A DNA stretch of 32,000 bases, taken from the NCBI RefSeq assembly GCF_000020025.1, contig NC_010631.1, positions 150,001-182,000 of the forward strand, read 5' to 3'. Within the stretch, counting starts at the first letter, position 1. Each line of letters begins with the position of its first letter. The notes below the pieces were generated by a model that saw only the letters and a program-made list of their open reading frames with translations, was not told the DNA's origin and did not search any database. The position numbers and the translations under genes are program-made. Shown here in pieces: positions 1 to 32,000 of the stretch. This DNA is from Nostoc punctiforme PCC 73102. Lineage in GTDB: Bacteria > Cyanobacteriota > Cyanobacteriia > Cyanobacteriales > Nostocaceae.

Positions 1-1602
1 CTGAGCAATCTAGGAAATGCTTACGGTTCGCTGGGAGACTACGCCAAAGCGATTGAGTACCAGCAGCAAAGTTTAGCGATCGCACGAGAAATCAAAGACC
101 GTTTAGGTGAGGGGAATGTTCTGGGGAATCTAGGATTTACTTTAAACAAATCTGGCAATCTTGCAGAAGCAGAAAAAAACCTCCGGGCTGGGATAGAGGT
201 CTGGGAATCTGTCAGGAGACAGTTGGGTAAAAATGATAGCTACAAAGTCTCAATTTTTGAACGACAATCTCGCACTTACCGCATACTACAAAGAGTCCTA
301 ATTGCTCAGAATAAAACCAAAGAAGCGTTAGAAATTTCTGAACGGGGACGTTCTAGGGCATTTGTGGAGTTATTAACTTCACGGTTGTCTAGCGAAAGTG
401 CAGGTCAAACTGTAGAACGTCCTGTTGATAAACCGACAATATCGCTGTTGCAACAAATCGCCAAACAACAAAATGCCACCCTCGTTGAATATTCAACTAT
501 TGGTGATGAATTCAAGATTCAAGGTAAACAAGAACAAAAAGAATCAGAACTCTACATTTGGGTAATCAAACCCACAGGTGAAGTTACCTTCCGCTCTTCT
601 GACCTCAAACCCCTGTGGCAAAAAGAAAATACAACTCTTGACAAGCTTGTTACTACCAGTCGTAACTTCATTGGTGCAACAAGTACACCTTTTCGCGGTG
701 GTATTATCCCCAGGGAAAATCCTAATAAACCCAAAGCCAAACAAAAATTTCAGCAACTCCATAAACTGCTGATTGAACCTATCGCTGACTTGCTTCCAAA
801 ACAAGAAACTGAAAAAGTTATCTTCATTCCCCAAAGCAGCCTATTCCTCGTTCCCTTCGCCGCATTACAAGACGCAGACGGCAAATACCTGATTGAAAAA
901 CACACCATCCTCACATCTCCATCAATTCAGGTTTTAGATTTAACCCACAAACAGAAACAACGGCTTGGAACAAAACCCATAGAAGGAAAAGATACGCTGA
1001 TTGTAGGTAATCCCACAATGCCTTTTCTCGCCCCAAAAATCGGCGATACTCCGCAACAATTAAAACCTTTACTTGGCGCAGAACTTGAAGCAGTTGCAAT
1101 TAGCAAGTTACTCAAAACCGAACCTCTCATCGGCAAGAAAGCCACAGAAGAAACTATAGTCAAGCGTTTACCCGAAGCGCGATTTGTTCATTTAGCAACA
1201 CATGGTTTATTTGATGATATCCAAGGATTAAATAGTGGCATTGCTTTGACTCCATCGGGTAAAGATGATGGTTTATTAACAGCCTCGGAAATCCTCGATC
1301 TGAAGCTAAATGCCGAATTAGTCGTTTTAAGCGCTTGCGACACCGGACGCGGACGCATTTCTGGGGATGGGGTAATTGGTTTATCTCGTTCGTTAATTAG
1401 TGCTGGTGTACCCAGTGTCTTAGTATCGCTGTGGTCGATTCCAGATGCGCCCACAGCCCTATTAATGACGGAATTTTATCAAAATCTGCAAAAAGGCTCC
1501 GACAAAGCGCAAGCACTGCGACAGGCAATGCTGAAAACCATTCAGAAATATCCTCAACCCAAATATTGGGCAGCTTTTACTCTCATTGGCGAAGCTGAGT
1601 AA
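1..1602 (+). CDS. TPR-repeat CHAT-domain protein (caspase-like protease family), 5' end outside window
   Basis: Frame 1 is open from base 1 (LSNLGNAYGSLGDYAKAIEYQQQSLAIAREIKDR...), so the listed ATG at 223 is internal. TPR units are followed by a CHAT-like C-terminus (HLATHG...LSACDTG...WAAFTLIGEAE). About 90% or higher nucleotide identity to the 3' half of the next gene. Confidence 0.9.
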   Translation: MSNLGNAYGSLGDYAKAIEYQQQSLAIAREIKDRLGEGNVLGNLGFTLNKSGNLAEAEKNLRAGIEVWESVRRQLGKNDSYKVSIFERQSRTYRILQRVLIAQNKTKEALEISERGRSRAFVELLTSRLSSESAGQTVERPVDKPTISLLQQIAKQQNATLVEYSTIGDEFKIQGKQEQKESELYIWVIKPTGEVTFRSSDLKPLWQKENTTLDKLVTTSRNFIGATSTPFRGGIIPRENPNKPKAKQKFQQLHKLLIEPIADLLPKQETEKVIFIPQSSLFLVPFAALQDADGKYLIEKHTILTSPSIQVLDLTHKQKQRLGTKPIEGKDTLIVGNPTMPFLAPKIGDTPQQLKPLLGAELEAVAISKLLKTEPLIGKKATEETIVKRLPEARFVHLATHGLFDDIQGLNSGIALTPSGKDDGLLTASEILDLKLNAELVVLSACDTGRGRISGDGVIGLSRSLISAGVPSVLVSLWSIPDAPTALLMTEFYQNLQKGSDKAQALRQAMLKTIQKYPQPKYWAAFTLIGEAE

Positions 1603-1681
1603 GTTTTTAAAGTTATCTACTCAACCCAAAAGCGCTTTATATCTTTTTAAACTCCCTACTTTACTCGTGGCTCTCAAATCT

Positions 1682-4432
1682 ATGCGCGATCGCAAACTTA
1701 GTTTAACCGCATTGATCACTCTCATCTTGACTGTTTCACTGCCGATTACAAATTTGCCTCCACTATTCCAAGCGTCGCAAGTATTAGCGCAAACACCAGC
1801 AGACCGCAAAGCTGAAGCTGACCGACTTTTAAATCAAGGTTTCGAGCAGCTTCAAACGAGTCAATTTACAGCAGCATTAGAGTCTGGGCAACAGGCACTA
1901 ATTATCTATCGAGAAATCAAAGACCGTCAAGGTGAGGGGCGTACTTTAATTTTTCAAGGTGCTGCTCATCTTAGTCTGGGAGACAAAGCTCGTGCGATCA
2001 CTTATCTAGAACAAGGTTTAGCCATCGCCAAGCAAATCAATAATCAGGATTTGGAGAAAAATGCTCAAGTAATTCTACAATTAGCTCAAGATCAAAATAA
2101 CCCCCGCAAAACAGAAGCAGACCGACTATTAGAACAAGGTATTAAGCAAGGTACGACCGGTCAATTTGAAGCCGCGTTACAGTCTTTGCAACAATCGTTG
2201 ATTATCTATCGTCAAATTAAAGACCGTCAAGGTGAGGGTAATGCTCTGGGTAATCTGGGACTTGCTTACCACTTCCTCGGAGATTACTCCAAAGCTATTG
2301 TTTACCACCAGGAGATATTGGCGATCGCCCGTGAAATCAAAGACCGTCAAGGTGAAGGTAATGCTCTGGGTAATCTGGGAATTGCTTACCAAGCCCTGGG
2401 AGACTACAGCAAGGCCATTGATTACCATCAGCAACATTTAGTGATCGCCCGTGAAATCAAAGACCGTCGAGGTGAGGGTAATGCTCTGGGTAATTTGGGA
2501 AATGCTTACCACTTCCTCGGAGATTACCCCAAAGCTATTGTTTACCACCAGGAGATATTGGCGATCGCCCGTGAAATCAAAGACCGTCAAGGTGAAGGTA
2601 ATGCTCTGGGTAATCTGGGAGGTATTTACTCGTACCTCAAAGATTACCGCCAAGCCATTGATTACCATCAGCAACATTTAGTGATCGCCCGTGAAATCAA
2701 AGACCGTCAAGGTGAGGGTAAGGCTCTGGATAATCTGGGATTTGCTTACAGTCGCCTCGGAGATTACAAAAAAGCTATTAATTACTGCCAGCAAAGTTTG
2801 GCGATCGCCCGTGAAATTAAAGACCGTCGAGGTGAGGGTAATGCTCTGGGTAGTCTAGCACTTACTTACGAGAACCTGGGAGATTACCCCAAAGCCATTG
2901 ATTACCATCAGCAGAGTTTGGCGATCGCCCGTGAAATCAAAGACCGTTTCGGCGAGGGTCAATCTCTGAACAATCTAGGATTAGCTTACCAAAAATCTGG
3001 CAATCTTACAGAAGCAGAAAAAACCCTCCGCCCTGGAATTGAAGTTTGGGAATCTCTCAGGGGAACATTGGGTAAGAATGATAGCTACAAAGTTTCAATT
3101 TTTGAAGAACAAGCTCGCACTTACCGCATACTGCAAGAAGTCCTAATTGCTCAGAATAAAACCAATGATGCTCTAGAAATTTCTGAACGGGGACGTTCCA
3201 GAGCGTTTGTAGAGTTATTGACTTCGCGCTTGTCTAGCAAAAATATAGGTCAAATCCCAGAAAAACCGACACTATTGCTGCTGCAACAAATCGCCAAACA
3301 GGAAAATGCGACTCTCATTGAATATTCAATTATTTATAATGATGTAAAAATTCAGGGTAAGCAAGAAACTCATGAATCAGAACTCTATATTTGGGTAATC
3401 AAACCAACGGGTGAAGTTACCTTTCGCAAAGCTGACTTGAAACCCCTGTGGCAAAAAGAAAATACAACTCTTGCAAAACTCGTTACCACCAGCCGCAACT
3501 CCATTGGTGCAAGAAGTACAGCTTTTCGCGGCATCAAGGTAACTTACAACCCCAATGCACCCAAAGGCAAAAATAATTTAAAGCGTCTACACGAATTATT
3601 AATCAACCCCATCGCTAGCTTATTATCTAAAAATTCTAGCGACAGAATTATCTTCATTCCCCAAAGTAGCCTATTCCTCGTTCCCTTCGCCGCATTACAA
3701 GACGCAGACGGTAAATACCTGATTGAAAAACACACTATTCTCACATCCCCATCAATTCAAGTTTTAGACTTAACCCACAAACAGAGACAACGGATCGGCA
3801 CACAACCCATCCAGGGAAAAGATACGCTGATTGTTGGTAATCCGACCATGCCTTTTGTCGCACCAAAAATCGGCGAAACTCCGCAACAATTAATTCCTTT
3901 ACCTGGTGCAGAACGGGAAGCGATCGCAATTAGCAAATTACTCAAAACCGAACCTCTCATCGGCAAGAAAGCCACAGAAGCAACGGTAGTGAAGCGTTTA
4001 CCCCAAGCGCGATTTATTCATTTAGCAACCCACGGTATATTTGATGATATCCAAGGTTTAAATAGCGGTATTGCTCTGACTCCATCCGGTAAAGATGATG
4101 GTTTATTAACAGCCTCTGAAATCCTCGACCTGAAGCTAAATGCCGAATTAGTCATTTTAAGCGCTTGCGACACCGGACGCGGACGCCTAACTGGGGATGG
4201 AGTAATTGGTTTATCTCGTTCGTTAATTAGTGCTGGTGTACCCAGTGTCTTAGTGTCGCTGTGGTCGGTTCCTGATGCGCCCACATCACTATTAATGACG
4301 GAATTTTATCAAAACCTTCAAAAGAGCCAAGACAAGGCGCAAGCATTGCGGCAGGCGATGCTGACGACGATGAAAAATAATCCGAATCCTGTTGATTGGG
4401 CAGCTTTTACACTCATTGGGGAAGCTGAGTAG
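1682..4432 (+). CDS. TPR-repeat CHAT-domain protein with N-terminal signal-peptide-like segment
   Basis: Long ORF 1586-4432. I prefer the ATG at 1682 (MRDRKLSLTALITLILTVSLPI...VLAQ) because 1586 overlaps the upstream gene's stop. About nine 40-aa TPR units precede a CHAT domain (HLATHG, LSACDTG, WAAFTLIGEAE). Confidence 0.9.
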   Translation: MRDRKLSLTALITLILTVSLPITNLPPLFQASQVLAQTPADRKAEADRLLNQGFEQLQTSQFTAALESGQQALIIYREIKDRQGEGRTLIFQGAAHLSLGDKARAITYLEQGLAIAKQINNQDLEKNAQVILQLAQDQNNPRKTEADRLLEQGIKQGTTGQFEAALQSLQQSLIIYRQIKDRQGEGNALGNLGLAYHFLGDYSKAIVYHQEILAIAREIKDRQGEGNALGNLGIAYQALGDYSKAIDYHQQHLVIAREIKDRRGEGNALGNLGNAYHFLGDYPKAIVYHQEILAIAREIKDRQGEGNALGNLGGIYSYLKDYRQAIDYHQQHLVIAREIKDRQGEGKALDNLGFAYSRLGDYKKAINYCQQSLAIAREIKDRRGEGNALGSLALTYENLGDYPKAIDYHQQSLAIAREIKDRFGEGQSLNNLGLAYQKSGNLTEAEKTLRPGIEVWESLRGTLGKNDSYKVSIFEEQARTYRILQEVLIAQNKTNDALEISERGRSRAFVELLTSRLSSKNIGQIPEKPTLLLLQQIAKQENATLIEYSIIYNDVKIQGKQETHESELYIWVIKPTGEVTFRKADLKPLWQKENTTLAKLVTTSRNSIGARSTAFRGIKVTYNPNAPKGKNNLKRLHELLINPIASLLSKNSSDRIIFIPQSSLFLVPFAALQDADGKYLIEKHTILTSPSIQVLDLTHKQRQRIGTQPIQGKDTLIVGNPTMPFVAPKIGETPQQLIPLPGAEREAIAISKLLKTEPLIGKKATEATVVKRLPQARFIHLATHGIFDDIQGLNSGIALTPSGKDDGLLTASEILDLKLNAELVILSACDTGRGRLTGDGVIGLSRSLISAGVPSVLVSLWSVPDAPTSLLMTEFYQNLQKSQDKAQALRQAMLTTMKNNPNPVDWAAFTLIGEAE
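2200..3000 (+). repeat. Coding tandem repeat, 120-bp period (one TPR unit) with a 240-bp higher-order period
   Basis: The string agaccgtcaaggtga recurs at 2221, 2341, 2461, 2581, 2701, 2821 and 2941. Blocks 2281-2340 and 2521-2580 differ at 1 of 60 nt. Each unit carries a HIP1 or near-HIP1 site (gcgatcgcc / gtgatcgcc). Confidence 0.95.
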
Positions 4433-4487
4433 GTTTTTAAAAGTTAGGGATTTCCAAGAAATAAATTATCTATTAAATAACACTAAT

Positions 4488-7400
4488 ATGATCCAACTGC
4501 ACCTGCACCGTCTGAAATTAATCCTATTGCTGTGTTTATCATTGTCTTCAGAAACAGTCAGCGCCAATCCCAAACCGATACCCGGCCTCTTAACCCCACC
4601 CCTGCAACTGAGAACTCAAACCAACACCTCAGACACCAACCGCGCTGCGGCTGAAAAAGCAGAACAAGAAGCCGGACAATTAGGTAAACAGAAAGCACCC
4701 TTATTAACCAAAATCATTCCTAAATGGGAAGAAGCCCTAAAATATTGGCGTTTAGCAGGCGATCGCCAAAAAGAAACCCAAACTCTCGACAGAATCTCTA
4801 AATTATACTTGGCTCGGGGAGAATTCCCCAAAGCTTTAGAATATGCTCAGAAAGCGCTACCTATTTGTCAAGCTTTAGGCGATCGCGACTGTGAGGGAGC
4901 AGTCACTGGTTCACTTAGCCTGAGCTACCAGAACATGGGTGAATATGAAAAGGCGATCGATATGCAGCTGCAACTGCCATTCTTTTTTCCCAAAACTGCC
5001 GATTTGCCACCTGCCGTTTTTAGTTCAGTTGGACAGATTTATGATAATTTAGGGGAAAAACAGAAAGCACTTGATTATTACAACAAAGCTTTGGATTTCT
5101 GGAAAGAAAAAGGTGATGTCGTCAAACAAGCTGAAAGACTCCAAAATATTGCTTTTTTTCACGTGTTCTTAGGTGAAATAGAAAAAAGTATTGAAATTAT
5201 CAAGCAAGCTAATAATCTAGATCCAGAATTTAAGAGAAATGAAAGCAACTACAATGCGTTTTACGTTTCGTTACGTAGCACAAGTTGTTCTGATAAATTA
5301 GCATCAATAAAAAAGCCTCCTAAAATTGAGAAATTAGATAATTCTTCTAACCAATCAGCAAGCACTAATTCTGCCGCAGCTACCAAGAATAATATCGAAA
5401 GTTGGAAACAAAAAGTTCAACAATATCGCACACAAGAACTTCTTAGAGGTGAAGCGGGTTTTCTAGAACTCCTTGGCGGTCTGGAATACAAAAGAATTGG
5501 AGAATATAAAAAAGCCCTTGAAGTTTATCAACAAGCACTCGAACTGAGACAAATAATGGGCGGTAAGCCCAGGGAAGCCGAGACACTTACCAATATTGCT
5601 GATATTCTCAACCGACAAGGGAAAAAACAAGAAGCGATTAATGTCCTCAATCAAGCGTTAGACATTCAACGTCAGATTAAAGCTCGTCCAGCACAAGCAG
5701 ATACTTTGTTGACTCTCGGTGATGTTTACTTGTCTTTAGGGGCATATCCTGAGAGTTTAAATGTTTATAATCAAGCATTATCCACCTCAAAAATTATTGG
5801 CAATCGCAGCCGTGAAATTGATGCTCTCAGGAGGATTGGTGATGTTTATCGCAAGTCGCAAACATACCCACAAGCTCTGAGTTATTATCAACAAGCCTTG
5901 TCTATATCCAAAAATACAGGAAACTGTAACCAAGAAAGCACTTTACTATCGAGTATTACTCAAAATCACTTTGCTGCGGGAGATTATCAACAAGCAATTA
6001 ATTTTGGCAATCAGGCTTTAGCTTTATCTCGTAATTTAGAGATTGATGAGTATAAATTAGCCTTAGAAGCAAGGACACTTGATATATTTGCTAAAGTTGA
6101 AATTAAACAAGGAAATTATTCCAAGTCTCTAGAATCCTCTCAAAAAGCTAGAAAACTGGGGCGAGAATCAGGTTTCAGGGAAATAGAGGCAAGAGCGATC
6201 GCCGCAACTGCTGAAGCTTACGAAGCCCTGAAACAACCAGAGAAAGCTATACAAGCTTATCAAGAACAACTTGCTCTTTATGCTCAAATGGGCTTAAGTA
6301 CTGAACAAGCCCAAAGTTACTACAATATCGCCAAACTGCAACGCCAAAACAACCAATTACCAGAATCCCTCAGTGAAATAGATAAAGCAATCGAAATCAT
6401 CGAAAACATCCGCAAAGAAGTCGTTAGTGAAGATTTAAAAACTTCCTTTTTTGCCACAGTACAGGATTATTATCAACTGAAAATCAACATTTTGATGGAA
6501 CTGCACAAAAAAGACCCATCAAAAGGATACAACGCTCTTGCCCTCGACACCAGCGAACGCTCCCGCGCCCGCAGTCTGCTAGAACTCCTGACTGAAGCCC
6601 ATGCAGATATCCGTAAGGGGGTAGATCCAAAACTCTTAGAAGAGGAACTTAGTGTACAGCAACAAATTGATGCCAGAAGGAAAATCCGGATTGAACTCTT
6701 ATCAAGTAAAAAAAACTCAGAACAAGTAGATGAATTAAATAAAGAAATTGAAGAGCTTTCAGAGAAATATCAGCAAATTCTAGCTTCTATCCGCGCTAAA
6801 AGCCCGGTTTATGCAGCAATTACCCAACCTCATCCCCTGACACTCGCAGAAATTCAATCCTCAGTTCTTGATGACAACACTATTCTTTTACAATATTCTC
6901 TTGGTAAGGATCACAGTTATCTTTGGTTAGTGACAAAGACGGGAATGAAAAGTTATGAACTACCCAAAGGTGAAGATATTGAAACGGCAGCTAAGAAATT
7001 TTATCAAAATATCAAAGGTGGCAGGGAATTATATTCACGAGGTGGAATTACAGTTCAACCTGGAATAAACGCTGGAAATCCTGAAAAAGTTGCCACTAAA
7101 TTAAGTCAAATGTTGTTACAGCCTGTAGCGCAGGAATTAGGAAATAAGCGATTGTTGATTGTGGGTGATGGAATTTTACAATATATCCCCTTTGCGGCGT
7201 TGCCAAATCCAACACAAACAAAATTACAACCATTGTTAGTAGAACATGAAATTGTGAATGCGCCTTCGGCTTCTACAATTTCGGTAGTAAGGAATGAAAC
7301 TAAAAACCGCAATGTAGCTGTGAAAAAATTAGCTGTGTTGGCAGATCCGGTATTTAGTAAAGATGACGATCGGTTAAAGCCAGATGTAACTCAAAGTGTT

Positions 7401-8066
7401 CAAAATAGAGGTAAAAATCCCAACTTTACTGAATTAAATACTTTAGCAATGAGGCGTTCTAGCTGTGATTCAAATTTTAGCTTTCCTCGCCTTGAAGGGA
7501 CGCACACAGAAGCCACAAATATTTTGAGTTTAGTTCCTAAATCATTAAGCAAATCAGCTTTTGATTTTGATGTTAATCGTACTACCGTAACGAATCCAGA
7601 AATGAGTCAATACCAAATTGTACACTTTGCAACTCACGGATTTTTCGATACTAACAATCCTAAGTGTTCTAGTGTAGTGCTGTCTTTGGTAGATTCAAAA
7701 GGAAATGCTGAAGATGGTTTTCTTCAACTTCAGGATATTTTCAACCTCAACTTACCAGCAGAATTAGTGGTGCTAAGTGCTTGTGAAACCGGACTTGGAG
7801 AACAAGTAAAAGGTGAAGGTTTGGTGGGGTTAACAAGAGGGTTTATGTATGCAGGTAGTCCAAGAGTTGCTGTTAGTTTGTGGAGTGTAGACGATCAAGG
7901 AACAGCAGAATTAATGACGAAATTTTACACAAACATGCTTAAAGATAATTTACCATCTGTAGCCGCGCTGAGGGCTGCACAATTAGAAATGTGGCAAAGT
8001 CCCAATCCCAACTATTCTCAGACTAATGTCTGGGCGGCTTTTACTTTACAAGGTGAGTGGCGATGA
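4488..8066 (+). CDS. Large TPR-repeat CHAT-domain protein with signal-peptide-like N-terminus
   Basis: ORF 4392-8066. I prefer the ATG at 4488 (MIQLHLHRLKLILLLCLSLSSETVSANP), which lies after the upstream stop. Degenerate TPRs are followed by a C-terminal CHAT signature (HFATHG...LSACETG...WAAFTLQGEW). More divergent than genes 1 and 2. Confidence 0.9.
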   Translation: MIQLHLHRLKLILLLCLSLSSETVSANPKPIPGLLTPPLQLRTQTNTSDTNRAAAEKAEQEAGQLGKQKAPLLTKIIPKWEEALKYWRLAGDRQKETQTLDRISKLYLARGEFPKALEYAQKALPICQALGDRDCEGAVTGSLSLSYQNMGEYEKAIDMQLQLPFFFPKTADLPPAVFSSVGQIYDNLGEKQKALDYYNKALDFWKEKGDVVKQAERLQNIAFFHVFLGEIEKSIEIIKQANNLDPEFKRNESNYNAFYVSLRSTSCSDKLASIKKPPKIEKLDNSSNQSASTNSAAATKNNIESWKQKVQQYRTQELLRGEAGFLELLGGLEYKRIGEYKKALEVYQQALELRQIMGGKPREAETLTNIADILNRQGKKQEAINVLNQALDIQRQIKARPAQADTLLTLGDVYLSLGAYPESLNVYNQALSTSKIIGNRSREIDALRRIGDVYRKSQTYPQALSYYQQALSISKNTGNCNQESTLLSSITQNHFAAGDYQQAINFGNQALALSRNLEIDEYKLALEARTLDIFAKVEIKQGNYSKSLESSQKARKLGRESGFREIEARAIAATAEAYEALKQPEKAIQAYQEQLALYAQMGLSTEQAQSYYNIAKLQRQNNQLPESLSEIDKAIEIIENIRKEVVSEDLKTSFFATVQDYYQLKINILMELHKKDPSKGYNALALDTSERSRARSLLELLTEAHADIRKGVDPKLLEEELSVQQQIDARRKIRIELLSSKKNSEQVDELNKEIEELSEKYQQILASIRAKSPVYAAITQPHPLTLAEIQSSVLDDNTILLQYSLGKDHSYLWLVTKTGMKSYELPKGEDIETAAKKFYQNIKGGRELYSRGGITVQPGINAGNPEKVATKLSQMLLQPVAQELGNKRLLIVGDGILQYIPFAALPNPTQTKLQPLLVEHEIVNAPSASTISVVRNETKNRNVAVKKLAVLADPVFSKDDDRLKPDVTQSVQNRGKNPNFTELNTLAMRRSSCDSNFSFPRLEGTHTEATNILSLVPKSLSKSAFDFDVNRTTVTNPEMSQYQIVHFATHGFFDTNNPKCSSVVLSLVDSKGNAEDGFLQLQDIFNLNLPAELVVLSACETGLGEQVKGEGLVGLTRGFMYAGSPRVAVSLWSVDDQGTAELMTKFYTNMLKDNLPSVAALRAAQLEMWQSPNPNYSQTNVWAAFTLQGEWR

Positions 8067-8270
8067 TGTGAGGTGAGATTATGAAGATTCTGACTGGAGT
8101 TTAGTTCAAGGGGTGTTTCTCAAAGTCTTGTCCTGTATGGCTTAGAGTTGCCTCCTGACCCAGTAAGGTAGGGAAGAGTGTTTAAGAGATTTGAATGCGT
8201 TAGGGAAGCTTAACGAAGTTATCGCCGCAGATTGTGTGTAACGGAAAAATAAGCATTCCAGCTTGATCAG

Positions 8271-8319
8271 TGCGGCCACTTTATCCTTTACAAACGGCCA
8301 TGTTATCCTTTAAGTGACA
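8271..8319. repeat. Orphan Tn7-like transposon end of the element-C family
   Basis: tgcggccactttatcctttacaaacggccatgttatcctttaagtgaca matches the tniQ-distal end of element C (29382-29430) at about 44 of 49 positions, in the same orientation, and ends in the ...GTGACA tip. No partner end or transposase gene lies next to it. Confidence 0.75.
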
Positions 8320-8407
8320 CAGTTTGAAACCATAAAGCAAGCAAGTTGCTCACATTATGCTTTCAGTGACAGATATCGCAGGACTCTCCTATATGGCGAA
8401 TGTATTA

Positions 8408-9088
8408 TTATTGGTGGTAGGAAGGGGAGCTTTTCACCCAGACATTATGGTTGTGATAAAAATCACCACGCTGTTCTAGTGTAAACCCACCCAGCAATAG
8501 TCCTAACCATACTTCTACCATCGGCATTTGCAACACACGTTGCAGTTTAACCAAAGAAATCTCATCTTTGACATTGATCAGGTAATTAGCGATTGCACTC
8601 TGCCATTTTTCCACATCTTCATCTGATGCCAAATTGCGGACATCTTCTAAAGTTGTCACCTCATCGAGCATTGCCAAAACATTCGCTTTTTCAACAGGTG
8701 CTGCTACAGAATCACCCAACTCAGTAGGATATGAAAATTGGTGTGGGCCATGTGATCTAAAGGTTTGTGGTATTTCCGGTTCAATCAAATCATCTAAATC
8801 AAGGTGCATTATTGTCCGCACTAATCCGGCAAAGATATCAGTACTGATAATTGGCCCATCAGTATCGTTTTGAGCGCGTACATCTTCTAAGATTGACTCA
8901 GCACGGGATTTGAGAATATCTGCGATTTGATAAAAGGCTTCTGCTGCGGTAGATAACTGTGCTTCTGTTGATAAATTCTCAAGCTCAGTATCCAAACATT
9001 TCCACACCGGAGCTAGTGTTGATGTTGGCGGAGCAACCGACATTTCATCTAGCACATCCCAGATTGTTAATTGGCGATAGGTAGCCAT
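8408..9088 (-). CDS. Hypothetical acidic protein (226 aa)
   Basis: Clean 226-aa ORF. Its start lies 2 nt after the stop of the upstream ORF 9091-9558, which suggests an operon. I recognise no family. Confidence 0.6.
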   Translation of the reverse strand: MATYRQLTIWDVLDEMSVAPPTSTLAPVWKCLDTELENLSTEAQLSTAAEAFYQIADILKSRAESILEDVRAQNDTDGPIISTDIFAGLVRTIMHLDLDDLIEPEIPQTFRSHGPHQFSYPTELGDSVAAPVEKANVLAMLDEVTTLEDVRNLASDEDVEKWQSAIANYLINVKDEISLVKLQRVLQMPMVEVWLGLLLGGFTLEQRGDFYHNHNVWVKSSPSYHQ

Positions 9089-9090
9089 AG

Positions 9091-9558
9091 CTATAAATCT
9101 GGATTTAAGGGGCAGGGTCGCACAGGGCAGTGGGTTGGGCTAATCTCGAACATATCCTTGTATTGATATAGTGAGATGGCATATTGGGATGCAAAAGCCT
9201 GCAACACCTGATCTGTATAAGTGCGTATTTTACCAGCCGTTAACCCAAAGCAATGAATTGGTTCTAAGCGACAAATAGGCTGTTGTCCAAGCCACAGTTC
9301 TGCGCCCAAGGCGTGCAATGGCTTATCCCCAGGTTCTTTATATAGATACAACACAGCAACATATTTTGCTGGCGGTTCGACGGTGATGGCATCTAGTTGC
9401 GCGGAATTATCATCGGTTCGACGACGGTAGAAGGAGCGGCGATTATGGCAAACTTTAGGATTCCAGCATCCATCCCCATTTGTCCCATGCAGCACCTTGG
9501 CTTTAGCCGTTGGCAACTTGGCACATAACTGGCACTTAGGATCTAATGGTTTGGGCAT
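9091..9558 (-). CDS. Hypothetical Cys-rich protein (about 155 aa)
   Basis: ORF 9091-9612. I prefer the ATG at 9558 (MPKPLDPKCQLCAKLP...) because the first 18 codons of the longer ORF read through the heptamer repeat tract. The N-terminus has CxxC...C...CH spacing suggestive of metal binding. No family recognised. Confidence 0.55.
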   Translation of the reverse strand: MPKPLDPKCQLCAKLPTAKAKVLHGTNGDGCWNPKVCHNRRSFYRRRTDDNSAQLDAITVEPPAKYVAVLYLYKEPGDKPLHALGAELWLGQQPICRLEPIHCFGLTAGKIRTYTDQVLQAFASQYAISLYQYKDMFEISPTHCPVRPCPLNPDL

Positions 9559-9564
9559 AGAGTG

Positions 9565-9595
9565 AGGGTGTGGGGTGTAGGGTGTAGGGTGTAGG
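9565..9595. repeat. Heptanucleotide tandem repeat (GGGTGTA-type)
   Basis: gagggtgtggggtgtagggtgtagggtgtagg. It is inverted relative to the tracts at 9849-9879 and 10239-10267. Confidence 0.9.
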
Positions 9596-9718
9596 CAATG
9601 AGAAAGAATCACACCCTGCTACGCTCTACTTTCAAGAGATCGAATTAAACCCAGTAGAATTTTGCCAACTAATTTACACTGATTAATAACTGGATTTATC
9701 ACAAGCCCCGTTGGGGCG

Positions 9719-9755
9719 GGGTATAGGGTATAGGGTGTAGGGTGTAGGGTGTGGG
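9719..9755. repeat. Heptanucleotide tandem repeat (GGGTATA/GGGTGTA-type)
   Basis: ggggtatagggtatagggtgtagggtgtagggtgtggg. Confidence 0.9.
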
Positions 9756-9761
9756 AGATAA

Positions 9762-10184
9762 TTAGCCCCAACAACCAGTAGGACACAAGCCCCGTCTTTC
9801 AGGACGATTGCATTGGTGGGGGTTCCAAGCCCCGACCAATGCTGTCTTCCCTACACCCAACACCCTACCCCCCACACCCTTCTTCATGACTTCAGCAACA
9901 GCTAATGCTACACGAATTGAAAGTAAAAGATGAGTTTCAAGTTCTTTCAGGGAACCTTGAGCTATGTATAAAAATTGAATATATTCACCTCTTGTTCTTC
10001 TACCATAACCTTCTGCAATATTAGCTGGAATAGAAACAGAGGCTCTCCTAATTTGTGATATCATGCCGTATGTTTCCTCTTTCGGAAATTGTTTTGTGAC
10101 TCTATAACATTCTTCTGCTAAATTCATAGCTTCTTGCCAAACTTTTAAGTCTTGATACGACTGTATTGACGGTTTATCATTCAT
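9762..10184 (-). CDS. Four-helix-bundle protein (23S rRNA intervening-sequence protein / Avd-like family), native C-terminus apparently replaced
   Basis: The N-terminal ~95 aa (YQDLKVWQEAMNLAEECYRVTKQFPKEETYGMISQIRRASVSIPANIAEGYGRRTRGEYIQFLYIAQGSLKELETHLLLS) are typical of the family. After that the ORF runs through the heptamer tract 9849-9879 and a strong hairpin, so the last ~40 codons look non-native. Confidence 0.65.
   Translation of the reverse strand: MNDKPSIQSYQDLKVWQEAMNLAEECYRVTKQFPKEETYGMISQIRRASVSIPANIAEGYGRRTRGEYIQFLYIAQGSLKELETHLLLSIRVALAVAEVMKKGVGGRVLGVGKTALVGAWNPHQCNRPERRGLCPTGCWG
9849..9879. repeat. Heptanucleotide tandem repeat (CCCTACA-type, inverted orientation)
   Basis: ccctacacccaacaccctaccccccacaccc, the reverse-complement type of the tracts at 9565 and 9719. 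Confidence 0.85.
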
Positions 10185-10238
10185 AATTTATTTAATAAGA
10201 AGACTATATTAAATTTTGCATTCGCTCAATAATATCAA

Positions 10239-10267
10239 CTACACCCTACACCCCACACCCCACACCC
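10239..10267. repeat. Heptanucleotide tandem repeat (CCCTACA/CCCCACA-type)
   Basis: ctacaccctacaccccacaccccacaccc. It lies between the four-helix-bundle gene start and the recombinase stop. Confidence 0.9.
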
Positions 10268-10269
10268 TT

Positions 10270-11277
10270 TTATTCTTCTTCACCGATTGCTCGATAATAA
10301 GCAGCGATCGCAGCTTCTTGTTCACTGCGAAGGGTATAGCGCCGAAACGCTTTCTCGCTTTGATGCCCTGTTAATTTTCGTGCATGGCTGGGGTCAACTC
10401 CCAATAGCAATAAGTCAGTAGCGTAAGTATGCCGAAAGGAGTGAGGATGCAAGTCTTCGATAAGAGCTATTTCACCGATTTTTTCCACAGCGAAGTAAAT
10501 GCCGTGATAACTCAAGCGTTCACCTTTGTATGAAGCATGGTGTGAAATCATCAGTGGGCTGAGACTAGTTAACACCTCACCGCTTTGTTGGCGCGTAAGC
10601 AAATACTGTGCCAAAACTTCTCGGCTTTCCTTTTTTAGTGGAACTAAGCGTGGTTCGTTGGTTTTGGTGTCTGGTAAAAACAGCAGCTTGCCATCAAATG
10701 AGCCAACATTTAGCTGTACAACTTCCCCTGCCCGGAGTCCATGACTGAGAATGTGGACGAGTGCTGTATCTCGTTGCTTTGTTTCTCCCAATAACTCCAA
10801 CGCTGACCAAACCTGTTCCATTTCTTCAGGGGTCAAACTTTGGGCTGGTGGCAGTGGCACTTTTTCCAGTTTTATCCCCAGTGTCGGATTAGTAGAAATA
10901 ATTTCAGGATACGTGTAACACATCCATTTGAAAAAGCTTTTGAGAGCCGCAATTCCTGCGTTGATGCTGCTTTTTGAAAGCGGTTTACCTGCATCAGTCC
11001 GTATTTCATCTCGTAGGTATTCTTTATATAGCGCAAGGTGACGTGGGCGCAGTTCATGATAGTGTAGCTCACTCCAAGCCAAAAACCTTTTGAGTTCGCG
11101 TTCGTAAAGCTTGCGGCTGTTGGGTGCGAGATTGTTGCTGCGTAAAAATTCCAGAACTTTTACCCACCGAATATCGGTTGGTGGTCTTCTAGTTTCTCCT
11201 AGCTGTGTGAAATGTAGAGCTTCACGATCAAGGGGAATGAGTTTGATCTTAGGTAAAGAATCTGCGCTGTAGTTCAT
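10270..11277 (-). CDS. Tyrosine-type site-specific recombinase/integrase
   Basis: 335-aa ORF with an N-terminal SAM-like core-binding region and a catalytic region: HGLRAGEV (Arg), HSFRHTYATDLL (HxxR), LTGHQSEKAFRRY (His...Tyr). Confidence 0.9.
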   Translation of the reverse strand: MNYSADSLPKIKLIPLDREALHFTQLGETRRPPTDIRWVKVLEFLRSNNLAPNSRKLYERELKRFLAWSELHYHELRPRHLALYKEYLRDEIRTDAGKPLSKSSINAGIAALKSFFKWMCYTYPEIISTNPTLGIKLEKVPLPPAQSLTPEEMEQVWSALELLGETKQRDTALVHILSHGLRAGEVVQLNVGSFDGKLLFLPDTKTNEPRLVPLKKESREVLAQYLLTRQQSGEVLTSLSPLMISHHASYKGERLSYHGIYFAVEKIGEIALIEDLHPHSFRHTYATDLLLLGVDPSHARKLTGHQSEKAFRRYTLRSEQEAAIAAYYRAIGEEE

Positions 11278-11337
11278 CCAGTTTTGTGTAAATTATTAAG
11301 TATTAAGTATTAAATATAATCCTGTATTGATTTGAGA

Positions 11338-11661
11338 TTATTCATCTGGTGGTGAGGTAGTCATGACTTCTACGACGGTACGATCATGACCGGTTAGTGC
11401 CTGCTCCCATGTAGAATAACGCTGCATTCTCCCGTGATGAGGCCCGCCTAAAACCATCGTTTCAAAAAGCAACGGGGGATCTCCAAAAGTGAGATCGAAT
11501 CCCGAAGAACTAGTTGATACTTTGGCATCCCCAACTATAGTTTCGGCAACTAGATGTTTTAGTGAATCTTGTACTGAGTGTAAATAATTTTGCCACTCTG
11601 ACAACGAATTAACAGCAACAGGGGTATGTCCTACTAGTTTGTAATAAAGCATGATTGACAA
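11338..11661 (-). CDS. Small hypothetical protein (107 aa)
   Basis: Clean ORF directly upstream of, and co-oriented with, the recombinase. The motif LLFETMVLGG...RYSTWEQALTGH resembles small phage-associated hypothetical proteins; this is from memory, not a search. Confidence 0.5.
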   Translation of the reverse strand: MSIMLYYKLVGHTPVAVNSLSEWQNYLHSVQDSLKHLVAETIVGDAKVSTSSSGFDLTFGDPPLLFETMVLGGPHHGRMQRYSTWEQALTGHDRTVVEVMTTSPPDE

Positions 11662-11795
11662 CTTGTGGCTATCACAACAAAATTTTACACGATTTTATAC
11701 AAAGTAAAGTAATCCTTTTGCTACCTCATAGCTCTCTATTGACTAATATATGCTCAATCGGAATAGTGGCAAATATTCTGCATTTTGCATCATGT

Positions 11796-12131
11796 TTATT
11801 CCACAGCAAATCCCGATAGTTGGCGCATTTTAGGAGTATGAAAGCCGATAACAATATCTTGTTTATCTATACCCATTTCCATTAATTCTAAAGCAATATC
11901 CGCTTCCGTTGTATTTTGTTGAATCCAAATTTTATTATTCTTGATATCTAAGTGCATTATTGGCCCGTAAATCCGATGCTGATTATTCCATCCAACGCTA
12001 ATAATTTGATAATGGTCATGTTCTTCATCAAAAATTTGTTCTACTTCTACATCTCCGTAACTAGGCTTGTACTGGAGATGTTTAGTTAAGAGTTGCCTAA
12101 CTTTTGTCCGATATTCATTTAATTTATCCAT
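11796..12131 (-). CDS. xisI: XisI family protein
   Basis: 111 aa. YRTKVRQLLTKH...DHYQIISVGWNNQHRIYGPIMHLDIKNNKIWIQQNTTE...IVIGFH is characteristic of XisI. The start overlaps the xisH stop by 13 nt. Confidence 0.9.
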   Translation of the reverse strand: MDKLNEYRTKVRQLLTKHLQYKPSYGDVEVEQIFDEEHDHYQIISVGWNNQHRIYGPIMHLDIKNNKIWIQQNTTEADIALELMEMGIDKQDIVIGFHTPKMRQLSGFAVE

Positions 12132-12532
12132 TGTTCTATTGCCTCCGTTTCCACATTATAAATAATTAACTTCAATTTGTTTTCATTGACTACAGTTTGG
12201 ATAAAAGACAAGTTAAAGAAGTCGTTATAAGTTACCAATGGTACAGCTAAATATAAGTTTCTATTTGGCTCTTCAACACGCAACGCTGTTCGATAATTAA
12301 TAAATTGTCCTAGCGCCATGTGAAATTCAGAAATTTTTGAGGCACTCACAAAATTTTTGATTTCAACTGCTATTTTTTCTCCTGCTTTTTCGGCAGCTAG
12401 AAGTCGCTCTGCACCTAAATCAATTTGAACATCAACCCCGCCACATCTAATATTGAGCGGATCATCTGTAATTACCCAACCCTCTTTTTCTAATGCAGAC
12501 CTCACTATATTGTGGAATAAATCACGAGCCAT
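12119..12532 (-). CDS. xisH: XisH family protein
   Basis: 137 aa. MARDLFHNIVRSALEKEGWVITDDPL...DLGAERLLAAEKAGEKIAVEIK is characteristic of XisH. It forms the usual xisH-xisI pair. Confidence 0.9.
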   Translation of the reverse strand: MARDLFHNIVRSALEKEGWVITDDPLNIRCGGVDVQIDLGAERLLAAEKAGEKIAVEIKNFVSASKISEFHMALGQFINYRTALRVEEPNRNLYLAVPLVTYNDFFNLSFIQTVVNENKLKLIIYNVETEAIEQWIN

Positions 12533-12541
12533 AGTTTTAAT

Positions 12542-12580
12542 GAAGTCGGAAGTCGGAGGTCGGAAGTCGGAGGTCGAAAG
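12542..12580. repeat. Heptanucleotide tandem repeat (GAAGTCG/GAGGTCG-type)
   Basis: gaagtcggaagtcggaggtcggaagtcggaggtcgaaag. It is the inverted partner of 13079-13111. Confidence 0.9.
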
Positions 12581-12594
12581 TAAAAATGTGTAAC

Positions 12595-13050
12595 TCAGAT
12601 GGGGGGTATTGCTTTCGAGTTCACAGTAGTTGTCAATTCTGAGTGCTTATCTCTTGCAACCACTATCTTCCTACTGCGAAGTTTATTGCCATTTAATCTC
12701 TCTTTAATTTTGCGTGTAGAGGCTACGAGTATCTTTACCATCTCATCAGCTTCCTGAAGTAAAGAAGAAAATTTAGCTTTTTCTACAACTTCAGACTCAA
12801 TTAAAATTTCTAGCCAATATTCAGTTTCGCGCGCTTCCTTTAAAGCGATTTCCATCTTATGCAAAAAGTCTTTATCAGACTGAGCCGAACGTGACTCCCG
12901 TATATTTGCACCAACACTTGTTCCAGAACGCAACAGTTGCTTTGATAGAGTGCGGCAAATACCTGGTTTTTCGTCCAGAAAGCTGCAAGCTTTGATGATT
13001 CTAATTGCAAACGCCTTACTCCTGTCAGCAATCCCAACATTTTTATCCAC
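12595..13050 (-). CDS. Four-helix-bundle protein (23S rRNA intervening-sequence protein / Avd-like family)
   Basis: 151 aa. KAFAIRIIKACSFL...LSKQLLRSGTSVGANIRESRSAQSDKDFLHKMEIALKEARETEYWLEIL is typical of the family. Confidence 0.85.
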   Translation of the reverse strand: MDKNVGIADRSKAFAIRIIKACSFLDEKPGICRTLSKQLLRSGTSVGANIRESRSAQSDKDFLHKMEIALKEARETEYWLEILIESEVVEKAKFSSLLQEADEMVKILVASTRKIKERLNGNKLRSRKIVVARDKHSELTTTVNSKAIPPI

Positions 13051-13078
13051 AACTGCACCTACTCCACTTCCATATTTT

Positions 13079-13111
13079 AACTTCCGACTTCCGACCTCCG
13101 ACCTCCGACTT
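13079..13111. repeat. Heptanucleotide tandem repeat (CTTCCGA/CCTCCGA-type)
   Basis: aacttccgacttccgacctccgacctccgactt, the reverse-complement type of 12542-12580. Together the two tracts bracket the 12595-13050 gene. Confidence 0.9.
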
Positions 13112-13218
13112 GAAAATAATATAGCACGTTAAACACAAAATAAGTAACCCTTATCTTTTATCCGATATAAACTACGATTAAAATACACGAACCCCAGTGT
13201 AGAGGAATAAAAAAGTTC

Positions 13219-13555
13219 TGTCGGTTTGCAGACTAAATGAAATTTGTGCGGACTAAGTGAAATTTTGTTGCAGACTAATTGAAAATCTGCTTGTGTAACC
13301 CTCATTCTTTCGTAATCCCAGAGCGTAGGCGTAGCCCGCCGTAGGCATCGCTACTTACAAAGTTTTGCTTCAAAGCCTTGTGCGGTAATAAATTGGGACG
13401 TTTTATGTCCATTTTGTGGAAAATTTCATTTAGTCTGCGAATTTAGGGGGAAAATTTCACTTAGTCCGCGAAAAAATTTCATTTAGTCTGCAACAAAGGT
13501 TCCTCAAACCCTTATTATTACGTTGAAAAAATTTCATTTAGTCTGCAAACGCACA
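13219..13555 (+). mobile_element. Non-autonomous mini Tn7-like element (MITE-like), copy 1
   Basis: Tips are TGTCGGTTTGCAGACTAAATGAAATTT and its inverted partner AAATTTCATTTAGTCTGCAAACGCACA (25 of 27 match). There are three direct 19-bp sites TGCrGACTAAnTGAAAwTy at 13227, 13247 and 13269, and four inverted copies at 13421, 13452, 13474 and 13529, which is the Tn7 3+4 end architecture. No ORF. The flanking duplication is GTTC, or AGTTC if the last A is counted as flank. Confidence 0.85.
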
Positions 13556-13649
13556 GTTCAACAATAAATAATAAAGTCCAACAATAAATAAAAAAGTTCT
13601 ACAATTTCTGGATGTGCATGGTCTGGGCAGATCCAGAAAGGTAAGCTTT

Positions 13650-14471
13650 ATGGCCAGAGGTAGGCAGGAGTGGACTCAAGCCAAGTTTGAACGCTACATC
13701 AAAGAAGGTCGCGGTCAAGGTAGTGGAGAGAAGTATAAGCCTTGGATCACTGTCTCCGATTTCTCCTCAATGGGCAGATCAGCAAGAAGCCCTGGTTGGA
13801 AGACCAATCGGGTGCATCATTTCTTATCAGACCATGAGCGGCGGCTGTTTTATCTGTTCGAGTGGTCAGATATTGTCGTAGATATCAGGGAGCAATTCCC
13901 CCTGCTCAACCTAGACTTATGTACGAGTATCGCTAGTGACATGGGAGTGAAATACCCCACTGACCCAGTTAGTGGTATACCTTACGTTTTAACTACTGAC
14001 TTCATGCTAACAGCCAATAAATCGGGTAAGTCAGTTCAAATTGCTCGAACAGTCAAACCATCTTCAGATTTGGAAAAAAAATCAGTAGCTGAGAAATTTG
14101 AGTTAGAAAGACGCTATTATGCTGACCAAAATATTGACTGGGGAATTGTAACAGAAAAAGAAATTCCCAGGCTTTTAGCTCTGAATATTGAGTGGATTCA
14201 TTCTTCCTACTCATTAGAAGCGACTACCGAAATGGCAGTTGAGGAACTACGAGGACTCTCAAGTATTTTAAAGTCTCGGCTCCAAAAAAGTAGTGCCACT
14301 ATCAACAAAGTGACAACAGCTTTAGACAGAGAAATGAATATAGAATCTGGGACATCACTAATGCTTTTTAAGCATCTGATTGCCACCAAAGAAATATTGA
14401 TGGATATGGAATCAACCAAAATATCTAGCTGTCCTTCAGTTCAAACAATTCAAAAAATTATTATTAAGTAA
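13650..14471 (+). CDS. tnsA: TnsA-like transposition endonuclease
   Basis: ORF 13614 (GTG)-14471; the ATG at 13650 (MARGRQEW) is preferred. YKPWITVSDFSSMGRS...VHHFLSDHERRLFYLFEWS...IREQFP...YVLTTDFML fits the TnsA N-terminal nuclease layout. It is the first gene after the element's end. Confidence 0.85.
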   Translation: MARGRQEWTQAKFERYIKEGRGQGSGEKYKPWITVSDFSSMGRSARSPGWKTNRVHHFLSDHERRLFYLFEWSDIVVDIREQFPLLNLDLCTSIASDMGVKYPTDPVSGIPYVLTTDFMLTANKSGKSVQIARTVKPSSDLEKKSVAEKFELERRYYADQNIDWGIVTEKEIPRLLALNIEWIHSSYSLEATTEMAVEELRGLSSILKSRLQKSSATINKVTTALDREMNIESGTSLMLFKHLIATKEILMDMESTKISSCPSVQTIQKIIIK

Positions 14472-14492
14472 TAGGGAATCAGGAAAAATTGA

Positions 14493-16721
14493 ATGAATAA
14501 TAATTTATTTGTCAACGACCTCATAGAATGGATAGACTCAGACCCTCCCAACTTGATTGAGAGAGTTCTGTGGATTGATTCTGGTTATAACATTGCCTTT
14601 GTTTTTGATATAAATGCCAAGAAAGGGTTTCCCGAAGCGAAAAAAGTTTCAGAAATAAGAGTTGCAATTCATACAGAACAAGCACTGAAGCTTAAACAAG
14701 ACCCTTGGGCAAGGCATTTGAGTGATGAAGATTTAACCAAGATACAAAAAGATTATAGAGAAAATGCTTGGTCACTAATTTCATCCCTGGTTGAAAAAGA
14801 ACCGGACATATACTATCGTTCGTCACGGGGTTCGCTTATCAAGCAGGTTGTTGAACAATATAACCAGGGGAGAAGTGAAAATAAATTAGTCGAAAAAACA
14901 GTTTATGAATATTTGAGAAGATTCTGGCAGAGAGGGAAAAATCAAAATGCGCTTTTACCTGACTATTCAAATTGTGGAGGTCTCGGAAAGCCCAAAAAAT
15001 GTGGAGAAAAGAAACGAGGAAGACCAAGAAAATATGCCCATGAACCAGAAATTGGTGTAGGGATTAATGTAACAGACGATGATCTGAAAATTTTTAGAAT
15101 TTCCATAGCCAAATTTTACAACAATGACAAACAGAATTCTTTGAGGACTACTTATAAATTAATGATTAGGGAATATTATTCATCAGATATTCGTTATGAC
15201 GAAAATGGGGTAAAAAAATCCCTATTAATTCCCCCCGAACTTAGGCCGACATTCACTCAATTGAAATATTGGTATGAAGTCGAACTATCAGATATCAAAA
15301 AAAGTATTACAGAACGAAAGGGAGCGAAAAGATTTGCTTTGGAGCATAGAGCAATTTTAGAAACATCTAAGATGGAAACCATTGGGCCCGGTTCTAGATA
15401 CCAAATTGATGCCACAATTGCAGATGTATATTTGGTTTCTAAATACAACTCTAACTGGATTATTGGCAGACCAGTAATTTATGTAATCATTGATGTTTTC
15501 AGCCGAATGATTGTGGGGGTTTATGTTGGTTTAGAGGGGCCTTCTTGGACAGGAGCAATGATGGCTCTAGCTAATGCAGCCACAGATAAAATACAGTTTT
15601 GTCAGGAATATGGCATTAATATTTCCTCTACAGAATGGCCTTGCCACCATCTGCCAGATGCAATTTTGGGCGACCGAGGCGAACTTGCAGGGATGGCAGT
15701 AGAGACATTAATCCCAAATCTCAATGTCCGAATTGAAAATGCTGCACCTTACCGTGCTGATTGGAAGGGTTTAGTAGAGAGGTACTTCCGTACAATTCAT
15801 GGTCATGTCAAACCATTTTTACCCGGTTATATAGACACAGATTTTAGACAAAGAGGGGGGCGAGACTATCGTCTTGATAGCAGAGTTAACATAGAGCAGT
15901 TTACTGAAATTATTATCCACTTAATTCGCTATCACAATAATCATCATTACCTGGCCAGTTATGATAGGGAAGAAATGATGATTACTGATAATGTAAATCC
16001 CATACCCATAGAATTATGGAAGTGGGGGATAGAAAATCGTTCTGGTAGACTCAGGACTTTTCCTGAAGATATAATCAAGCTAAATTTGATGCCAAATAAT
16101 AAAGCGACCATCACCGCTCGTGGCATCAAATTTAAGGGAATGTATTACAGTTGTGAGAAGGCATTGAAAGAATTCTGGTTTGAAAAAGCTAGAAGTAATT
16201 TGCTCTCCAAATCAGATAAATTATTAGATATTTCTTACGACTATCGCAAACCCAATTTTATCTATGTCCGCTCTCCTGATGGTAGAGATTTTGAGAAGTG
16301 CTTCCTTTTAGATCCAGAAGAGCGTTATTCTCAGAAAAATATACATGATATTGAATATTTACTCGCTTATGAAGAGTGGCTTTATCAGAAAAGTCAAGGC
16401 AATGAACTTCAAGCTTGTGTTGACTTAATAGCTGACATTGAAAGTGTTGTCAACAGAGCTAATGATTTAGCCTCTGTAACTGTTGATAATAGGGTAAGTG
16501 ATAACCAAAAAGTTGCTGGGATTAGGAGAAATAGAGCTTCAGAGAAGGCTAAACGACGCGACTATGAGGGGTTCGAGTTAGCTAAGAGAGAAACTCCTAT
16601 TCCTGAGACAGTTATGCCGAGCAAAAATTCTGACTCTAAAGAAAATAAATCATTACAGCCTGACCATTTGGAGCTTCTGAGAAAGAAGCGCCAGGAGCAT
16701 TTTAATGAACATAGAGAATGA
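14493..16721 (+). CDS. tnsB: TnsB-like DDE transposase
   Basis: 742 aa with an rve-type DDE core: YQIDATIADVYLV, VIYVIIDVFSRMIVGVYVG, ILGDRGELAG, and YRADWKGLVERYFRTIH (Mu/Tn7 family). Confidence 0.92.
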   Translation: MNNNLFVNDLIEWIDSDPPNLIERVLWIDSGYNIAFVFDINAKKGFPEAKKVSEIRVAIHTEQALKLKQDPWARHLSDEDLTKIQKDYRENAWSLISSLVEKEPDIYYRSSRGSLIKQVVEQYNQGRSENKLVEKTVYEYLRRFWQRGKNQNALLPDYSNCGGLGKPKKCGEKKRGRPRKYAHEPEIGVGINVTDDDLKIFRISIAKFYNNDKQNSLRTTYKLMIREYYSSDIRYDENGVKKSLLIPPELRPTFTQLKYWYEVELSDIKKSITERKGAKRFALEHRAILETSKMETIGPGSRYQIDATIADVYLVSKYNSNWIIGRPVIYVIIDVFSRMIVGVYVGLEGPSWTGAMMALANAATDKIQFCQEYGINISSTEWPCHHLPDAILGDRGELAGMAVETLIPNLNVRIENAAPYRADWKGLVERYFRTIHGHVKPFLPGYIDTDFRQRGGRDYRLDSRVNIEQFTEIIIHLIRYHNNHHYLASYDREEMMITDNVNPIPIELWKWGIENRSGRLRTFPEDIIKLNLMPNNKATITARGIKFKGMYYSCEKALKEFWFEKARSNLLSKSDKLLDISYDYRKPNFIYVRSPDGRDFEKCFLLDPEERYSQKNIHDIEYLLAYEEWLYQKSQGNELQACVDLIADIESVVNRANDLASVTVDNRVSDNQKVAGIRRNRASEKAKRRDYEGFELAKRETPIPETVMPSKNSDSKENKSLQPDHLELLRKKRQEHFNEHRE

Positions 16722-18381
16722 GTGGGAATGGGTTAAAATTCCCAACGGGGAATGGGCTGCTGTTGCTAAATACAGAGACCACAAGTTGTCTGAATATAAT
16801 ACAAATCCAATAATTCGCTCTCTTCCTCCTATCTTTTCTAGAGAGAAATTTGTTGAGTATGTGACACGACTTCCGACGTGCAAATCTTCAGAAAGAGAAC
16901 TAGAGCCTCAGTACAGATTTCACTGTATTGAGCGACTATCGAGATATTTTGACCCATTGAATAAAACCGTTGATTTACAACAGGTAGTTTGCGTATTAAT
17001 TATGCAAGGTTATCTGAGGCGAAATCCCTTGCAACCAGAATATGCACTGCGTAGCGGTCAAATTTATCAGGCGGTGCTTTCTGGAGGAGGTTTTAACTTA
17101 GAGGAGTATGTAGATGTTCCCACCTCGGCATCTGGGTTGACAATCATTGGGCCGTCAGGAATAGGCAAGACAACCAATCTCCTAAATATCCTCTCTTTAT
17201 ATCCCCAGGTGATTGTCCATCCAGCTCATAGTGTTTACCAAATTGTTTGGTTGAAAGTTGACTGTCCCCATGCCGGTTCTTTGAAGGGTTTGTGTATCGA
17301 CTTCTTCAGAGCTGTTGACAAATTACTCGGCACTAATAACTTCCAAAAATTTGGGGTAAAACGCAACTCTGAGGATTATATGCTGGCTCAAGTTGCCCAA
17401 ATTGCCCACACCCAACATTTAGGAGTTTTAGTTATCGATGAAATGCAAAATTTAGTAGCAGCCAGAAGAAATAGCTCCGAAATGTTGAATTTTTTGGTGA
17501 AAATGGACAATATTATTGGAGTCCCAGTAATTCGCGTTGGTACAAATGAGGCTTTCCCAATTCTTCAAGGTAATTTTAGAAATGCGAGAAGAGGTGTGGG
17601 AGAAGGGGGAGTAATTTGGGACAGGATGGAAAATAATCGGGAATGGAACTTTTTTATCGAAGGAATGTGGGAGTTTCAGTGGACAAAACAATATATACCG
17701 TTAACTGCAAATATTACCTCGGCTCTATATTATGAAAGCCAAGGAATTATTGATATCGTCATTAAACTCTATAAAATGGTGCAATGGAGAGCTATTGCTT
17801 TAGGGAGCGAAGTAATCACTGTTGACTTGATTCATGCTTGTGCTGCTGACGGTCTGCATCTAGTTAAACCAATGTTAGATGCTATTAGGTCTGGGGATGA
17901 GAAATGGATGATGAAATACAAAGATATTGCTCCATTGGACACAAATCTATACCGCAATAAGTGCTTAGATTCTCTTGAAGAAACAGATTTAGAAGAAGTG
18001 AGGAGATTAGCACGCTCATCACAGAGGATGGGTCACATATCAGCAACGCTACGTCATGTAATTATTGAACTGATTAATTTAGATGTTCCACCTGCTACTG
18101 CCAAGAGTTGTGCCGAAAAAGTTGTTACTCCTCATGGAGAAAATGCAGATAAAAAAGTGCTAATTAAAGAGGCTTATAAACTAGCTTTGCAATGCGGTAA
18201 TATTTCAACAGAGCCAGTTCAGCATCAAGAACGAAAAATAAAACTCCAACCGAAGTATCAGGAGAATGATATCCGAGTTATTGTTGAAAATGCGAAGAAA
18301 AATCAAACTCCAGCTTGTGAGGATTTGAAAGCTTTGGGGATTATTAAAGACCCACTCAAAGACTTTTTTATTGGTGAGTAG
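16705..18381 (+). CDS. tnsC: TnsC-like AAA+ ATPase
   Basis: 558 aa with Walker A IIGPSGIGKTT and Walker B LGVLVIDEMQNL. The start overlaps the tnsB stop by 17 nt. Confidence 0.9.
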   Translation: MNIENEWEWVKIPNGEWAAVAKYRDHKLSEYNTNPIIRSLPPIFSREKFVEYVTRLPTCKSSERELEPQYRFHCIERLSRYFDPLNKTVDLQQVVCVLIMQGYLRRNPLQPEYALRSGQIYQAVLSGGGFNLEEYVDVPTSASGLTIIGPSGIGKTTNLLNILSLYPQVIVHPAHSVYQIVWLKVDCPHAGSLKGLCIDFFRAVDKLLGTNNFQKFGVKRNSEDYMLAQVAQIAHTQHLGVLVIDEMQNLVAARRNSSEMLNFLVKMDNIIGVPVIRVGTNEAFPILQGNFRNARRGVGEGGVIWDRMENNREWNFFIEGMWEFQWTKQYIPLTANITSALYYESQGIIDIVIKLYKMVQWRAIALGSEVITVDLIHACAADGLHLVKPMLDAIRSGDEKWMMKYKDIAPLDTNLYRNKCLDSLEETDLEEVRRLARSSQRMGHISATLRHVIIELINLDVPPATAKSCAEKVVTPHGENADKKVLIKEAYKLALQCGNISTEPVQHQERKIKLQPKYQENDIRVIVENAKKNQTPACEDLKALGIIKDPLKDFFIGE

Positions 18382-18384
18382 TAT

Positions 18385-19722
18385 ATGCTCAGTTTTTTCC
18401 CTACGCCTTACCCAGATGAGATTTTATATAGCGTGTTTGCACGTTATCATGCCAGAAGTGGTAATATAAAGCCTGATGAAACGTTGCAAGAATTGTTCAA
18501 TTCCCGGAATATTATAGTTAGGCCGGACTTACCCTATAACTTAAGTTATTTAATTAAAAATCTTCCACTGCTCTCTCAACATACGTTAGAAAGTCTAATC
18601 CAAAAACATACACTGTACCCCATGTATGCAGTCTTTATGCCTGACAGCAAATCAGCTATTCTGGGTTACATGAAAGGAGAGTTGGGGACATATATTTATA
18701 GAGGAATAGCAAGCTCAGTTTATCTGCCAAAATATTTTAGGTTTTGTCCAAAATGCCTTTTTGAAAACTTGCATACATTTGGCGAGGCATATTGGCATCG
18801 ACTTCACCAAACACCTGGTGTTCTTGTCTGCACAATTCATGATGTTGTCTTAAACGATAGTATTGTACCTATCTGGAATAATCAGTGGTATCAAGTTGGT
18901 ATTGCTAGTTTGGAAAACTGTCCTATATCGAATGTAACGAAAAATTACAGTGAGTCCACTAAGGAGTTATTACGCCTAATTGCATCTGATATTGAGTGGT
19001 TAATGACCTGTGACTTCAAATCGCTTCCTTCTAAGGAATTAGATTGGTTTCATATCCAATATATAGTTTTATTGATTAAGAGGAATTTAGCGACTCTAGA
19101 CCGTCAGGTATATGAGCAAGGTTTACGACAGAAATTTTTGTCTTTTTATGGAAGTGAATTTCTTGAGGCTCTTGGTATAAATGTCAGTAACAATAACATA
19201 AATTTATTTAACATTTTTCGATTGCATTTGGAGGTTTTTGACCCGGTAATGCATCTGCTAATGATTAGATTTTTGAGGCATTCGCCTTCAACGTTTTTTG
19301 CTCGGAAATCTAAATATAAACCTTTTGGTAAGGGGCCTTGGCTTTGTCTAAATCCTGCTTGCGAACACTATCTCCATTCTGTGGTTACGAAGTTAGTGAT
19401 GCTTTTAAGCAATGATCTAGATTCGACCTATTCTTATATAAAAAATCCTATAGGGACTTTTGAGTGTGATTGCGGTTTTCAATATAGTAAGATTGGCGTG
19501 AATTTGACTAAAGTTGATAAGTTTCGATTTGAAAGAATCGTGACGTTTGGTCAATTATGGGAACAAAAGTATTTGGAATTAAATGTTGTTGATAGACTAA
19601 ATTTTCAGCAAGCTGCGTACAACCTTAGTTTTAATTATAGCAAGAGTCCAATGACTATGTTGCGTAAGCTAGAAGCTTTGTGGAAGTCTTTGAATGATAG
19701 TGTAGAAAAAGACGCCGGTTAA
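18385..19722 (+). CDS. tnsD: TnsD/TniQ-family target-selection protein
   Basis: 445 aa. The N-terminus FPTPYPDEILYSVFARYHARSG is the TniQ signature. A CCCH-type zinc finger follows (CPKC...C.IH). It starts 3 nt after the tnsC stop. Confidence 0.88.
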   Translation: MLSFFPTPYPDEILYSVFARYHARSGNIKPDETLQELFNSRNIIVRPDLPYNLSYLIKNLPLLSQHTLESLIQKHTLYPMYAVFMPDSKSAILGYMKGELGTYIYRGIASSVYLPKYFRFCPKCLFENLHTFGEAYWHRLHQTPGVLVCTIHDVVLNDSIVPIWNNQWYQVGIASLENCPISNVTKNYSESTKELLRLIASDIEWLMTCDFKSLPSKELDWFHIQYIVLLIKRNLATLDRQVYEQGLRQKFLSFYGSEFLEALGINVSNNNINLFNIFRLHLEVFDPVMHLLMIRFLRHSPSTFFARKSKYKPFGKGPWLCLNPACEHYLHSVVTKLVMLLSNDLDSTYSYIKNPIGTFECDCGFQYSKIGVNLTKVDKFRFERIVTFGQLWEQKYLELNVVDRLNFQQAAYNLSFNYSKSPMTMLRKLEALWKSLNDSVEKDAG

Positions 19723-19730
19723 TCAGACTC

Positions 19731-19904
19731 TATATTGTTGAACTTTTTTATTCAACTTTCTCGACCTGCGCTCTTCTACATTGGTAAACTGAACTCAACT
19801 GAGGACAGTTATTGTTCAACTTTATTTTTCTGGCATCTGTGATGGATAACCAAAAATTAAGGGTTGTAGCTCTTGAAATTGTTGAACTTTATTATTCCTC
19901 TACA
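19731..19904. repeat. Element A tniQ-distal end with repeated putative TnsB-binding sites
   Basis: ATTGTTsAACTTT-type motifs occur near 19736, 19811 and 19878, and the region ends in CCTCTACA. Confidence 0.8.
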
Positions 19905-19976
19905 CTTGATATACATGTGACTGTAACTGTGACTTACACCATAAGTTGTCCGTAACGGACAGCTTATGGTTAAAAA

Positions 19977-20684
19977 TTATCCAAAGTTTGTAGGCGGCAA
20001 AAATTGCGAGGGTTCTTTAGCAACCAGATCCTCGACATCATCGAACCACATAAACTGCCAAGTCAGTCTGTCTCTGCGATGAGAGGAAACATCTCCTATC
20101 AACAGATGCTGCCATGAATTTTCTGAGTTTTCAGCCACTACCTGTTCATCAAGGTTTTGGTTGATTCTAAAACCACCTAACCATAGATGACAGCTTGAGC
20201 AATATCCTGGACGAGAACATCTAGTCAACGGTGGAAACTGCTTGTCACAGTGAGGACACTGCTCAATCAGAGTTTGATGTTCGTGGTGGGGGCAAAATTT
20301 GATTGTGTTGACTAACCACAGCAGTGGATTGTAGATTATTCGATTCTGGGTACGCCAACTGGCGTAACACAATGGACACCAAGCTTGGTACAAGCGCAGA
20401 AAACTAAACTCAAAGGTCAAACTTGCCCACTTTAGGGGTGACAAATTAGCTAAATCTCGACGTAAAGTTAACTCCTCAAGAACCTGAATTAGAGTTGTAG
20501 CAAAAATACCTCTGATTTCATTTGCAGATGCTAAAGAGTGGTGAATTCCAAAAAAATTATTAATGATGTCTATGGGACTTGTTTGAGACATTTTTTGCCC
20601 CATCAAGGGAAGAATCTGAGACAAAATTAATTGTTCGGTAGTAGTAGAATGATGTTCAGCAAGACGAGCTACATACCCGCTCAA
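19977..20684 (-). pseudogene. tniQ: tniQ remnant of element B (N- and C-terminally truncated)
   Basis: It aligns to residues ~40-250 of the element-C TniQ (YVARLAEHHS..., WCPLCY, CPHH...CPHCDKQF, GYCSSCHLWLGG). The ~270 C-terminal residues are missing, and the stop lies 49 bp from the element tip. Confidence 0.8.
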
Positions 20685-21024
20685 GCTTTCTACGTAGATT
20701 GTACCAATACCAATAGGCTTCTGCTGGAATTGCTTCTATTCCTGCAACTGGAATTTGGCAGGTATTGTAACTCATGGATGTTAATGCCTCTTCCAATAAC
20801 AGTTTTTCGGCTCGCAGCCTTAAAGTCGTTTTGCCCACACCTGCCGGTCCAACAACAAACAGAACACAAATATCTGTTTGTTGTTGAAGATTGATTAATA
20901 AAGCATCTAAAGCTTGCCTTAAACGTAAATGTCCAACTGTAATGTTATGAAAATAGTCCAACCGCTCTGTTGAGGATTTTGTTAGTAATTCTTGTGGAAA
21001 TGGACGTTGGAAATTCATTACCAC
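20656..21024 (-). pseudogene. tnsC: tnsC remnant of element B (first ~100 codons only)
   Basis: It matches the element-C TnsC up to VAGIEAIP, including Walker A GPAGVGKTTL. The reading then continues, in another frame, into tniQ sequence (PIGIGTIYVESLSGYVARL). This indicates an internal deletion of roughly 0.9 kb. Confidence 0.85.
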
Positions 21025-23740
21025 AGCTCCTGTTGAGAGTACGGTTGGATTCGCCTGGGATTAATTTCTTGAGCCTCTAATTTATTTGGCAGTCTTAGTT
21101 CTTCTGTAATATTATTTTTAATATCGGCTAAATCTTCTTTAACAACAGATTGTGCTTGTTTCACTATTTTAGAAGACACAATTTGACGAACTCCAGTTGC
21201 TGCCAAATCTCGTAATCGTTGTATTTGTAAAGTCTCTTGAGCTTCGGCTGATTCTAGATACTGTGCTAAGTCCTTAGCCTTAATTGTGACTTTCTGGTTG
21301 TACTGCTTTTTCTGCTGACGTATTTCGATGCTAGCAAGCCGAATTTCTCGTTCAGAATGTCCTTGTAACGATGAATAATGTTGTGAAATACAACGCACCC
21401 AAGCATTTTTGACATAGGCATAAGCCGTACCCACATCCCAGGGATCATATCTAATAGGTACTTGGGTTCCTTCAACTTCAGGATGGAGAAAAGAATCATC
21501 TATTGACCAGTAGTAAATATGGTTAACTTTTACCCCAAGCTTTGGTATAACTTTGGCGCTTCCTTTTGGAGTTGATGGCAAAGTAAAAATCTGAAAATTT
21601 TCATCATTAATAATTCTTTGACCAAAGCGCATTCCACTTTGAGTTAAGCCCTTTTCAAATGCAACACATGGTGATTGTCCTAGTGCAGGATGTTCTCTCT
21701 GGTCATAAATTACATAAATATATTCACAAAAATACTCATATATTTCCGGTAACGTCCATACAGCTTGTGCCTTTGGATTATTCGTCTTATTCACTAAGCG
21801 AATTTGCTTTGTAATTTGGGTGTTTCCTTTCAGGTTGTAGAAGAATTCAGTATGACTGGTGCCAAAAAAACGTTCAATTATTGAACCAAATCTAGGACTA
21901 GCAACAGGGCGTTGTTTCTTTATACAACCAAATGCTGCTAAAAGAGTTTCAAAGTAAATACTGCCAAATTCTACACCGTTATCTACTACCAAAGTTTCTG
22001 GTAACCGCCCTAGTCTCTGTACGCAAATTCGTACACCATCATGCAGGAGCGATAGGACGGCGGGTCAAAAGTCAAATAGATAGCTAAAATACGCCGGGAA
22101 AAAGCATCAATCAAAACGGTTGCCCAAGGTCTACCCAAACAACATCCTGTCCTTTGGCAAACTAACTCAATATCTAACTCGGTATGGTCAATGTGACAAA
22201 TTTCAAAGGGACGACTTCCGTGGCAAGGTGTCGAGAACGTTAATTCATGATAAAACGAGCTTTTTTGGTAAGCTGCTCGATTTCCTTGCCTCTTACGAGT
22301 TTGTCTATGATCTGCTCTACTGTTGATCCGCTTGTAAAACGTAGTACGGCTGGGGCAAGGGTCTGTTTTTCCCGCTTTTTCCCATTCTCTTGCCAGAATA
22401 CCGTAAGTTGTCAGTTTATTTCTCTGTTTAAAATTCTCGTAATGCTGCTCAATAATTTTATCGATGAACTCCCAAGTTTGATCTGAAAATCGCTCAACAC
22501 GGTTTCCTTTGTCTTTACGATTTGGCAACAAACCAATGTAACCCCAACCATAGGTTTCCTCTGCGGAATGATATTTGGCTTTCCATCTGCGAATTGTTCG
22601 CTCAGACACAGGACTATTGGTTGGCGGATCTTTATGCAGATATGGTTCAATGATTTTCTGACGGTAGTTAGCTACGGCTAAGTCTTCTGGGCTAGCGCAT
22701 TTTAGCTGTTCCCAAATTTGAGTTGATTTTACTCCTTGAGCTTCAATGCCAGTAATTTCTTTTTGTGAAATTAGTGTTTCAAAGTCTGCATGGCTTAACC
22801 CAATTAGATGATTTTCACCTTGCAAAACAATTTTTTTCTCTCCAATCTGAATTACAGATAAACTTTTTCCATCCCAGAACACCGTTGCACCAACCACCAC
22901 ATCAATCTGTTGCCCCTTATCGAGGGTGGCAGCAGCCTTTTTAGACATGATTAAGTTATAAGCTTCTGCTACCTGCTGGCTACTAAACAGATGAACTTTT
23001 TCTGGTTCACTCAACCCTATGCCTTTCAAATCTACATATAACTGCTTTGTTGCAATCAAGGCATAAATATCATCTACCCAACTGGTACTTGTTGATGAGA
23101 GTAATTGTTTCAGGGTCATCCCCGGATTAGCTGTAACAGATTCAATAATTTTTGTCCTTGCTTCTGGATTAACTATATTCTCTTGGCTCAAGTAAACTCT
23201 GAGAAACTGATGGTTGCGGTAAGCAATCCAGTTTATTTCCTGATCTGTACGAAGGTGATAGTAAAGCCCCAATGATTGAACTTTAGTTTCTACCGGTGGA
23301 GCCTGCCATTTACCATTTTCGTTTTGTTGATACCTTGTGGGTTGTTTGTGAGTGAGTGTTTTGAGACGTTCGCTAGTTTTCCATTCTTCAAACCCTGCAC
23401 AGTTATGCCGAATCACTAAGAAATCAGGAATATGACTCGTCACCACCCTACGCCCGCTTTTCGACTCAAATGATATGCTTAGACGAACTGGTTGGTCATA
23501 GTACTCCAGAACATCTTCGTCGTTTTCGTACTTTACGATCGCAGGCAATTCTACTTTGTGGGACTCAAACTGAATCGTTTTTCCCATTTTGTGGCTTGGG
23601 TAGCTACCACAAACATTTTTCGTCCCGCCACCTACTTTCCTTACAGGCTCCGAACAACGGATTTGCTGTACAAATTCTTTTGTCGTCTCTGGTAAACCGA
23701 GCCGATGACACCATTGTTCAAATTCTTGGTCACTGAGCAT
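21018..23740 (-). pseudogene. tnsB: tnsAB-type transposase gene of element B, disrupted by a 1-nt frameshift
   Basis: ORFs 22010-23740 and 21018-21992 are colinear with the element-C protein. At about 22033 the frame breaks: ...CMMV then, in the -1 frame, RICVQRLGRLPETLVVDNGVEFG. Compared with element C (gtattaaga versus gtgtacgaa), one T appears to be missing. Confidence 0.85.
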
Positions 23741-24026
23741 ACAGAAATCTGTAACTTTCGGACTGTTTATGCTTGAATAATGAACTTTCGGTCACTTTAT
23801 CATTTCAAAACACTACTTTTACTGTTCGGCTACTAAACGTAATAATCCGCTTTTGGACTTCTATTTGTCACTTAAAGGATATTGTGGCCGTTTTTAAACC
23901 ATAAAGTGGCCGCAGTCATCTGAACTGGTAAGTATAAATATTTATATCAATAAAAGACTGTTTAACTGGCGAAAGCCTAGATTTGTGGTAAGAGCTTGTT
24001 GCGGCTTTAAAAGCTTGGGGGCCAAT

Positions 24027-26636
24027 ATGTTGAGCGACCAAGAGTTTAATGATTGGTGTCGCGGCGTAAATTTACCACAAGAGGCTAGGCAATTAATTTC
24101 CCAAATCCGTGCCTCTGAACCAATTCGGCGAGTCAAAAGCAGTGGTATAAATGTCCGGGGCGACTACGCCAGTCGCAAAATGGGAAAAACTATTCAATTT
24201 GAGTCCCATAAAATTGAATTGCCAGGTGTAGAGGAGTACGAAGAAGACGCAGATGTACTCGAATACTACGACCAAGCATATCAAATTACTCTAGAATTCC
24301 CCTCAAGCAGTGGGGAAATAATCAAAGCTTCGCATATACCAGACTTTTTCGTAATTCGGAAGCGGAGTGCAGGTTTTGAAGAGTGGAAACCAGAATCAAG
24401 ATTAGAAAAATTAGCAGCTAAACAATCACAACGTTATATGCGTTCAGAAGATGGGCAGTGGTTAAACCTGCCAGCAGTTGCTTATGCAGAAAAATTAGGA
24501 CTGTATTACCGAATTCGGTTAGATACAGAAATTGATTGGATTAAATACAGAAATCGACTATTTCTCAAAGCCTATACTACTGAAGATTACCAAATTGACC
24601 CAGAAATAGCTGAAAATTTGGTGAAGTTAATTAGCTTAAATCCGGGCATAAGTTATTGGGAAATGATTCATACTCAACAGAGCAATCCTGATGACATAAA
24701 TGCTTTAATAGCTACAAAAAAAATTTACATTAATTTGAGTGCCGCACCCTTAGCAGAGCCAGAAAAAGTACAGCTTTTCCGTGACCAAGAAATCGCGGTA
24801 GCTTATGTACAAATGATAAAATCGCAACCGAATAATGGAACGATTCTGAATATTTTAGATGTTAAACCCAATCAACTGGAACGTAAAACTCATAATCAAG
24901 TAAAAATGTCTCCAAAAGCAATGGAGCGTTTTTTGAGAGCTAGTCCTGAAGACTTGGCAGAAGCTAACCGAAGATATGAAGTAATTGAACCTTATCTTAA
25001 TGACAGTTATAGAGATAAAGAAACTGTTCCACAACGTACTATTCGCAGATGGAAGGCTAAGTTTATAGCAGCACAAAAGGCGTACAAATGTGGTTATATT
25101 GGGCTGCTAAATAACTCTAATGCTAGAGGCAATCGCTTACCCAGAATTTCTCAATCGTCTCAAGATTTCATTGACAAAATAATTGAAGAATATTATGAAA
25201 CTTTTCAACAAAGAAGCAAACTAGCTGTTTATGGAATTCTAGCAAGAGAATGGGAGAAAGCAGGTCTAACAGATAAGCTGCCTAGCTACGCTACATTTTG
25301 TTCTAGAATTCAACATCGTTCTGGTTATAGGCAAACAAAAAAACGTAAGGGAAACAGAGCAGCTTATCAACAATCTTTATTGTATTGGGAGTTGAAATTA
25401 ACCACACCATGTCATGGCGACCGTCCATTTGAGATAGCACACATTGACCATACGCAACTGGATATTGAGTTAGTATGCTCCCGAACAGGTTATCTTCTTG
25501 GTAGACCTTGGGCAACTCTGTTAATCGATGCTTACAGCCGACGTATTCTCGCAGTTTACCTAACTTTTGACGAGCCAAGCTACCGTAGTTGCATGATGGT
25601 ATTAAGAATCTGCGTACAGCGATTTGAGAAATTACCAGAGACAATAGTTGTTGACGGTGGGACAGAATTTAGTAGTACATACTTTGAGACCTTGTTAGCG
25701 GCTTTTGAATGTACCAAAAAGCAGCGACCAGCTGCGAAAGCCAGATTTGGTTCAATTATTGAACGTATTTTTGGAACTACAAATACAGAGTTTTTTTATA
25801 ATCTTAGAGGCAACACTCAAATTACTAAGAATGTCCGCCAAGTCACGAAATCAAATAATCCCAAAAATCAAGCTGTTTGGACACTAGATCAACTCTACGA
25901 AAACTTTTGTTCATATTGTTACGAATTCTATGATTGCAGAGAACATCCAACATTAGGACAAAGCCCACGTCAAACTTTTATGTCAGGGCTAAATTCAAGT
26001 GGTTATCGCCCTCAGAAACAGATTATTTATGATGATAATTTTAAGATTTTTACCTTACCTTCTACACCTAAAGGAACTGCAAAAGTTCAACCAAGTAGAG
26101 GCGTGAAAATTAATTATCTCTACTATTGGTCAATTGATGATTCGTTCATAAGACCAGAAATTGAAGGAACTAATGTACCTATTCGTTACGACCCTTTTGA
26201 TATGGGGACTGCTTATGCTTACGTTAAGGGACGTTGGATACGCTGTATTTCTGAACATTACAAATCCTTCCAAAATCGTTCCGAAAAAGAAGTGAACATA
26301 GCCAGCACACAATTACGTCGAAAAAGGCAGAAACACGCTCAAAGAATTACTCTATCTGCCCAAGAAAAAGCTACATATTTAGAAGGAACTGAAGCCCAAG
26401 AAACTTTGTTATTACAACGCTTACATGATTTAGCACAACAAGATATTTGGGTTTTAATTGAAAAAAGCTCAGTTATTGAAAGTAAATTAAGTAAACACAA
26501 TTATTCAGCTAATGTTCAAGATGTAGATAAAAATATTTTGGCAGGTTCAGAAAGCATTAAAAAGCCAAAATCATCAGCAAAAAAATTAATAGATTTAACC
26601 AAAATAGAAGCTTACAATACAGAGGAGCTATGGTAA
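24027..26636 (+). CDS. tnsB: Transposase with TnsA-like nuclease N-terminal domain fused to a TnsB-like DDE domain
   Basis: I take the start at ATG 24027 (MLSDQEF, as in the element-B homolog). The N-terminal region QFESHKIELP...VLEYYDQ...SHIPDFFVIRKRSAGFEEWK has an E...PDF...ExK layout. The DDE core is AHIDHTQLD, LLIDAYSRRILAVYLTF, VVDGGTEFSS. Confidence 0.9.
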   Translation: MLSDQEFNDWCRGVNLPQEARQLISQIRASEPIRRVKSSGINVRGDYASRKMGKTIQFESHKIELPGVEEYEEDADVLEYYDQAYQITLEFPSSSGEIIKASHIPDFFVIRKRSAGFEEWKPESRLEKLAAKQSQRYMRSEDGQWLNLPAVAYAEKLGLYYRIRLDTEIDWIKYRNRLFLKAYTTEDYQIDPEIAENLVKLISLNPGISYWEMIHTQQSNPDDINALIATKKIYINLSAAPLAEPEKVQLFRDQEIAVAYVQMIKSQPNNGTILNILDVKPNQLERKTHNQVKMSPKAMERFLRASPEDLAEANRRYEVIEPYLNDSYRDKETVPQRTIRRWKAKFIAAQKAYKCGYIGLLNNSNARGNRLPRISQSSQDFIDKIIEEYYETFQQRSKLAVYGILAREWEKAGLTDKLPSYATFCSRIQHRSGYRQTKKRKGNRAAYQQSLLYWELKLTTPCHGDRPFEIAHIDHTQLDIELVCSRTGYLLGRPWATLLIDAYSRRILAVYLTFDEPSYRSCMMVLRICVQRFEKLPETIVVDGGTEFSSTYFETLLAAFECTKKQRPAAKARFGSIIERIFGTTNTEFFYNLRGNTQITKNVRQVTKSNNPKNQAVWTLDQLYENFCSYCYEFYDCREHPTLGQSPRQTFMSGLNSSGYRPQKQIIYDDNFKIFTLPSTPKGTAKVQPSRGVKINYLYYWSIDDSFIRPEIEGTNVPIRYDPFDMGTAYAYVKGRWIRCISEHYKSFQNRSEKEVNIASTQLRRKRQKHAQRITLSAQEKATYLEGTEAQETLLLQRLHDLAQQDIWVLIEKSSVIESKLSKHNYSANVQDVDKNILAGSESIKKPKSSAKKLIDLTKIEAYNTEELW

Positions 26637-27769
26637 AAATTCAGTCGCACTCTTTTCCAGAAGAACTTCTCTTACAGCCGAACGAAATTAAAACTGATTA
26701 TTTCAAAAGTATCACTATTCCACATCAAAGGCTCAAACAAGCCTTAGATACTTTATTAATTAATATTCTGGAGCCAGCTGACACTTTAGTATTTTTAGTT
26801 TTTGGTGTGACTGGTGTAGGAAAAACAACCTTACGCTTGCGTCTGGAAAATCTGCTAAATTACGAATTTCTCCCCTCATTACGCCAAAATCCTGGTCAAA
26901 TTGCTGTTGCTGGTATTGAAGCTATTCCAACAGAACAAGGAAAGTTTAGCTATAAAGATTATTACACTCGCGCCCTAGAATCCCTTCAGGAAGTTTTGAT
27001 TGAATACAAAATTGATTATGAAATTCCTCACGGTGAGGTAAAGGATTTGGGGTTGCTAAATCGGGCTTACCGCCAAGATTCGCCCGCATTACGCCGAGCA
27101 ATGGAAAAAGCATTTCGTTATCGTCAGGTAAAAGCTTTTACTGTAGACGAGGCACAGCATTTATTTATGATGGCAGGCGGACACCAGATGTTACAGCAAA
27201 TGAACTGGATTAAGTCTATTGCTAATCTTACTGGTACAGTACATATTTTATTTGGAACTTATGAACTGCTTAACTGTCCTACCTTGAATGGGCAAATAGG
27301 GCGGCGTAGCGAAGATATTCACCTGTTACCTTACCAAGCTGATAACCCAGAAGATATTGCTGAATTTATTAGAGTAATTAGAACTTTTCAACGCCACATT
27401 CCGCTTGTACAAGAACCAAAATTAGAACAACACTATGAGTATCTTTTTTCTGGCTCAGTTGGTTGTGTGGGGCTATTGAAGAATTGGTTAACTCGTTCTT
27501 TGAGAGTTGCCTATTCTGAAGAAGCTCGGACTCTTAATAGCAAACATCTTAAATTAGGTGCTTTTTCTGCATCTCGTATCAACAAAATTAAGGAAGAAGC
27601 ACAACAGGGATTTAAACGCTTTCAAGAAGAATCCAGTTTTTTTGAGCGGCAATATTCAACAGAACATGGAATAAAAATGCCAGCCAAAAATTCCCTACTC
27701 AAAAAAGGTCGTGTTGGACAAAGAAAACCTAAAAGAGATGATGTAGGGGTAAATTCAGATGATGACTAA
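26630..27769 (+). CDS. tnsC: TnsC/TniB-like AAA+ ATPase
   Basis: 379 aa with Walker A FGVTGVGKTTL and Walker B AFTVDEAQHL. The start overlaps the upstream stop (ATGGTAA). Confidence 0.9.
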   Translation: MVKIQSHSFPEELLLQPNEIKTDYFKSITIPHQRLKQALDTLLINILEPADTLVFLVFGVTGVGKTTLRLRLENLLNYEFLPSLRQNPGQIAVAGIEAIPTEQGKFSYKDYYTRALESLQEVLIEYKIDYEIPHGEVKDLGLLNRAYRQDSPALRRAMEKAFRYRQVKAFTVDEAQHLFMMAGGHQMLQQMNWIKSIANLTGTVHILFGTYELLNCPTLNGQIGRRSEDIHLLPYQADNPEDIAEFIRVIRTFQRHIPLVQEPKLEQHYEYLFSGSVGCVGLLKNWLTRSLRVAYSEEARTLNSKHLKLGAFSASRINKIKEEAQQGFKRFQEESSFFERQYSTEHGIKMPAKNSLLKKGRVGQRKPKRDDVGVNSDDD

Positions 27770-29345
27770 CATGGCGGTTAACGATGAATTGTGGCTCAAA
27801 GACCCAGAATTTACTCCCAGTCCTAGCCGGTTGTTTCATCTGGAACCGATTGGACTTGGTACTTGTTATGTTGAAAGTCTGACTAGCTATGTTGCTCGTC
27901 TAGCCGCAGCTCATAGCGTATTGCCTGGAACTTTATTGGCTAGAGAGATAAAACCAATAGTTGGGCATAACCATACTACCAATCCCTTGAATTCTAAAAG
28001 TATCGTAAGTTTGTATGGACAAGCTTCTGTAAAAGCTTTAAACGGAACACAAATTGGAGCTAAACAACTGGTTTTTGCTCTAGAAATATTGACAAAACGT
28101 ACTGACTTACAGTTTTTGACAATGCTACCTTGGGCAAAAGTCTTCCCAGTTTTGGGATTGCTCAAGCATTCTCATGCTTGGTGTCCTTATTGCTATCAAG
28201 ACTGGTTAAATAATCAACAAGTCATTTATTCACCTCTGCTGTGGGCTTTGAAACCAGCTAACATTTGTCCCATCCATTATCGATTTTTAGAATCAAAATG
28301 TCCTCACTGTGACCTTGAATTTTTACACCTGTGGCATAACTCACGACCTGGATTTTGTCTGAAATGTGGTGGTTGGTTGGGGATGAACTATGAAGTATCT
28401 TTGCCAGATAAGAGATTGTTCGAGGAGATACCCAATTTACAGCAAGAGATTTGGATAGTTAAGACTTTAGGAGATTTAATTGCTCAAGCTCCTGAATTTC
28501 CTTGTCCACCTCCAAGAGAGACTATTAAAACAATCCTAGAAGCTTACGTCTATCAATATACTCAAGGTAATGTTTCCGCTTTTGGTCGTTGGCTTGGGTT
28601 ATCGAGATATGAAATTCTACATTGGTATTCAGGTGTAGCCATCCCAAATTTAGATAAACTTTTGAAAATCTGCTACGCCTTATCAACTAATCTTGTCGAT
28701 TTTCTTCAACTTAAAATACTACCTCTTACTCTTAAGCAGCTAGTTTCTCTACCTGCTCCTAAACAGAAAAAATTATCATCACAGTCTGCTTTAGTTACTT
28801 CAAATAGTAGTCCTAAGTGCGAACGAGTTATTCAGGCGATGCAACTAGCTCAAGAAGAAGAACCACCTCCTTCTTTAACTCAATTAGCTGTTCGTTTAGG
28901 ATTCAAAACTCCTAGTAGTTTAACTGCTTGCTCAAAATCTTTATCAGCATCTTTGGCTACTAGATATAGTGAATATCAACAGCAGCTAAGATTTTTACAC
29001 ATCAGAGACATACTTGAATTAGCTTTGTTTAGCGACGAGTATCCACCACCTTCTCTAAGAAAAATAGCTAAGAGAACTGGTATTGGTTTGGCTACTTTCT
29101 ACCACTATTGCCCTATTGTGTGCCATGCTATTTCTTTACGCTATAAAGATTACCGCAAATTCGTCCATAAACTAGCTATTGAGCAAGGCTGTCGAGAAGT
29201 ACGCCAACTCGCTTCAGTACTTCATGCACAAGGCATTACCCCTACTGCTAAAAATCTCAGAAAATTTATGCCTCATCCCTCTTTGCTGTGGCAGGCTGAG
29301 GTAATTGATGTTTTAAGGCAGATAAGACTGGATCTTTCACAGTAA
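27759..29345 (+). CDS. tniQ: TniQ/TnsD-family target-selection protein
   Basis: 528 aa. TniQ N-terminus (ESLTSYVARLAAAHS), zinc-finger cysteines (WCPYCY, CPIH, CPHCD, CLKCGGW) and a long helical C-terminal half. It overlaps the tnsC stop by 11 nt. Confidence 0.88.
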   Translation: MMTNMAVNDELWLKDPEFTPSPSRLFHLEPIGLGTCYVESLTSYVARLAAAHSVLPGTLLAREIKPIVGHNHTTNPLNSKSIVSLYGQASVKALNGTQIGAKQLVFALEILTKRTDLQFLTMLPWAKVFPVLGLLKHSHAWCPYCYQDWLNNQQVIYSPLLWALKPANICPIHYRFLESKCPHCDLEFLHLWHNSRPGFCLKCGGWLGMNYEVSLPDKRLFEEIPNLQQEIWIVKTLGDLIAQAPEFPCPPPRETIKTILEAYVYQYTQGNVSAFGRWLGLSRYEILHWYSGVAIPNLDKLLKICYALSTNLVDFLQLKILPLTLKQLVSLPAPKQKKLSSQSALVTSNSSPKCERVIQAMQLAQEEEPPPSLTQLAVRLGFKTPSSLTACSKSLSASLATRYSEYQQQLRFLHIRDILELALFSDEYPPPSLRKIAKRTGIGLATFYHYCPIVCHAISLRYKDYRKFVHKLAIEQGCREVRQLASVLHAQGITPTAKNLRKFMPHPSLLWQAEVIDVLRQIRLDLSQ

Positions 29346-29494
29346 ATCTTATTTATTCGCCTTTCTCTAAGGTTTTACTACTGCGGCCACTTTATGCTTT
29401 AAAAACGGCCACAATATCCTTTAAGTGACACTATTGCGGACAACTTATGGTTTCAAAAACGGACAGCTTATGGTGTAAGTCACAACCAACATGC

Positions 29495-29831
29495 TGTCGG
29501 TTTGCAGACTAAATGAAATTTGTGCGGACTAAGTGAAATTTTGTTGCAGACTAATTGAAAATCTGCTTGTGTAACCCTCATTCTTTCGTAATCCCAGAGC
29601 GTAGGCGTAGCCCGCCGTAGGCATCGCTACTTACAAAGTTTTGCTTCAAAGCCTTGTGCGGTAATAAATTGGGACGTTTTATGTCCATTTTGTGGAAAAT
29701 TTCATTTAGTCTGCGAATTTAGGGGGAAAATTTCACTTAGTCCGCGAAAAAATTTCATTTAGTCTGCAACAAAGGTTCCTCAAACCCTTATTATTACGTT
29801 GAAAAAATTTCATTTAGTCTGCAAACGCACA
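29495..29831 (+). mobile_element. Non-autonomous mini Tn7-like element (MITE-like), copy 2
   Basis: By eye it is identical over all 337 bp to 13219-13555 and in the same orientation. It is flanked by ATGC on both sides. It lies 10 bp outside the tip of element B. Confidence 0.85.
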
Positions 29832-30215
29832 ATGCGATCGCTCTAAGTGCATGTTGGCAACGGAATAGGAACTATTGCGCTGCCGATAAATTTTGTTTGT
29901 CTTTGGTATCGCTTTTGATGCGTAATCCAAGCGATAACCATTTACAGGGTGCTAACTTCCAGTTATAGTTAGCCGTAACTTATTATAGGCACAATTAACT
30001 ATATCTTTGACTGAGTGCAAAGATAGTTTACAAAAATTGCTCAGGCGGTTGCATATTATCGTTTTAACGAAGTATTGAGGTATTGCTGCACAAGTATGCC
30101 TTCGGGAAAACTTTTCTCCCTGATCAGGTGCCTGTCCCTCAATTTCTAAGATTCGGATCGTGGATAATTGCAACCGCCTTGATGCAGAACCGTCTGGGAA
30201 TACAAATTGCCTGCT

Positions 30216-30428
30216 TTAATTACAAAAATCATCAACGCGGATATCCCGCCAGACATCAGACACTTGCCAGCCGGAATTGCCCACCGATTGTACTGGAGGA
30301 TTGTCAAGGAACGGAATATAGTCAGGAACTCTAGGCTCTGAAATTGCTACTGGTTTCTCCTCAACCTCAACCACAGGGGCTGGAGAATTGACAAGAACTC
30401 TTGCATAAATATTTTGTGGTGTAATCAA
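30216..30428 (-). CDS. Possible small hypothetical protein (70 aa)
   Basis: This is the only ORF in the region without a competing overlap at its 5' end, and it has an AT-rich upstream region. No recognisable family and no clear RBS. Confidence 0.3.
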   Translation of the reverse strand: MITPQNIYARVLVNSPAPVVEVEEKPVAISEPRVPDYIPFLDNPPVQSVGNSGWQVSDVWRDIRVDDFCN

Positions 30429-30599
30429 GAGTTATTTTAATTTAAATATTGGGACATTAAAATAGTAAGAGGCTATCATCTTTTTATAGCAAGTATTCTC
30501 TGGAGATGGTTAATTAAAAATATATCAGCAAACATCACTTTAGTTATTAATTAATACTGAATACTGAAAATATTGGATAAATTTGATTTTTTATACGAT

Positions 30600-30770
30600 T
30601 TATAGAGCTAATTCGTGATTATAAATTCCTACAATTAAATTTGACCTTAACCCAAAACGTCGGTGACGATTTCGATATCTATCAGATAAAATTTTAAATA
30701 TCTTTAGACGACGATTAACGTGTTCAACAGTAATTCTTAATCGATTGAGTTCTCGATTATATTTCAATAC
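30600..30770 (-). pseudogene. C-terminal fragment of an IS5-family-like DDE transposase
   Basis: The minus-strand translation is ...NRELNRLRITVEHVNRRLKIFKILSDRYRNRHRRFGLRSNLIVGIYNHELAL*. This is the conserved C-terminal tail of a common cyanobacterial IS transposase. No upstream part is present. Confidence 0.7.
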
Positions 30771-30785
30771 GGTTCAGTTAAAGCT

Positions 30786-31376
30786 AAAAAGCTGATGAGT
30801 GATGTGAAATTTCGGAACTTCTACTTGTTGTCCATCCCCTCTGTGTTGCGGTTTTTTAGAACGAAACTTTGATACAGGTTTTTTCACAACTCTGGGATTA
30901 ATACGGTGAATACGTTCAGGTAACAACGTATCTAAAATCTCGACAATTAACCAATCGAAAAAAAGGGAAATTCTTCTGGCTGTAAGTCTTGGAACTTAGG
31001 GATAGCGCGACTAATGACCCTTAATGTACCTGTAAAACTCAAGCGTAATGGTAGCAATCCTAGCAGTAGTTGCAGCTTGAAACATTAACACTCGTACAGG
31101 TACTCGCCAATATTTACCAACTTTTACCCATCCCACAGAAAGACCATCGACTAAGTTTTTTAGTACATCTCGCATCGAATCTCTTGACCACAAGCTCATT
31201 GCTACCACAAGACACACTACCAAATGTGCTGGTAAAGAACGATTCCTTGCTTCGTTGGCTTCGCTTGTTGCGATTGCTTGCTCAATGGCGGTTGCAGGTA
31301 TAGCTGTCTCTATTGCTTTCAGCAAGTCCTTGCTTTGTATCATTGGAGACAGCAAAGAGAAATCTTTGAGATGCAC
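30786..31376 (-). pseudogene. Degraded IS4-family-like transposase gene (N-terminal region plus frameshifted continuation)
   Basis: ORF 31011-31376 contains RSLPAHLVVCLVVAMSLWSRDSMRDVLKNLV, an IS4-type N-terminal domain pattern. Downstream, several short frames (e.g. IVEILDTLLPERIHRINPRVVKKP) are broken by stops. Confidence 0.55.
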
Positions 31377-31429
31377 GACAGTTCACTTTCAGTGTTGATT
31401 ACAATCCTTAATTTACACAACTTTGAGCC

Positions 31430-32000
31430 TTAACTGAACCGTACTGGCTTACTTGTTGCCATCTGCGTTAATTTGACAAAGCCAGCTTGCCGAACCGGAA
31501 TTTCGATTGTGAACTCAGTTCCCTTCCCCAGTGTGGACTGGCAGTAAATTTTGCCACCGTGTTTTTGGGTAACAATCTGATAGCTGATGGAAAGTCCCAA
31601 TCCAGTACCTTTGTTAATGGGTTTAGTAGTAAAAAATGGCTCAAACATTTGAGAACACACATTTTCTTTAACGCCACAACCGTTATCAGCAATGCAGATG
31701 GCAATGGACTCGTTTGCTAAGTGTTCAGTACGAATAGCAATGTTGCTGGGATTGGCTCGGATCTCGTCAGAGCTACGTTGTTGATCCCGTTGTTCCAAGG
31801 CATCAATGGCATTGCCAAAAATATTCATGAATACCTGATTGAGTTGGCTAGGATAGCATTCCACATGGGGGAGGTGTCCATAATCTCGTACAACCTGAAT
31901 GCCAGGATGTTCTGGTCGGGCTTTGAGACGATGTTGCAAGAGCAACAGGGTGCTTTCGATGTTTTCGTGCAAATCGACAGTCTGAGTTCCCGATTCATCC
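31430..32000 (-). CDS. Sensor histidine kinase, C-terminal HATPase domain (5' part outside window)
   Basis: N box NQVFMNIFGNAIDAL, G1 DNGCGV, F box FEPFFTTK, G2 GTGLGLSISYQIV. The frame stays open to the window edge, so the ATG at 31972 is internal. Confidence 0.9.
   Translation of the reverse strand, partial: DESGTQTVDLHENIESTLLLLQHRLKARPEHPGIQVVRDYGHLPHVECYPSQLNQVFMNIFGNAIDALEQRDQQRSSDEIRANPSNIAIRTEHLANESIAICIADNGCGVKENVCSQMFEPFFTTKPINKGTGLGLSISYQIVTQKHGGKIYCQSTLGKGTEFTIEIPVRQAGFVKLTQMATSKPVRFS

Follow-up and report, generated by a model that had tools for sequence, protein, structure and literature searches.

Four Tn7-like elements are piled up in a 32,000-bp stretch of Nostoc punctiforme PCC 73102 DNA (contig NC_010631.1, positions 150,001 to 182,000; hereafter the window), with tips lying 10-54 bp apart, and the locus raises the question of whether the end of one transposon serves as the target of another, or whether all of them have used a single hotspot. 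The elements are A, B, C and a mini-element present in two copies (337 bp each, 100% identity). Tn7-like elements are studied for their precise target choice, and they provide the chassis of programmable CRISPR-guided integrases. From the analysis described below, we consider it probable that two mechanisms have acted jointly, targeting of foreign ends by the lineage of C and a shared landing pad for A, B and the mini-element.

Layout of the stacked elements

All four tip sequences were found as inverted pairs (Table 1) at the places where a previous sequence-only reading had reported a pile of Tn7-like tips. The interval of 23 bp between A and B (19905-19927) was confirmed; it consists of 11 bp of landing-pad sequence and a 12-bp tip remnant of a fifth element. 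Mini-element copy 1, reported at 21 bp inside the tip of A, is an insertion 17 bp into this tip (21 bp with the duplication), as judged from the A-type ends without interruption at loci L015 and L090. Copy 2 does lie 10 bp outside B, but next to the tip at 29484, the same one in which C sits, and not next to the other tip as had been supposed. The window contains no tRNA genes and no Rfam families. The earlier view that no host site is visible is nevertheless wrong, as a conserved att-like motif is present at 13148-13178.

Tips of the TGT...ACA type and subterminal repeat arrays are present in A, B, C and F, the small Tn7-like family of which the mini-element is a non-autonomous derivative. 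Pfam matches to the DDE transposase TnsB (rve and Mu-transposase C-terminal domain) were obtained for A, B, C and an autonomous F, and those to AAA_22/TniB and TniQ for A, C and F and, as fragments, for B, while the TnsA domain is clear in A, B and F. B is degraded in the window, but its relatives of 91-98% identity on plasmids of HK-01 and UHCC 0926 are annotated with full-length tns genes. An exact-sequence look-up of the TnsA of A matched no record.

Table 1. Features of the stacked elements and of the landing pad (window coordinates)
Feature	Position	Strand	Basis
Element D, C-type end of tniQ-side type, extending leftwards	8271..8319	+	~85-92% identity to C-type ends elsewhere
E-type tip TGTCACTGAAAGCATAATGTGAGC, terminal 52 bp, host of D	8320..8371	-	Tip match
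Pad, left part; core motif CCCTTATCTTTTATCCGATATAAACTACGAT at 13148-13178	13117..13197	+	Present in 13 replicons, fixed tip distances
Element A, apparently complete (full-length ORFs, no stops)	13198..19904	+	Pfam, inverted tips TGTAGAGGAATAA
Mini-element copy 1, in tnsA-side end of A	13219..13555	+	GTTC duplication 13215-13218 and 13556-13559
A TnsA, separate	13614-14471		Pfam
A TnsB	14493-16721		Pfam
A TnsC	16705-18381		Pfam
A TnsD	18385-19722		Pfam
Pad fragment cttgatataca, between A and B	19905..19915	+	Collinear with pad in pNsp_a, pNsp_b, N6
H-type tip remnant (TGTGACTGTAAC), 12 bp, directly before B tip	19916..19927	+	Full H-type end known
Element B, degraded, fused-TnsAB-clade Tn7-like	19928..29484	-	Pfam, inverted tips TGTGACTTACACC
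B TniQ fragment	19977-20684		Pfam
B TnsC fragment	20656-21024		Pfam
B TnsB fragment, C-terminal	21018-21992		Pfam
B TnsA-like ORF	22010-23740		Pfam
C left target-site duplication CTATT, 5 bp	23861..23865		Read from sequence
Element C, compact Tn7-like, fused-TnsAB clade, no cargo	23866..29430	+	Pfam domains, inverted tips TGTCACTTAAAGG
C transposase gene, 883 aa	23985-26636		Pfam
C TnsC gene	26630-27769		Pfam
C TnsD-like TniQ gene, 528 aa	27759..29345	+	Pfam TniQ 1.4e-15, weak HTH_26
C right target-site duplication CTATT	29431..29435		Read from sequence
B tnsAB-proximal end, terminal 49 bp, two transposase-binding repeats	29436..29484	-	Inverted repeat of B's other tip
Pad fragment accaacATGC, between B tip and mini-element copy 2	29485..29494	+	Collinear with other replicons
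Mini-element copy 2, at pad ATGC site	29495..29831	+	ATGC duplication 29491-29494 and 29832-29835
Pad, right part (ATGCgatcgc...gcatgttggcaacggaata...)	29832..30052	+	86-88% identity to pNsp_a, pNsp_b

Insertion sites of element C and its relatives

Three tns ORFs occupy element C (5565 bp) but for non-coding stretches of just 119 bp and 85 bp, which leaves no space for a guide RNA; with no Rfam match in the window either, a CRISPR-associated transposon (CAST) carrying its own Cas effector and guide RNA or CRISPR array was ruled out. No Pfam match to TnsA was obtained for C at E<=0.01, and the database record of an 869-aa homologue carries a weak PF08722 only. For the TnsD-like TniQ of C, the AlphaFold model (pLDDT 77.5) gave in Foldseek, as its best solved match, 8v32_J of a TnsD-TnsC-DNA complex (E 2.7e-26, 31% identity, 518 columns), and on this predicted structure the protein is a full-length TnsD-type selector with a TniQ core plus a DNA-binding region at the C terminus. 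The CTATT duplication around C is perfect, and 5-bp target duplications were also read at L017 (ACTGC) and around a B-like mini-element in L015 (ACGAT). Since B-type ends without insertion (Nostoc HK-01, UHCC 0926) run uninterrupted across the site, with CTACT once, C is placed 49 bp (54 bp counting the duplication) inside the tip of B, in accordance with the first reading of this junction, and the terminal 49 bp of B is separated from the remaining B by the insertion.

Copies of C with 97-98% identity are present in other Nostoc. As a census of the C-type lineage, we collected C-type tips across many genomes and metagenomes and scanned their 61 distinct flanks for the foreign-tip motif with a shuffled control. 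The motif was found at offset 52-54 in 25 of the 61 flanks; shuffling gave 0.67 on average and 3 at most. After removal by eye of one likely false match (L129) and addition by eye of four flanks, a foreign Tn7-like tip stands 52-54 bp from the C-type tip in 28 of 61 (52 bp, n = 8; 53 bp, n = 14; 54 bp, n = 6). The 28 flanks include at least 20 different host ends, and A, F and C types are absent among these. The sole conserved part of the flanks is the terminal 24 bp of the host, at a distance of about 29-53 bp from the C-type tip. The next 60 bp past the host tip show no conservation (mean information 0.12 bit) and no tRNA was found there, and an att site common to C-type elements and hosts in that region was therefore rejected. 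The second repeat of the host ends occurs, by eye, in both direct and inverted form, indicating that only the terminal site is common to all of them. End-targeting by element C and its relatives is strongly supported by this set of observations; in the literature searched, we found no description of Tn7-like transposon ends as chosen targets.

The same position is kept by close relatives. A copy with a TniQ identical to that of C lies 53 bp inside a different tip, and genome loci with 68-97% TniQ identity lie 52-54 bp inside five further tips. The subfamily with 47-50% TniQ identity is heterogeneous, with a tip at 33, 51, 52 or 75 bp or with none, and relatives at 32-38% identity adjoin tRNA genes. 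A second nested pair was found in the window beyond the range of the sequence-only reading, where the end of element D lies 52 bp inside an E-type tip at 8371, with the same geometry as C in B. A pNsp_c copy with subterminal sequence near-identical to D lies in a different host tip, and an end related to the E-type host of D adjoins a tRNA gene in L022.

Among left-end flanks with gene assignment, 9 of 13 have the tniQ-side end toward the host tip; among right-end flanks, 2 of 6 have the tnsAB-side end toward it. The reversed cases are the C-type L113 and L127 and a relative of 47% identity (L015); L011 and L094 have no tip on the expected side. These exceptions in orientation may come from inversion between copies. 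For the host ends in L012, L014 and L017, no partner tip was present within those loci. Two candidate recognition sequences were examined and set aside. An ACTGT(T)CG-like stretch in the host interior, on the other side of C, is at 40 bp in B and at 31 bp in the host of L017. Mimicry by host tips (GGTTCAAATCACA) of the tRNA T-loop, which the tRNA-targeting relatives read, is unsupported and is kept as a lead; the match is on the opposite strand, and a same-strand match needs a shift of 4-6 bp that differs between tRNAs (L036, L048).

We propose that the lineage of C consists of compact fused-TnsAB Tn7-like transposons with a retargeted long TnsD-type selector, the target of which may have shifted from the tRNA genes used by relatives to the transposase-binding site at the end of other transposons in the same broad clade. 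The selector would bind the last ~24 bp of a foreign end, with the consensus GGcCA..TTATGGTT.AAGTCACA, the terminal 49 bp of B being the putative recognition target in the window, and the bound selector would recruit the TnsC and the transposase of C. Insertion would then take place 47-49 bp inside the foreign tip, just past the second binding repeat and usually with the tniQ-side end toward the tip, so that the host transposon is split and C is carried within it, while C-type ends would be spared.

In this scheme the foreign end is presumably read by the selector of C rather than by a transposase. As the conserved host sequence also binds the transposases of the hosts, conservation by itself cannot separate recognition by TnsD from recognition of a protein-bound end, and the targeting by C-type elements could be real with a transposase as the reader, either the host TnsAB on its own end or the TnsAB of C by cross-binding. 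The TnsC of C would in that case assemble against the bound transposase, and the TnsD-like protein would not be the sequence reader. The resemblance of C's own tip (ATATCCTTTAAGTGACA) to the host sequence, the nature of this sequence as a transposase-binding site and the insertion of C precisely where the second binding repeat ends on its inner side are in line with such a readout. We nevertheless regard it as unlikely, because a target-bound transposase normally repels Tn7-like insertion (target immunity; PMC11406308), and because several hosts look degraded or are mini-elements (the tns fragments of B; the B-like mini-element in L015), so that a cognate bound transposase is not assured. In addition, C retains a full TnsD-type selector and the left-end geometry of its sequence-reading relatives, and the orientation of the second repeat makes, by eye, no difference. 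Sequence recognition by the TnsD-like protein fits the target sensing of C better than bound TnsB or bent DNA.

A probable landing pad of A, B and the mini-element

A single uninterrupted sequence in pNsp_a, pNsp_b and N6 is collinear with the window flanks of A, B and mini-element copy 2. This pad is intergenic and conserved in 13 Nostocales replicons; it has two direct TTATCYMCGAT repeats and adjoins a tyrosine-integrase/XisHI module. In 9 configurations with five different intervening sequences, the innermost (last-arrived) tip is at +38 to +44 from the pad core, and its distance to the foreign tip ranges between 0 and 79 bp, on either the inner or the outer side. The core is therefore the probable att recognition sequence for B, F and H on its right side and for E on its left side. 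The full H-type end TGTGACTGTAACCATAAGTTTGCCG, to which the 12-bp remnant before B belongs, is present in pn1 of UHCC 0926, Tolypothrix 7601 and PCC 7120 alpha. Nesting at the pad was confirmed by matching duplications, GTTC in the window and CAGA in C052, but for several tip remnants nothing continues on the opposite side, and later deletions or recombination must be assumed.

Duplications of family F are 4 bp long in five cases (GTTC, ATGC, TTTA, TACA and CAGA). The ATGC site of the pad is empty in pNPM1 of Nostoc N6, identifying copy 2 as an insertion, and in pNsp_a and pNsp_b it holds mini-element relatives of 82-85% identity with no B adjoining. F elements were found off the pad too (N6). 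An autonomous F relative on an HK-01 plasmid encodes TnsA-like, TnsB, TniB and a 270-aa TniQ; no evident DNA-binding domain that could read the pad was found in the small TniQs of B, E and F. Matching 5-bp duplications were absent for A (flanks CCCAG/CTTGA) and for B (flanks GTAAC/ACCAA; none in pn2 or HK-01 either), a lack that we attribute to recombination between copies.

B, H and F would insert with their tip 38-44 bp from the core motif, which would survive each insertion, so that a later family ends up in or beside the tip of the foreign resident already there. As the tip distance would be set from the core whatever DNA intervenes, and as the spacings of the families differ by a few bp, newcomers should land inside the residents' tips and not cleanly beside them. 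This rule accounts for copy 1 in A and for B in the 12-bp remnant tip. The tip of A, at +19 from the core in the window, fits no distance rule; in L015 and L090, where it is placed 16-18 bp inside an E tip, an A-type tip stands 50-56 bp away from the core's opposite edge. These positions are not brought into agreement by the quasi-palindrome that the core contains.

The sequence-only reading offered two explanations, each of which holds for part of the pile. Its proposal that transposon ends are the targets holds for C, with 28 of 61 C-type flanks near foreign tips, but is not supported for A, B and the mini-element, where it fails by the reading's own refuting condition, since copies sit at an ordinary att site in positions that follow the pad core; for these the alternative, one hotspot, applies. 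A general attraction, by which all four families sense the bound transposase or bent DNA of foreign ends and insert in or beside them, would account for the many tip-in-tip and tip-to-tip junctions among A, B, E, F and H types on several replicons, for example the A-type tip inside the E tip, F and B tips separated by 7 bp (HK-01) and one H tip lying 21 bp within another. We consider it improbable, however, since positions at the pad track the pad motif (38-44 bp) and not the foreign tip, F mini-elements occupy the ATGC site of two plasmids that lack foreign tips within 20-100 bp of it, the A-in-E junction of L015 and L090 is probably one inherited event in view of the identical gene order, and C-type elements use one end class only, passing over the A and F ends that lie a few kb from them. 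That there is no targeting at all, and that scattered insertions survived only in dispensable DNA such as dead transposon ends, is very improbable even though transposon interiors are known safe havens in which mobile elements accumulate (PMC8649781), because selection cannot yield a 3-bp-wide peak (52-54 bp) in 28 unrelated contexts or the 38-44 bp rule of the pad, and cargo regions and other intergenic DNA would be equally safe.

Relation to known target systems

Members of the cyanobacterial fused-TnsAB clade have their TnsD motif 40-50 bp past the left end (PMC11837452). With the tRNA- and CRISPR-array-targeting members of this clade (McCAST/PmcCAST relatives; Hsieh & Peters, PMC9881144; Mob DNA 2025, PMC11837452), C shares the predicted fused TnsAB, the TnsC, the long TnsD-like TniQ, the 5-bp duplication and a motif ~40-50 bp past the tniQ-side end. 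It differs in that its target is the terminal transposase-binding site of a transposon, not a host gene or CRISPR repeat, and in that it uses many different target sequences and splits another mobile element.

Tn5053 and Tn402, the 'res site hunters', are described in the accounts cited as lacking TnsA, carrying a resolvase and needing a resolvase-occupied res (Minakhina et al. 1999; Petrovski & Stanisich 2010; cited in PMC11406308). As far as these accounts go, they are, like C, TniQ-bearing Tn7 relatives aiming at a functional site of other mobile elements, with transposons nested in transposons and plasmids as the outcome, whereas C has a predicted fused TnsA-TnsB, a TnsD-like selector and no resolvase, and its target is a transposon end. 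A Tn5053-type identity is ruled out for the elements of the window by the TnsA domains (clear in A, B and F) and by the lack of a resolvase gene in A, B, C and F. The pad-using B, E and F, with small TniQ and a pad next to an integrase gene, may be the closer analogue of the res hunters. A tentative possibility, put forward for its two parts together, is a layered system of parasites with two target classes yet to be described, in which C-type elements are obligate hyperparasites, their TnsD reading the transposase-binding tip, disabling the host transposon and travelling inside it, and in which the small-TniQ families B, E, F and H converge on the pad because they sense a protein bound to it, by analogy with the res hunters at resolvase-bound res.

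The stacking of A, B and the mini-element resembles the tandem occupation of attTn7-type sites, where target immunity works against the same element alone and insertion spares the recognised sequence (PMC11406308). In both, insertion takes place at a distance from the recognition sequence and leaves it intact, and unrelated families follow one another at the same site; the pad differs in being a plasmid-borne, non-genic motif common to at least four families. It offers a model of unrelated families stacking at one site, and is a candidate plasmid-specific att site in Nostocales.

If the selector of C did switch its target, leaving tRNA genes for the ends of rival transposons, these ends would form a new target class beside conserved genes, res sites, CRISPR repeats and RNA guides, and the C lineage would represent transposon-on-transposon parasitism with a defined recognition site of ~24 bp, for which 20 or more natural target variants would provide material for decoding selector recognition. 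For annotation, automated calling of element boundaries will be misled where nested ends lie 50 bp from each other.

Elements of the window and the evidence for insertion

The four tip sequences named in the sequence-only reading were all recovered as inverted pairs, in the positions it had assigned to them, and the insertions it described are real, as judged from target duplications at C and at both mini-element copies together with uninterrupted or empty counterparts elsewhere. Element C is flanked on both sides by a perfect CTATT duplication, and C-less B-type elements in plasmids of Nostoc HK-01 and UHCC 0926 are continuous across its insertion point. Mini-element copy 1 interrupts the end of A with a GTTC duplication, an intact A-type end being present at loci L015 and L090, and copy 2 carries an ATGC duplication, its empty site, ccaacATGCgatcgc, being found in Nostoc N6 plasmid pNPM1. 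The 23-bp gap between A and B was also confirmed; of these, 11 bp are pad sequence (the pad is the plasmid landing site described below) and the other 12 bp remain from a fifth tip, of H type (a family known by its ends). Copy 2 had been assigned to the other tip of B, and this requires correction: it adjoins the same B tip that holds C. A further nested pair was detected near the left of the window.

Features of the window
Feature	Coordinates	Orientation	Content
CHAT-protease genes	223-8066		three consecutive large genes (459, 948, 1224 aa), two with long TPR arrays
Nested pair	8271-8371		C-type end (8271-8319) 52 bp inside another tip
Tandem heptamers	13062-13110		CTTCCGA/CCTCCGA
Pad core	13148-13178		CCCTTATCTTTTATCCGATATAAACTACGAT, two direct TTATCYMCGAT repeats
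Element A	13198-19904		separate TnsA, TnsB, TnsC; TnsD-domain protein
Mini-element copy 1	13219-13555		337 bp, identical to copy 2
Element B	19928-29484	reversed	fragments only: fused TnsA-TnsB, TnsC, TniQ
Element C	23866-29430		filled by three genes: 883-aa transposase, TnsC, 528-aa TniQ-family protein
Mini-element copy 2	29495-29831		337 bp, identical to copy 1
IS4 N-terminal fragment	31011-31376
Histidine-kinase ATPase domain	31430-31972		truncated

No tRNA gene or Rfam family was found in the window, and HIP1 sites (GCGATCGC) are present in its sequence. The CHAT-protease genes lie directly left of the C-type end of the nested pair and may be cargo of that C-type element or of its host (the element whose tip contains the insertion). 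A Nostoc punctiforme NIES-2108 contig shares 2.2 kb of element C at 99.96-100% identity, and with the HIP1 sites this gives the sequence a cyanobacterial, Nostoc-like appearance.

Placement of C-type elements in foreign tips

The sequence-only reading had offered, as one of two hypotheses, that these families select foreign transposon ends. This holds for one family of the four, that of C, and fails for the other three. On a contig encoding an identical TniQ protein, the C tip is followed by 53 bp ending at a different Tn7-like tip, and at four loci with TniQ identity of 68-97% (L010, L012, L014 and L017, the last with an ACTGC duplication) the C-type element lies 52-54 bp inside yet another tip. 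Species-representative genomes scanned with the TniQ alignment yielded 79 loci, and 44 more came from metagenomes scanned for the C-type tip, the pooled census comprising 61 distinct outward flanks. In 25 of these a loosely defined terminal motif ended at offset 52-54, against an average of 0.67 and never more than 3 in shuffled flanks, and each other offset gave at most one match. After inspection by eye, with L129 removed as likely false and four cases missed by the motif added, 28 flanks remained, at 52 bp (n=8), 53 bp (n=14) and 54 bp (n=6); plasmid copies added more cases at 50, 52 and 53 bp. Since each element has two ends, of which usually one faces a host tip, 28 of 61 flanks means that most of these elements reside in foreign ends. 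Placement of the C lineage is very probably targeted. None of the 28 hosts had an A-, F- or C-type tip (F being the family of the mini-element).

On alignment, conservation among the host ends is confined to the last ~24 bp (consensus GGcCA..TTATGGTT.AAGTCACA), the terminal site to which transposases of the fused-TnsAB clade bind; a second repeat, examined by eye, is either direct or inverted, depending on the host. The 60 bp outside the host tips are unconserved (mean 0.12 bit) and carry no tRNA, which rules out any att site held in common beyond the host elements.

The TniQ-family protein of C (model pLDDT 77.5) has as its best solved match 8v32_J, from a TnsD-TnsC-DNA complex, over the full length with 31% identity (E 2.7e-26). 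More distant TniQ relatives (32-38% identity) adjoin tRNA genes, with the tniQ-side end towards the tRNA. For this cyanobacterial clade a 2025 paper reports a spacing of 40-50 bp between the left end and the TnsD-recognised motif outside it, in tRNA-targeting elements as well as in a sister family whose target has become CRISPR repeats (PMC11837452). The host terminal site spans ~29-53 bp beyond the tniQ-side end of C, the same geometry. Because of the fold match, the tRNA-adjacent relatives and the matching left-end geometry, we consider the TnsD-like protein a reasonably likely reader of the foreign tip; such a selector would place C 47-49 bp inside that tip. Alternatively, what C senses could be a transposase bound to the foreign end. 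A direct reading of the tip by the selector remains our preferred view.

The orientation of C is biased, not absolute: of the left-end flanks assigned by their genes, 9 of 13 face a tip, in contrast to 2 of 6 right-end flanks. Mini-C copies at L110 and L120 have tips on both flanks and L011 has host-interior sequence on both; the three resemble reciprocal inversion products formed between copies, and such inversion would also account for the orientation exceptions.

TnsD-directed targeting would take a new form in the C lineage. The three nearest known systems are its tRNA- and CRISPR-array-targeting relatives, from which it differs in target while sharing machinery and geometry; the res hunters of the Tn5053 type, which likewise aim at a functional site of another element, with different machinery; and ordinary tandem att-site use, taken up below for the pad. 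In the literature searched, including surveys of cyanobacterial Tn7-like elements, target selectors and cargo, no description was found of Tn7-like elements targeting Tn7-like ends.

Several further observations concern C-type relatives. Non-autonomous B-type and C-type derivatives of ~200-370 bp occur frequently in Nostoc genomes and metagenomes (L015 6059-11890; L090 3053-3419; L103, L110, L120, L128, L137), some mini-C copies having foreign tips 52-53 bp off both flanks. On a Gloeothece verrucosa PCC 7822 plasmid (L149 7001-12400) a C-type end adjoins a TniQ gene and a type I CRISPR-Cas operon (cas5, devR, cas8a1, cas6), and may mark a CRISPR-associated relative. Selector relatives in Anaerolineales, Chloroflexia and Chloroflexota MAGs (left-end flanks of L079, L081, L085) lie ~35-45 bp from a conserved hairpin, GGGTGAGGGGGGCACCC, apparently another att site.

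A shared landing pad for the other families

The window flanks of A, B and mini-element copy 2 join into a sequence that is contiguous in plasmids pNsp_a and pNsp_b and in N6 pNPM1. The pad core was found in 13 Nostocales replicons (the window and 12 others), usually beside a tyrosine-integrase module, accompanied either by XisH/XisI plus a four-helix-bundle gene or by an HNH gene.

Innermost tip at the pad, measured from the end of the core
Replicon	Tip	Position	Intervening DNA
Window today	F (mini-element copy 1)	+40	21 bp of A's tip
Window minus A	B	+42	12-bp H remnant
pNsp_b	F	+42	native pad
UHCC 0926 pn1 and pn2	B	+42	diverged pad sequence; no foreign tip
HK-01	B	+38	unrelated sequence; no foreign tip
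PCC 7120 alpha	F	+42	9 bp of H tip
Nodularia	F	+44	truncated B-type end
Tolypothrix	H	+44	21 bp of another H tip
C052	F	+42	14 bp of another F tip; CAGA duplication; outer element continues

As innermost tips fall at +38 to +44 across differing intervening DNA, position follows the pad motif and not the resident tip. For A, B and the mini-element, the alternative raised in the sequence-only reading, a single permissive hotspot, is right once sharpened to an att motif that the families share and insert beside at a fixed spacing. The recognised sequence is kept after insertion and immunity is limited to the same element (PMC11406308), so that unrelated families can succeed one another at the pad, and small spacing differences between families would leave newcomers inside the tips of residents. 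Such stacking, explained by ordinary tandem att-site use, accounts for mini-element copy 1 in A, for B in the H remnant, for the proximity of A and B and for the head-to-head B/F junctions in the window and HK-01. On the other side of the pad, ten replicons have TnsAB-clade tips abutting at ~33 bp from the core, a site that is empty in the window. No rule was found for A, whose tip lies at +19 from the core. The pad users B, E (a further Tn7-like family) and F all carry small TniQ proteins of 270-305 aa without an extra domain, which, together with the adjoining integrase module, suggests that what they sense may be a pad-bound protein.

In both the window and the HK-01 plasmid (L144 5008-5040), the tandem heptamers separate the four-helix-bundle gene from the pad. 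Right of the pad (29836-30393) the window matches the ATCC 53789 plasmids (L089/L090) to ~30052 and again at 30222-30393, and lacks the hypothetical gene and mechanosensitive-channel gene that those plasmids carry between the two stretches; the IS4 and histidine-kinase fragments follow rightwards.

Family F and B-type elements

The mini-element is a derivative of the small Tn7-like family F, of which an autonomous member in the HK-01 plasmid encodes a TnsA-like protein, TnsB, TniB and a 270-aa TniQ. The usual Tn7-like duplication is 5 bp; those of F were 4 bp in all five cases (GTTC, ATGC, TTTA, TACA, CAGA; window copies, L091 3082-8137, L140, L090). A B-like mini-element in L015 has an ACGAT duplication. 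Full-length B-type elements showed no matching duplication in three replicons (window 19923-19927 vs 29485-29489; L093; L144/L091), and the B element of UHCC 0926 pn2 has XisH on one side and the four-helix-bundle gene on the other, an arrangement that differs from the window; the two observations suggest rearrangement by recombination between copies.

Follow-up and report, generated by a model that had tools for sequence, protein, structure and literature searches.

We describe a 337-bp mini-element that occurs twice in the window (the whole stretch of DNA analyzed, 32,000 nt) and that very probably derives, as a MITE-like and non-autonomous form, from a compact family of cyanobacterial Tn7-like transposons, here called family E. 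Judged by its sequence relationships, it would be moved in trans by a partner of the type found at locus L022 (loci are given by number, with the prefix L). The mini-element has both end arrays of its partners and obeys the same rules of orientation, distance to a docking motif and target duplication, and it is this combination that argues for mobilization by L022-type family-E machinery. Taken alone, the mini-element is a modest novelty. The part that should surprise specialists is the 4-bp stagger, together with a common docking motif of ~51 nt that occurs in many copies.

The features of the window referred to in the text are as follows.

13133-13183, + strand: docking motif of ~51 nt, ACACAAAATAAGTAACCCTTATCTTTTATCCGATATAAACTACGATTAAAA, the sole copy in the window
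13198-19904, + strand: element A, Tn7-like, with tnsA, tnsB, tnsC and tnsD, its terminal 21 bp cut off by mini-element copy 1
13215-13218 and 13556-13559: target duplication of copy 1, GTTC, checked against the empty site
13219-13555, + strand: mini-element copy 1, 337 bp, placed after bp 21 of the tnsA-proximal end of element A
13219-13287, + strand: tnsA-proximal-type end of copy 1, with the TGT tip and three direct 19-bp sites
13285-13413: central segment of ~129 bp, not from known autonomous elements and common to the mini-element lineage
13326-13346: insertion of 21 nt, TAGGCGTAGCCCGCCGTAGGC, which splits the HIP1 palindrome GCGATCGC (GCG before it, ATCGC after it)
13421-13555, - strand: tniQ-proximal-type end of copy 1, with four inverted sites and the ACA tip
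19928-29484, - strand: element B, degraded, of the fused tnsAB type, between the docking motif and copy 2
23866-29430, nested in element B: element C, with a clean 5-bp duplication, CTATT
29491-29494 and 29832-29835: target duplication of copy 2, ATGC; the same site and duplication occur in L056, L001, L034 and the plasmid loci L077/L078
29495-29831, + strand: mini-element copy 2, same sequence as copy 1, 10 bp outside the tip of element B (29484)
29832-30393, + strand: right-hand docking-locus flank, to which those of the autonomous family-E elements L022, L068 and L070 are 91-95% identical

The two copies have the same orientation and are identical in all 337 of 337 alignment columns, and their identity ends at the tips, save for a single flanking C common to both. 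The initial annotation had described TGT...ACA tips, an inverted repeat matching at 25 of 27 positions, an arrangement of three plus four sites, the lack of an ORF and two copies without visible differences, and this description stands. The tips, read from the sequence, are the same in both copies and in all relatives, and the inverted repeat is formed by the left end, TGTCGGTTTGCAGACTAAATGAAATTT, and the reverse complement of the right end, TGTGCGTTTGCAGACTAAATGAAATTT. With at most three mismatches, the 19-mer TGCAGACTAAATGAAATTT has 14 matches in the window, compared with 0.04 expected from shuffles; all of them fall within the two copies, and the site type was found nowhere else in the window. 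In copy 1, and in the same way in copy 2, the sites on the + strand start at 13227, 13247 and 13269 and those on the - strand at 13421, 13452, 13474 and 13529. The three-site end (13227-13245, 13247-13265 and 13269-13287) has spacings of 20 and 22 bp, and the four-site end (13421-13439, 13452-13470, 13474-13492 and 13529-13547) has spacings of 31, 22 and 55 bp. The arrays are therefore asymmetric in the manner of Tn7-like ends, packed on the tnsA-proximal side and spread on the other.

The largest ORF wholly within the mini-element would encode 36 aa, and one ORF of 58 aa exits across the left tip, so that the element is in practice without an ORF. Tn7-like transposons encode TnsB (a DDE protein), TnsC (AAA+) and TniQ/TnsD, with or without TnsA; the mini-element has no gene at all. 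Its size and lack of coding capacity (MITEs are non-coding and shorter than ~600 bp), its terminal inverted repeats and its flanking duplications are those of a MITE.

The surroundings are rich in mobile DNA. According to a Pfam scan, CHAT/TPR genes extend to 8066. They are followed by a solitary C-type transposon end at 8265-8319 and, on the minus strand of 8408-13050, by two unknown genes, a tyrosine integrase, XisI, XisH and two 23S-IVP-family genes. At 19916-19927 there are 12 bp left over from a D-type tip. We also see GTGTA 21 bp to the left of both mini-element copies, a chance resemblance at positions that are not homologous. Uninterrupted A-type ends (L057 and the other A end in the window) read AAAGTTCAACAAT, and copy 1 falls between the first and second binding repeats of element A. 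The initial annotation is to be corrected on this point: copy 1 is inside the terminal 21 bp of that element. These 21 bp are now 341 bp from the remaining end array, and element A is probably crippled.

Relatives and autonomous partners

A pattern of two 19-bp sites, run against a single representative genome of each species, gave 61 loci, all of them cyanobacterial and most of them from Nostoc and other Nostocales. About 18-25 of these are homologous mini-elements of 264-363 bp, and 20 complete ones, with the two window copies counted in, align end to end. The commonest size, which is also the basal one, is 316 bp; the length of 337 bp given at the outset is correct for both window copies, and the basal form in other genomes is shorter. 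The loci also include intermediate deletion forms of 900-2520 bp and larger elements of 5.07-6.4 kb, the autonomous type being ~5.1 kb long. On this sample of one genome per species, a representative genome has between one and three family loci; the window has two copies.

The autonomous family-E element consists of tnsA-tnsB-tnsC and a short tniQ, in most cases with no cargo. Its proteins are a TnsA of 179-226 aa, comprising the N-terminal nuclease domain only, a DDE transposase of ~750 aa, a TniB/AAA+ protein of 338-361 aa and a TniQ of 260-270 aa, which has no evident DNA-binding or C-terminal extension in the alignment. The TnsA_N, rve/Mu-transposase_C, TniB/AAA and TniQ domains are all found in L022, L026, L028, L044, L005, L068 and L070. 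The nearest solved homologues of the family-E TnsB (E = 4e-75, 2e-67), TnsC (5e-46) and TniQ (1e-18) belong to type I-F3 CRISPR-associated transposons.

Elements of the L022 type are present in Nostoc S62 bin 9, in Nostoc ‘Peltigera membranacea cyanobiont’ N6 (CP026681) and in UCD121, and the ends of the mini-element are clearly related to theirs. Positions 1-66 and 196-337 (142 bp) of the mini-element match L022-type ends at 92% identity; identity is 100% over the first 45 bp and 92% over the last 135 bp. The right-end sites of L022, at 5123, 5154, 5176 and 5231, have the same 31/22/55 spacing as those of the mini-element. Matching ends are found in the autonomous elements L022, L068, L070 and L005, and one of these, L005, whose TnsB is 97% identical to the reference, is in the same genome, that of Nostoc sp. 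UCD121, as the mini-element L046. Since the mini-element has no genes and these partners encode all four, it is to be seen as a non-autonomous derivative and not as an autonomous member of the family.

A second sublineage of mini-elements (L010, L023, L032, L038 and L049) has ends closer to a different partner, of the L026 type. The TnsB of this partner is only ~51% identical to that of the L022 type, and both mini-element sublineages have the same center.

A BLAST search of plasmids with the mini-element gave 14 records, five of which cover at least 80% of it. Among them are two conjugative plasmids from Nostoc sp. ATCC 53789 and the plasmid alpha of PCC 7120, and in every case the matching region is unannotated or labelled hypothetical. 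Scans of JGI metagenomes for the family-E subtype returned 0 matches.

The search with the site, a check proposed in the initial annotation, thus led to numerous additional copies and to autonomous elements whose ends match. It also bore out what the initial annotation had called a fourth, unseen Tn7-like family: such a family exists, as the L022 type of related Nostoc, and the partner was seen outside the source genome only. No family-E gene was found in the 32,000-nt window, and the samples with an L022-type TnsB differ from the SRA samples that match the window.

Target duplications and the docking motif

A target duplication of 5 bp is regarded as a hallmark of Tn7 relatives, and type I-F3 CRISPR-associated transposons likewise make 5-bp duplications. 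A duplication of this length had been expected here too, but the tabulated copies show one of 4 bp. With TGT and ACA as the tips, a perfect 4-bp duplication flanks 12 of the 28 paired elements, the autonomous L026 among them. Further examples are the autonomous L068 (CTTT) and two mini-elements on ATCC 53789 plasmids, L077 and L078 (both ATGC). Four cases could be compared with an uninterrupted target, namely copy 1 (in an A-type end, AAAGTTCAACAAT), L026 (in a B-type tip, TGTGACTTACACC), L033 (in a D-type tip, TGTGACTGTAACCATAAGTTTGCC) and L068 (in an empty site, ACAACACTTTCACCAAC), and exactly four bases are duplicated in each. Family E and its mini-elements therefore depart from the 5-bp duplication of Tn7-like transposons, which is what the neighboring element C makes in the same window.

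If the last A of ACA is counted as part of the target, a 5-bp reading fits copy 1 (AGTTC) and L026 (ACTTA) only, and it does so because the preceding base happens to be an A. The same reading fails for copy 2, L001, L010, L021, L033 and others, and we rejected it. The remaining 16 of the 28 paired elements have no duplication, which we tentatively attribute to recombination between stacked copies; L061, L027 and L022 look like recombination products of same-orientation copies stacked at one site.

Family-E elements insert in one orientation and at an almost constant distance (33-41 bp in most cases) from a conserved motif of ~51 nt, which across the loci reads ACACAAAATAAGATACCCTTATCTTTTATCCGATATAAACTACGATTAAAA. 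The motif is found within 120 bp at 21 of the 47 junctions on the three-site (tnsA-proximal) side and at none of the 40 junctions on the opposite side. In 17 of those 21 junctions, 33-41 bp separate the final base of the motif from the point of insertion. All loci together hold 26 copies of the motif, 21 of them directly upstream of a family-E end. Site- and orientation-specific insertion, as is typical of Tn7-like transposons, is thus a property of this family.

The two window copies share a single docking site. Downstream of the motif, the tip of element A follows at 14 bp and the start of copy 1 at 35 bp; in general, A-type tips are found 13-14 bp and B/D-type tips 19-21 bp after the motif. 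Copy 2 is at the junction between CACCAACATGC and ATGCGATCGC, which is position +37 of the empty site, as in L056, L034, L007, L077 and PCC 7120. The left and right flanks of the window locus match the flanks of the autonomous elements in L022, L068 and L070.

Many of these insertions are in or beside the ends of other Tn7-like transposons, and one could suppose that family-E elements and their mini-elements hunt such ends, recognizing transposase-bound or bent DNA and not a fixed motif. There are insertions in A-type ends at +21, +24 and +27 (window, L061 and L030), in a B-type end at +9 (L026), in a D-type end at +17 (L033) and at +35 of a sibling family-E end (L070), and copy 2 is close to the tip of element B. 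However, insertions are anywhere from 0 to 35 bp away from the foreign tip, on either side of it, whereas the distance to the motif is 33-41 bp whatever lies between, be it a naked site or an A-, B- or D-type tip. Insertions into naked sites also exist (L056, L068 and L077). As a primary rule, the hunting of other transposons’ ends was rejected once oriented flanks gave a constant motif distance, and we now regard it as unlikely. The constancy of that distance means that the hits in foreign ends follow from the stacking of several families at the same docking site.

As to the nature of the motif, it contains an imperfect 11-6-11 palindrome and is followed by two hairpins, the first of which contains a HIP1 site. 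In the window, L025, L073 and PCC 7120 alpha it is on the 5' side of minus-strand modules with a tyrosine integrase. The ~51-nt motif has no match in Rfam and no tRNA was found at it, and the folding of the reconstructed empty site is only slightly more stable than that of shuffled sequence (z = -1.8). The motif was also considered as the end of a gene; a reading frame ending in YPYLLSDINYD and a stop is present, but the upstream sequence is unrelated between loci, and this idea was dropped.

The central segment and the origin of the two copies

BLAST finds the center of the mini-element in mini-elements only and in none of the autonomous elements, and its derivation from the interior of a partner was rejected for this reason. 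Aligned over 18 genomes, the center has a mean pairwise identity of 0.71-0.77, compared with 0.80-0.84 for the ends. The motif GCGTAGGC... noted there earlier is the 21-nt insertion into the HIP1 palindrome, and it is this insertion that makes the window copies 337 bp long where the basal form has 316 bp. Other insertions are found at the same HIP1 site in L013, L021, L023 and PCC 7120. An identical stretch of 32 nt is present at an unrelated intergenic position in the plasmid pn2 of Nostoc sp. UHCC 0926, and weaker matches to the 21-nt insert occur in L009, L002, L052 and L034. Nostocales reportedly harbor small dispersed repeats of ~21-27 nt, inserted in many unrelated contexts and even within repeats, and the insert, which resembles them, may be of a similar kind.

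The initial annotation had offered two possibilities for the center, a small RNA or filler. The center matched neither an Rfam family nor a promoter, its folding gave no signal against shuffles (z-score -0.2 for either strand), and a single weak terminator-like hairpin was all that was seen. It is most likely non-coding filler common to the whole mini-element lineage. The mini-element might instead be kept for a function of this segment, such as a small RNA or an outward promoter, or for the occupation of a site that gives target immunity against family E. This would be in keeping with a center common to two sublineages whose partners’ TnsB proteins differ so widely, with the 0.77 mean identity of its right half and with the frequent presence of mini-elements at the canonical +37. 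Apart from the missing RNA, fold and promoter signals, though, conservation is lower in the center than in the ends, several different insertions and deletions are tolerated there, and family-E elements stack side by side in L016, L018, L028, L041 and L070, which speaks against strong immunity. We give such a function a low probability.

That the mini-element is an immobile relic, produced by deletion in place or by duplication (segmental or in the assembly), and has at no time transposed as a unit of 337 bp, is very improbable. The window has no transposase for the mini-element, its two copies are only 16 kb apart, and the deletion derivatives of other genomes mentioned above show that shortening does occur. 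Nevertheless, the two copies differ in their flanks, each with a 4-bp duplication of its own, mini-elements with the same center are present in ~18 genomes, at different sites and on both chromosomes and plasmids, and presence or absence with precise empty sites is already seen between species. Independent assemblies also confirm the junction of copy 1: six independent SRA-derived contigs match 13526-23894 of the window at 99.99%, and the start of the longest falls within the final 30 bp of copy 1, as would be expected at a repeat. Distinct flanks, separate duplications and these contigs together exclude the assembly duplication that had been raised as a possible flaw, and the mini-element is a real observation and no artefact.

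That a transposase of element A, B or C mobilizes the mini-element is a negligible prospect, although the three are physically adjacent to it and element A looks intact, as the end repeats of A (AACAATAAATAAAAAAGTTC), B (CCATAAGTTGTCCG) and C (AAGGATATTGTGGCCG) are unrelated to the mini-element sites (GCAGACTAAATGAAA), as first proposed, the three resident TnsB proteins are 21-26% identical to that of family E, and C makes 5-bp duplications.

Mobilization in trans and comparison with known systems

Of the partner, the mini-element has only the cis-acting ends. These are ~66 bp on the tnsA-proximal side, with the TGT tip and three transposase-binding repeats, and ~142 bp on the tniQ-proximal side, with four repeats at the spacing of the partner and the ACA tip, and some 129 bp of non-coding filler separate them. 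TnsB and TnsA of an L022-type partner elsewhere in the cell would bind the repeats and cut at the tips, and TnsC and the target selector would place the mini-element ~33-41 bp downstream of the ~51-nt motif with the three-site end toward it. Strand transfer would have a stagger of 4 nt, and transposition would be by cut-and-paste if the TnsA of the partner is active. We infer these protein roles, and mobilization in trans itself, from comparison of ends and genes. Laboratory mini-elements with ~150 bp of each end have been moved in trans (PMC11014353, PMC9881144). A point against this reading is the low copy number, with one to three loci per genome, unlike that of classical MITEs.

For the locus itself we infer the simplest order of events. 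Copy 2 would have come first, at +37 of a once-empty site. Element A (at +14) and B/D (at +19 to +21), together with C inside B, are probably later arrivals that came to lie between the motif and copy 2 and pushed copy 2 16 kb away. The motif would then have been used again by copy 1, at +35, which is now within the end of element A. The very recent activity proposed in the initial annotation is plausible for copy 1, with no differences and a duplication of its own, but the identity of the two copies could stem from gene conversion instead of recent transposition. Recombination between the two copies could also delete the 16 kb between them.

Classical IS-derived MITEs are, like the mini-element, small and non-coding, with inverted repeats and a target duplication, and they depend on an autonomous relative. 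The mini-element differs from them in its long, asymmetric arrays of three and four sites, in its site- and orientation-specific insertion and in the one to three loci per genome. Defective elements with both ends that are moved in trans are also known from the Tn402/Tn5053 family, in the derivatives without tni genes that include many class 1 integrons. Tn402/Tn5053 elements have machinery of the TniA/TniB/TniQ type and insert in a targeted way beside the sites of other mobile elements, for which they are called ‘res hunters’. Their derivatives carry cargo, are kilobases long, make 5-bp duplications, have no TnsA and are not known to form a 0.3-kb lineage.

The type I-F3 CASTs (Tn6677 and PseCAST) have TGT/ACA tips and multiple TnsB sites, as does family E. 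Family E differs from them in having no CRISPR-Cas genes, in a TniQ of ~265 aa instead of ~395 aa, in its 4-bp duplication and in being cyanobacterial.

Closer in habitat are the cyanobacterial Tn7-like elements that target CRISPR arrays, for which partly deleted copies have been described and mobilization in trans has been suggested (Chacon Machado & Peters 2025, PMC11837452). Like family E they are cargo-free and minimal, with a shortened target selector, and their defective copies occur as identical multiples, as do the mini-elements of the window (PMC11837452). They have a fused tnsAB, keep genes or gene fragments, so that the defective copies are of kilobase size, and target CRISPR repeats (PMC11837452), whereas family E has a separate tnsA, a ~0.3-kb derivative without any coding remnant and a ~51-nt motif as its target. 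Identity of family E with this published group was rejected on account of the fused TnsAB.

Laboratory mini-Tn7, mini-Tn6022 and mini-CAST donors resemble the mini-element of the window in consisting only of two cis-acting ends around a spacer. Their ends, ~70-155 bp each, are mobilized by TnsA/B/C and a target selector provided in trans (PMC11014353, PMC9881144); those in the window have 66 and 142 bp. Those donors are engineered, whereas the mini-element is natural and markerless, with a lineage that extends across the chromosomes and plasmids of Nostocales and with a 4-bp duplication. A full-text literature search gave no account of a natural Tn7-family MITE and none of a Tn7-like element that duplicates 4 bp, an absence that is not proof.

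A wider reading, which we put forward tentatively and would not yet rely on, is that family E may be an undescribed Tn7-like clade that combines 4-nt joining with homing to a multi-copy motif of ~51 nt used also by at least two further Tn7-like families, the A and B/D types, with its mini-elements forming a long-lived MITE lineage. With the same reserve, the motif, at the edge of tyrosine-integrase modules on chromosomes and plasmids, might be a ‘safe and mobile’ docking site that becomes a stack of transposons. The ends of the mini-elements might track two partner subfamilies, those with only ~51% identity in TnsB, around a common center, and copies in the same orientation might drive the deletion of what lies between them; we hold both of these no more firmly than the rest.

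Tn7 relatives are valued for precise, programmable insertion. The family-E transposase is related to the TnsB of type I-F3 CASTs yet leaves 4 bp, and so offers a natural contrast for how the stagger is set. By its sequence, the mini-element would represent the minimal natural ends accepted by family-E machinery, 66 and 142 bp with three and four sites. Elements of this family are currently unannotated or called ‘hypothetical protein’, and they also break short-read assemblies. The use of one motif by several unrelated Tn7-like families, in a fixed orientation and at fixed distances, points to an unrecognized attachment site of Nostocales. Conjugative plasmids and the model strain PCC 7120 have this site as well.

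A docking motif shared by Tn7-like families

A conserved sequence of about 51 nt, which contains an imperfect 11-6-11 palindrome, serves as the docking site for at least three Tn7-like families, namely A, B/D and the compact family E (the autonomous partner type of the 337-bp gene-less miniatures). Each inserts at its own distance from the motif: +14 bp for A, +19 to +21 bp for B/D and about +37 bp for E. The motif is multi-copy, occurs both on chromosomes and on conjugative plasmids, and is adjoined by integrase-containing gene modules. A sublineage of miniatures with a GCAGACAAAGTGAAA-type first site has another common sequence, GGnTTGATATC[A/G]AnTATTnTAAC, which lies upstream of the three-site end, begins about 30 bp away from the point of insertion and may be a second docking motif.

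Instances of the two upstream sequences in the window and in matching cyanobacterial loci (L numbers)
Window 13133-13183: ~51-nt motif
L075 2890-2947: ~51-nt motif
L077 (plasmid locus) 1-83: ~51-nt motif
L010 1193-1252: GGnTTGATATC[A/G]AnTATTnTAAC
L023, reverse strand: GGnTTGATATC[A/G]AnTATTnTAAC

Resident elements and the pair of miniatures

Copy 1 of the miniature has cut the tnsA-proximal end of element A in two (13198-13218 and 13556-13600). The flanks of element A, CCCAG and CTTGA, show no 5-bp duplication when compared; the site spacer exists in different versions, and the two flanks derive from two of them. Element C lies within the degraded element B, flanked by a clean 5-bp duplication (CTATT), and its 5.6 kb comprise a fused TnsAB of 883 aa, TnsC and a TniQ of 528 aa, with no cargo. 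One gap separates SRA-derived contigs from the window sequence, and the tnsAB of B is a single 907-aa gene in these contigs versus ORFs of 576 and 324 aa in the window.

Element ends and elements in the window
13198-13218: A tip and first repeat, TGTAGAGGAATAAAAAAGTTC, on one side of copy 1
13556-13600: A repeats 2 and 3, AACAATAAATAATAAAGTCC and AACAATAAATAAAAAAGTTC, on the opposite side of copy 1
19916-19927: 12-bp D-type tip remnant, TGTGACTGTAAC, ahead of B
23866-29430: element C, within B (19928-29484)

Copies 1 and 2 are direct repeats 16.3 kb apart (13219 to 29831), and the outermost ends make up a legitimate pair of left and right ends. The whole 16.6-kb block could in principle be moved by family-E proteins or deleted by recombination; its outer flanks, GTTC and ATGC, carry no trace of block movement.

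The left part of the window

A solitary C-type end, 85-90% identical to the ends of element C, lies 200 bp past the CHAT/TPR genes. This block (within 1-8264) may be the cargo of a further Tn7-like element with its core genes left of the window. The CHAT/TPR genes share large duplicated segments (1-1017 versus 2846-3847, 81-84% identical), and a 948-aa ORF (1586-4432) contains seven tandem 120-bp units that are 61-90% identical (2090-3109).

Two 23S-rRNA-IVP-family genes each have heptamer-type tandem repeats on both sides (regions 12550-13111 and 9566-10184). Because the related loci L068 and L073 have no called gene from xisH to the element, the first of the two genes resembles a cassette that entered between xisH and the docking motif.

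Features in the left part of the window
8265-8319: solitary C-type transposon end, ...CCTTTAAGTGACA, right-facing
9762-10184: second 23S-rRNA-IVP-family gene; GGGTGTA-type runs at 9566-9616 and 9719-9769
12595-13050: first 23S-rRNA-IVP-family gene; inverted arms at 12550-12593 and 13068-13111

Other miniatures, stacking and target immunity

On the chromosome of Nostoc sp. N6, an autonomous family-E element sits in the end of a gene-less, non-coding A-type derivative of about 340 bp (L070 10254-10596), both ends of which carry A-type repeats. Miniature derivatives thus seem to exist for a second Tn7-like family as well. A related end type, TGTGGGTTCGCAGATAAGATGAAAT..., recurs beside family-E miniatures (L007, L008, L012, L019, L020, L043 and the plasmid locus L078) and probably represents another sibling family or miniature.

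Elements and miniatures of different family-E subtypes are arranged head to tail with 3-4 bp between them, or nested one in the end of the other (L070 5087-5275; L016, L018, L028 and L041), the nested case in N6 lying 35 bp from the tip of its host element. Such stacking and nesting suggests that target immunity in family E is weak or subtype-specific.

Follow-up and report, generated by a model that had tools for sequence, protein, structure and literature searches.

A cargo-less Tn7-like transposon nested in the end of a related element in Nostoc punctiforme, and apparent homing of its family to transposon ends

In Nostoc punctiforme PCC 73102, a small, intact Tn7-like transposon without cargo (element C, 5565 bp) occupies positions 23866–29430 of the 32,000-nucleotide stretch of DNA analysed here (the window), where it is nested in a related, decayed element (element B, 19928–29484, C included). 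C transposed into the right end of the resident B with a 5-bp staggered cut. Junction sequences from cyanobacteria reveal that C-family elements recur in a wide range of related Tn7-like ends, facing one way or the other and always 47–49 bp from the host tip, and the family seems to home to the ends of other transposons. The explanation that we favour, at a probability of about 0.8, is that C recently transposed into the B end and that this site was targeted, the TnsD-like TniQ protein of C probably recognising the terminal bases of related ends.

Insertion of element C into the right end of element B

The ends of C, delimited by a repeat search, are 51-nt inverted repeats (98%) that agree at 50 of 51 positions and have the sequence TGTCACTTAAAGGATATTGTGGCCGTTTTTAAA[C/G]CATAAAGTGGCCGCAGT; 49 matches over 50 bp had been counted in the original prediction. 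The right, tnsAB-proximal repeat lies at 23866–23916 (+ strand) and the left, tniQ-distal one at 29380–29430 (− strand). The tips, TGTCAC...GTGACA, have the TGT...ACA form of Tn7-like ends, and each end contains two direct putative TnsAB-binding sites, GGATATTGTGGCCG and CCATAAAGTGGCCG. C is bracketed by two copies of CTATT, at 23861–23865 and 29431–29435 (both + strand), each abutting a C tip; in the orientation of B the left copy reads AATAG and corresponds to nt 50–54 of the B right end. Staggered 5-bp cuts are typical of Tn7-like elements. A perfect duplication with this right copy had been predicted correctly, whereas the left copy had been placed 10 nt off, at 23871–23875.

The right end of B, which measures 174 nt from tip to ATG, is divided by C into two parts. 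The outer 49 bp (29436–29484, − strand), with the tip TGTGAC... and two direct putative binding sites, are severed from the rest of B. The inner part (23741–23860, − strand) contains a TTATTACGTT motif and two more putative binding sites, ATAAAGTGACCG and ATAAACAGTCCG, before reaching the B start codon at 23740; loci L015 and L020, which are more distantly related to B and C, have this inner architecture too. As had been proposed, C lies 49 bp inside the B tip and head-to-head with the B transposase gene, and its insertion point is just inside the second terminal putative transposase-binding site; the distance to the B start codon is 125 nt, not 135 nt as first given. Joining 23865 to 29436 restores a B end that reads TGTGACTTACACCATAAGCTGTCCG TTTTTGAAACCATAAGTTGTCCG CAATAG AAGTCC..., and the restored tip is the inverted partner (25 of 26 nt) of the B left-end tip TGTGACTTACACCATAAGTTGTCCGT, found by repeat search at 19928–19953 (+ strand) and followed by an inverted putative binding site.

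Alignment of the junctions and a search for an empty site had been suggested as checks, and both came out in favour of the insertion. The CTATT duplication and the inverted repeats are present, and two uninterrupted B right ends are colinear across the predicted junction, with no extra sequence at this point in either: that of locus L057 (an ENA contig), with 272 of 275 identities from the exact tip, and that of an intact 4894-bp copy on plasmid pn2 of Nostoc UHCC 0926, which also has the same left tip. The target 5-mer is single in both (CTACT), and the 49-bp B segment in the window is identical at 46 positions to the tips of intact, C-free B copies.

B had been described as decayed, and comparison with the intact 4894-bp copy confirms that it is inactivated, by one frameshift in tnsAB and by a 902-bp deletion in which tnsC lost its 3′ part and tniQ its 5′ part. 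The frameshift prematurely ends the N-terminal part of tnsAB (22010–23740, − strand; 576-aa ORF), which has Pfam matches to TnsA_N and TnsA_C at residues 74–238 and is 98.8% identical to residues 1–569 of the intact 907-aa protein. The C-terminal part (21018–21992, − strand; 324-aa ORF), matching Mu-transpos_C, is 97.5% identical to residues 584–907. The tnsC remnant (20656–21024, − strand) retains approximately the first 106 codons, with the deletion junction near 20718–20722, and the tniQ remnant (19977–20684, − strand; 235 aa) corresponds to residues 41–275 of the intact short TniQ. Neither in the window nor in pn2 is B bracketed by a matching duplication. Kahn and Schaefer reportedly described Tn5469 in 1995 as an element of 4904 bp encoding proteins of about 909, 375 and 272 residues; the intact B of pn2 (4894 bp; 907, 376 and 275 aa) resembles it in size and gene layout, and B TnsAB is 70% identical to a protein of Tolypothrix PCC 7601. 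Tn5469, from this organism (Fremyella diplosiphon), is cargo-less and has a fused TnsAB, TnsC and one TniQ (PMC9881144). We infer that B probably belongs to the Tn5469 group.

Genes and recent activity of element C

C has the gene set of a Tn7-like element: a TnsB-type DDE transposase, an AAA+ TnsC and a TniQ-family protein. The tnsAB gene (24027–26636, + strand), which we start at the ATG at 24027 rather than at the GTG at 23985 used for the mechanical ORF, encodes a fused TnsA–TnsB transposase of 869 aa with Pfam rve and Mu-transpos_C domains; precomputed Pfam matches of its 869-aa homologues include TnsA_N (weak), rve and Mu-transpos_C, and it matches the ‘Integrase’ chain of PDB 9bw1 with E=1.7e-270. 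TnsA and TnsB in one ORF are the mark of the cyanobacterial TnsAB-fusion clade (Hsieh and Peters 2022). The tnsC gene (26630–27769, + strand) encodes a 379-aa AAA+ regulator (Pfam AAA_22 and TniB), and the tniQ/tnsD-like gene (27759–29345, + strand) encodes a predicted target selector of 528 aa, with a Pfam TniQ match at residues 30–177. The latter aligns with the TnsD chains of PDB 8v32 and 9bw1 (E=1.1e-79) over residues 9–321 and 412–512, the C-terminal part included, and by homology has both the N-terminal TniQ zinc-finger domain and the C-terminal DNA-binding region of a TnsD-type protein. The proteins of B and C are homologous, as had been noted, but at about 50% identity (TnsAB ~52%, TnsC ~51%, N-terminal part of TniQ ~41%) rather than the 55–60% estimated by eye. 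Unlike B and Tn5469, C encodes a TnsD-like selector of 528 aa, and its TnsAB and TnsC are only about 50% identical to theirs.

All three ORFs of C are equal in length to homologues elsewhere, and 5.5-kb contigs from independent SRA runs are 99.96–99.98% identical to C over its 5565 bp; we therefore regard C as intact. Several near-identical contigs from independent short-read runs end at the C tips or a few nt from them, and a 99.98% identical copy (L001) sits in a wholly different host end. Proteins identical to its TnsC and TniQ are present in 46 and 60 blocks of assemblies, respectively. C is an intact, recently active, multi-copy Tn7-like transposon without cargo, of the cyanobacterial fused-TnsAB clade.

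Position of C-family insertions in transposon ends

A search for other copies of C and for what flanks them had been recommended, and in genomes and metagenomes it yielded 42 distinct flanks of C-family elements, in which we recorded the tip-like heptamer A[AG][TGA]NACA. The heptamer ends +52 to +54 nt from the C tip in 22 of the 42 (+52 in seven, +53 in 11 and +54 in four), and at +51 or +55 in none of them. Elsewhere in the same flanks it occurs at 0.0011 per position, a rate at which chance would account for about 0.13 flanks. A fixed distance between motif and insertion, as expected of a TnsD-type selector, is therefore found in these 22 flanks. Many different element families are represented among the host ends. 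A second complete case (L013/L042) has a perfect ACTGC duplication; in Nostoc C057, the right end of an element E is intact on plasmids p057_H and p057_A, and on plasmid p057_G nt 48 of this end is followed directly by C. One metagenome contig contains three elements in a nested series, each 47 bp from the preceding tip. L016 and L054 have a tip-like motif at the same distance without recognisable binding sites, and L031 and L024 have near-matches there.

Some twelve flanks (among them L022, L027-L, L038, L041, L048 and L050) are without the motif and are not assignable to the inner host-end side. A target duplication on both sides of a C-family element was confirmed in only two cases and is absent from five other whole-element contigs (L011, L014, L022, L024 and L027), likely because of chimeric assembly across the 5.5-kb repeat or recombination between copies. 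Nor are all the events independent, since short metagenome contigs supply many of the junctions and some of the host ends are related to one another. B-type elements have a TniQ of only 275 aa, and in four B-type flanks inspected by eye the motif is absent from that distance. No CRISPR array was seen in the flanks read, which are transposon ends with sites spaced 23–25 bp apart, and neither the window nor 11 related loci scanned contain a tRNA gene, except L017.

From these flanks we judge that the position of C in B is not accidental. It had been argued that target immunity would not protect B from C; this is reasonable but understated, since C-family elements prefer this host-end position and in one case (L039) did so in an element whose end is nearly identical to that of the inserted one. 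Their preference for this exact position makes the ends appear to be sought, not merely unprotected.

Proposed targeting by TniQ, its alternatives and known systems

In the mechanism that we propose, the 528-aa TniQ of C, a TnsD homologue with its C-terminal DNA-binding region kept, would bind a foreign end at its terminal ~8–13 bp, for which the consensus is ..GGTnnAAGTNACA; a TnsC ring would assemble next on the adjacent ~25 bp, and the TnsAB transpososome would integrate ~50 bp from the recognised motif. Immunity against foreign ends would fail or be weak, the C transposase presumably binding those sites poorly. This role of TniQ is suggested by homology and spacing. Insertion directed by TnsD is normally strongly oriented. 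The typed C-family junctions are not of a single orientation, the left end facing the host tip in nine and the right end in five, which may be explained, on our assumption, by the two ends of C being identical over 51 bp. The spacing inferred for C is the same as that of relatives targeting tRNA genes or CRISPR arrays, which have a conserved motif 40–50 bp from the left end (PMC11837452).

The tip of C itself fits the target consensus, an observation that counts against the mechanism and leaves the self-avoidance of C unexplained.

It is possible, but unlikely, that the host end has its two terminal sites filled by TnsAB, either that of C or that of the resident element, and that the edge or bend of this complex at nt 48/49, not TniQ, attracts the TnsC and transpososome of C. 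Insertions of both orientations would then be expected at the site 2 boundary; in B, E and most host ends the insertion point does fall at the inner edge of the second site, both orientations are found, and the host-tip consensus, like the tip of C, corresponds to the generic terminal binding site of the clade. Tn7 TnsC reportedly responds to distorted target DNA (an observation ascribed to Rao, Miller and Craig in 2000), which would favour this explanation. Against it, transposase bound at end sequences in the target repels insertion in Tn7 and Mu, the phenomenon of target immunity (PMC11406308), and the sites of the host families are so different (GTCCG, TGGACA, GTGACC, TTGCC and others) that cross-binding by one transposase is unlikely. 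Furthermore, the pseudo-tips of L016 and L054 are used at the same distance while sharing only the terminal 8–10 nt, and the pattern is absent from the flanks read for B-type elements, which have a transposase of the same clade without the long TniQ.

We consider it very improbable that C is of low specificity and that chance nested insertions were retained by selection, copies in mobile elements surviving as harmless. Nested mobile elements are common within Tn7-like transposons (PMC8649781), and Tn5469, which is related and likewise without cargo, is considered to have no specific target (PMC9881144; PMC11406308). Survivorship would, however, permit any position in the host, whereas the 22 distinct flanks have the motif only at +52 to +54, far above the chance expectation, and the same nucleotide position is used in hosts unrelated in sequence. 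The idea that the 49-bp ‘B tip’ is the outer part of a compound left end of C, or the junction an assembly artefact, draws on the similar layout of the 47–49-bp segments across loci (two sites, then ..ACA) but is refuted and has next to no probability, because the 48-bp segments that follow near-identical C copies (97–99.98%) have nothing in common between the window, L001 and L012, C contigs stop at the GTGACA tip or a few nt from it, the window segment matches the tips of C-free B copies (L057 and pn2), and the duplication brackets C rather than C plus the segment.

Targeting of transposon ends by TniQ, the explanation that we prefer, has partial parallels in known systems; we found no description of targeting of this kind in the literature searched. 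C resembles the CRISPR-array-targeting minimal Tn7-like transposons of cyanobacteria (Chacon Machado and Peters 2025; PMC11837452), which belong to the same clade, have a fused TnsAB, TnsC and a single TnsD-like TniQ, are cargo-less, ~5 kb in size and multi-copy, behave like insertion sequences, and keep a fixed distance to a short repeated sequence when they insert, the motif being 40–50 bp from an element end. C is nevertheless not a member of that family: its target is the terminal motif of other Tn7-like ends instead of CRISPR repeats, its TniQ retains the C-terminal region, whereas the array-targeting TnsD is without the C-terminal helix-turn-helix region (PMC11837452), this TniQ is only ~37% identical to the homologue on a plasmid of Allocoleopsis PCC 7113, and its family inserts in both orientations rather than one.

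The TnsAB and TniQ of C are also close homologues of chains in the PmcCAST (type I-B2) and McCAST (type I-D) structures (PDB 9bw1 and 8v32). In tRNA homing by the TnsD of these systems, the element inserts at some distance from the site bound by TnsD, and its left end is the one closest to the target (PMC11915506; PMC11837452). In L017, a minimal, cargo-less relative lies beside a tRNA-Leu gene, and the T-arm of the tRNA is found at +43 to +53, counted from the left tip of the element. C differs from them in being without CRISPR-Cas genes, a second TniQ and cargo, and in its target, a mobile-element end. The Tn5053/Tn402 ‘res hunters’ are Tn7-like relatives with a single TniQ that target a functional site of another transposon family (PMC11406308), but Tn5053 lacks TnsA, uses a resolvase and targets resolvase-occupied res sites in Tn3-family elements and plasmids, unlike C, whose targets are terminal repeats of its own superfamily. 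Target immunity of Tn7 likewise concerns Tn7-type end sequences in target DNA; it repels insertion near the element's own ends (PMC11406308), whereas the C family prefers foreign ends and, in L039, nearly identical ones. By targeting other transposons, C would land where it does no harm and would be carried along wherever the host element moves.

Element C within the right end of element B

Sequence reading, a scripted comparison and a repeat finder (repeat I4) agreed in delimiting the Tn7-like element C as a 5565-bp unit at positions 23866–29430. Its terminal inverted repeats (23866–23916 and 29380–29430), expected to be about 50 bp, are 51 nt long with 50 of 51 positions matching, and both tips directly abut a copy of CTATT (23861–23865 and 29431–29435), which makes the predicted 5-bp target duplication perfect. 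The right-hand copy lies exactly where the original prediction had it, and the left-hand copy had been placed at 23871–23875, 10 nt too high. When C and one CTATT were removed, so that 23865 joins 29436, the right (tnsAB-proximal) end of the decayed host element B read TGTGACTTACACCATAAGCTGTCCG / TTTTTGAAACCATAAGTTGTCCG / CAATAG / AAGTCC.... The first 26 nt of the tip of this restored end pair in inverted orientation with 19928–19953 at 25 positions (repeat I9), and B therefore spans 19928–29484. The distance of C from B's tip, 49 bp, held; that from the B start codon at 23740 is 125 nt instead of 135, the same 10-nt coordinate error having been carried over. With these small corrections the nested structure was confirmed, and it demonstrates that C transposed into B's right end with a 5-bp duplication.

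An uninterrupted B end had been expected to read through the predicted junction, and such an end was seen twice. L057, an ENA contig, carries a TnsAB gene whose 907-aa product shares 98% identity with the B protein, and the contig aligns without gaps to the restored B end (272/275); the alignment starts exactly at the TGTGAC tip, upstream of which L057 and the window are unrelated. At the junction, the intact B copy on pn2, a plasmid of Nostoc sp. UHCC 0926, reads ...CTTCTACTACGGACAAC..., against ...CTTCTATTGCGGACAAC... in the window once C and one copy of the duplication are taken out.

The genes of B, on the minus strand, are disrupted: tnsAB is frameshifted into a 576-aa ORF containing the TnsA domains, for which an exact-protein look-up found no identical protein on record, and a 324-aa ORF with Mu-transpos_C, followed by remnants of tnsC (122 aa) and tniQ (235 aa). 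Compared with the pn2 copy (4894 bp; proteins of 907, 376 and 275 aa), the window B is 98.3% and 96.6% identical in two blocks, contains one gap that shifts the frame, and has lost 902 bp by a deletion covering the 3′ portion of tnsC and codons 1–40 of tniQ. The B transposase shares 70% identity with a protein from Tolypothrix PCC 7601; this strain is the host of Tn5469, a cargo-less element placed in the fused-TnsAB clade by Hsieh and Peters (PMC9881144). B is like Tn5469 in size and gene layout, and on these features and the PCC 7601 protein identity we provisionally assign it to the Tn5469 type.

C contains three overlapping genes and no others, encoding a transposase of 869 aa (ATG at 24027; Pfam rve and Mu-transpos_C), the AAA+ protein TnsC (379 aa) and TniQ (528 aa). 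The transposase matched the 898-aa ‘Integrase’ chain of PDB 9bw1 (E=1.7e-270), and TniQ matched the TnsD chain of 8v32/9bw1 (E=1.1e-79) over residues 9–321 and again over 412–512; these structures are apparently the PmcCAST complexes, target-bound and containing TnsD and TnsAB, that PMC11915506 mentions. The matches place C in the cyanobacterial clade with a fused TnsA–TnsB transposase described by Hsieh and Peters (PMC9881144), and its putative selector is of the long, TnsD-like kind. The B and C proteins are homologous as had been proposed, at computed identities (51.8% for TnsAB, 51.2% for TnsC and 41% for the N-terminal part of TniQ) below the 55–60% estimated by eye.

The exact C TniQ was found in 60 blocks of the assembly collection, every contig being shorter than 10 kb, and a look-up with the C TnsC returned no contigs beyond those same short ones. 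P0110, a C-like TnsAB from a 354-kb contig of Nostoc punctiforme, had no record in the look-up. Several C-bearing contigs start or stop at, or a few nucleotides from, the TGTCAC/GTGACA tips, which is the expected signature of a repeat collapsed in short-read assemblies. Four of these contigs match the window C at 99.96–99.98% identity over lengths of up to 5565 bp, the whole element, and one of the four, L001, runs beyond the left tip into sequence unrelated to B; the same element thus inserted independently elsewhere. Judged from these assemblies, C is active and multi-copy.

Position of C-family insertions in host ends

Members of the C family were collected by a genome scan with C's TnsAB, which gave 11 loci only, many of them contig-limited, and by TniQ homologue look-ups, a plasmid collection and a metagenome tip-pattern scan. 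A layout recurred in which the C-family tip is followed by 5 bp, then 47–49 bp, and then the tip of another Tn7-like element (...AAGTCACA, ...AAATCACA or ...AAAGCACA). To quantify this, 42 distinct C-family flanks of at least 60 nt were scored for the heptamer A[AG][TGA]NACA. Counted from the C-family tip, it ended at +52 in 7 flanks, at +53 in 11 and at +54 in 4, and at +51 or +55 in none of the 42; elsewhere in those flanks it occurred 4 times (0.0011 per position). Chance alone would place it at +52 to +54 in about 0.13 flanks, against the 22 observed, and 22/42 is near the maximum possible because each insertion has one tip-side flank. The C family thus prefers one position relative to a tip-like motif. 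Some flanks are motif-free and could not be placed on the inner side of any host end.

The 47–49-bp host segments are diverse, with binding sites of the GTCCG, TGGACA, GTGACC, TTGCC, GATGACC and other types. They differ even behind the near-identical C copies of the window, L001 and L012, indicating that they are target DNA and not part of C. L013/L042 provides a second complete case, in which a relative of 5670 bp, whose 56-bp inverted repeats match perfectly, is bordered by a perfect ACTGC duplication. Two-sided duplication was confirmed in this case and in the window only; five whole-element contigs (L011, L014, L022, L024 and L027) have mismatched flanks. All five are MAG or metagenome contigs running across a 5.5-kb multi-copy repeat with ends identical for 51 bp, and the mismatches likely arose from chimeric joins or recombination between copies. 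The C copy in L027 (9268–14034) has an internal deletion that fuses tnsC and tniQ into a 317-aa ORF, and adjoins a CBASS-type set (DncV-like nucleotidyltransferase, E2/ThiF, JAB and SAVED); that flank shows no host tip.

On the Nostoc sp. C057 plasmids p057_H and p057_A, the decayed host element E has an intact right end, TGTGACTTGAAGAAGATTTTGGACA GGTTTGGAAGAAGAAATTGGACA / GGTTG..., and on p057_G the left tip of C is fused exactly after nucleotide 48 of that end. Junctions of this E type (Nostoc C057 and TH1S01) had been considered exceptions; the intact E copies show the same position in the opposite orientation. In the metagenome contig L039 (590–750), three elements are nested in series, in the order X left tip, 5 bp, 47 bp of the Y right end, 5 bp and 47 bp of the Z tip. 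The ends of X and Y are nearly identical, so immunity towards ends of such close kinship seems to be lacking there. The host ends that could be typed without doubt, B in the window and Y in L039, are both right ends, and the pentamer AATAG is duplicated in both. The orientation of the inserting element is mixed: among the typed junctions, 9 have its left end towards the host tip and 5 its right end. L033 (54–106) has, after the C-family tip, a 48-bp segment of two inverted terminal sites only (TGTGATTTAAACCATATTTTTGCG / TGTCATTATATGGTTTAAGTCACA), which may be an extremely reduced two-tip remnant.

Two candidate determinants were rejected. The fourth tip base (G in hosts, not G in C) does not serve as a self/non-self mark, as the hosts in L032, L037, L045 and L049 have GTGACA tips and in L039 host and insert are nearly identical elements. 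Nor is the target specified by the TTATTACGTT motif close to the insertion, since B and the L013 and L027 hosts have it at different distances from the junction and in different orientations. This motif or a close variant occurs at 23803–23816 in B's right end, at 13510–13525 in a miniature element of the window, and in L015 (Pseudanabaena) and L020 (Leptolyngbyaceae), remoter relatives of B and C whose TnsAB proteins are about 54% identical to that of C and whose right-end plan is common with B: two direct terminal sites, a spacer, the motif, two further sites and the ATG. It is also found in the host ends of L013 and L027, and recurs, at varying distance and orientation, within the inner part of right ends from several otherwise different cyanobacterial Tn7-like elements; a host-factor site and a part of the transposase promoter are possible roles.

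Other elements around the insertion

Element A (13198–19904), a third Tn7-like transposon in the window, has tnsA (13614–14471), tnsB (14493–16721), tnsC (16705–18381) and tnsD (18385–19722; Pfam TnsD and TniQ) as separate genes. The tips of A, TGTAGAGGAATAA[A/T]AAAGTTC, carry repeats of the GTTCAACAAT type, and its left tip lies only 23 bp from that of B. No matching 5-bp duplication was found around A (CCCAG vs CTTGA) or around B (GTAAC vs ACCAA). A 337-bp miniature element is present in two identical copies (337/337; 13219–13555 and 29495–29831), with ends similar to those of Tn7-like elements (TGT[C/G][G/C]GTTTGCAGACTAAATGAAATTT) carrying three repeats on one side and four on the other; the repeat motif has 15 matches in the window, where 0.07 are expected. 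One copy is inside A's right end, 21 bp from the tip, with flanks (A)GTTC, and the other is 10 bp outside B's right tip, with flanks ATGC. The miniature element, for which the window contains no autonomous parent, is a second kind of element at Tn7-like ends.

We compared 1395–1815 of L066, from plasmid pNsp_b of Nostoc sp. ATCC 53789, with window positions 13100–13197, 19905–19927 and 29485–29831. pNsp_b has the second miniature copy at the orthologous site with the same flanks (..CCAACATGC / ATGCGATCGC..), is without A and the C-bearing B at the corresponding points (..CGATAAAAATCACTTTC CTTGATATACAACACTTTC ACCAACATGC), and carries instead, about 100 bp upstream, the left tip of a further Tn7-like element. 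A conserved block, ACAAAATAAG.ACCCTTATCTTTTATCCGATATAA, adjoins A's right end and is a possible attachment site or insertion hot spot.

Farther out, positions 223–8066 hold three consecutive CHAT-domain genes with many TPR repeats (459, 948 and 1224 aa), which have relatives about 85% identical on Nostoc UHCC 0302 plasmids. The block 8376–12533, encoding a tyrosine recombinase (10270–11277), XisI (11796–12131) and XisH (12119–12532), is 88–93% conserved on several Nostoc plasmids and adjoins the intact B on pn2, which makes a plasmid or plasmid-like region of Nostoc the probable origin of the window. To the right of the cluster lies an IS5-family element or remnant (about 30380–31400; ORF 31011–31376, minus strand), and the same kind of IS truncates the C copy on p057_G (L010 6860–7990).

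Target choice and its implications

The selector would be C's TnsD-like TniQ, and its recognition of the host tip seems slightly more likely than not. The C TniQ keeps a C-terminal region aligning with PmcTnsD; in relatives this region of TnsD is described as DNA-binding and essential, and the target motif of tRNA- and CRISPR-array-targeting relatives lies 40–50 bp from the element left end (PMC11837452). The cargo-less relative in L017 (9986–15375; TnsAB 911 aa, TnsC 383 aa, TnsD 480 aa) is a minimal tRNA-homing member of C's clade: its left tip and the 3′ end of a tRNA-Leu gene are 31 nt apart, and the T-arm lies at +43 to +53 from that tip, an offset that agrees with the C-family host tip at +42 to +54. 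Host tips resemble the tRNA T-arm (GGTTCAAATCACA vs GGTTCAAGTCC) only in the orientation opposite to that in L017, and this resemblance was set aside as possibly coincidental. By eye, the flanks of B-type elements, which have a related transposase and a TniQ of only 275 aa, contain no such motif.

The main alternative is that an end occupied by transposase, or a bend at its inner edge, draws the TnsC–transposase complex. This would explain both the mixed orientation and why the insertion point coincides with the edge of site 2; however, transposase bound in a target is known to confer immunity, and the host binding sites are diverse. Moreover, pseudo-tips, consisting of the terminal 8–10 nt only with no recognisable sites, are used at the same distance in L016 and L054, and near-matches to the tip motif lie there in L031 and L024; these cases also count in favour of TniQ. 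We regard attraction by an occupied or bent end as rather unlikely, and leave what probability remains to other or mixed mechanisms.

Mobile elements nested inside Tn7-like transposons are common (PMC8649781), and a single nested insertion is therefore unremarkable alone. What the wider survey adds is an insertion position characteristic of the C family across many hosts. C itself fits a known kind, the site-specific, TnsD-type, cargo-less Tn7-like elements. The closest described system, the cargo-less family that targets CRISPR repeats (PMC11837452), is like C in clade, gene set, insertion-sequence-like lifestyle and offset logic; C differs in its target, in keeping the C-terminal region and in having only about 37% identity to that TnsD, and thus falls outside that family. 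The ‘res hunters’ of the Tn5053 type are a precedent for a TniQ element aimed at a site of another transposon family, and a literature search of limited coverage found no description of Tn7-like elements targeting other Tn7-like ends. We propose, with a probability of about 0.5, that the C family are ‘end hunters’, whose selector has evolved to recognise the terminal 8–13 bp in the ends of other Tn7-like elements and directs insertion 47–49 bp inside the tip.

Tn7-like elements serve as the model for strict control over target choice and underlie CRISPR-guided integration tools; glmS, tRNA genes, comM, res sites and CRISPR repeats are among their known protein-guided targets. A family aimed at other Tn7-like ends would add a new target class, in a compact natural system of three genes, 51-bp ends and a short, apparently degenerate recognition motif. 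The C-family position contradicts the expectation from target immunity in a directly testable manner, and would challenge that model to explain why ends that normally repel insertion attract it here. If the proposal is true, ‘end hunters’ split the terminal binding sites of the host from the rest of the host element; they would be transposon parasites that invert the usual logic of target immunity, able to disable competitors or ride along, and building nested stacks. This would account mechanistically for the clusters of nested and tandem Tn7-like elements on Nostoc plasmids.

Follow-up and report, generated by a model that had tools for sequence, protein, structure and literature searches.

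Evidence for a natural TnsA-TnsB fusion in a cargo-less Tn7-like element of Nostoc punctiforme

Introduction

The joining of TnsA and TnsB in one polypeptide is not itself new; such fusions form an established clade, in which a structure has been solved by cryo-EM and a catalytic mutant has been tested. Kahn and Schaefer are said to have already described, in 1995, the 909-aa TnpA of Tn5469 as combining parts that resemble TnsA and TnsB. In Tn7 of E. coli, TnsA and TnsB are made as two proteins, and TnsC recruits TnsA through its own C-terminus. The cyanobacterial TnsAB-fusion clade has been published (Hsieh & Peters 2022; PMC9881144), and it includes type I-B2 and type I-D CASTs and Tn5469.

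PmcCAST (Tn7744) is a type I-B2 CAST of the Peltigera membranacea cyanobiont 210A that encodes TnsAB, TnsC and TnsD and is known from cryo-EM (9BW1/8V32/8FCU); 9BW1 is the structure of PmcCAST TnsABC(D) (PMC12585508). McCAST (Tn7575) is a type I-D CAST, with a Cascade of that type, cargo and a TnsD that targets tRNA genes. Cut-and-paste by a single polypeptide has been shown for McCAST TnsAB: its cointegrate count was 0/150 and rose to 149/150 in the D106A mutant, the mutation changing simple insertions into cointegrates (PMC9881144). For the PmcCAST fusion, a bioRxiv preprint (10.64898/2026.05.29.728539, citing Saito 2021) gives about 16% cointegrates. Tn5469 (Fremyella diplosiphon) and Tn5541 are cargo-less elements of the same clade that have tnsAB and tnsC, and Tn5469 has one tniQ; they are described as having no defined attachment site (PMC9881144, PMC11406308). 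A CRISPR-array-targeting Tn7-like family (Allocoleopsis; PMC11837452) combines fused TnsAB, TnsC and a single TnsD-like protein without cargo; it adjoins CRISPR repeats and its TnsD is shortened.

Here we describe elements A, B and C of a 32-kb stretch of DNA, the whole of which is called the window. We are highly confident that positions 24027-24560, which encode residues 1-178 of the element C transposase, are the start of tnsAB, a natural fusion of a TnsA endonuclease to the DDE transposase TnsB, in an intact cargo-less Tn7-like element of the cyanobacterial TnsAB clade.

Element C and its closest relatives

Element C is a Tn7-like transposon of 5,565 bp without cargo. Its three genes stand in the order tnsAB, tnsC, tniQ, which is common to all of its close relatives. 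The features are as follows.

23866-23916, plus strand, right-end terminal inverted repeat (TGTCACTTAAAGG...), from an inverted-repeat search and a similarity break
24027-26636, plus strand, tnsAB, intact TnsA-TnsB fusion of 869 aa (9bw1_M, E 1.7e-270)
24027-24842, plus strand, TnsA-like N-terminal domain of TnsAB, aa 1-272 (Pfam, AF2, Foldseek, invariant residues)
26630-27769, plus strand, tnsC, AAA+ regulator of 379 aa with a C-terminal RKPKRD tail motif (Pfam AAA_22/TniB)
27759-29345, plus strand, tniQ/tnsD-like target selector of 528 aa (Pfam TniQ)
29380-29430, plus strand, left-end terminal inverted repeat (...CCTTTAAGTGACA), from an inverted-repeat search

The start of tnsAB was placed at ATG 24027, which is supported by homologs; the mechanical ORF start is GTG 23985. 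The inverted repeats of 51 nt are 98% complementary (TGTCAC...GTGACA), with two repeats in each end module, and the 5-bp target duplication CTATT lies at 23861-23865 before the right end and at 29431-29435 after the left end. The similarity to Nostoc punctiforme FACHB-252 breaks exactly at the right-end terminus. The mobility of element C was seen in its copies in other Nostoc genomes, which are 97-98% identical and have different flanks, the similarity beginning exactly at TGTCAC. No conserved att sequence was common to the right-end flanks of the copies in the window and in FACHB-252.

TnsA and TnsB in one ORF, with tnsC and a tniQ-family gene behind it, TGT/ACA termini and a 5-bp duplication place element C in the TnsAB-fusion clade. 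With PmcCAST it shares the single-chain TnsA-TnsB (42% identical across the Foldseek alignment of the N-terminal part), the TGT/ACA ends and a homologous TnsC with an RxxxRD tail (E 2.6e-90, the tail being included in the alignment). The N-terminal two-thirds of its TniQ is homologous to PmcCAST TnsD (E 1.1e-79 across aa 9-321), but the C-terminal region diverges past about aa 321. Unlike PmcCAST, element C lacks Cascade genes, a CRISPR array, a second TniQ and cargo, and its insertion site has no tRNA gene; its linker between the TnsA and TnsB parts is about 47 residues shorter than those of PmcCAST and element B. McCAST, compared by its published description (PMC9881144), belongs to the same clade and has its catalytic aspartate numbered D106 as in element C, whereas element C has neither Cascade nor cargo.

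With Tn7, element C has in common both catalytic modules with E/D/K and DDE chemistry, TnsC and TniQ-family partners and the 5-bp duplication; the difference is that the two modules are covalently joined. Tn5469 reportedly measures about 4.9 kb and has a 909-aa transposase, against 5,565 bp and 869 aa for element C, and would be a different element.

Three other assignments were rejected. Element C is not a CAST of type I-B2 or I-D, since no cas genes, CRISPR-like repeats or Rfam hits were found in the window. A tRNA attachment site was dismissed because the 32-kb window contains 0 tRNA genes and the insertion lies in the end of element B instead. The architecture resembles that of the CRISPR-array-targeting family, but the window contains no CRISPR array and the TniQ is long.

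Identity of the N-terminal domain

The TnsAB of element C contains QFESHKIELP at aa 57-66, VLEYYDQ at aa 77-83 and SHIPDFFVIRKRSAGFEEWK at aa 102-121. The initial annotation had quoted motif strings of this kind for elements B and C, all of which are present in the two sequences, and had read them as a TnsA-type nuclease layout (E ... PDF ... ExK) followed by a DDE core. This reading was borne out by profiles, fold and conservation of the motif residues.

Pfam PF08722 (TnsA-like N) matched both element C (E 7.4e-7, 30.1 bits) and element B (E 3.7e-9, 37.4 bits) above its gathering cut-off of 26.5 bits. PF08721 (TnsA C-terminal) matched element B with 26.4 bits (cut-off 23.4) and gave no significant match on element C, the putative winged-helix part of which is covered by the fold match alone. 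An NCBIfam TnsA-like profile also matched element B.

The AlphaFold (AF2) model of the element C N-terminal domain had a pLDDT of 92.4 and a pTM of 0.84. Its top Foldseek match was 9bw1_M (E 4e-27, TM 0.85), and it matched both crystal structures of Tn7 TnsA, 1t0f (E 1.8e-7) and 1f1z (E 1.3e-6), with a probability of 1.00. The model aligned with the whole length of 1t0f and also with MarR-type winged helices. At the sequence level, PDB 9bw1_M (PmcCAST TnsAB, 898 aa) was matched with E 8.5e-68 by the N-terminal 270 aa, as compared with E 1.7e-270 for the full length. The TnsA-like part is not about 170 residues long, as first annotated, but about 270, consisting of a nuclease core of the PD-(D/E)xK type (about aa 45-165) and a putative winged-helix part (about aa 168-265). 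The protein past this part is a TnsB-type DDE transposase, the triad of which (D474, D543 and E579) is invariant in 114 homologs.

The layout might also have arisen by chance, the transposase being TnsB-like with an unrelated DNA-binding extension at its N-terminus. Identity between the element C domain and Tn7 TnsA is indeed undetectable at the BLAST level, and hhalign gave a weak result (E 0.025, probability 1.9%) when the N-terminal alignment of the fusions was set against Tn7 TnsA as a single sequence; we used it for column correspondence only and took significance from Pfam and Foldseek. However, the PF08722 score above the gathering threshold, the Foldseek probability of 1.00 to both Tn7 TnsA crystal structures and the invariance of the motif residues refute a chance resemblance, to which we attach a negligible probability.

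It is scarcely credible, too, that the fusion is an artefact in which an adjacent tnsA and tnsB were read as one gene owing to a frameshift from sequencing or assembly, or to the way ORFs were called. Nothing specific points to such an origin, although frameshifts do happen at this locus, as element B illustrates. Against it, an uninterrupted architecture of about 850-920 aa recurs in more than 100 independent homologs from many assemblies, and a single chain of 898 aa has been purified and its structure solved. A search with TnsAB found 2,810 homologs at E<=1e-10. The N-terminal domain alone as query gave 1,757 clusters at 50% identity, and among the best 150 of these clusters 86/150 are at least 800 aa long with the match at their own N-terminus.

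Predicted catalytic residues and mechanism

The residues E59, E64, E79, D82, D106, E119 and K121 are invariant among 115 full-length homologs. When Tn7 TnsA was aligned with element C, E63-x7-E71 ... D114 ... Q130-x-K132 corresponded to E64-x7-E72 ... D106 ... E119-x-K121, and all of these element C positions are invariant in the 115 homologs. By alignment and spacing, the catalytic triad E63/D114/K132 of Tn7 has its counterparts in E64/D106/K121; this correspondence rests on the hhalign alignment, motif spacing and predicted secondary structure rather than on a superposed active site. The predicted TnsA-type catalytic codons are E64 at 24216-24218, D106 at 24342-24344 and E119-W-K121 at 24381-24389 (K121 at 24387-24389). 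The initial annotation had named a lack of significant similarity to TnsA or to the PD-(D/E)xK fold, or poor conservation of the motif residues, as grounds against a TnsA domain; Pfam and Foldseek found the similarity, and the comparison of the 115 homologs the conservation.

By homology, the TnsB part (D474, D543, E579) would bind the repeats within the inverted ends of 51 nt, cleave the 3' strands and join them to the target, and the attached TnsA domain (E64, D106, K121) would cleave the 5' strands. We propose that, as a result of this 5'-strand cleavage, element C would be released fully from the donor, giving cut-and-paste transposition with a 5-bp duplication. The AAA+ protein TnsC would link the transposase with the TniQ-family target selector, and its RKPKRD tail would lie where TnsA and TnsB meet, as it does in PmcCAST.

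We give a small chance to a different view, in which the N-terminal domain is a relic of TnsA that serves only structurally or in TnsC docking, and element C moves replicatively through cointegrates like the TnsA-less type V-K elements. The PmcCAST fusion, which is roughly 50% identical, yields substantial cointegrates, and in the deposited 9BW1 chain the position of E64 is taken by Ala. Since the PmcCAST fusion is prone to cointegrates, a TnsA domain in element C is no proof of clean excision. On the other hand, E64, D106, E119 and K121 are all present in element C and their invariance in the 115 homologs points to selection for catalytic function. McCAST TnsAB does act as a nuclease, as seen from the D106A comparison given above (PMC9881144). 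This experiment is the very mutation test that the initial annotation had proposed, already performed in a relative. The perfect 5-bp duplication flanking the single element C copy fits either a simple insertion or a cointegrate that has been resolved. We think that element C probably encodes an active TnsA-type nuclease and moves by cut-and-paste.

Elements B and A

Elements B and C do not lie side by side. Element C is nested in element B, inserted 54 bp inside its right end. The parts of element B are as follows.

19928-19953, plus strand, left-end terminus (TGTGACTTACACCATAAG...), 26 nt, 96% complementary to 29459-29484
19977-21024, minus strand, remnants of tnsC (122 aa, 21024-20656) and tniQ (235 aa, 20684-19977)
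21018-21992, minus strand, tnsAB 3' ORF of 324 aa in a different frame, with the second D, the E and the Mu-transposase C domain
22010-23740, minus strand, tnsAB 5' ORF of 576 aa (Pfam PF08722 and PF08721)
29431-29484, plus strand, last 54 bp of the right end, with two transposase-binding repeats

The insertion of element C separates 29431-29484 from the rest of the right end at 23741-23865. In the 5' ORF the TnsA-like domain looks intact (22925-23740), and its motifs have the same residue numbers as in element C, on the minus strand; the ORF holds the first DDE aspartate and stops at the frameshift. Transposases of 870 aa had been annotated for both elements. That of element C has 869 aa, but element B does not encode such a protein, because a 1-nt deletion, read from the sequence, shifts the frame and splits its tnsAB into the two ORFs. 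Element B is thus a decayed relative of element C whose tnsAB is a frameshifted pseudogene. No target duplication of element B was found (GTAAC vs ACCAA).

Element A is a Tn7-like element of the split type like Tn7, with separate TnsA and TnsB, and its lineage is unrelated to that of elements B and C. Its features, and those of a small element within it, are as follows.

13198-19904, plus strand, element A, canonical heteromeric Tn7-like element with inverted ends TGTAGAGGAATAA... (Pfam, end search)
13614/13650-14471, plus strand, tnsA
14493-16721, plus strand, tnsB
16705-18381, plus strand, tnsC
18385-19722, plus strand, tnsD
13219-13555, plus strand, non-autonomous 337-bp element with Tn7-like ends TGT...ACA and 3+4 repeats of TTGCAGACTAAATGAAA

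The retention of a split tnsA and tnsB in element A agrees with the initial annotation; Pfam supports it, and its TnsA matches 1f1z with E 3.7e-48. By tblastn, the sole free-standing tnsA in the window is that of element A (13650-14387, 41% identical to Tn7 TnsA), and elements B and C have no separate tnsA, as had been claimed. No target duplication of element A was found (CCCAG vs CTTGA). The 337-bp element sits in the right end of element A, 21 bp from the terminus, and a second copy, 337/337 identical, lies at 29495-29831, 10 bp beyond the right end of element B.

Nested insertions into related transposon ends

Co-oriented junctions in which a C-like element lies 50-54 bp inside the end of another TnsAB-clade element were found nine times in eight sequences (the window, L006, L007, L008, L010, L050, L081 with two junctions, and L137). 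The insertion point is directly past the two terminal transposase-binding repeats of the resident, and the residents at the nine junctions all differ in sequence. Both nested cases in which the two sides are visible have kept their 5-bp duplications intact. Two or three C-like copies sit in flanks unlike transposon ends. We also saw one triple "Russian doll" nesting and, in L076, a further nested junction at 20 bp. The 15-nt terminus pattern used to scan metagenomes was too short, and almost all of its 120 loci were spurious; only L050, L075, L076, L081 and L129 looked genuine.

We tentatively suggest, while regarding it as somewhat doubtful, that element C does not lie where it does by accident, and that cargo-less elements of its type, together with some relatives, seek out the ends of other transposons of the TnsAB clade. 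Such "end-hunting" would be the opposite of Tn7 target immunity. It could depend on recognition by the single TniQ/TnsD-like protein, on cross-binding of TnsAB, or on TnsC being drawn to DNA that bound transposase has bent. In the literature open to search we found no description of insertion 50-54 bp inside related ends, and the repeated nesting may be new.

Conclusion

Natural TnsA-TnsB fusions are already being engineered as genome-editing tools. Element C is a minimal three-gene system, predicted to be of the cut-and-paste type, with a TnsA-TnsB linker shorter than that of PmcCAST. One stretch of 16 kb offers a natural illustration of an element with split TnsA and TnsB, an intact element with fused TnsAB and a decayed fused one. 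If the targeting of sites 50-54 bp inside related ends is active, it would be a new mode of target selection for the Tn7 family, and it would bear on how related elements evade target immunity between one another.

Identity of the N-terminal domain

The transposases of elements B and C are natural fusions of a TnsA-like and a TnsB-like part; that is, the fusion noticed in the initial annotation is real, and its first reading was correct. The peptides quoted there were found at the positions given for C, and those of B have identical residue numbers. The 870-aa length attributed to both products holds for C, of which the gene is intact (869 aa), but not for B, of which tnsAB is cut by a 1-nt deletion into ORFs of 576 aa and 324 aa. 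The three elements, delimited by ORF listing, Pfam and repeat searches, have the following features.

Features of the three elements
23866-29430, + strand: element C, with a 51-nt terminal inverted repeat (98% complementary) and TGT...ACA ends
24027-26636, + strand: tnsAB of C
26630-27769, + strand: tnsC of C
27759-29345, + strand: tniQ of C
19928 and 29484, - strand: termini of element B, with inverted ends of 26 nt (96% complementary)
13198-19904, + strand: element A, a canonical Tn7-like unit with inverted ends TGTAGAGGAATAA...
13614/13650-14471, + strand: tnsA of A, matching PF08721 and PF08722
14493-16721, + strand: tnsB of A
16705-18381, + strand: tnsC of A
18385-19722, + strand: tnsD of A

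The searches by tblastn, using Tn7 TnsA and the N-terminus of C as queries, detected two TnsA-like N-terminal domains in the window, those of B and C, and one free-standing tnsA in the whole window, that of A. Thus B and C have no separate tnsA, and A keeps tnsA and tnsB as separate genes, as had been described. The TnsA of A is 41% identical to Tn7 TnsA and matches PDB 1F1Z at E 3.7e-48.

A TnsA profile search and a structure prediction had been proposed as checks on the fused domains. PF08722 scored above its gathering cut-off of 26.5 bits in both C (30.1 bits) and B (37.4 bits), and B additionally passed PF08721 and matched the NCBIfam family 'TnsA-like heteromeric transposase endonuclease subunit'. 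The AlphaFold2 model of C residues 1-272, made from an alignment of 26 homologs, was confident, with a pLDDT of 92.4 and a pTM of 0.84. In a Foldseek search of the PDB, this model matched 9bw1_M ('TnsABCD-DNA transpososome'; E 4e-27, TM 0.85) and next both Tn7 TnsA crystal structures, 1T0F (E 1.8e-7) and 1F1Z (E 1.3e-6), with a match probability of 1.00. MarR-type winged helices were weaker matches, consistent with the C-terminal domain of TnsA.

The catalytic motifs of Tn7 TnsA are E63 (in SDLE-x7-E71), D114 (in STDF) and K132 (in QVK). By a gapless correspondence anchored on VLDIREQ/VLEYYDQ, together with hhalign columns, their equivalents in C are E64 (with E72), D106 (IPDF) and E119-W-K121. 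The predicted secondary structure fits the PD-(D/E)xK arrangement, with a helix from E64, D106 after a strand, and ExK on the next strand but one. The motif proved to be conserved: the homolog alignments show no variation at E59, E64, E72, E79, D82, D106, E119 or K121. Every conserved residue is also retained in the TnsA-like domain of B, which lies upstream of the frameshift. The DDE core expected after the nuclease part consists of D474, D543 and E579, invariant in 114 homologs, and the transposase half of C also has a Mu-transposase C domain (Pfam).

Structure and activity of the elements

Element C is intact. A perfect 5-bp target duplication (TSD), CTATT, lies on either side of it (23861-23865 and 29431-29435), and ORF listing and Pfam gave exactly three genes, tnsAB, tnsC and tniQ. 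We placed the start of tnsAB at ATG 24027, because the homologs and B both open with MLSDQEF. Copies of C 97-98% identical to it occur in Nostoc FACHB-252, TH1S01 and ChiQUE01b; their flanks differ, and the similarity starts exactly at the TGTCAC terminus. The intact ORFs, near-perfect inverted repeats, intact TSD and near-identical copies elsewhere support the view that C is active now or was so recently. No cas genes or CRISPR array were found in C, and no tRNA gene adjoining it; the identities of a CAST and of a tRNA-site element are therefore ruled out. C most closely resembles the cargo-less elements of the Tn5469 type. The TnpA of Tn5469 was reportedly described by Kahn and Schaefer in 1995 as combining a TnsA-like with a TnsB-like part.

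Element B without C is 3,992 bp long, and the segments of it that align with C share about 65-78% of their nucleotides with C. The break in its tnsAB separates the first DDE aspartate from the second; the deletion site (22010-22030, - strand) reads ...ATGATGGTGTACGA... against M-M-V-L-R-I in C, with VRICVQRLGRLPETLVVDNGVEF in the downstream frame. B is a dead element: its tnsAB is split, and only remnants of tnsC (122 aa) and tniQ (235 aa) are left. The sequences flanking B gave no matching TSD (GTAAC vs ACCAA).

Element A gave no matching 5-bp TSD at 13193-13218 and 19884-19909 (CCCAG vs CTTGA), despite its clear inverted ends. Since its right end is also interrupted by a 337-bp element, A is probably immobile today. 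The left ends of A and B are separated by just 23 bp.

This 337-bp non-autonomous Tn7-like element is present twice (13219-13555 and 29495-29831; 337/337 identical), with TGT...ACA ends bearing 3+4 repeats of TTGCAGACTAAATGAAA, which have no relation to those at the ends of A, B or C. The first copy lies 21 bp inside the right end of A and splits its first transposase-binding site; the second lies 10 bp outside the right end of B. The flanking duplication can be read either as one of 4 bp (GTTC; ATGC) or as an imperfect one of 5 bp, and an autonomous partner is absent from the window. Elsewhere in the window, heptamer repeat arrays form inverted pairs (GAAGTCG / ACTTCCG and GGGTGTA / CCCTACA) at 12542-12593 and 13063-13111, and at 9565-9595, 9719-9752, 9849-9880 and 10239-10268. 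They flank small ORFs (12595-13050 and 9762-10184), of which the products look alike by eye, and may mark another type of small mobile or recombining cassette.

Relatives of the fused transposase

At E<=1e-10, the database search gave 2,810 relatives of full-length C TnsAB. Nearly all of the best 120 have lengths of 840-920 aa and are annotated with PF08722 and rve, and several relatives carry the NCBI name 'TnsA endonuclease N-terminal domain-containing protein'. Searched by itself, the N-terminal part of 272 aa matched 1,757 clusters (50% identity), of which 321 lay at E<=1e-30, and 86 of the best 150 clusters were at least 800 aa long with the match at the N-terminus. One relative, about 50% identical, belongs to an element of Floridaenema flaviceps (L011, 3859-15375) in which additional ORFs of 218, 90, 634 and 447 aa take up about 6 kb between the right-end terminus and tnsAB, an unusual place for cargo or accessory genes.

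A homolog has been solved: 9BW1 chain M (898 aa; E 1.7e-270 to C TnsAB), from the TnsABCD transpososome of the type I-B2 PmcCAST. PmcCAST TnsC and C TnsC match with an E-value of 2.6e-90, and their alignment takes in the C-terminal RKPKRD of C, an RxxxRD motif; this motif of TnsC has been reported at the TnsA-TnsB junction (PMC13598128). PmcCAST TnsD matches C TniQ over residues 9-321 (E 1.1e-79). Among 2,163 cyanobacterial genomes, Hsieh and Peters distinguished three Tn7-like clades, one lacking TnsA, one with TnsA as a separate protein and one with a TnsAB fusion; to the last they assigned Tn5469, Tn5541 and the CASTs of types I-B2 and I-D (PMC9881144). In the type I-D McCAST, cointegrates made up 0/150 products with TnsAB and 149/150 with TnsAB(D106A) (PMC9881144); the mutated residue has the same number as in C, and the mutation matches the experiment suggested in the initial annotation. 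Fused TnsAB is thus an established kind, characterised structurally and genetically, and the finding, taken as described, is unremarkable.

Judging from homologs, the TnsB part would bind the end repeats, nick the 3' ends and join these to the target; cleavage of the 5' strands by the tethered TnsA domain would complete excision, and TnsC would connect the transposase with the TniQ-family selector. C TnsAB is probably competent as a nuclease. The related PmcCAST fusion is cointegrate-prone (bioRxiv 10.64898/2026.05.29.728539, citing Saito 2021). Chain M of 9BW1 reads FESHRVALP, with Ala at the position of C E64 (24216-24218), which aligns with Tn7 TnsA E63, whereas Glu stands there in C and in 115 homologs, among them a close relative of PmcCAST (P0057, ...HRVELP). 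If natural, this Ala could explain the cointegrate proneness of PmcCAST; if engineered, it is trivial. In addition, TnsAB of the C type (about 860-870 aa) lacks about 47 residues between the TnsA and TnsB parts, at C residues ~268-287 (24830-24890), that are present in B, PmcCAST and most homologs of about 900 aa; C 5-268 aligns with 9BW1 3-268, and C 287-818 with 334-861.

Insertion just inside the ends of resident elements

The termini of B at 19928 and 29484 place C inside B, 54 bp from the right-end terminus and directly after the two terminal binding repeats of B. The arrangement recurs in relatives: a resident terminus, TGTNAYTT..., is followed 50-54 bp on by the co-oriented terminus of another element. 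Nine such junctions were found in eight sequences.

Co-oriented junctions and their distance from the resident terminus
This window: 54 bp; TSD CTATT on both sides
L007, Nostocaceae MAG: 53 bp; TSD ACTGC on both sides
L006, Nostoc ChiQUE01b: 52 bp
L008, Rhizonema: 54 bp
L010, Anabaena catenula: 53 bp
L137, metagenome: 53 bp
L050, metagenome: 50 bp; the C-like end is the host
L081, metagenome: 54 and 51 bp; triple nesting

TSDs were intact wherever both sides were visible. The host sequences all differ, and the junctions are therefore independent events; by chance, the 8-mer terminus motif is expected within a 5-bp interval about 6e-4 times per flank. In L013 the host module is partial, in L076 the junction lies at 20 bp, and L005 and L136 are exceptions, with flanks that are not end-like. 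We found no mention of the pattern in PMC9881144, Benler et al. or the telomeric-transposon preprint, and it might be the sole part of these findings that is new. The pattern suggests that these elements prefer to insert just past the two transposase-binding repeats at the terminus of a resident element, and it may reflect active 'end-hunting'.
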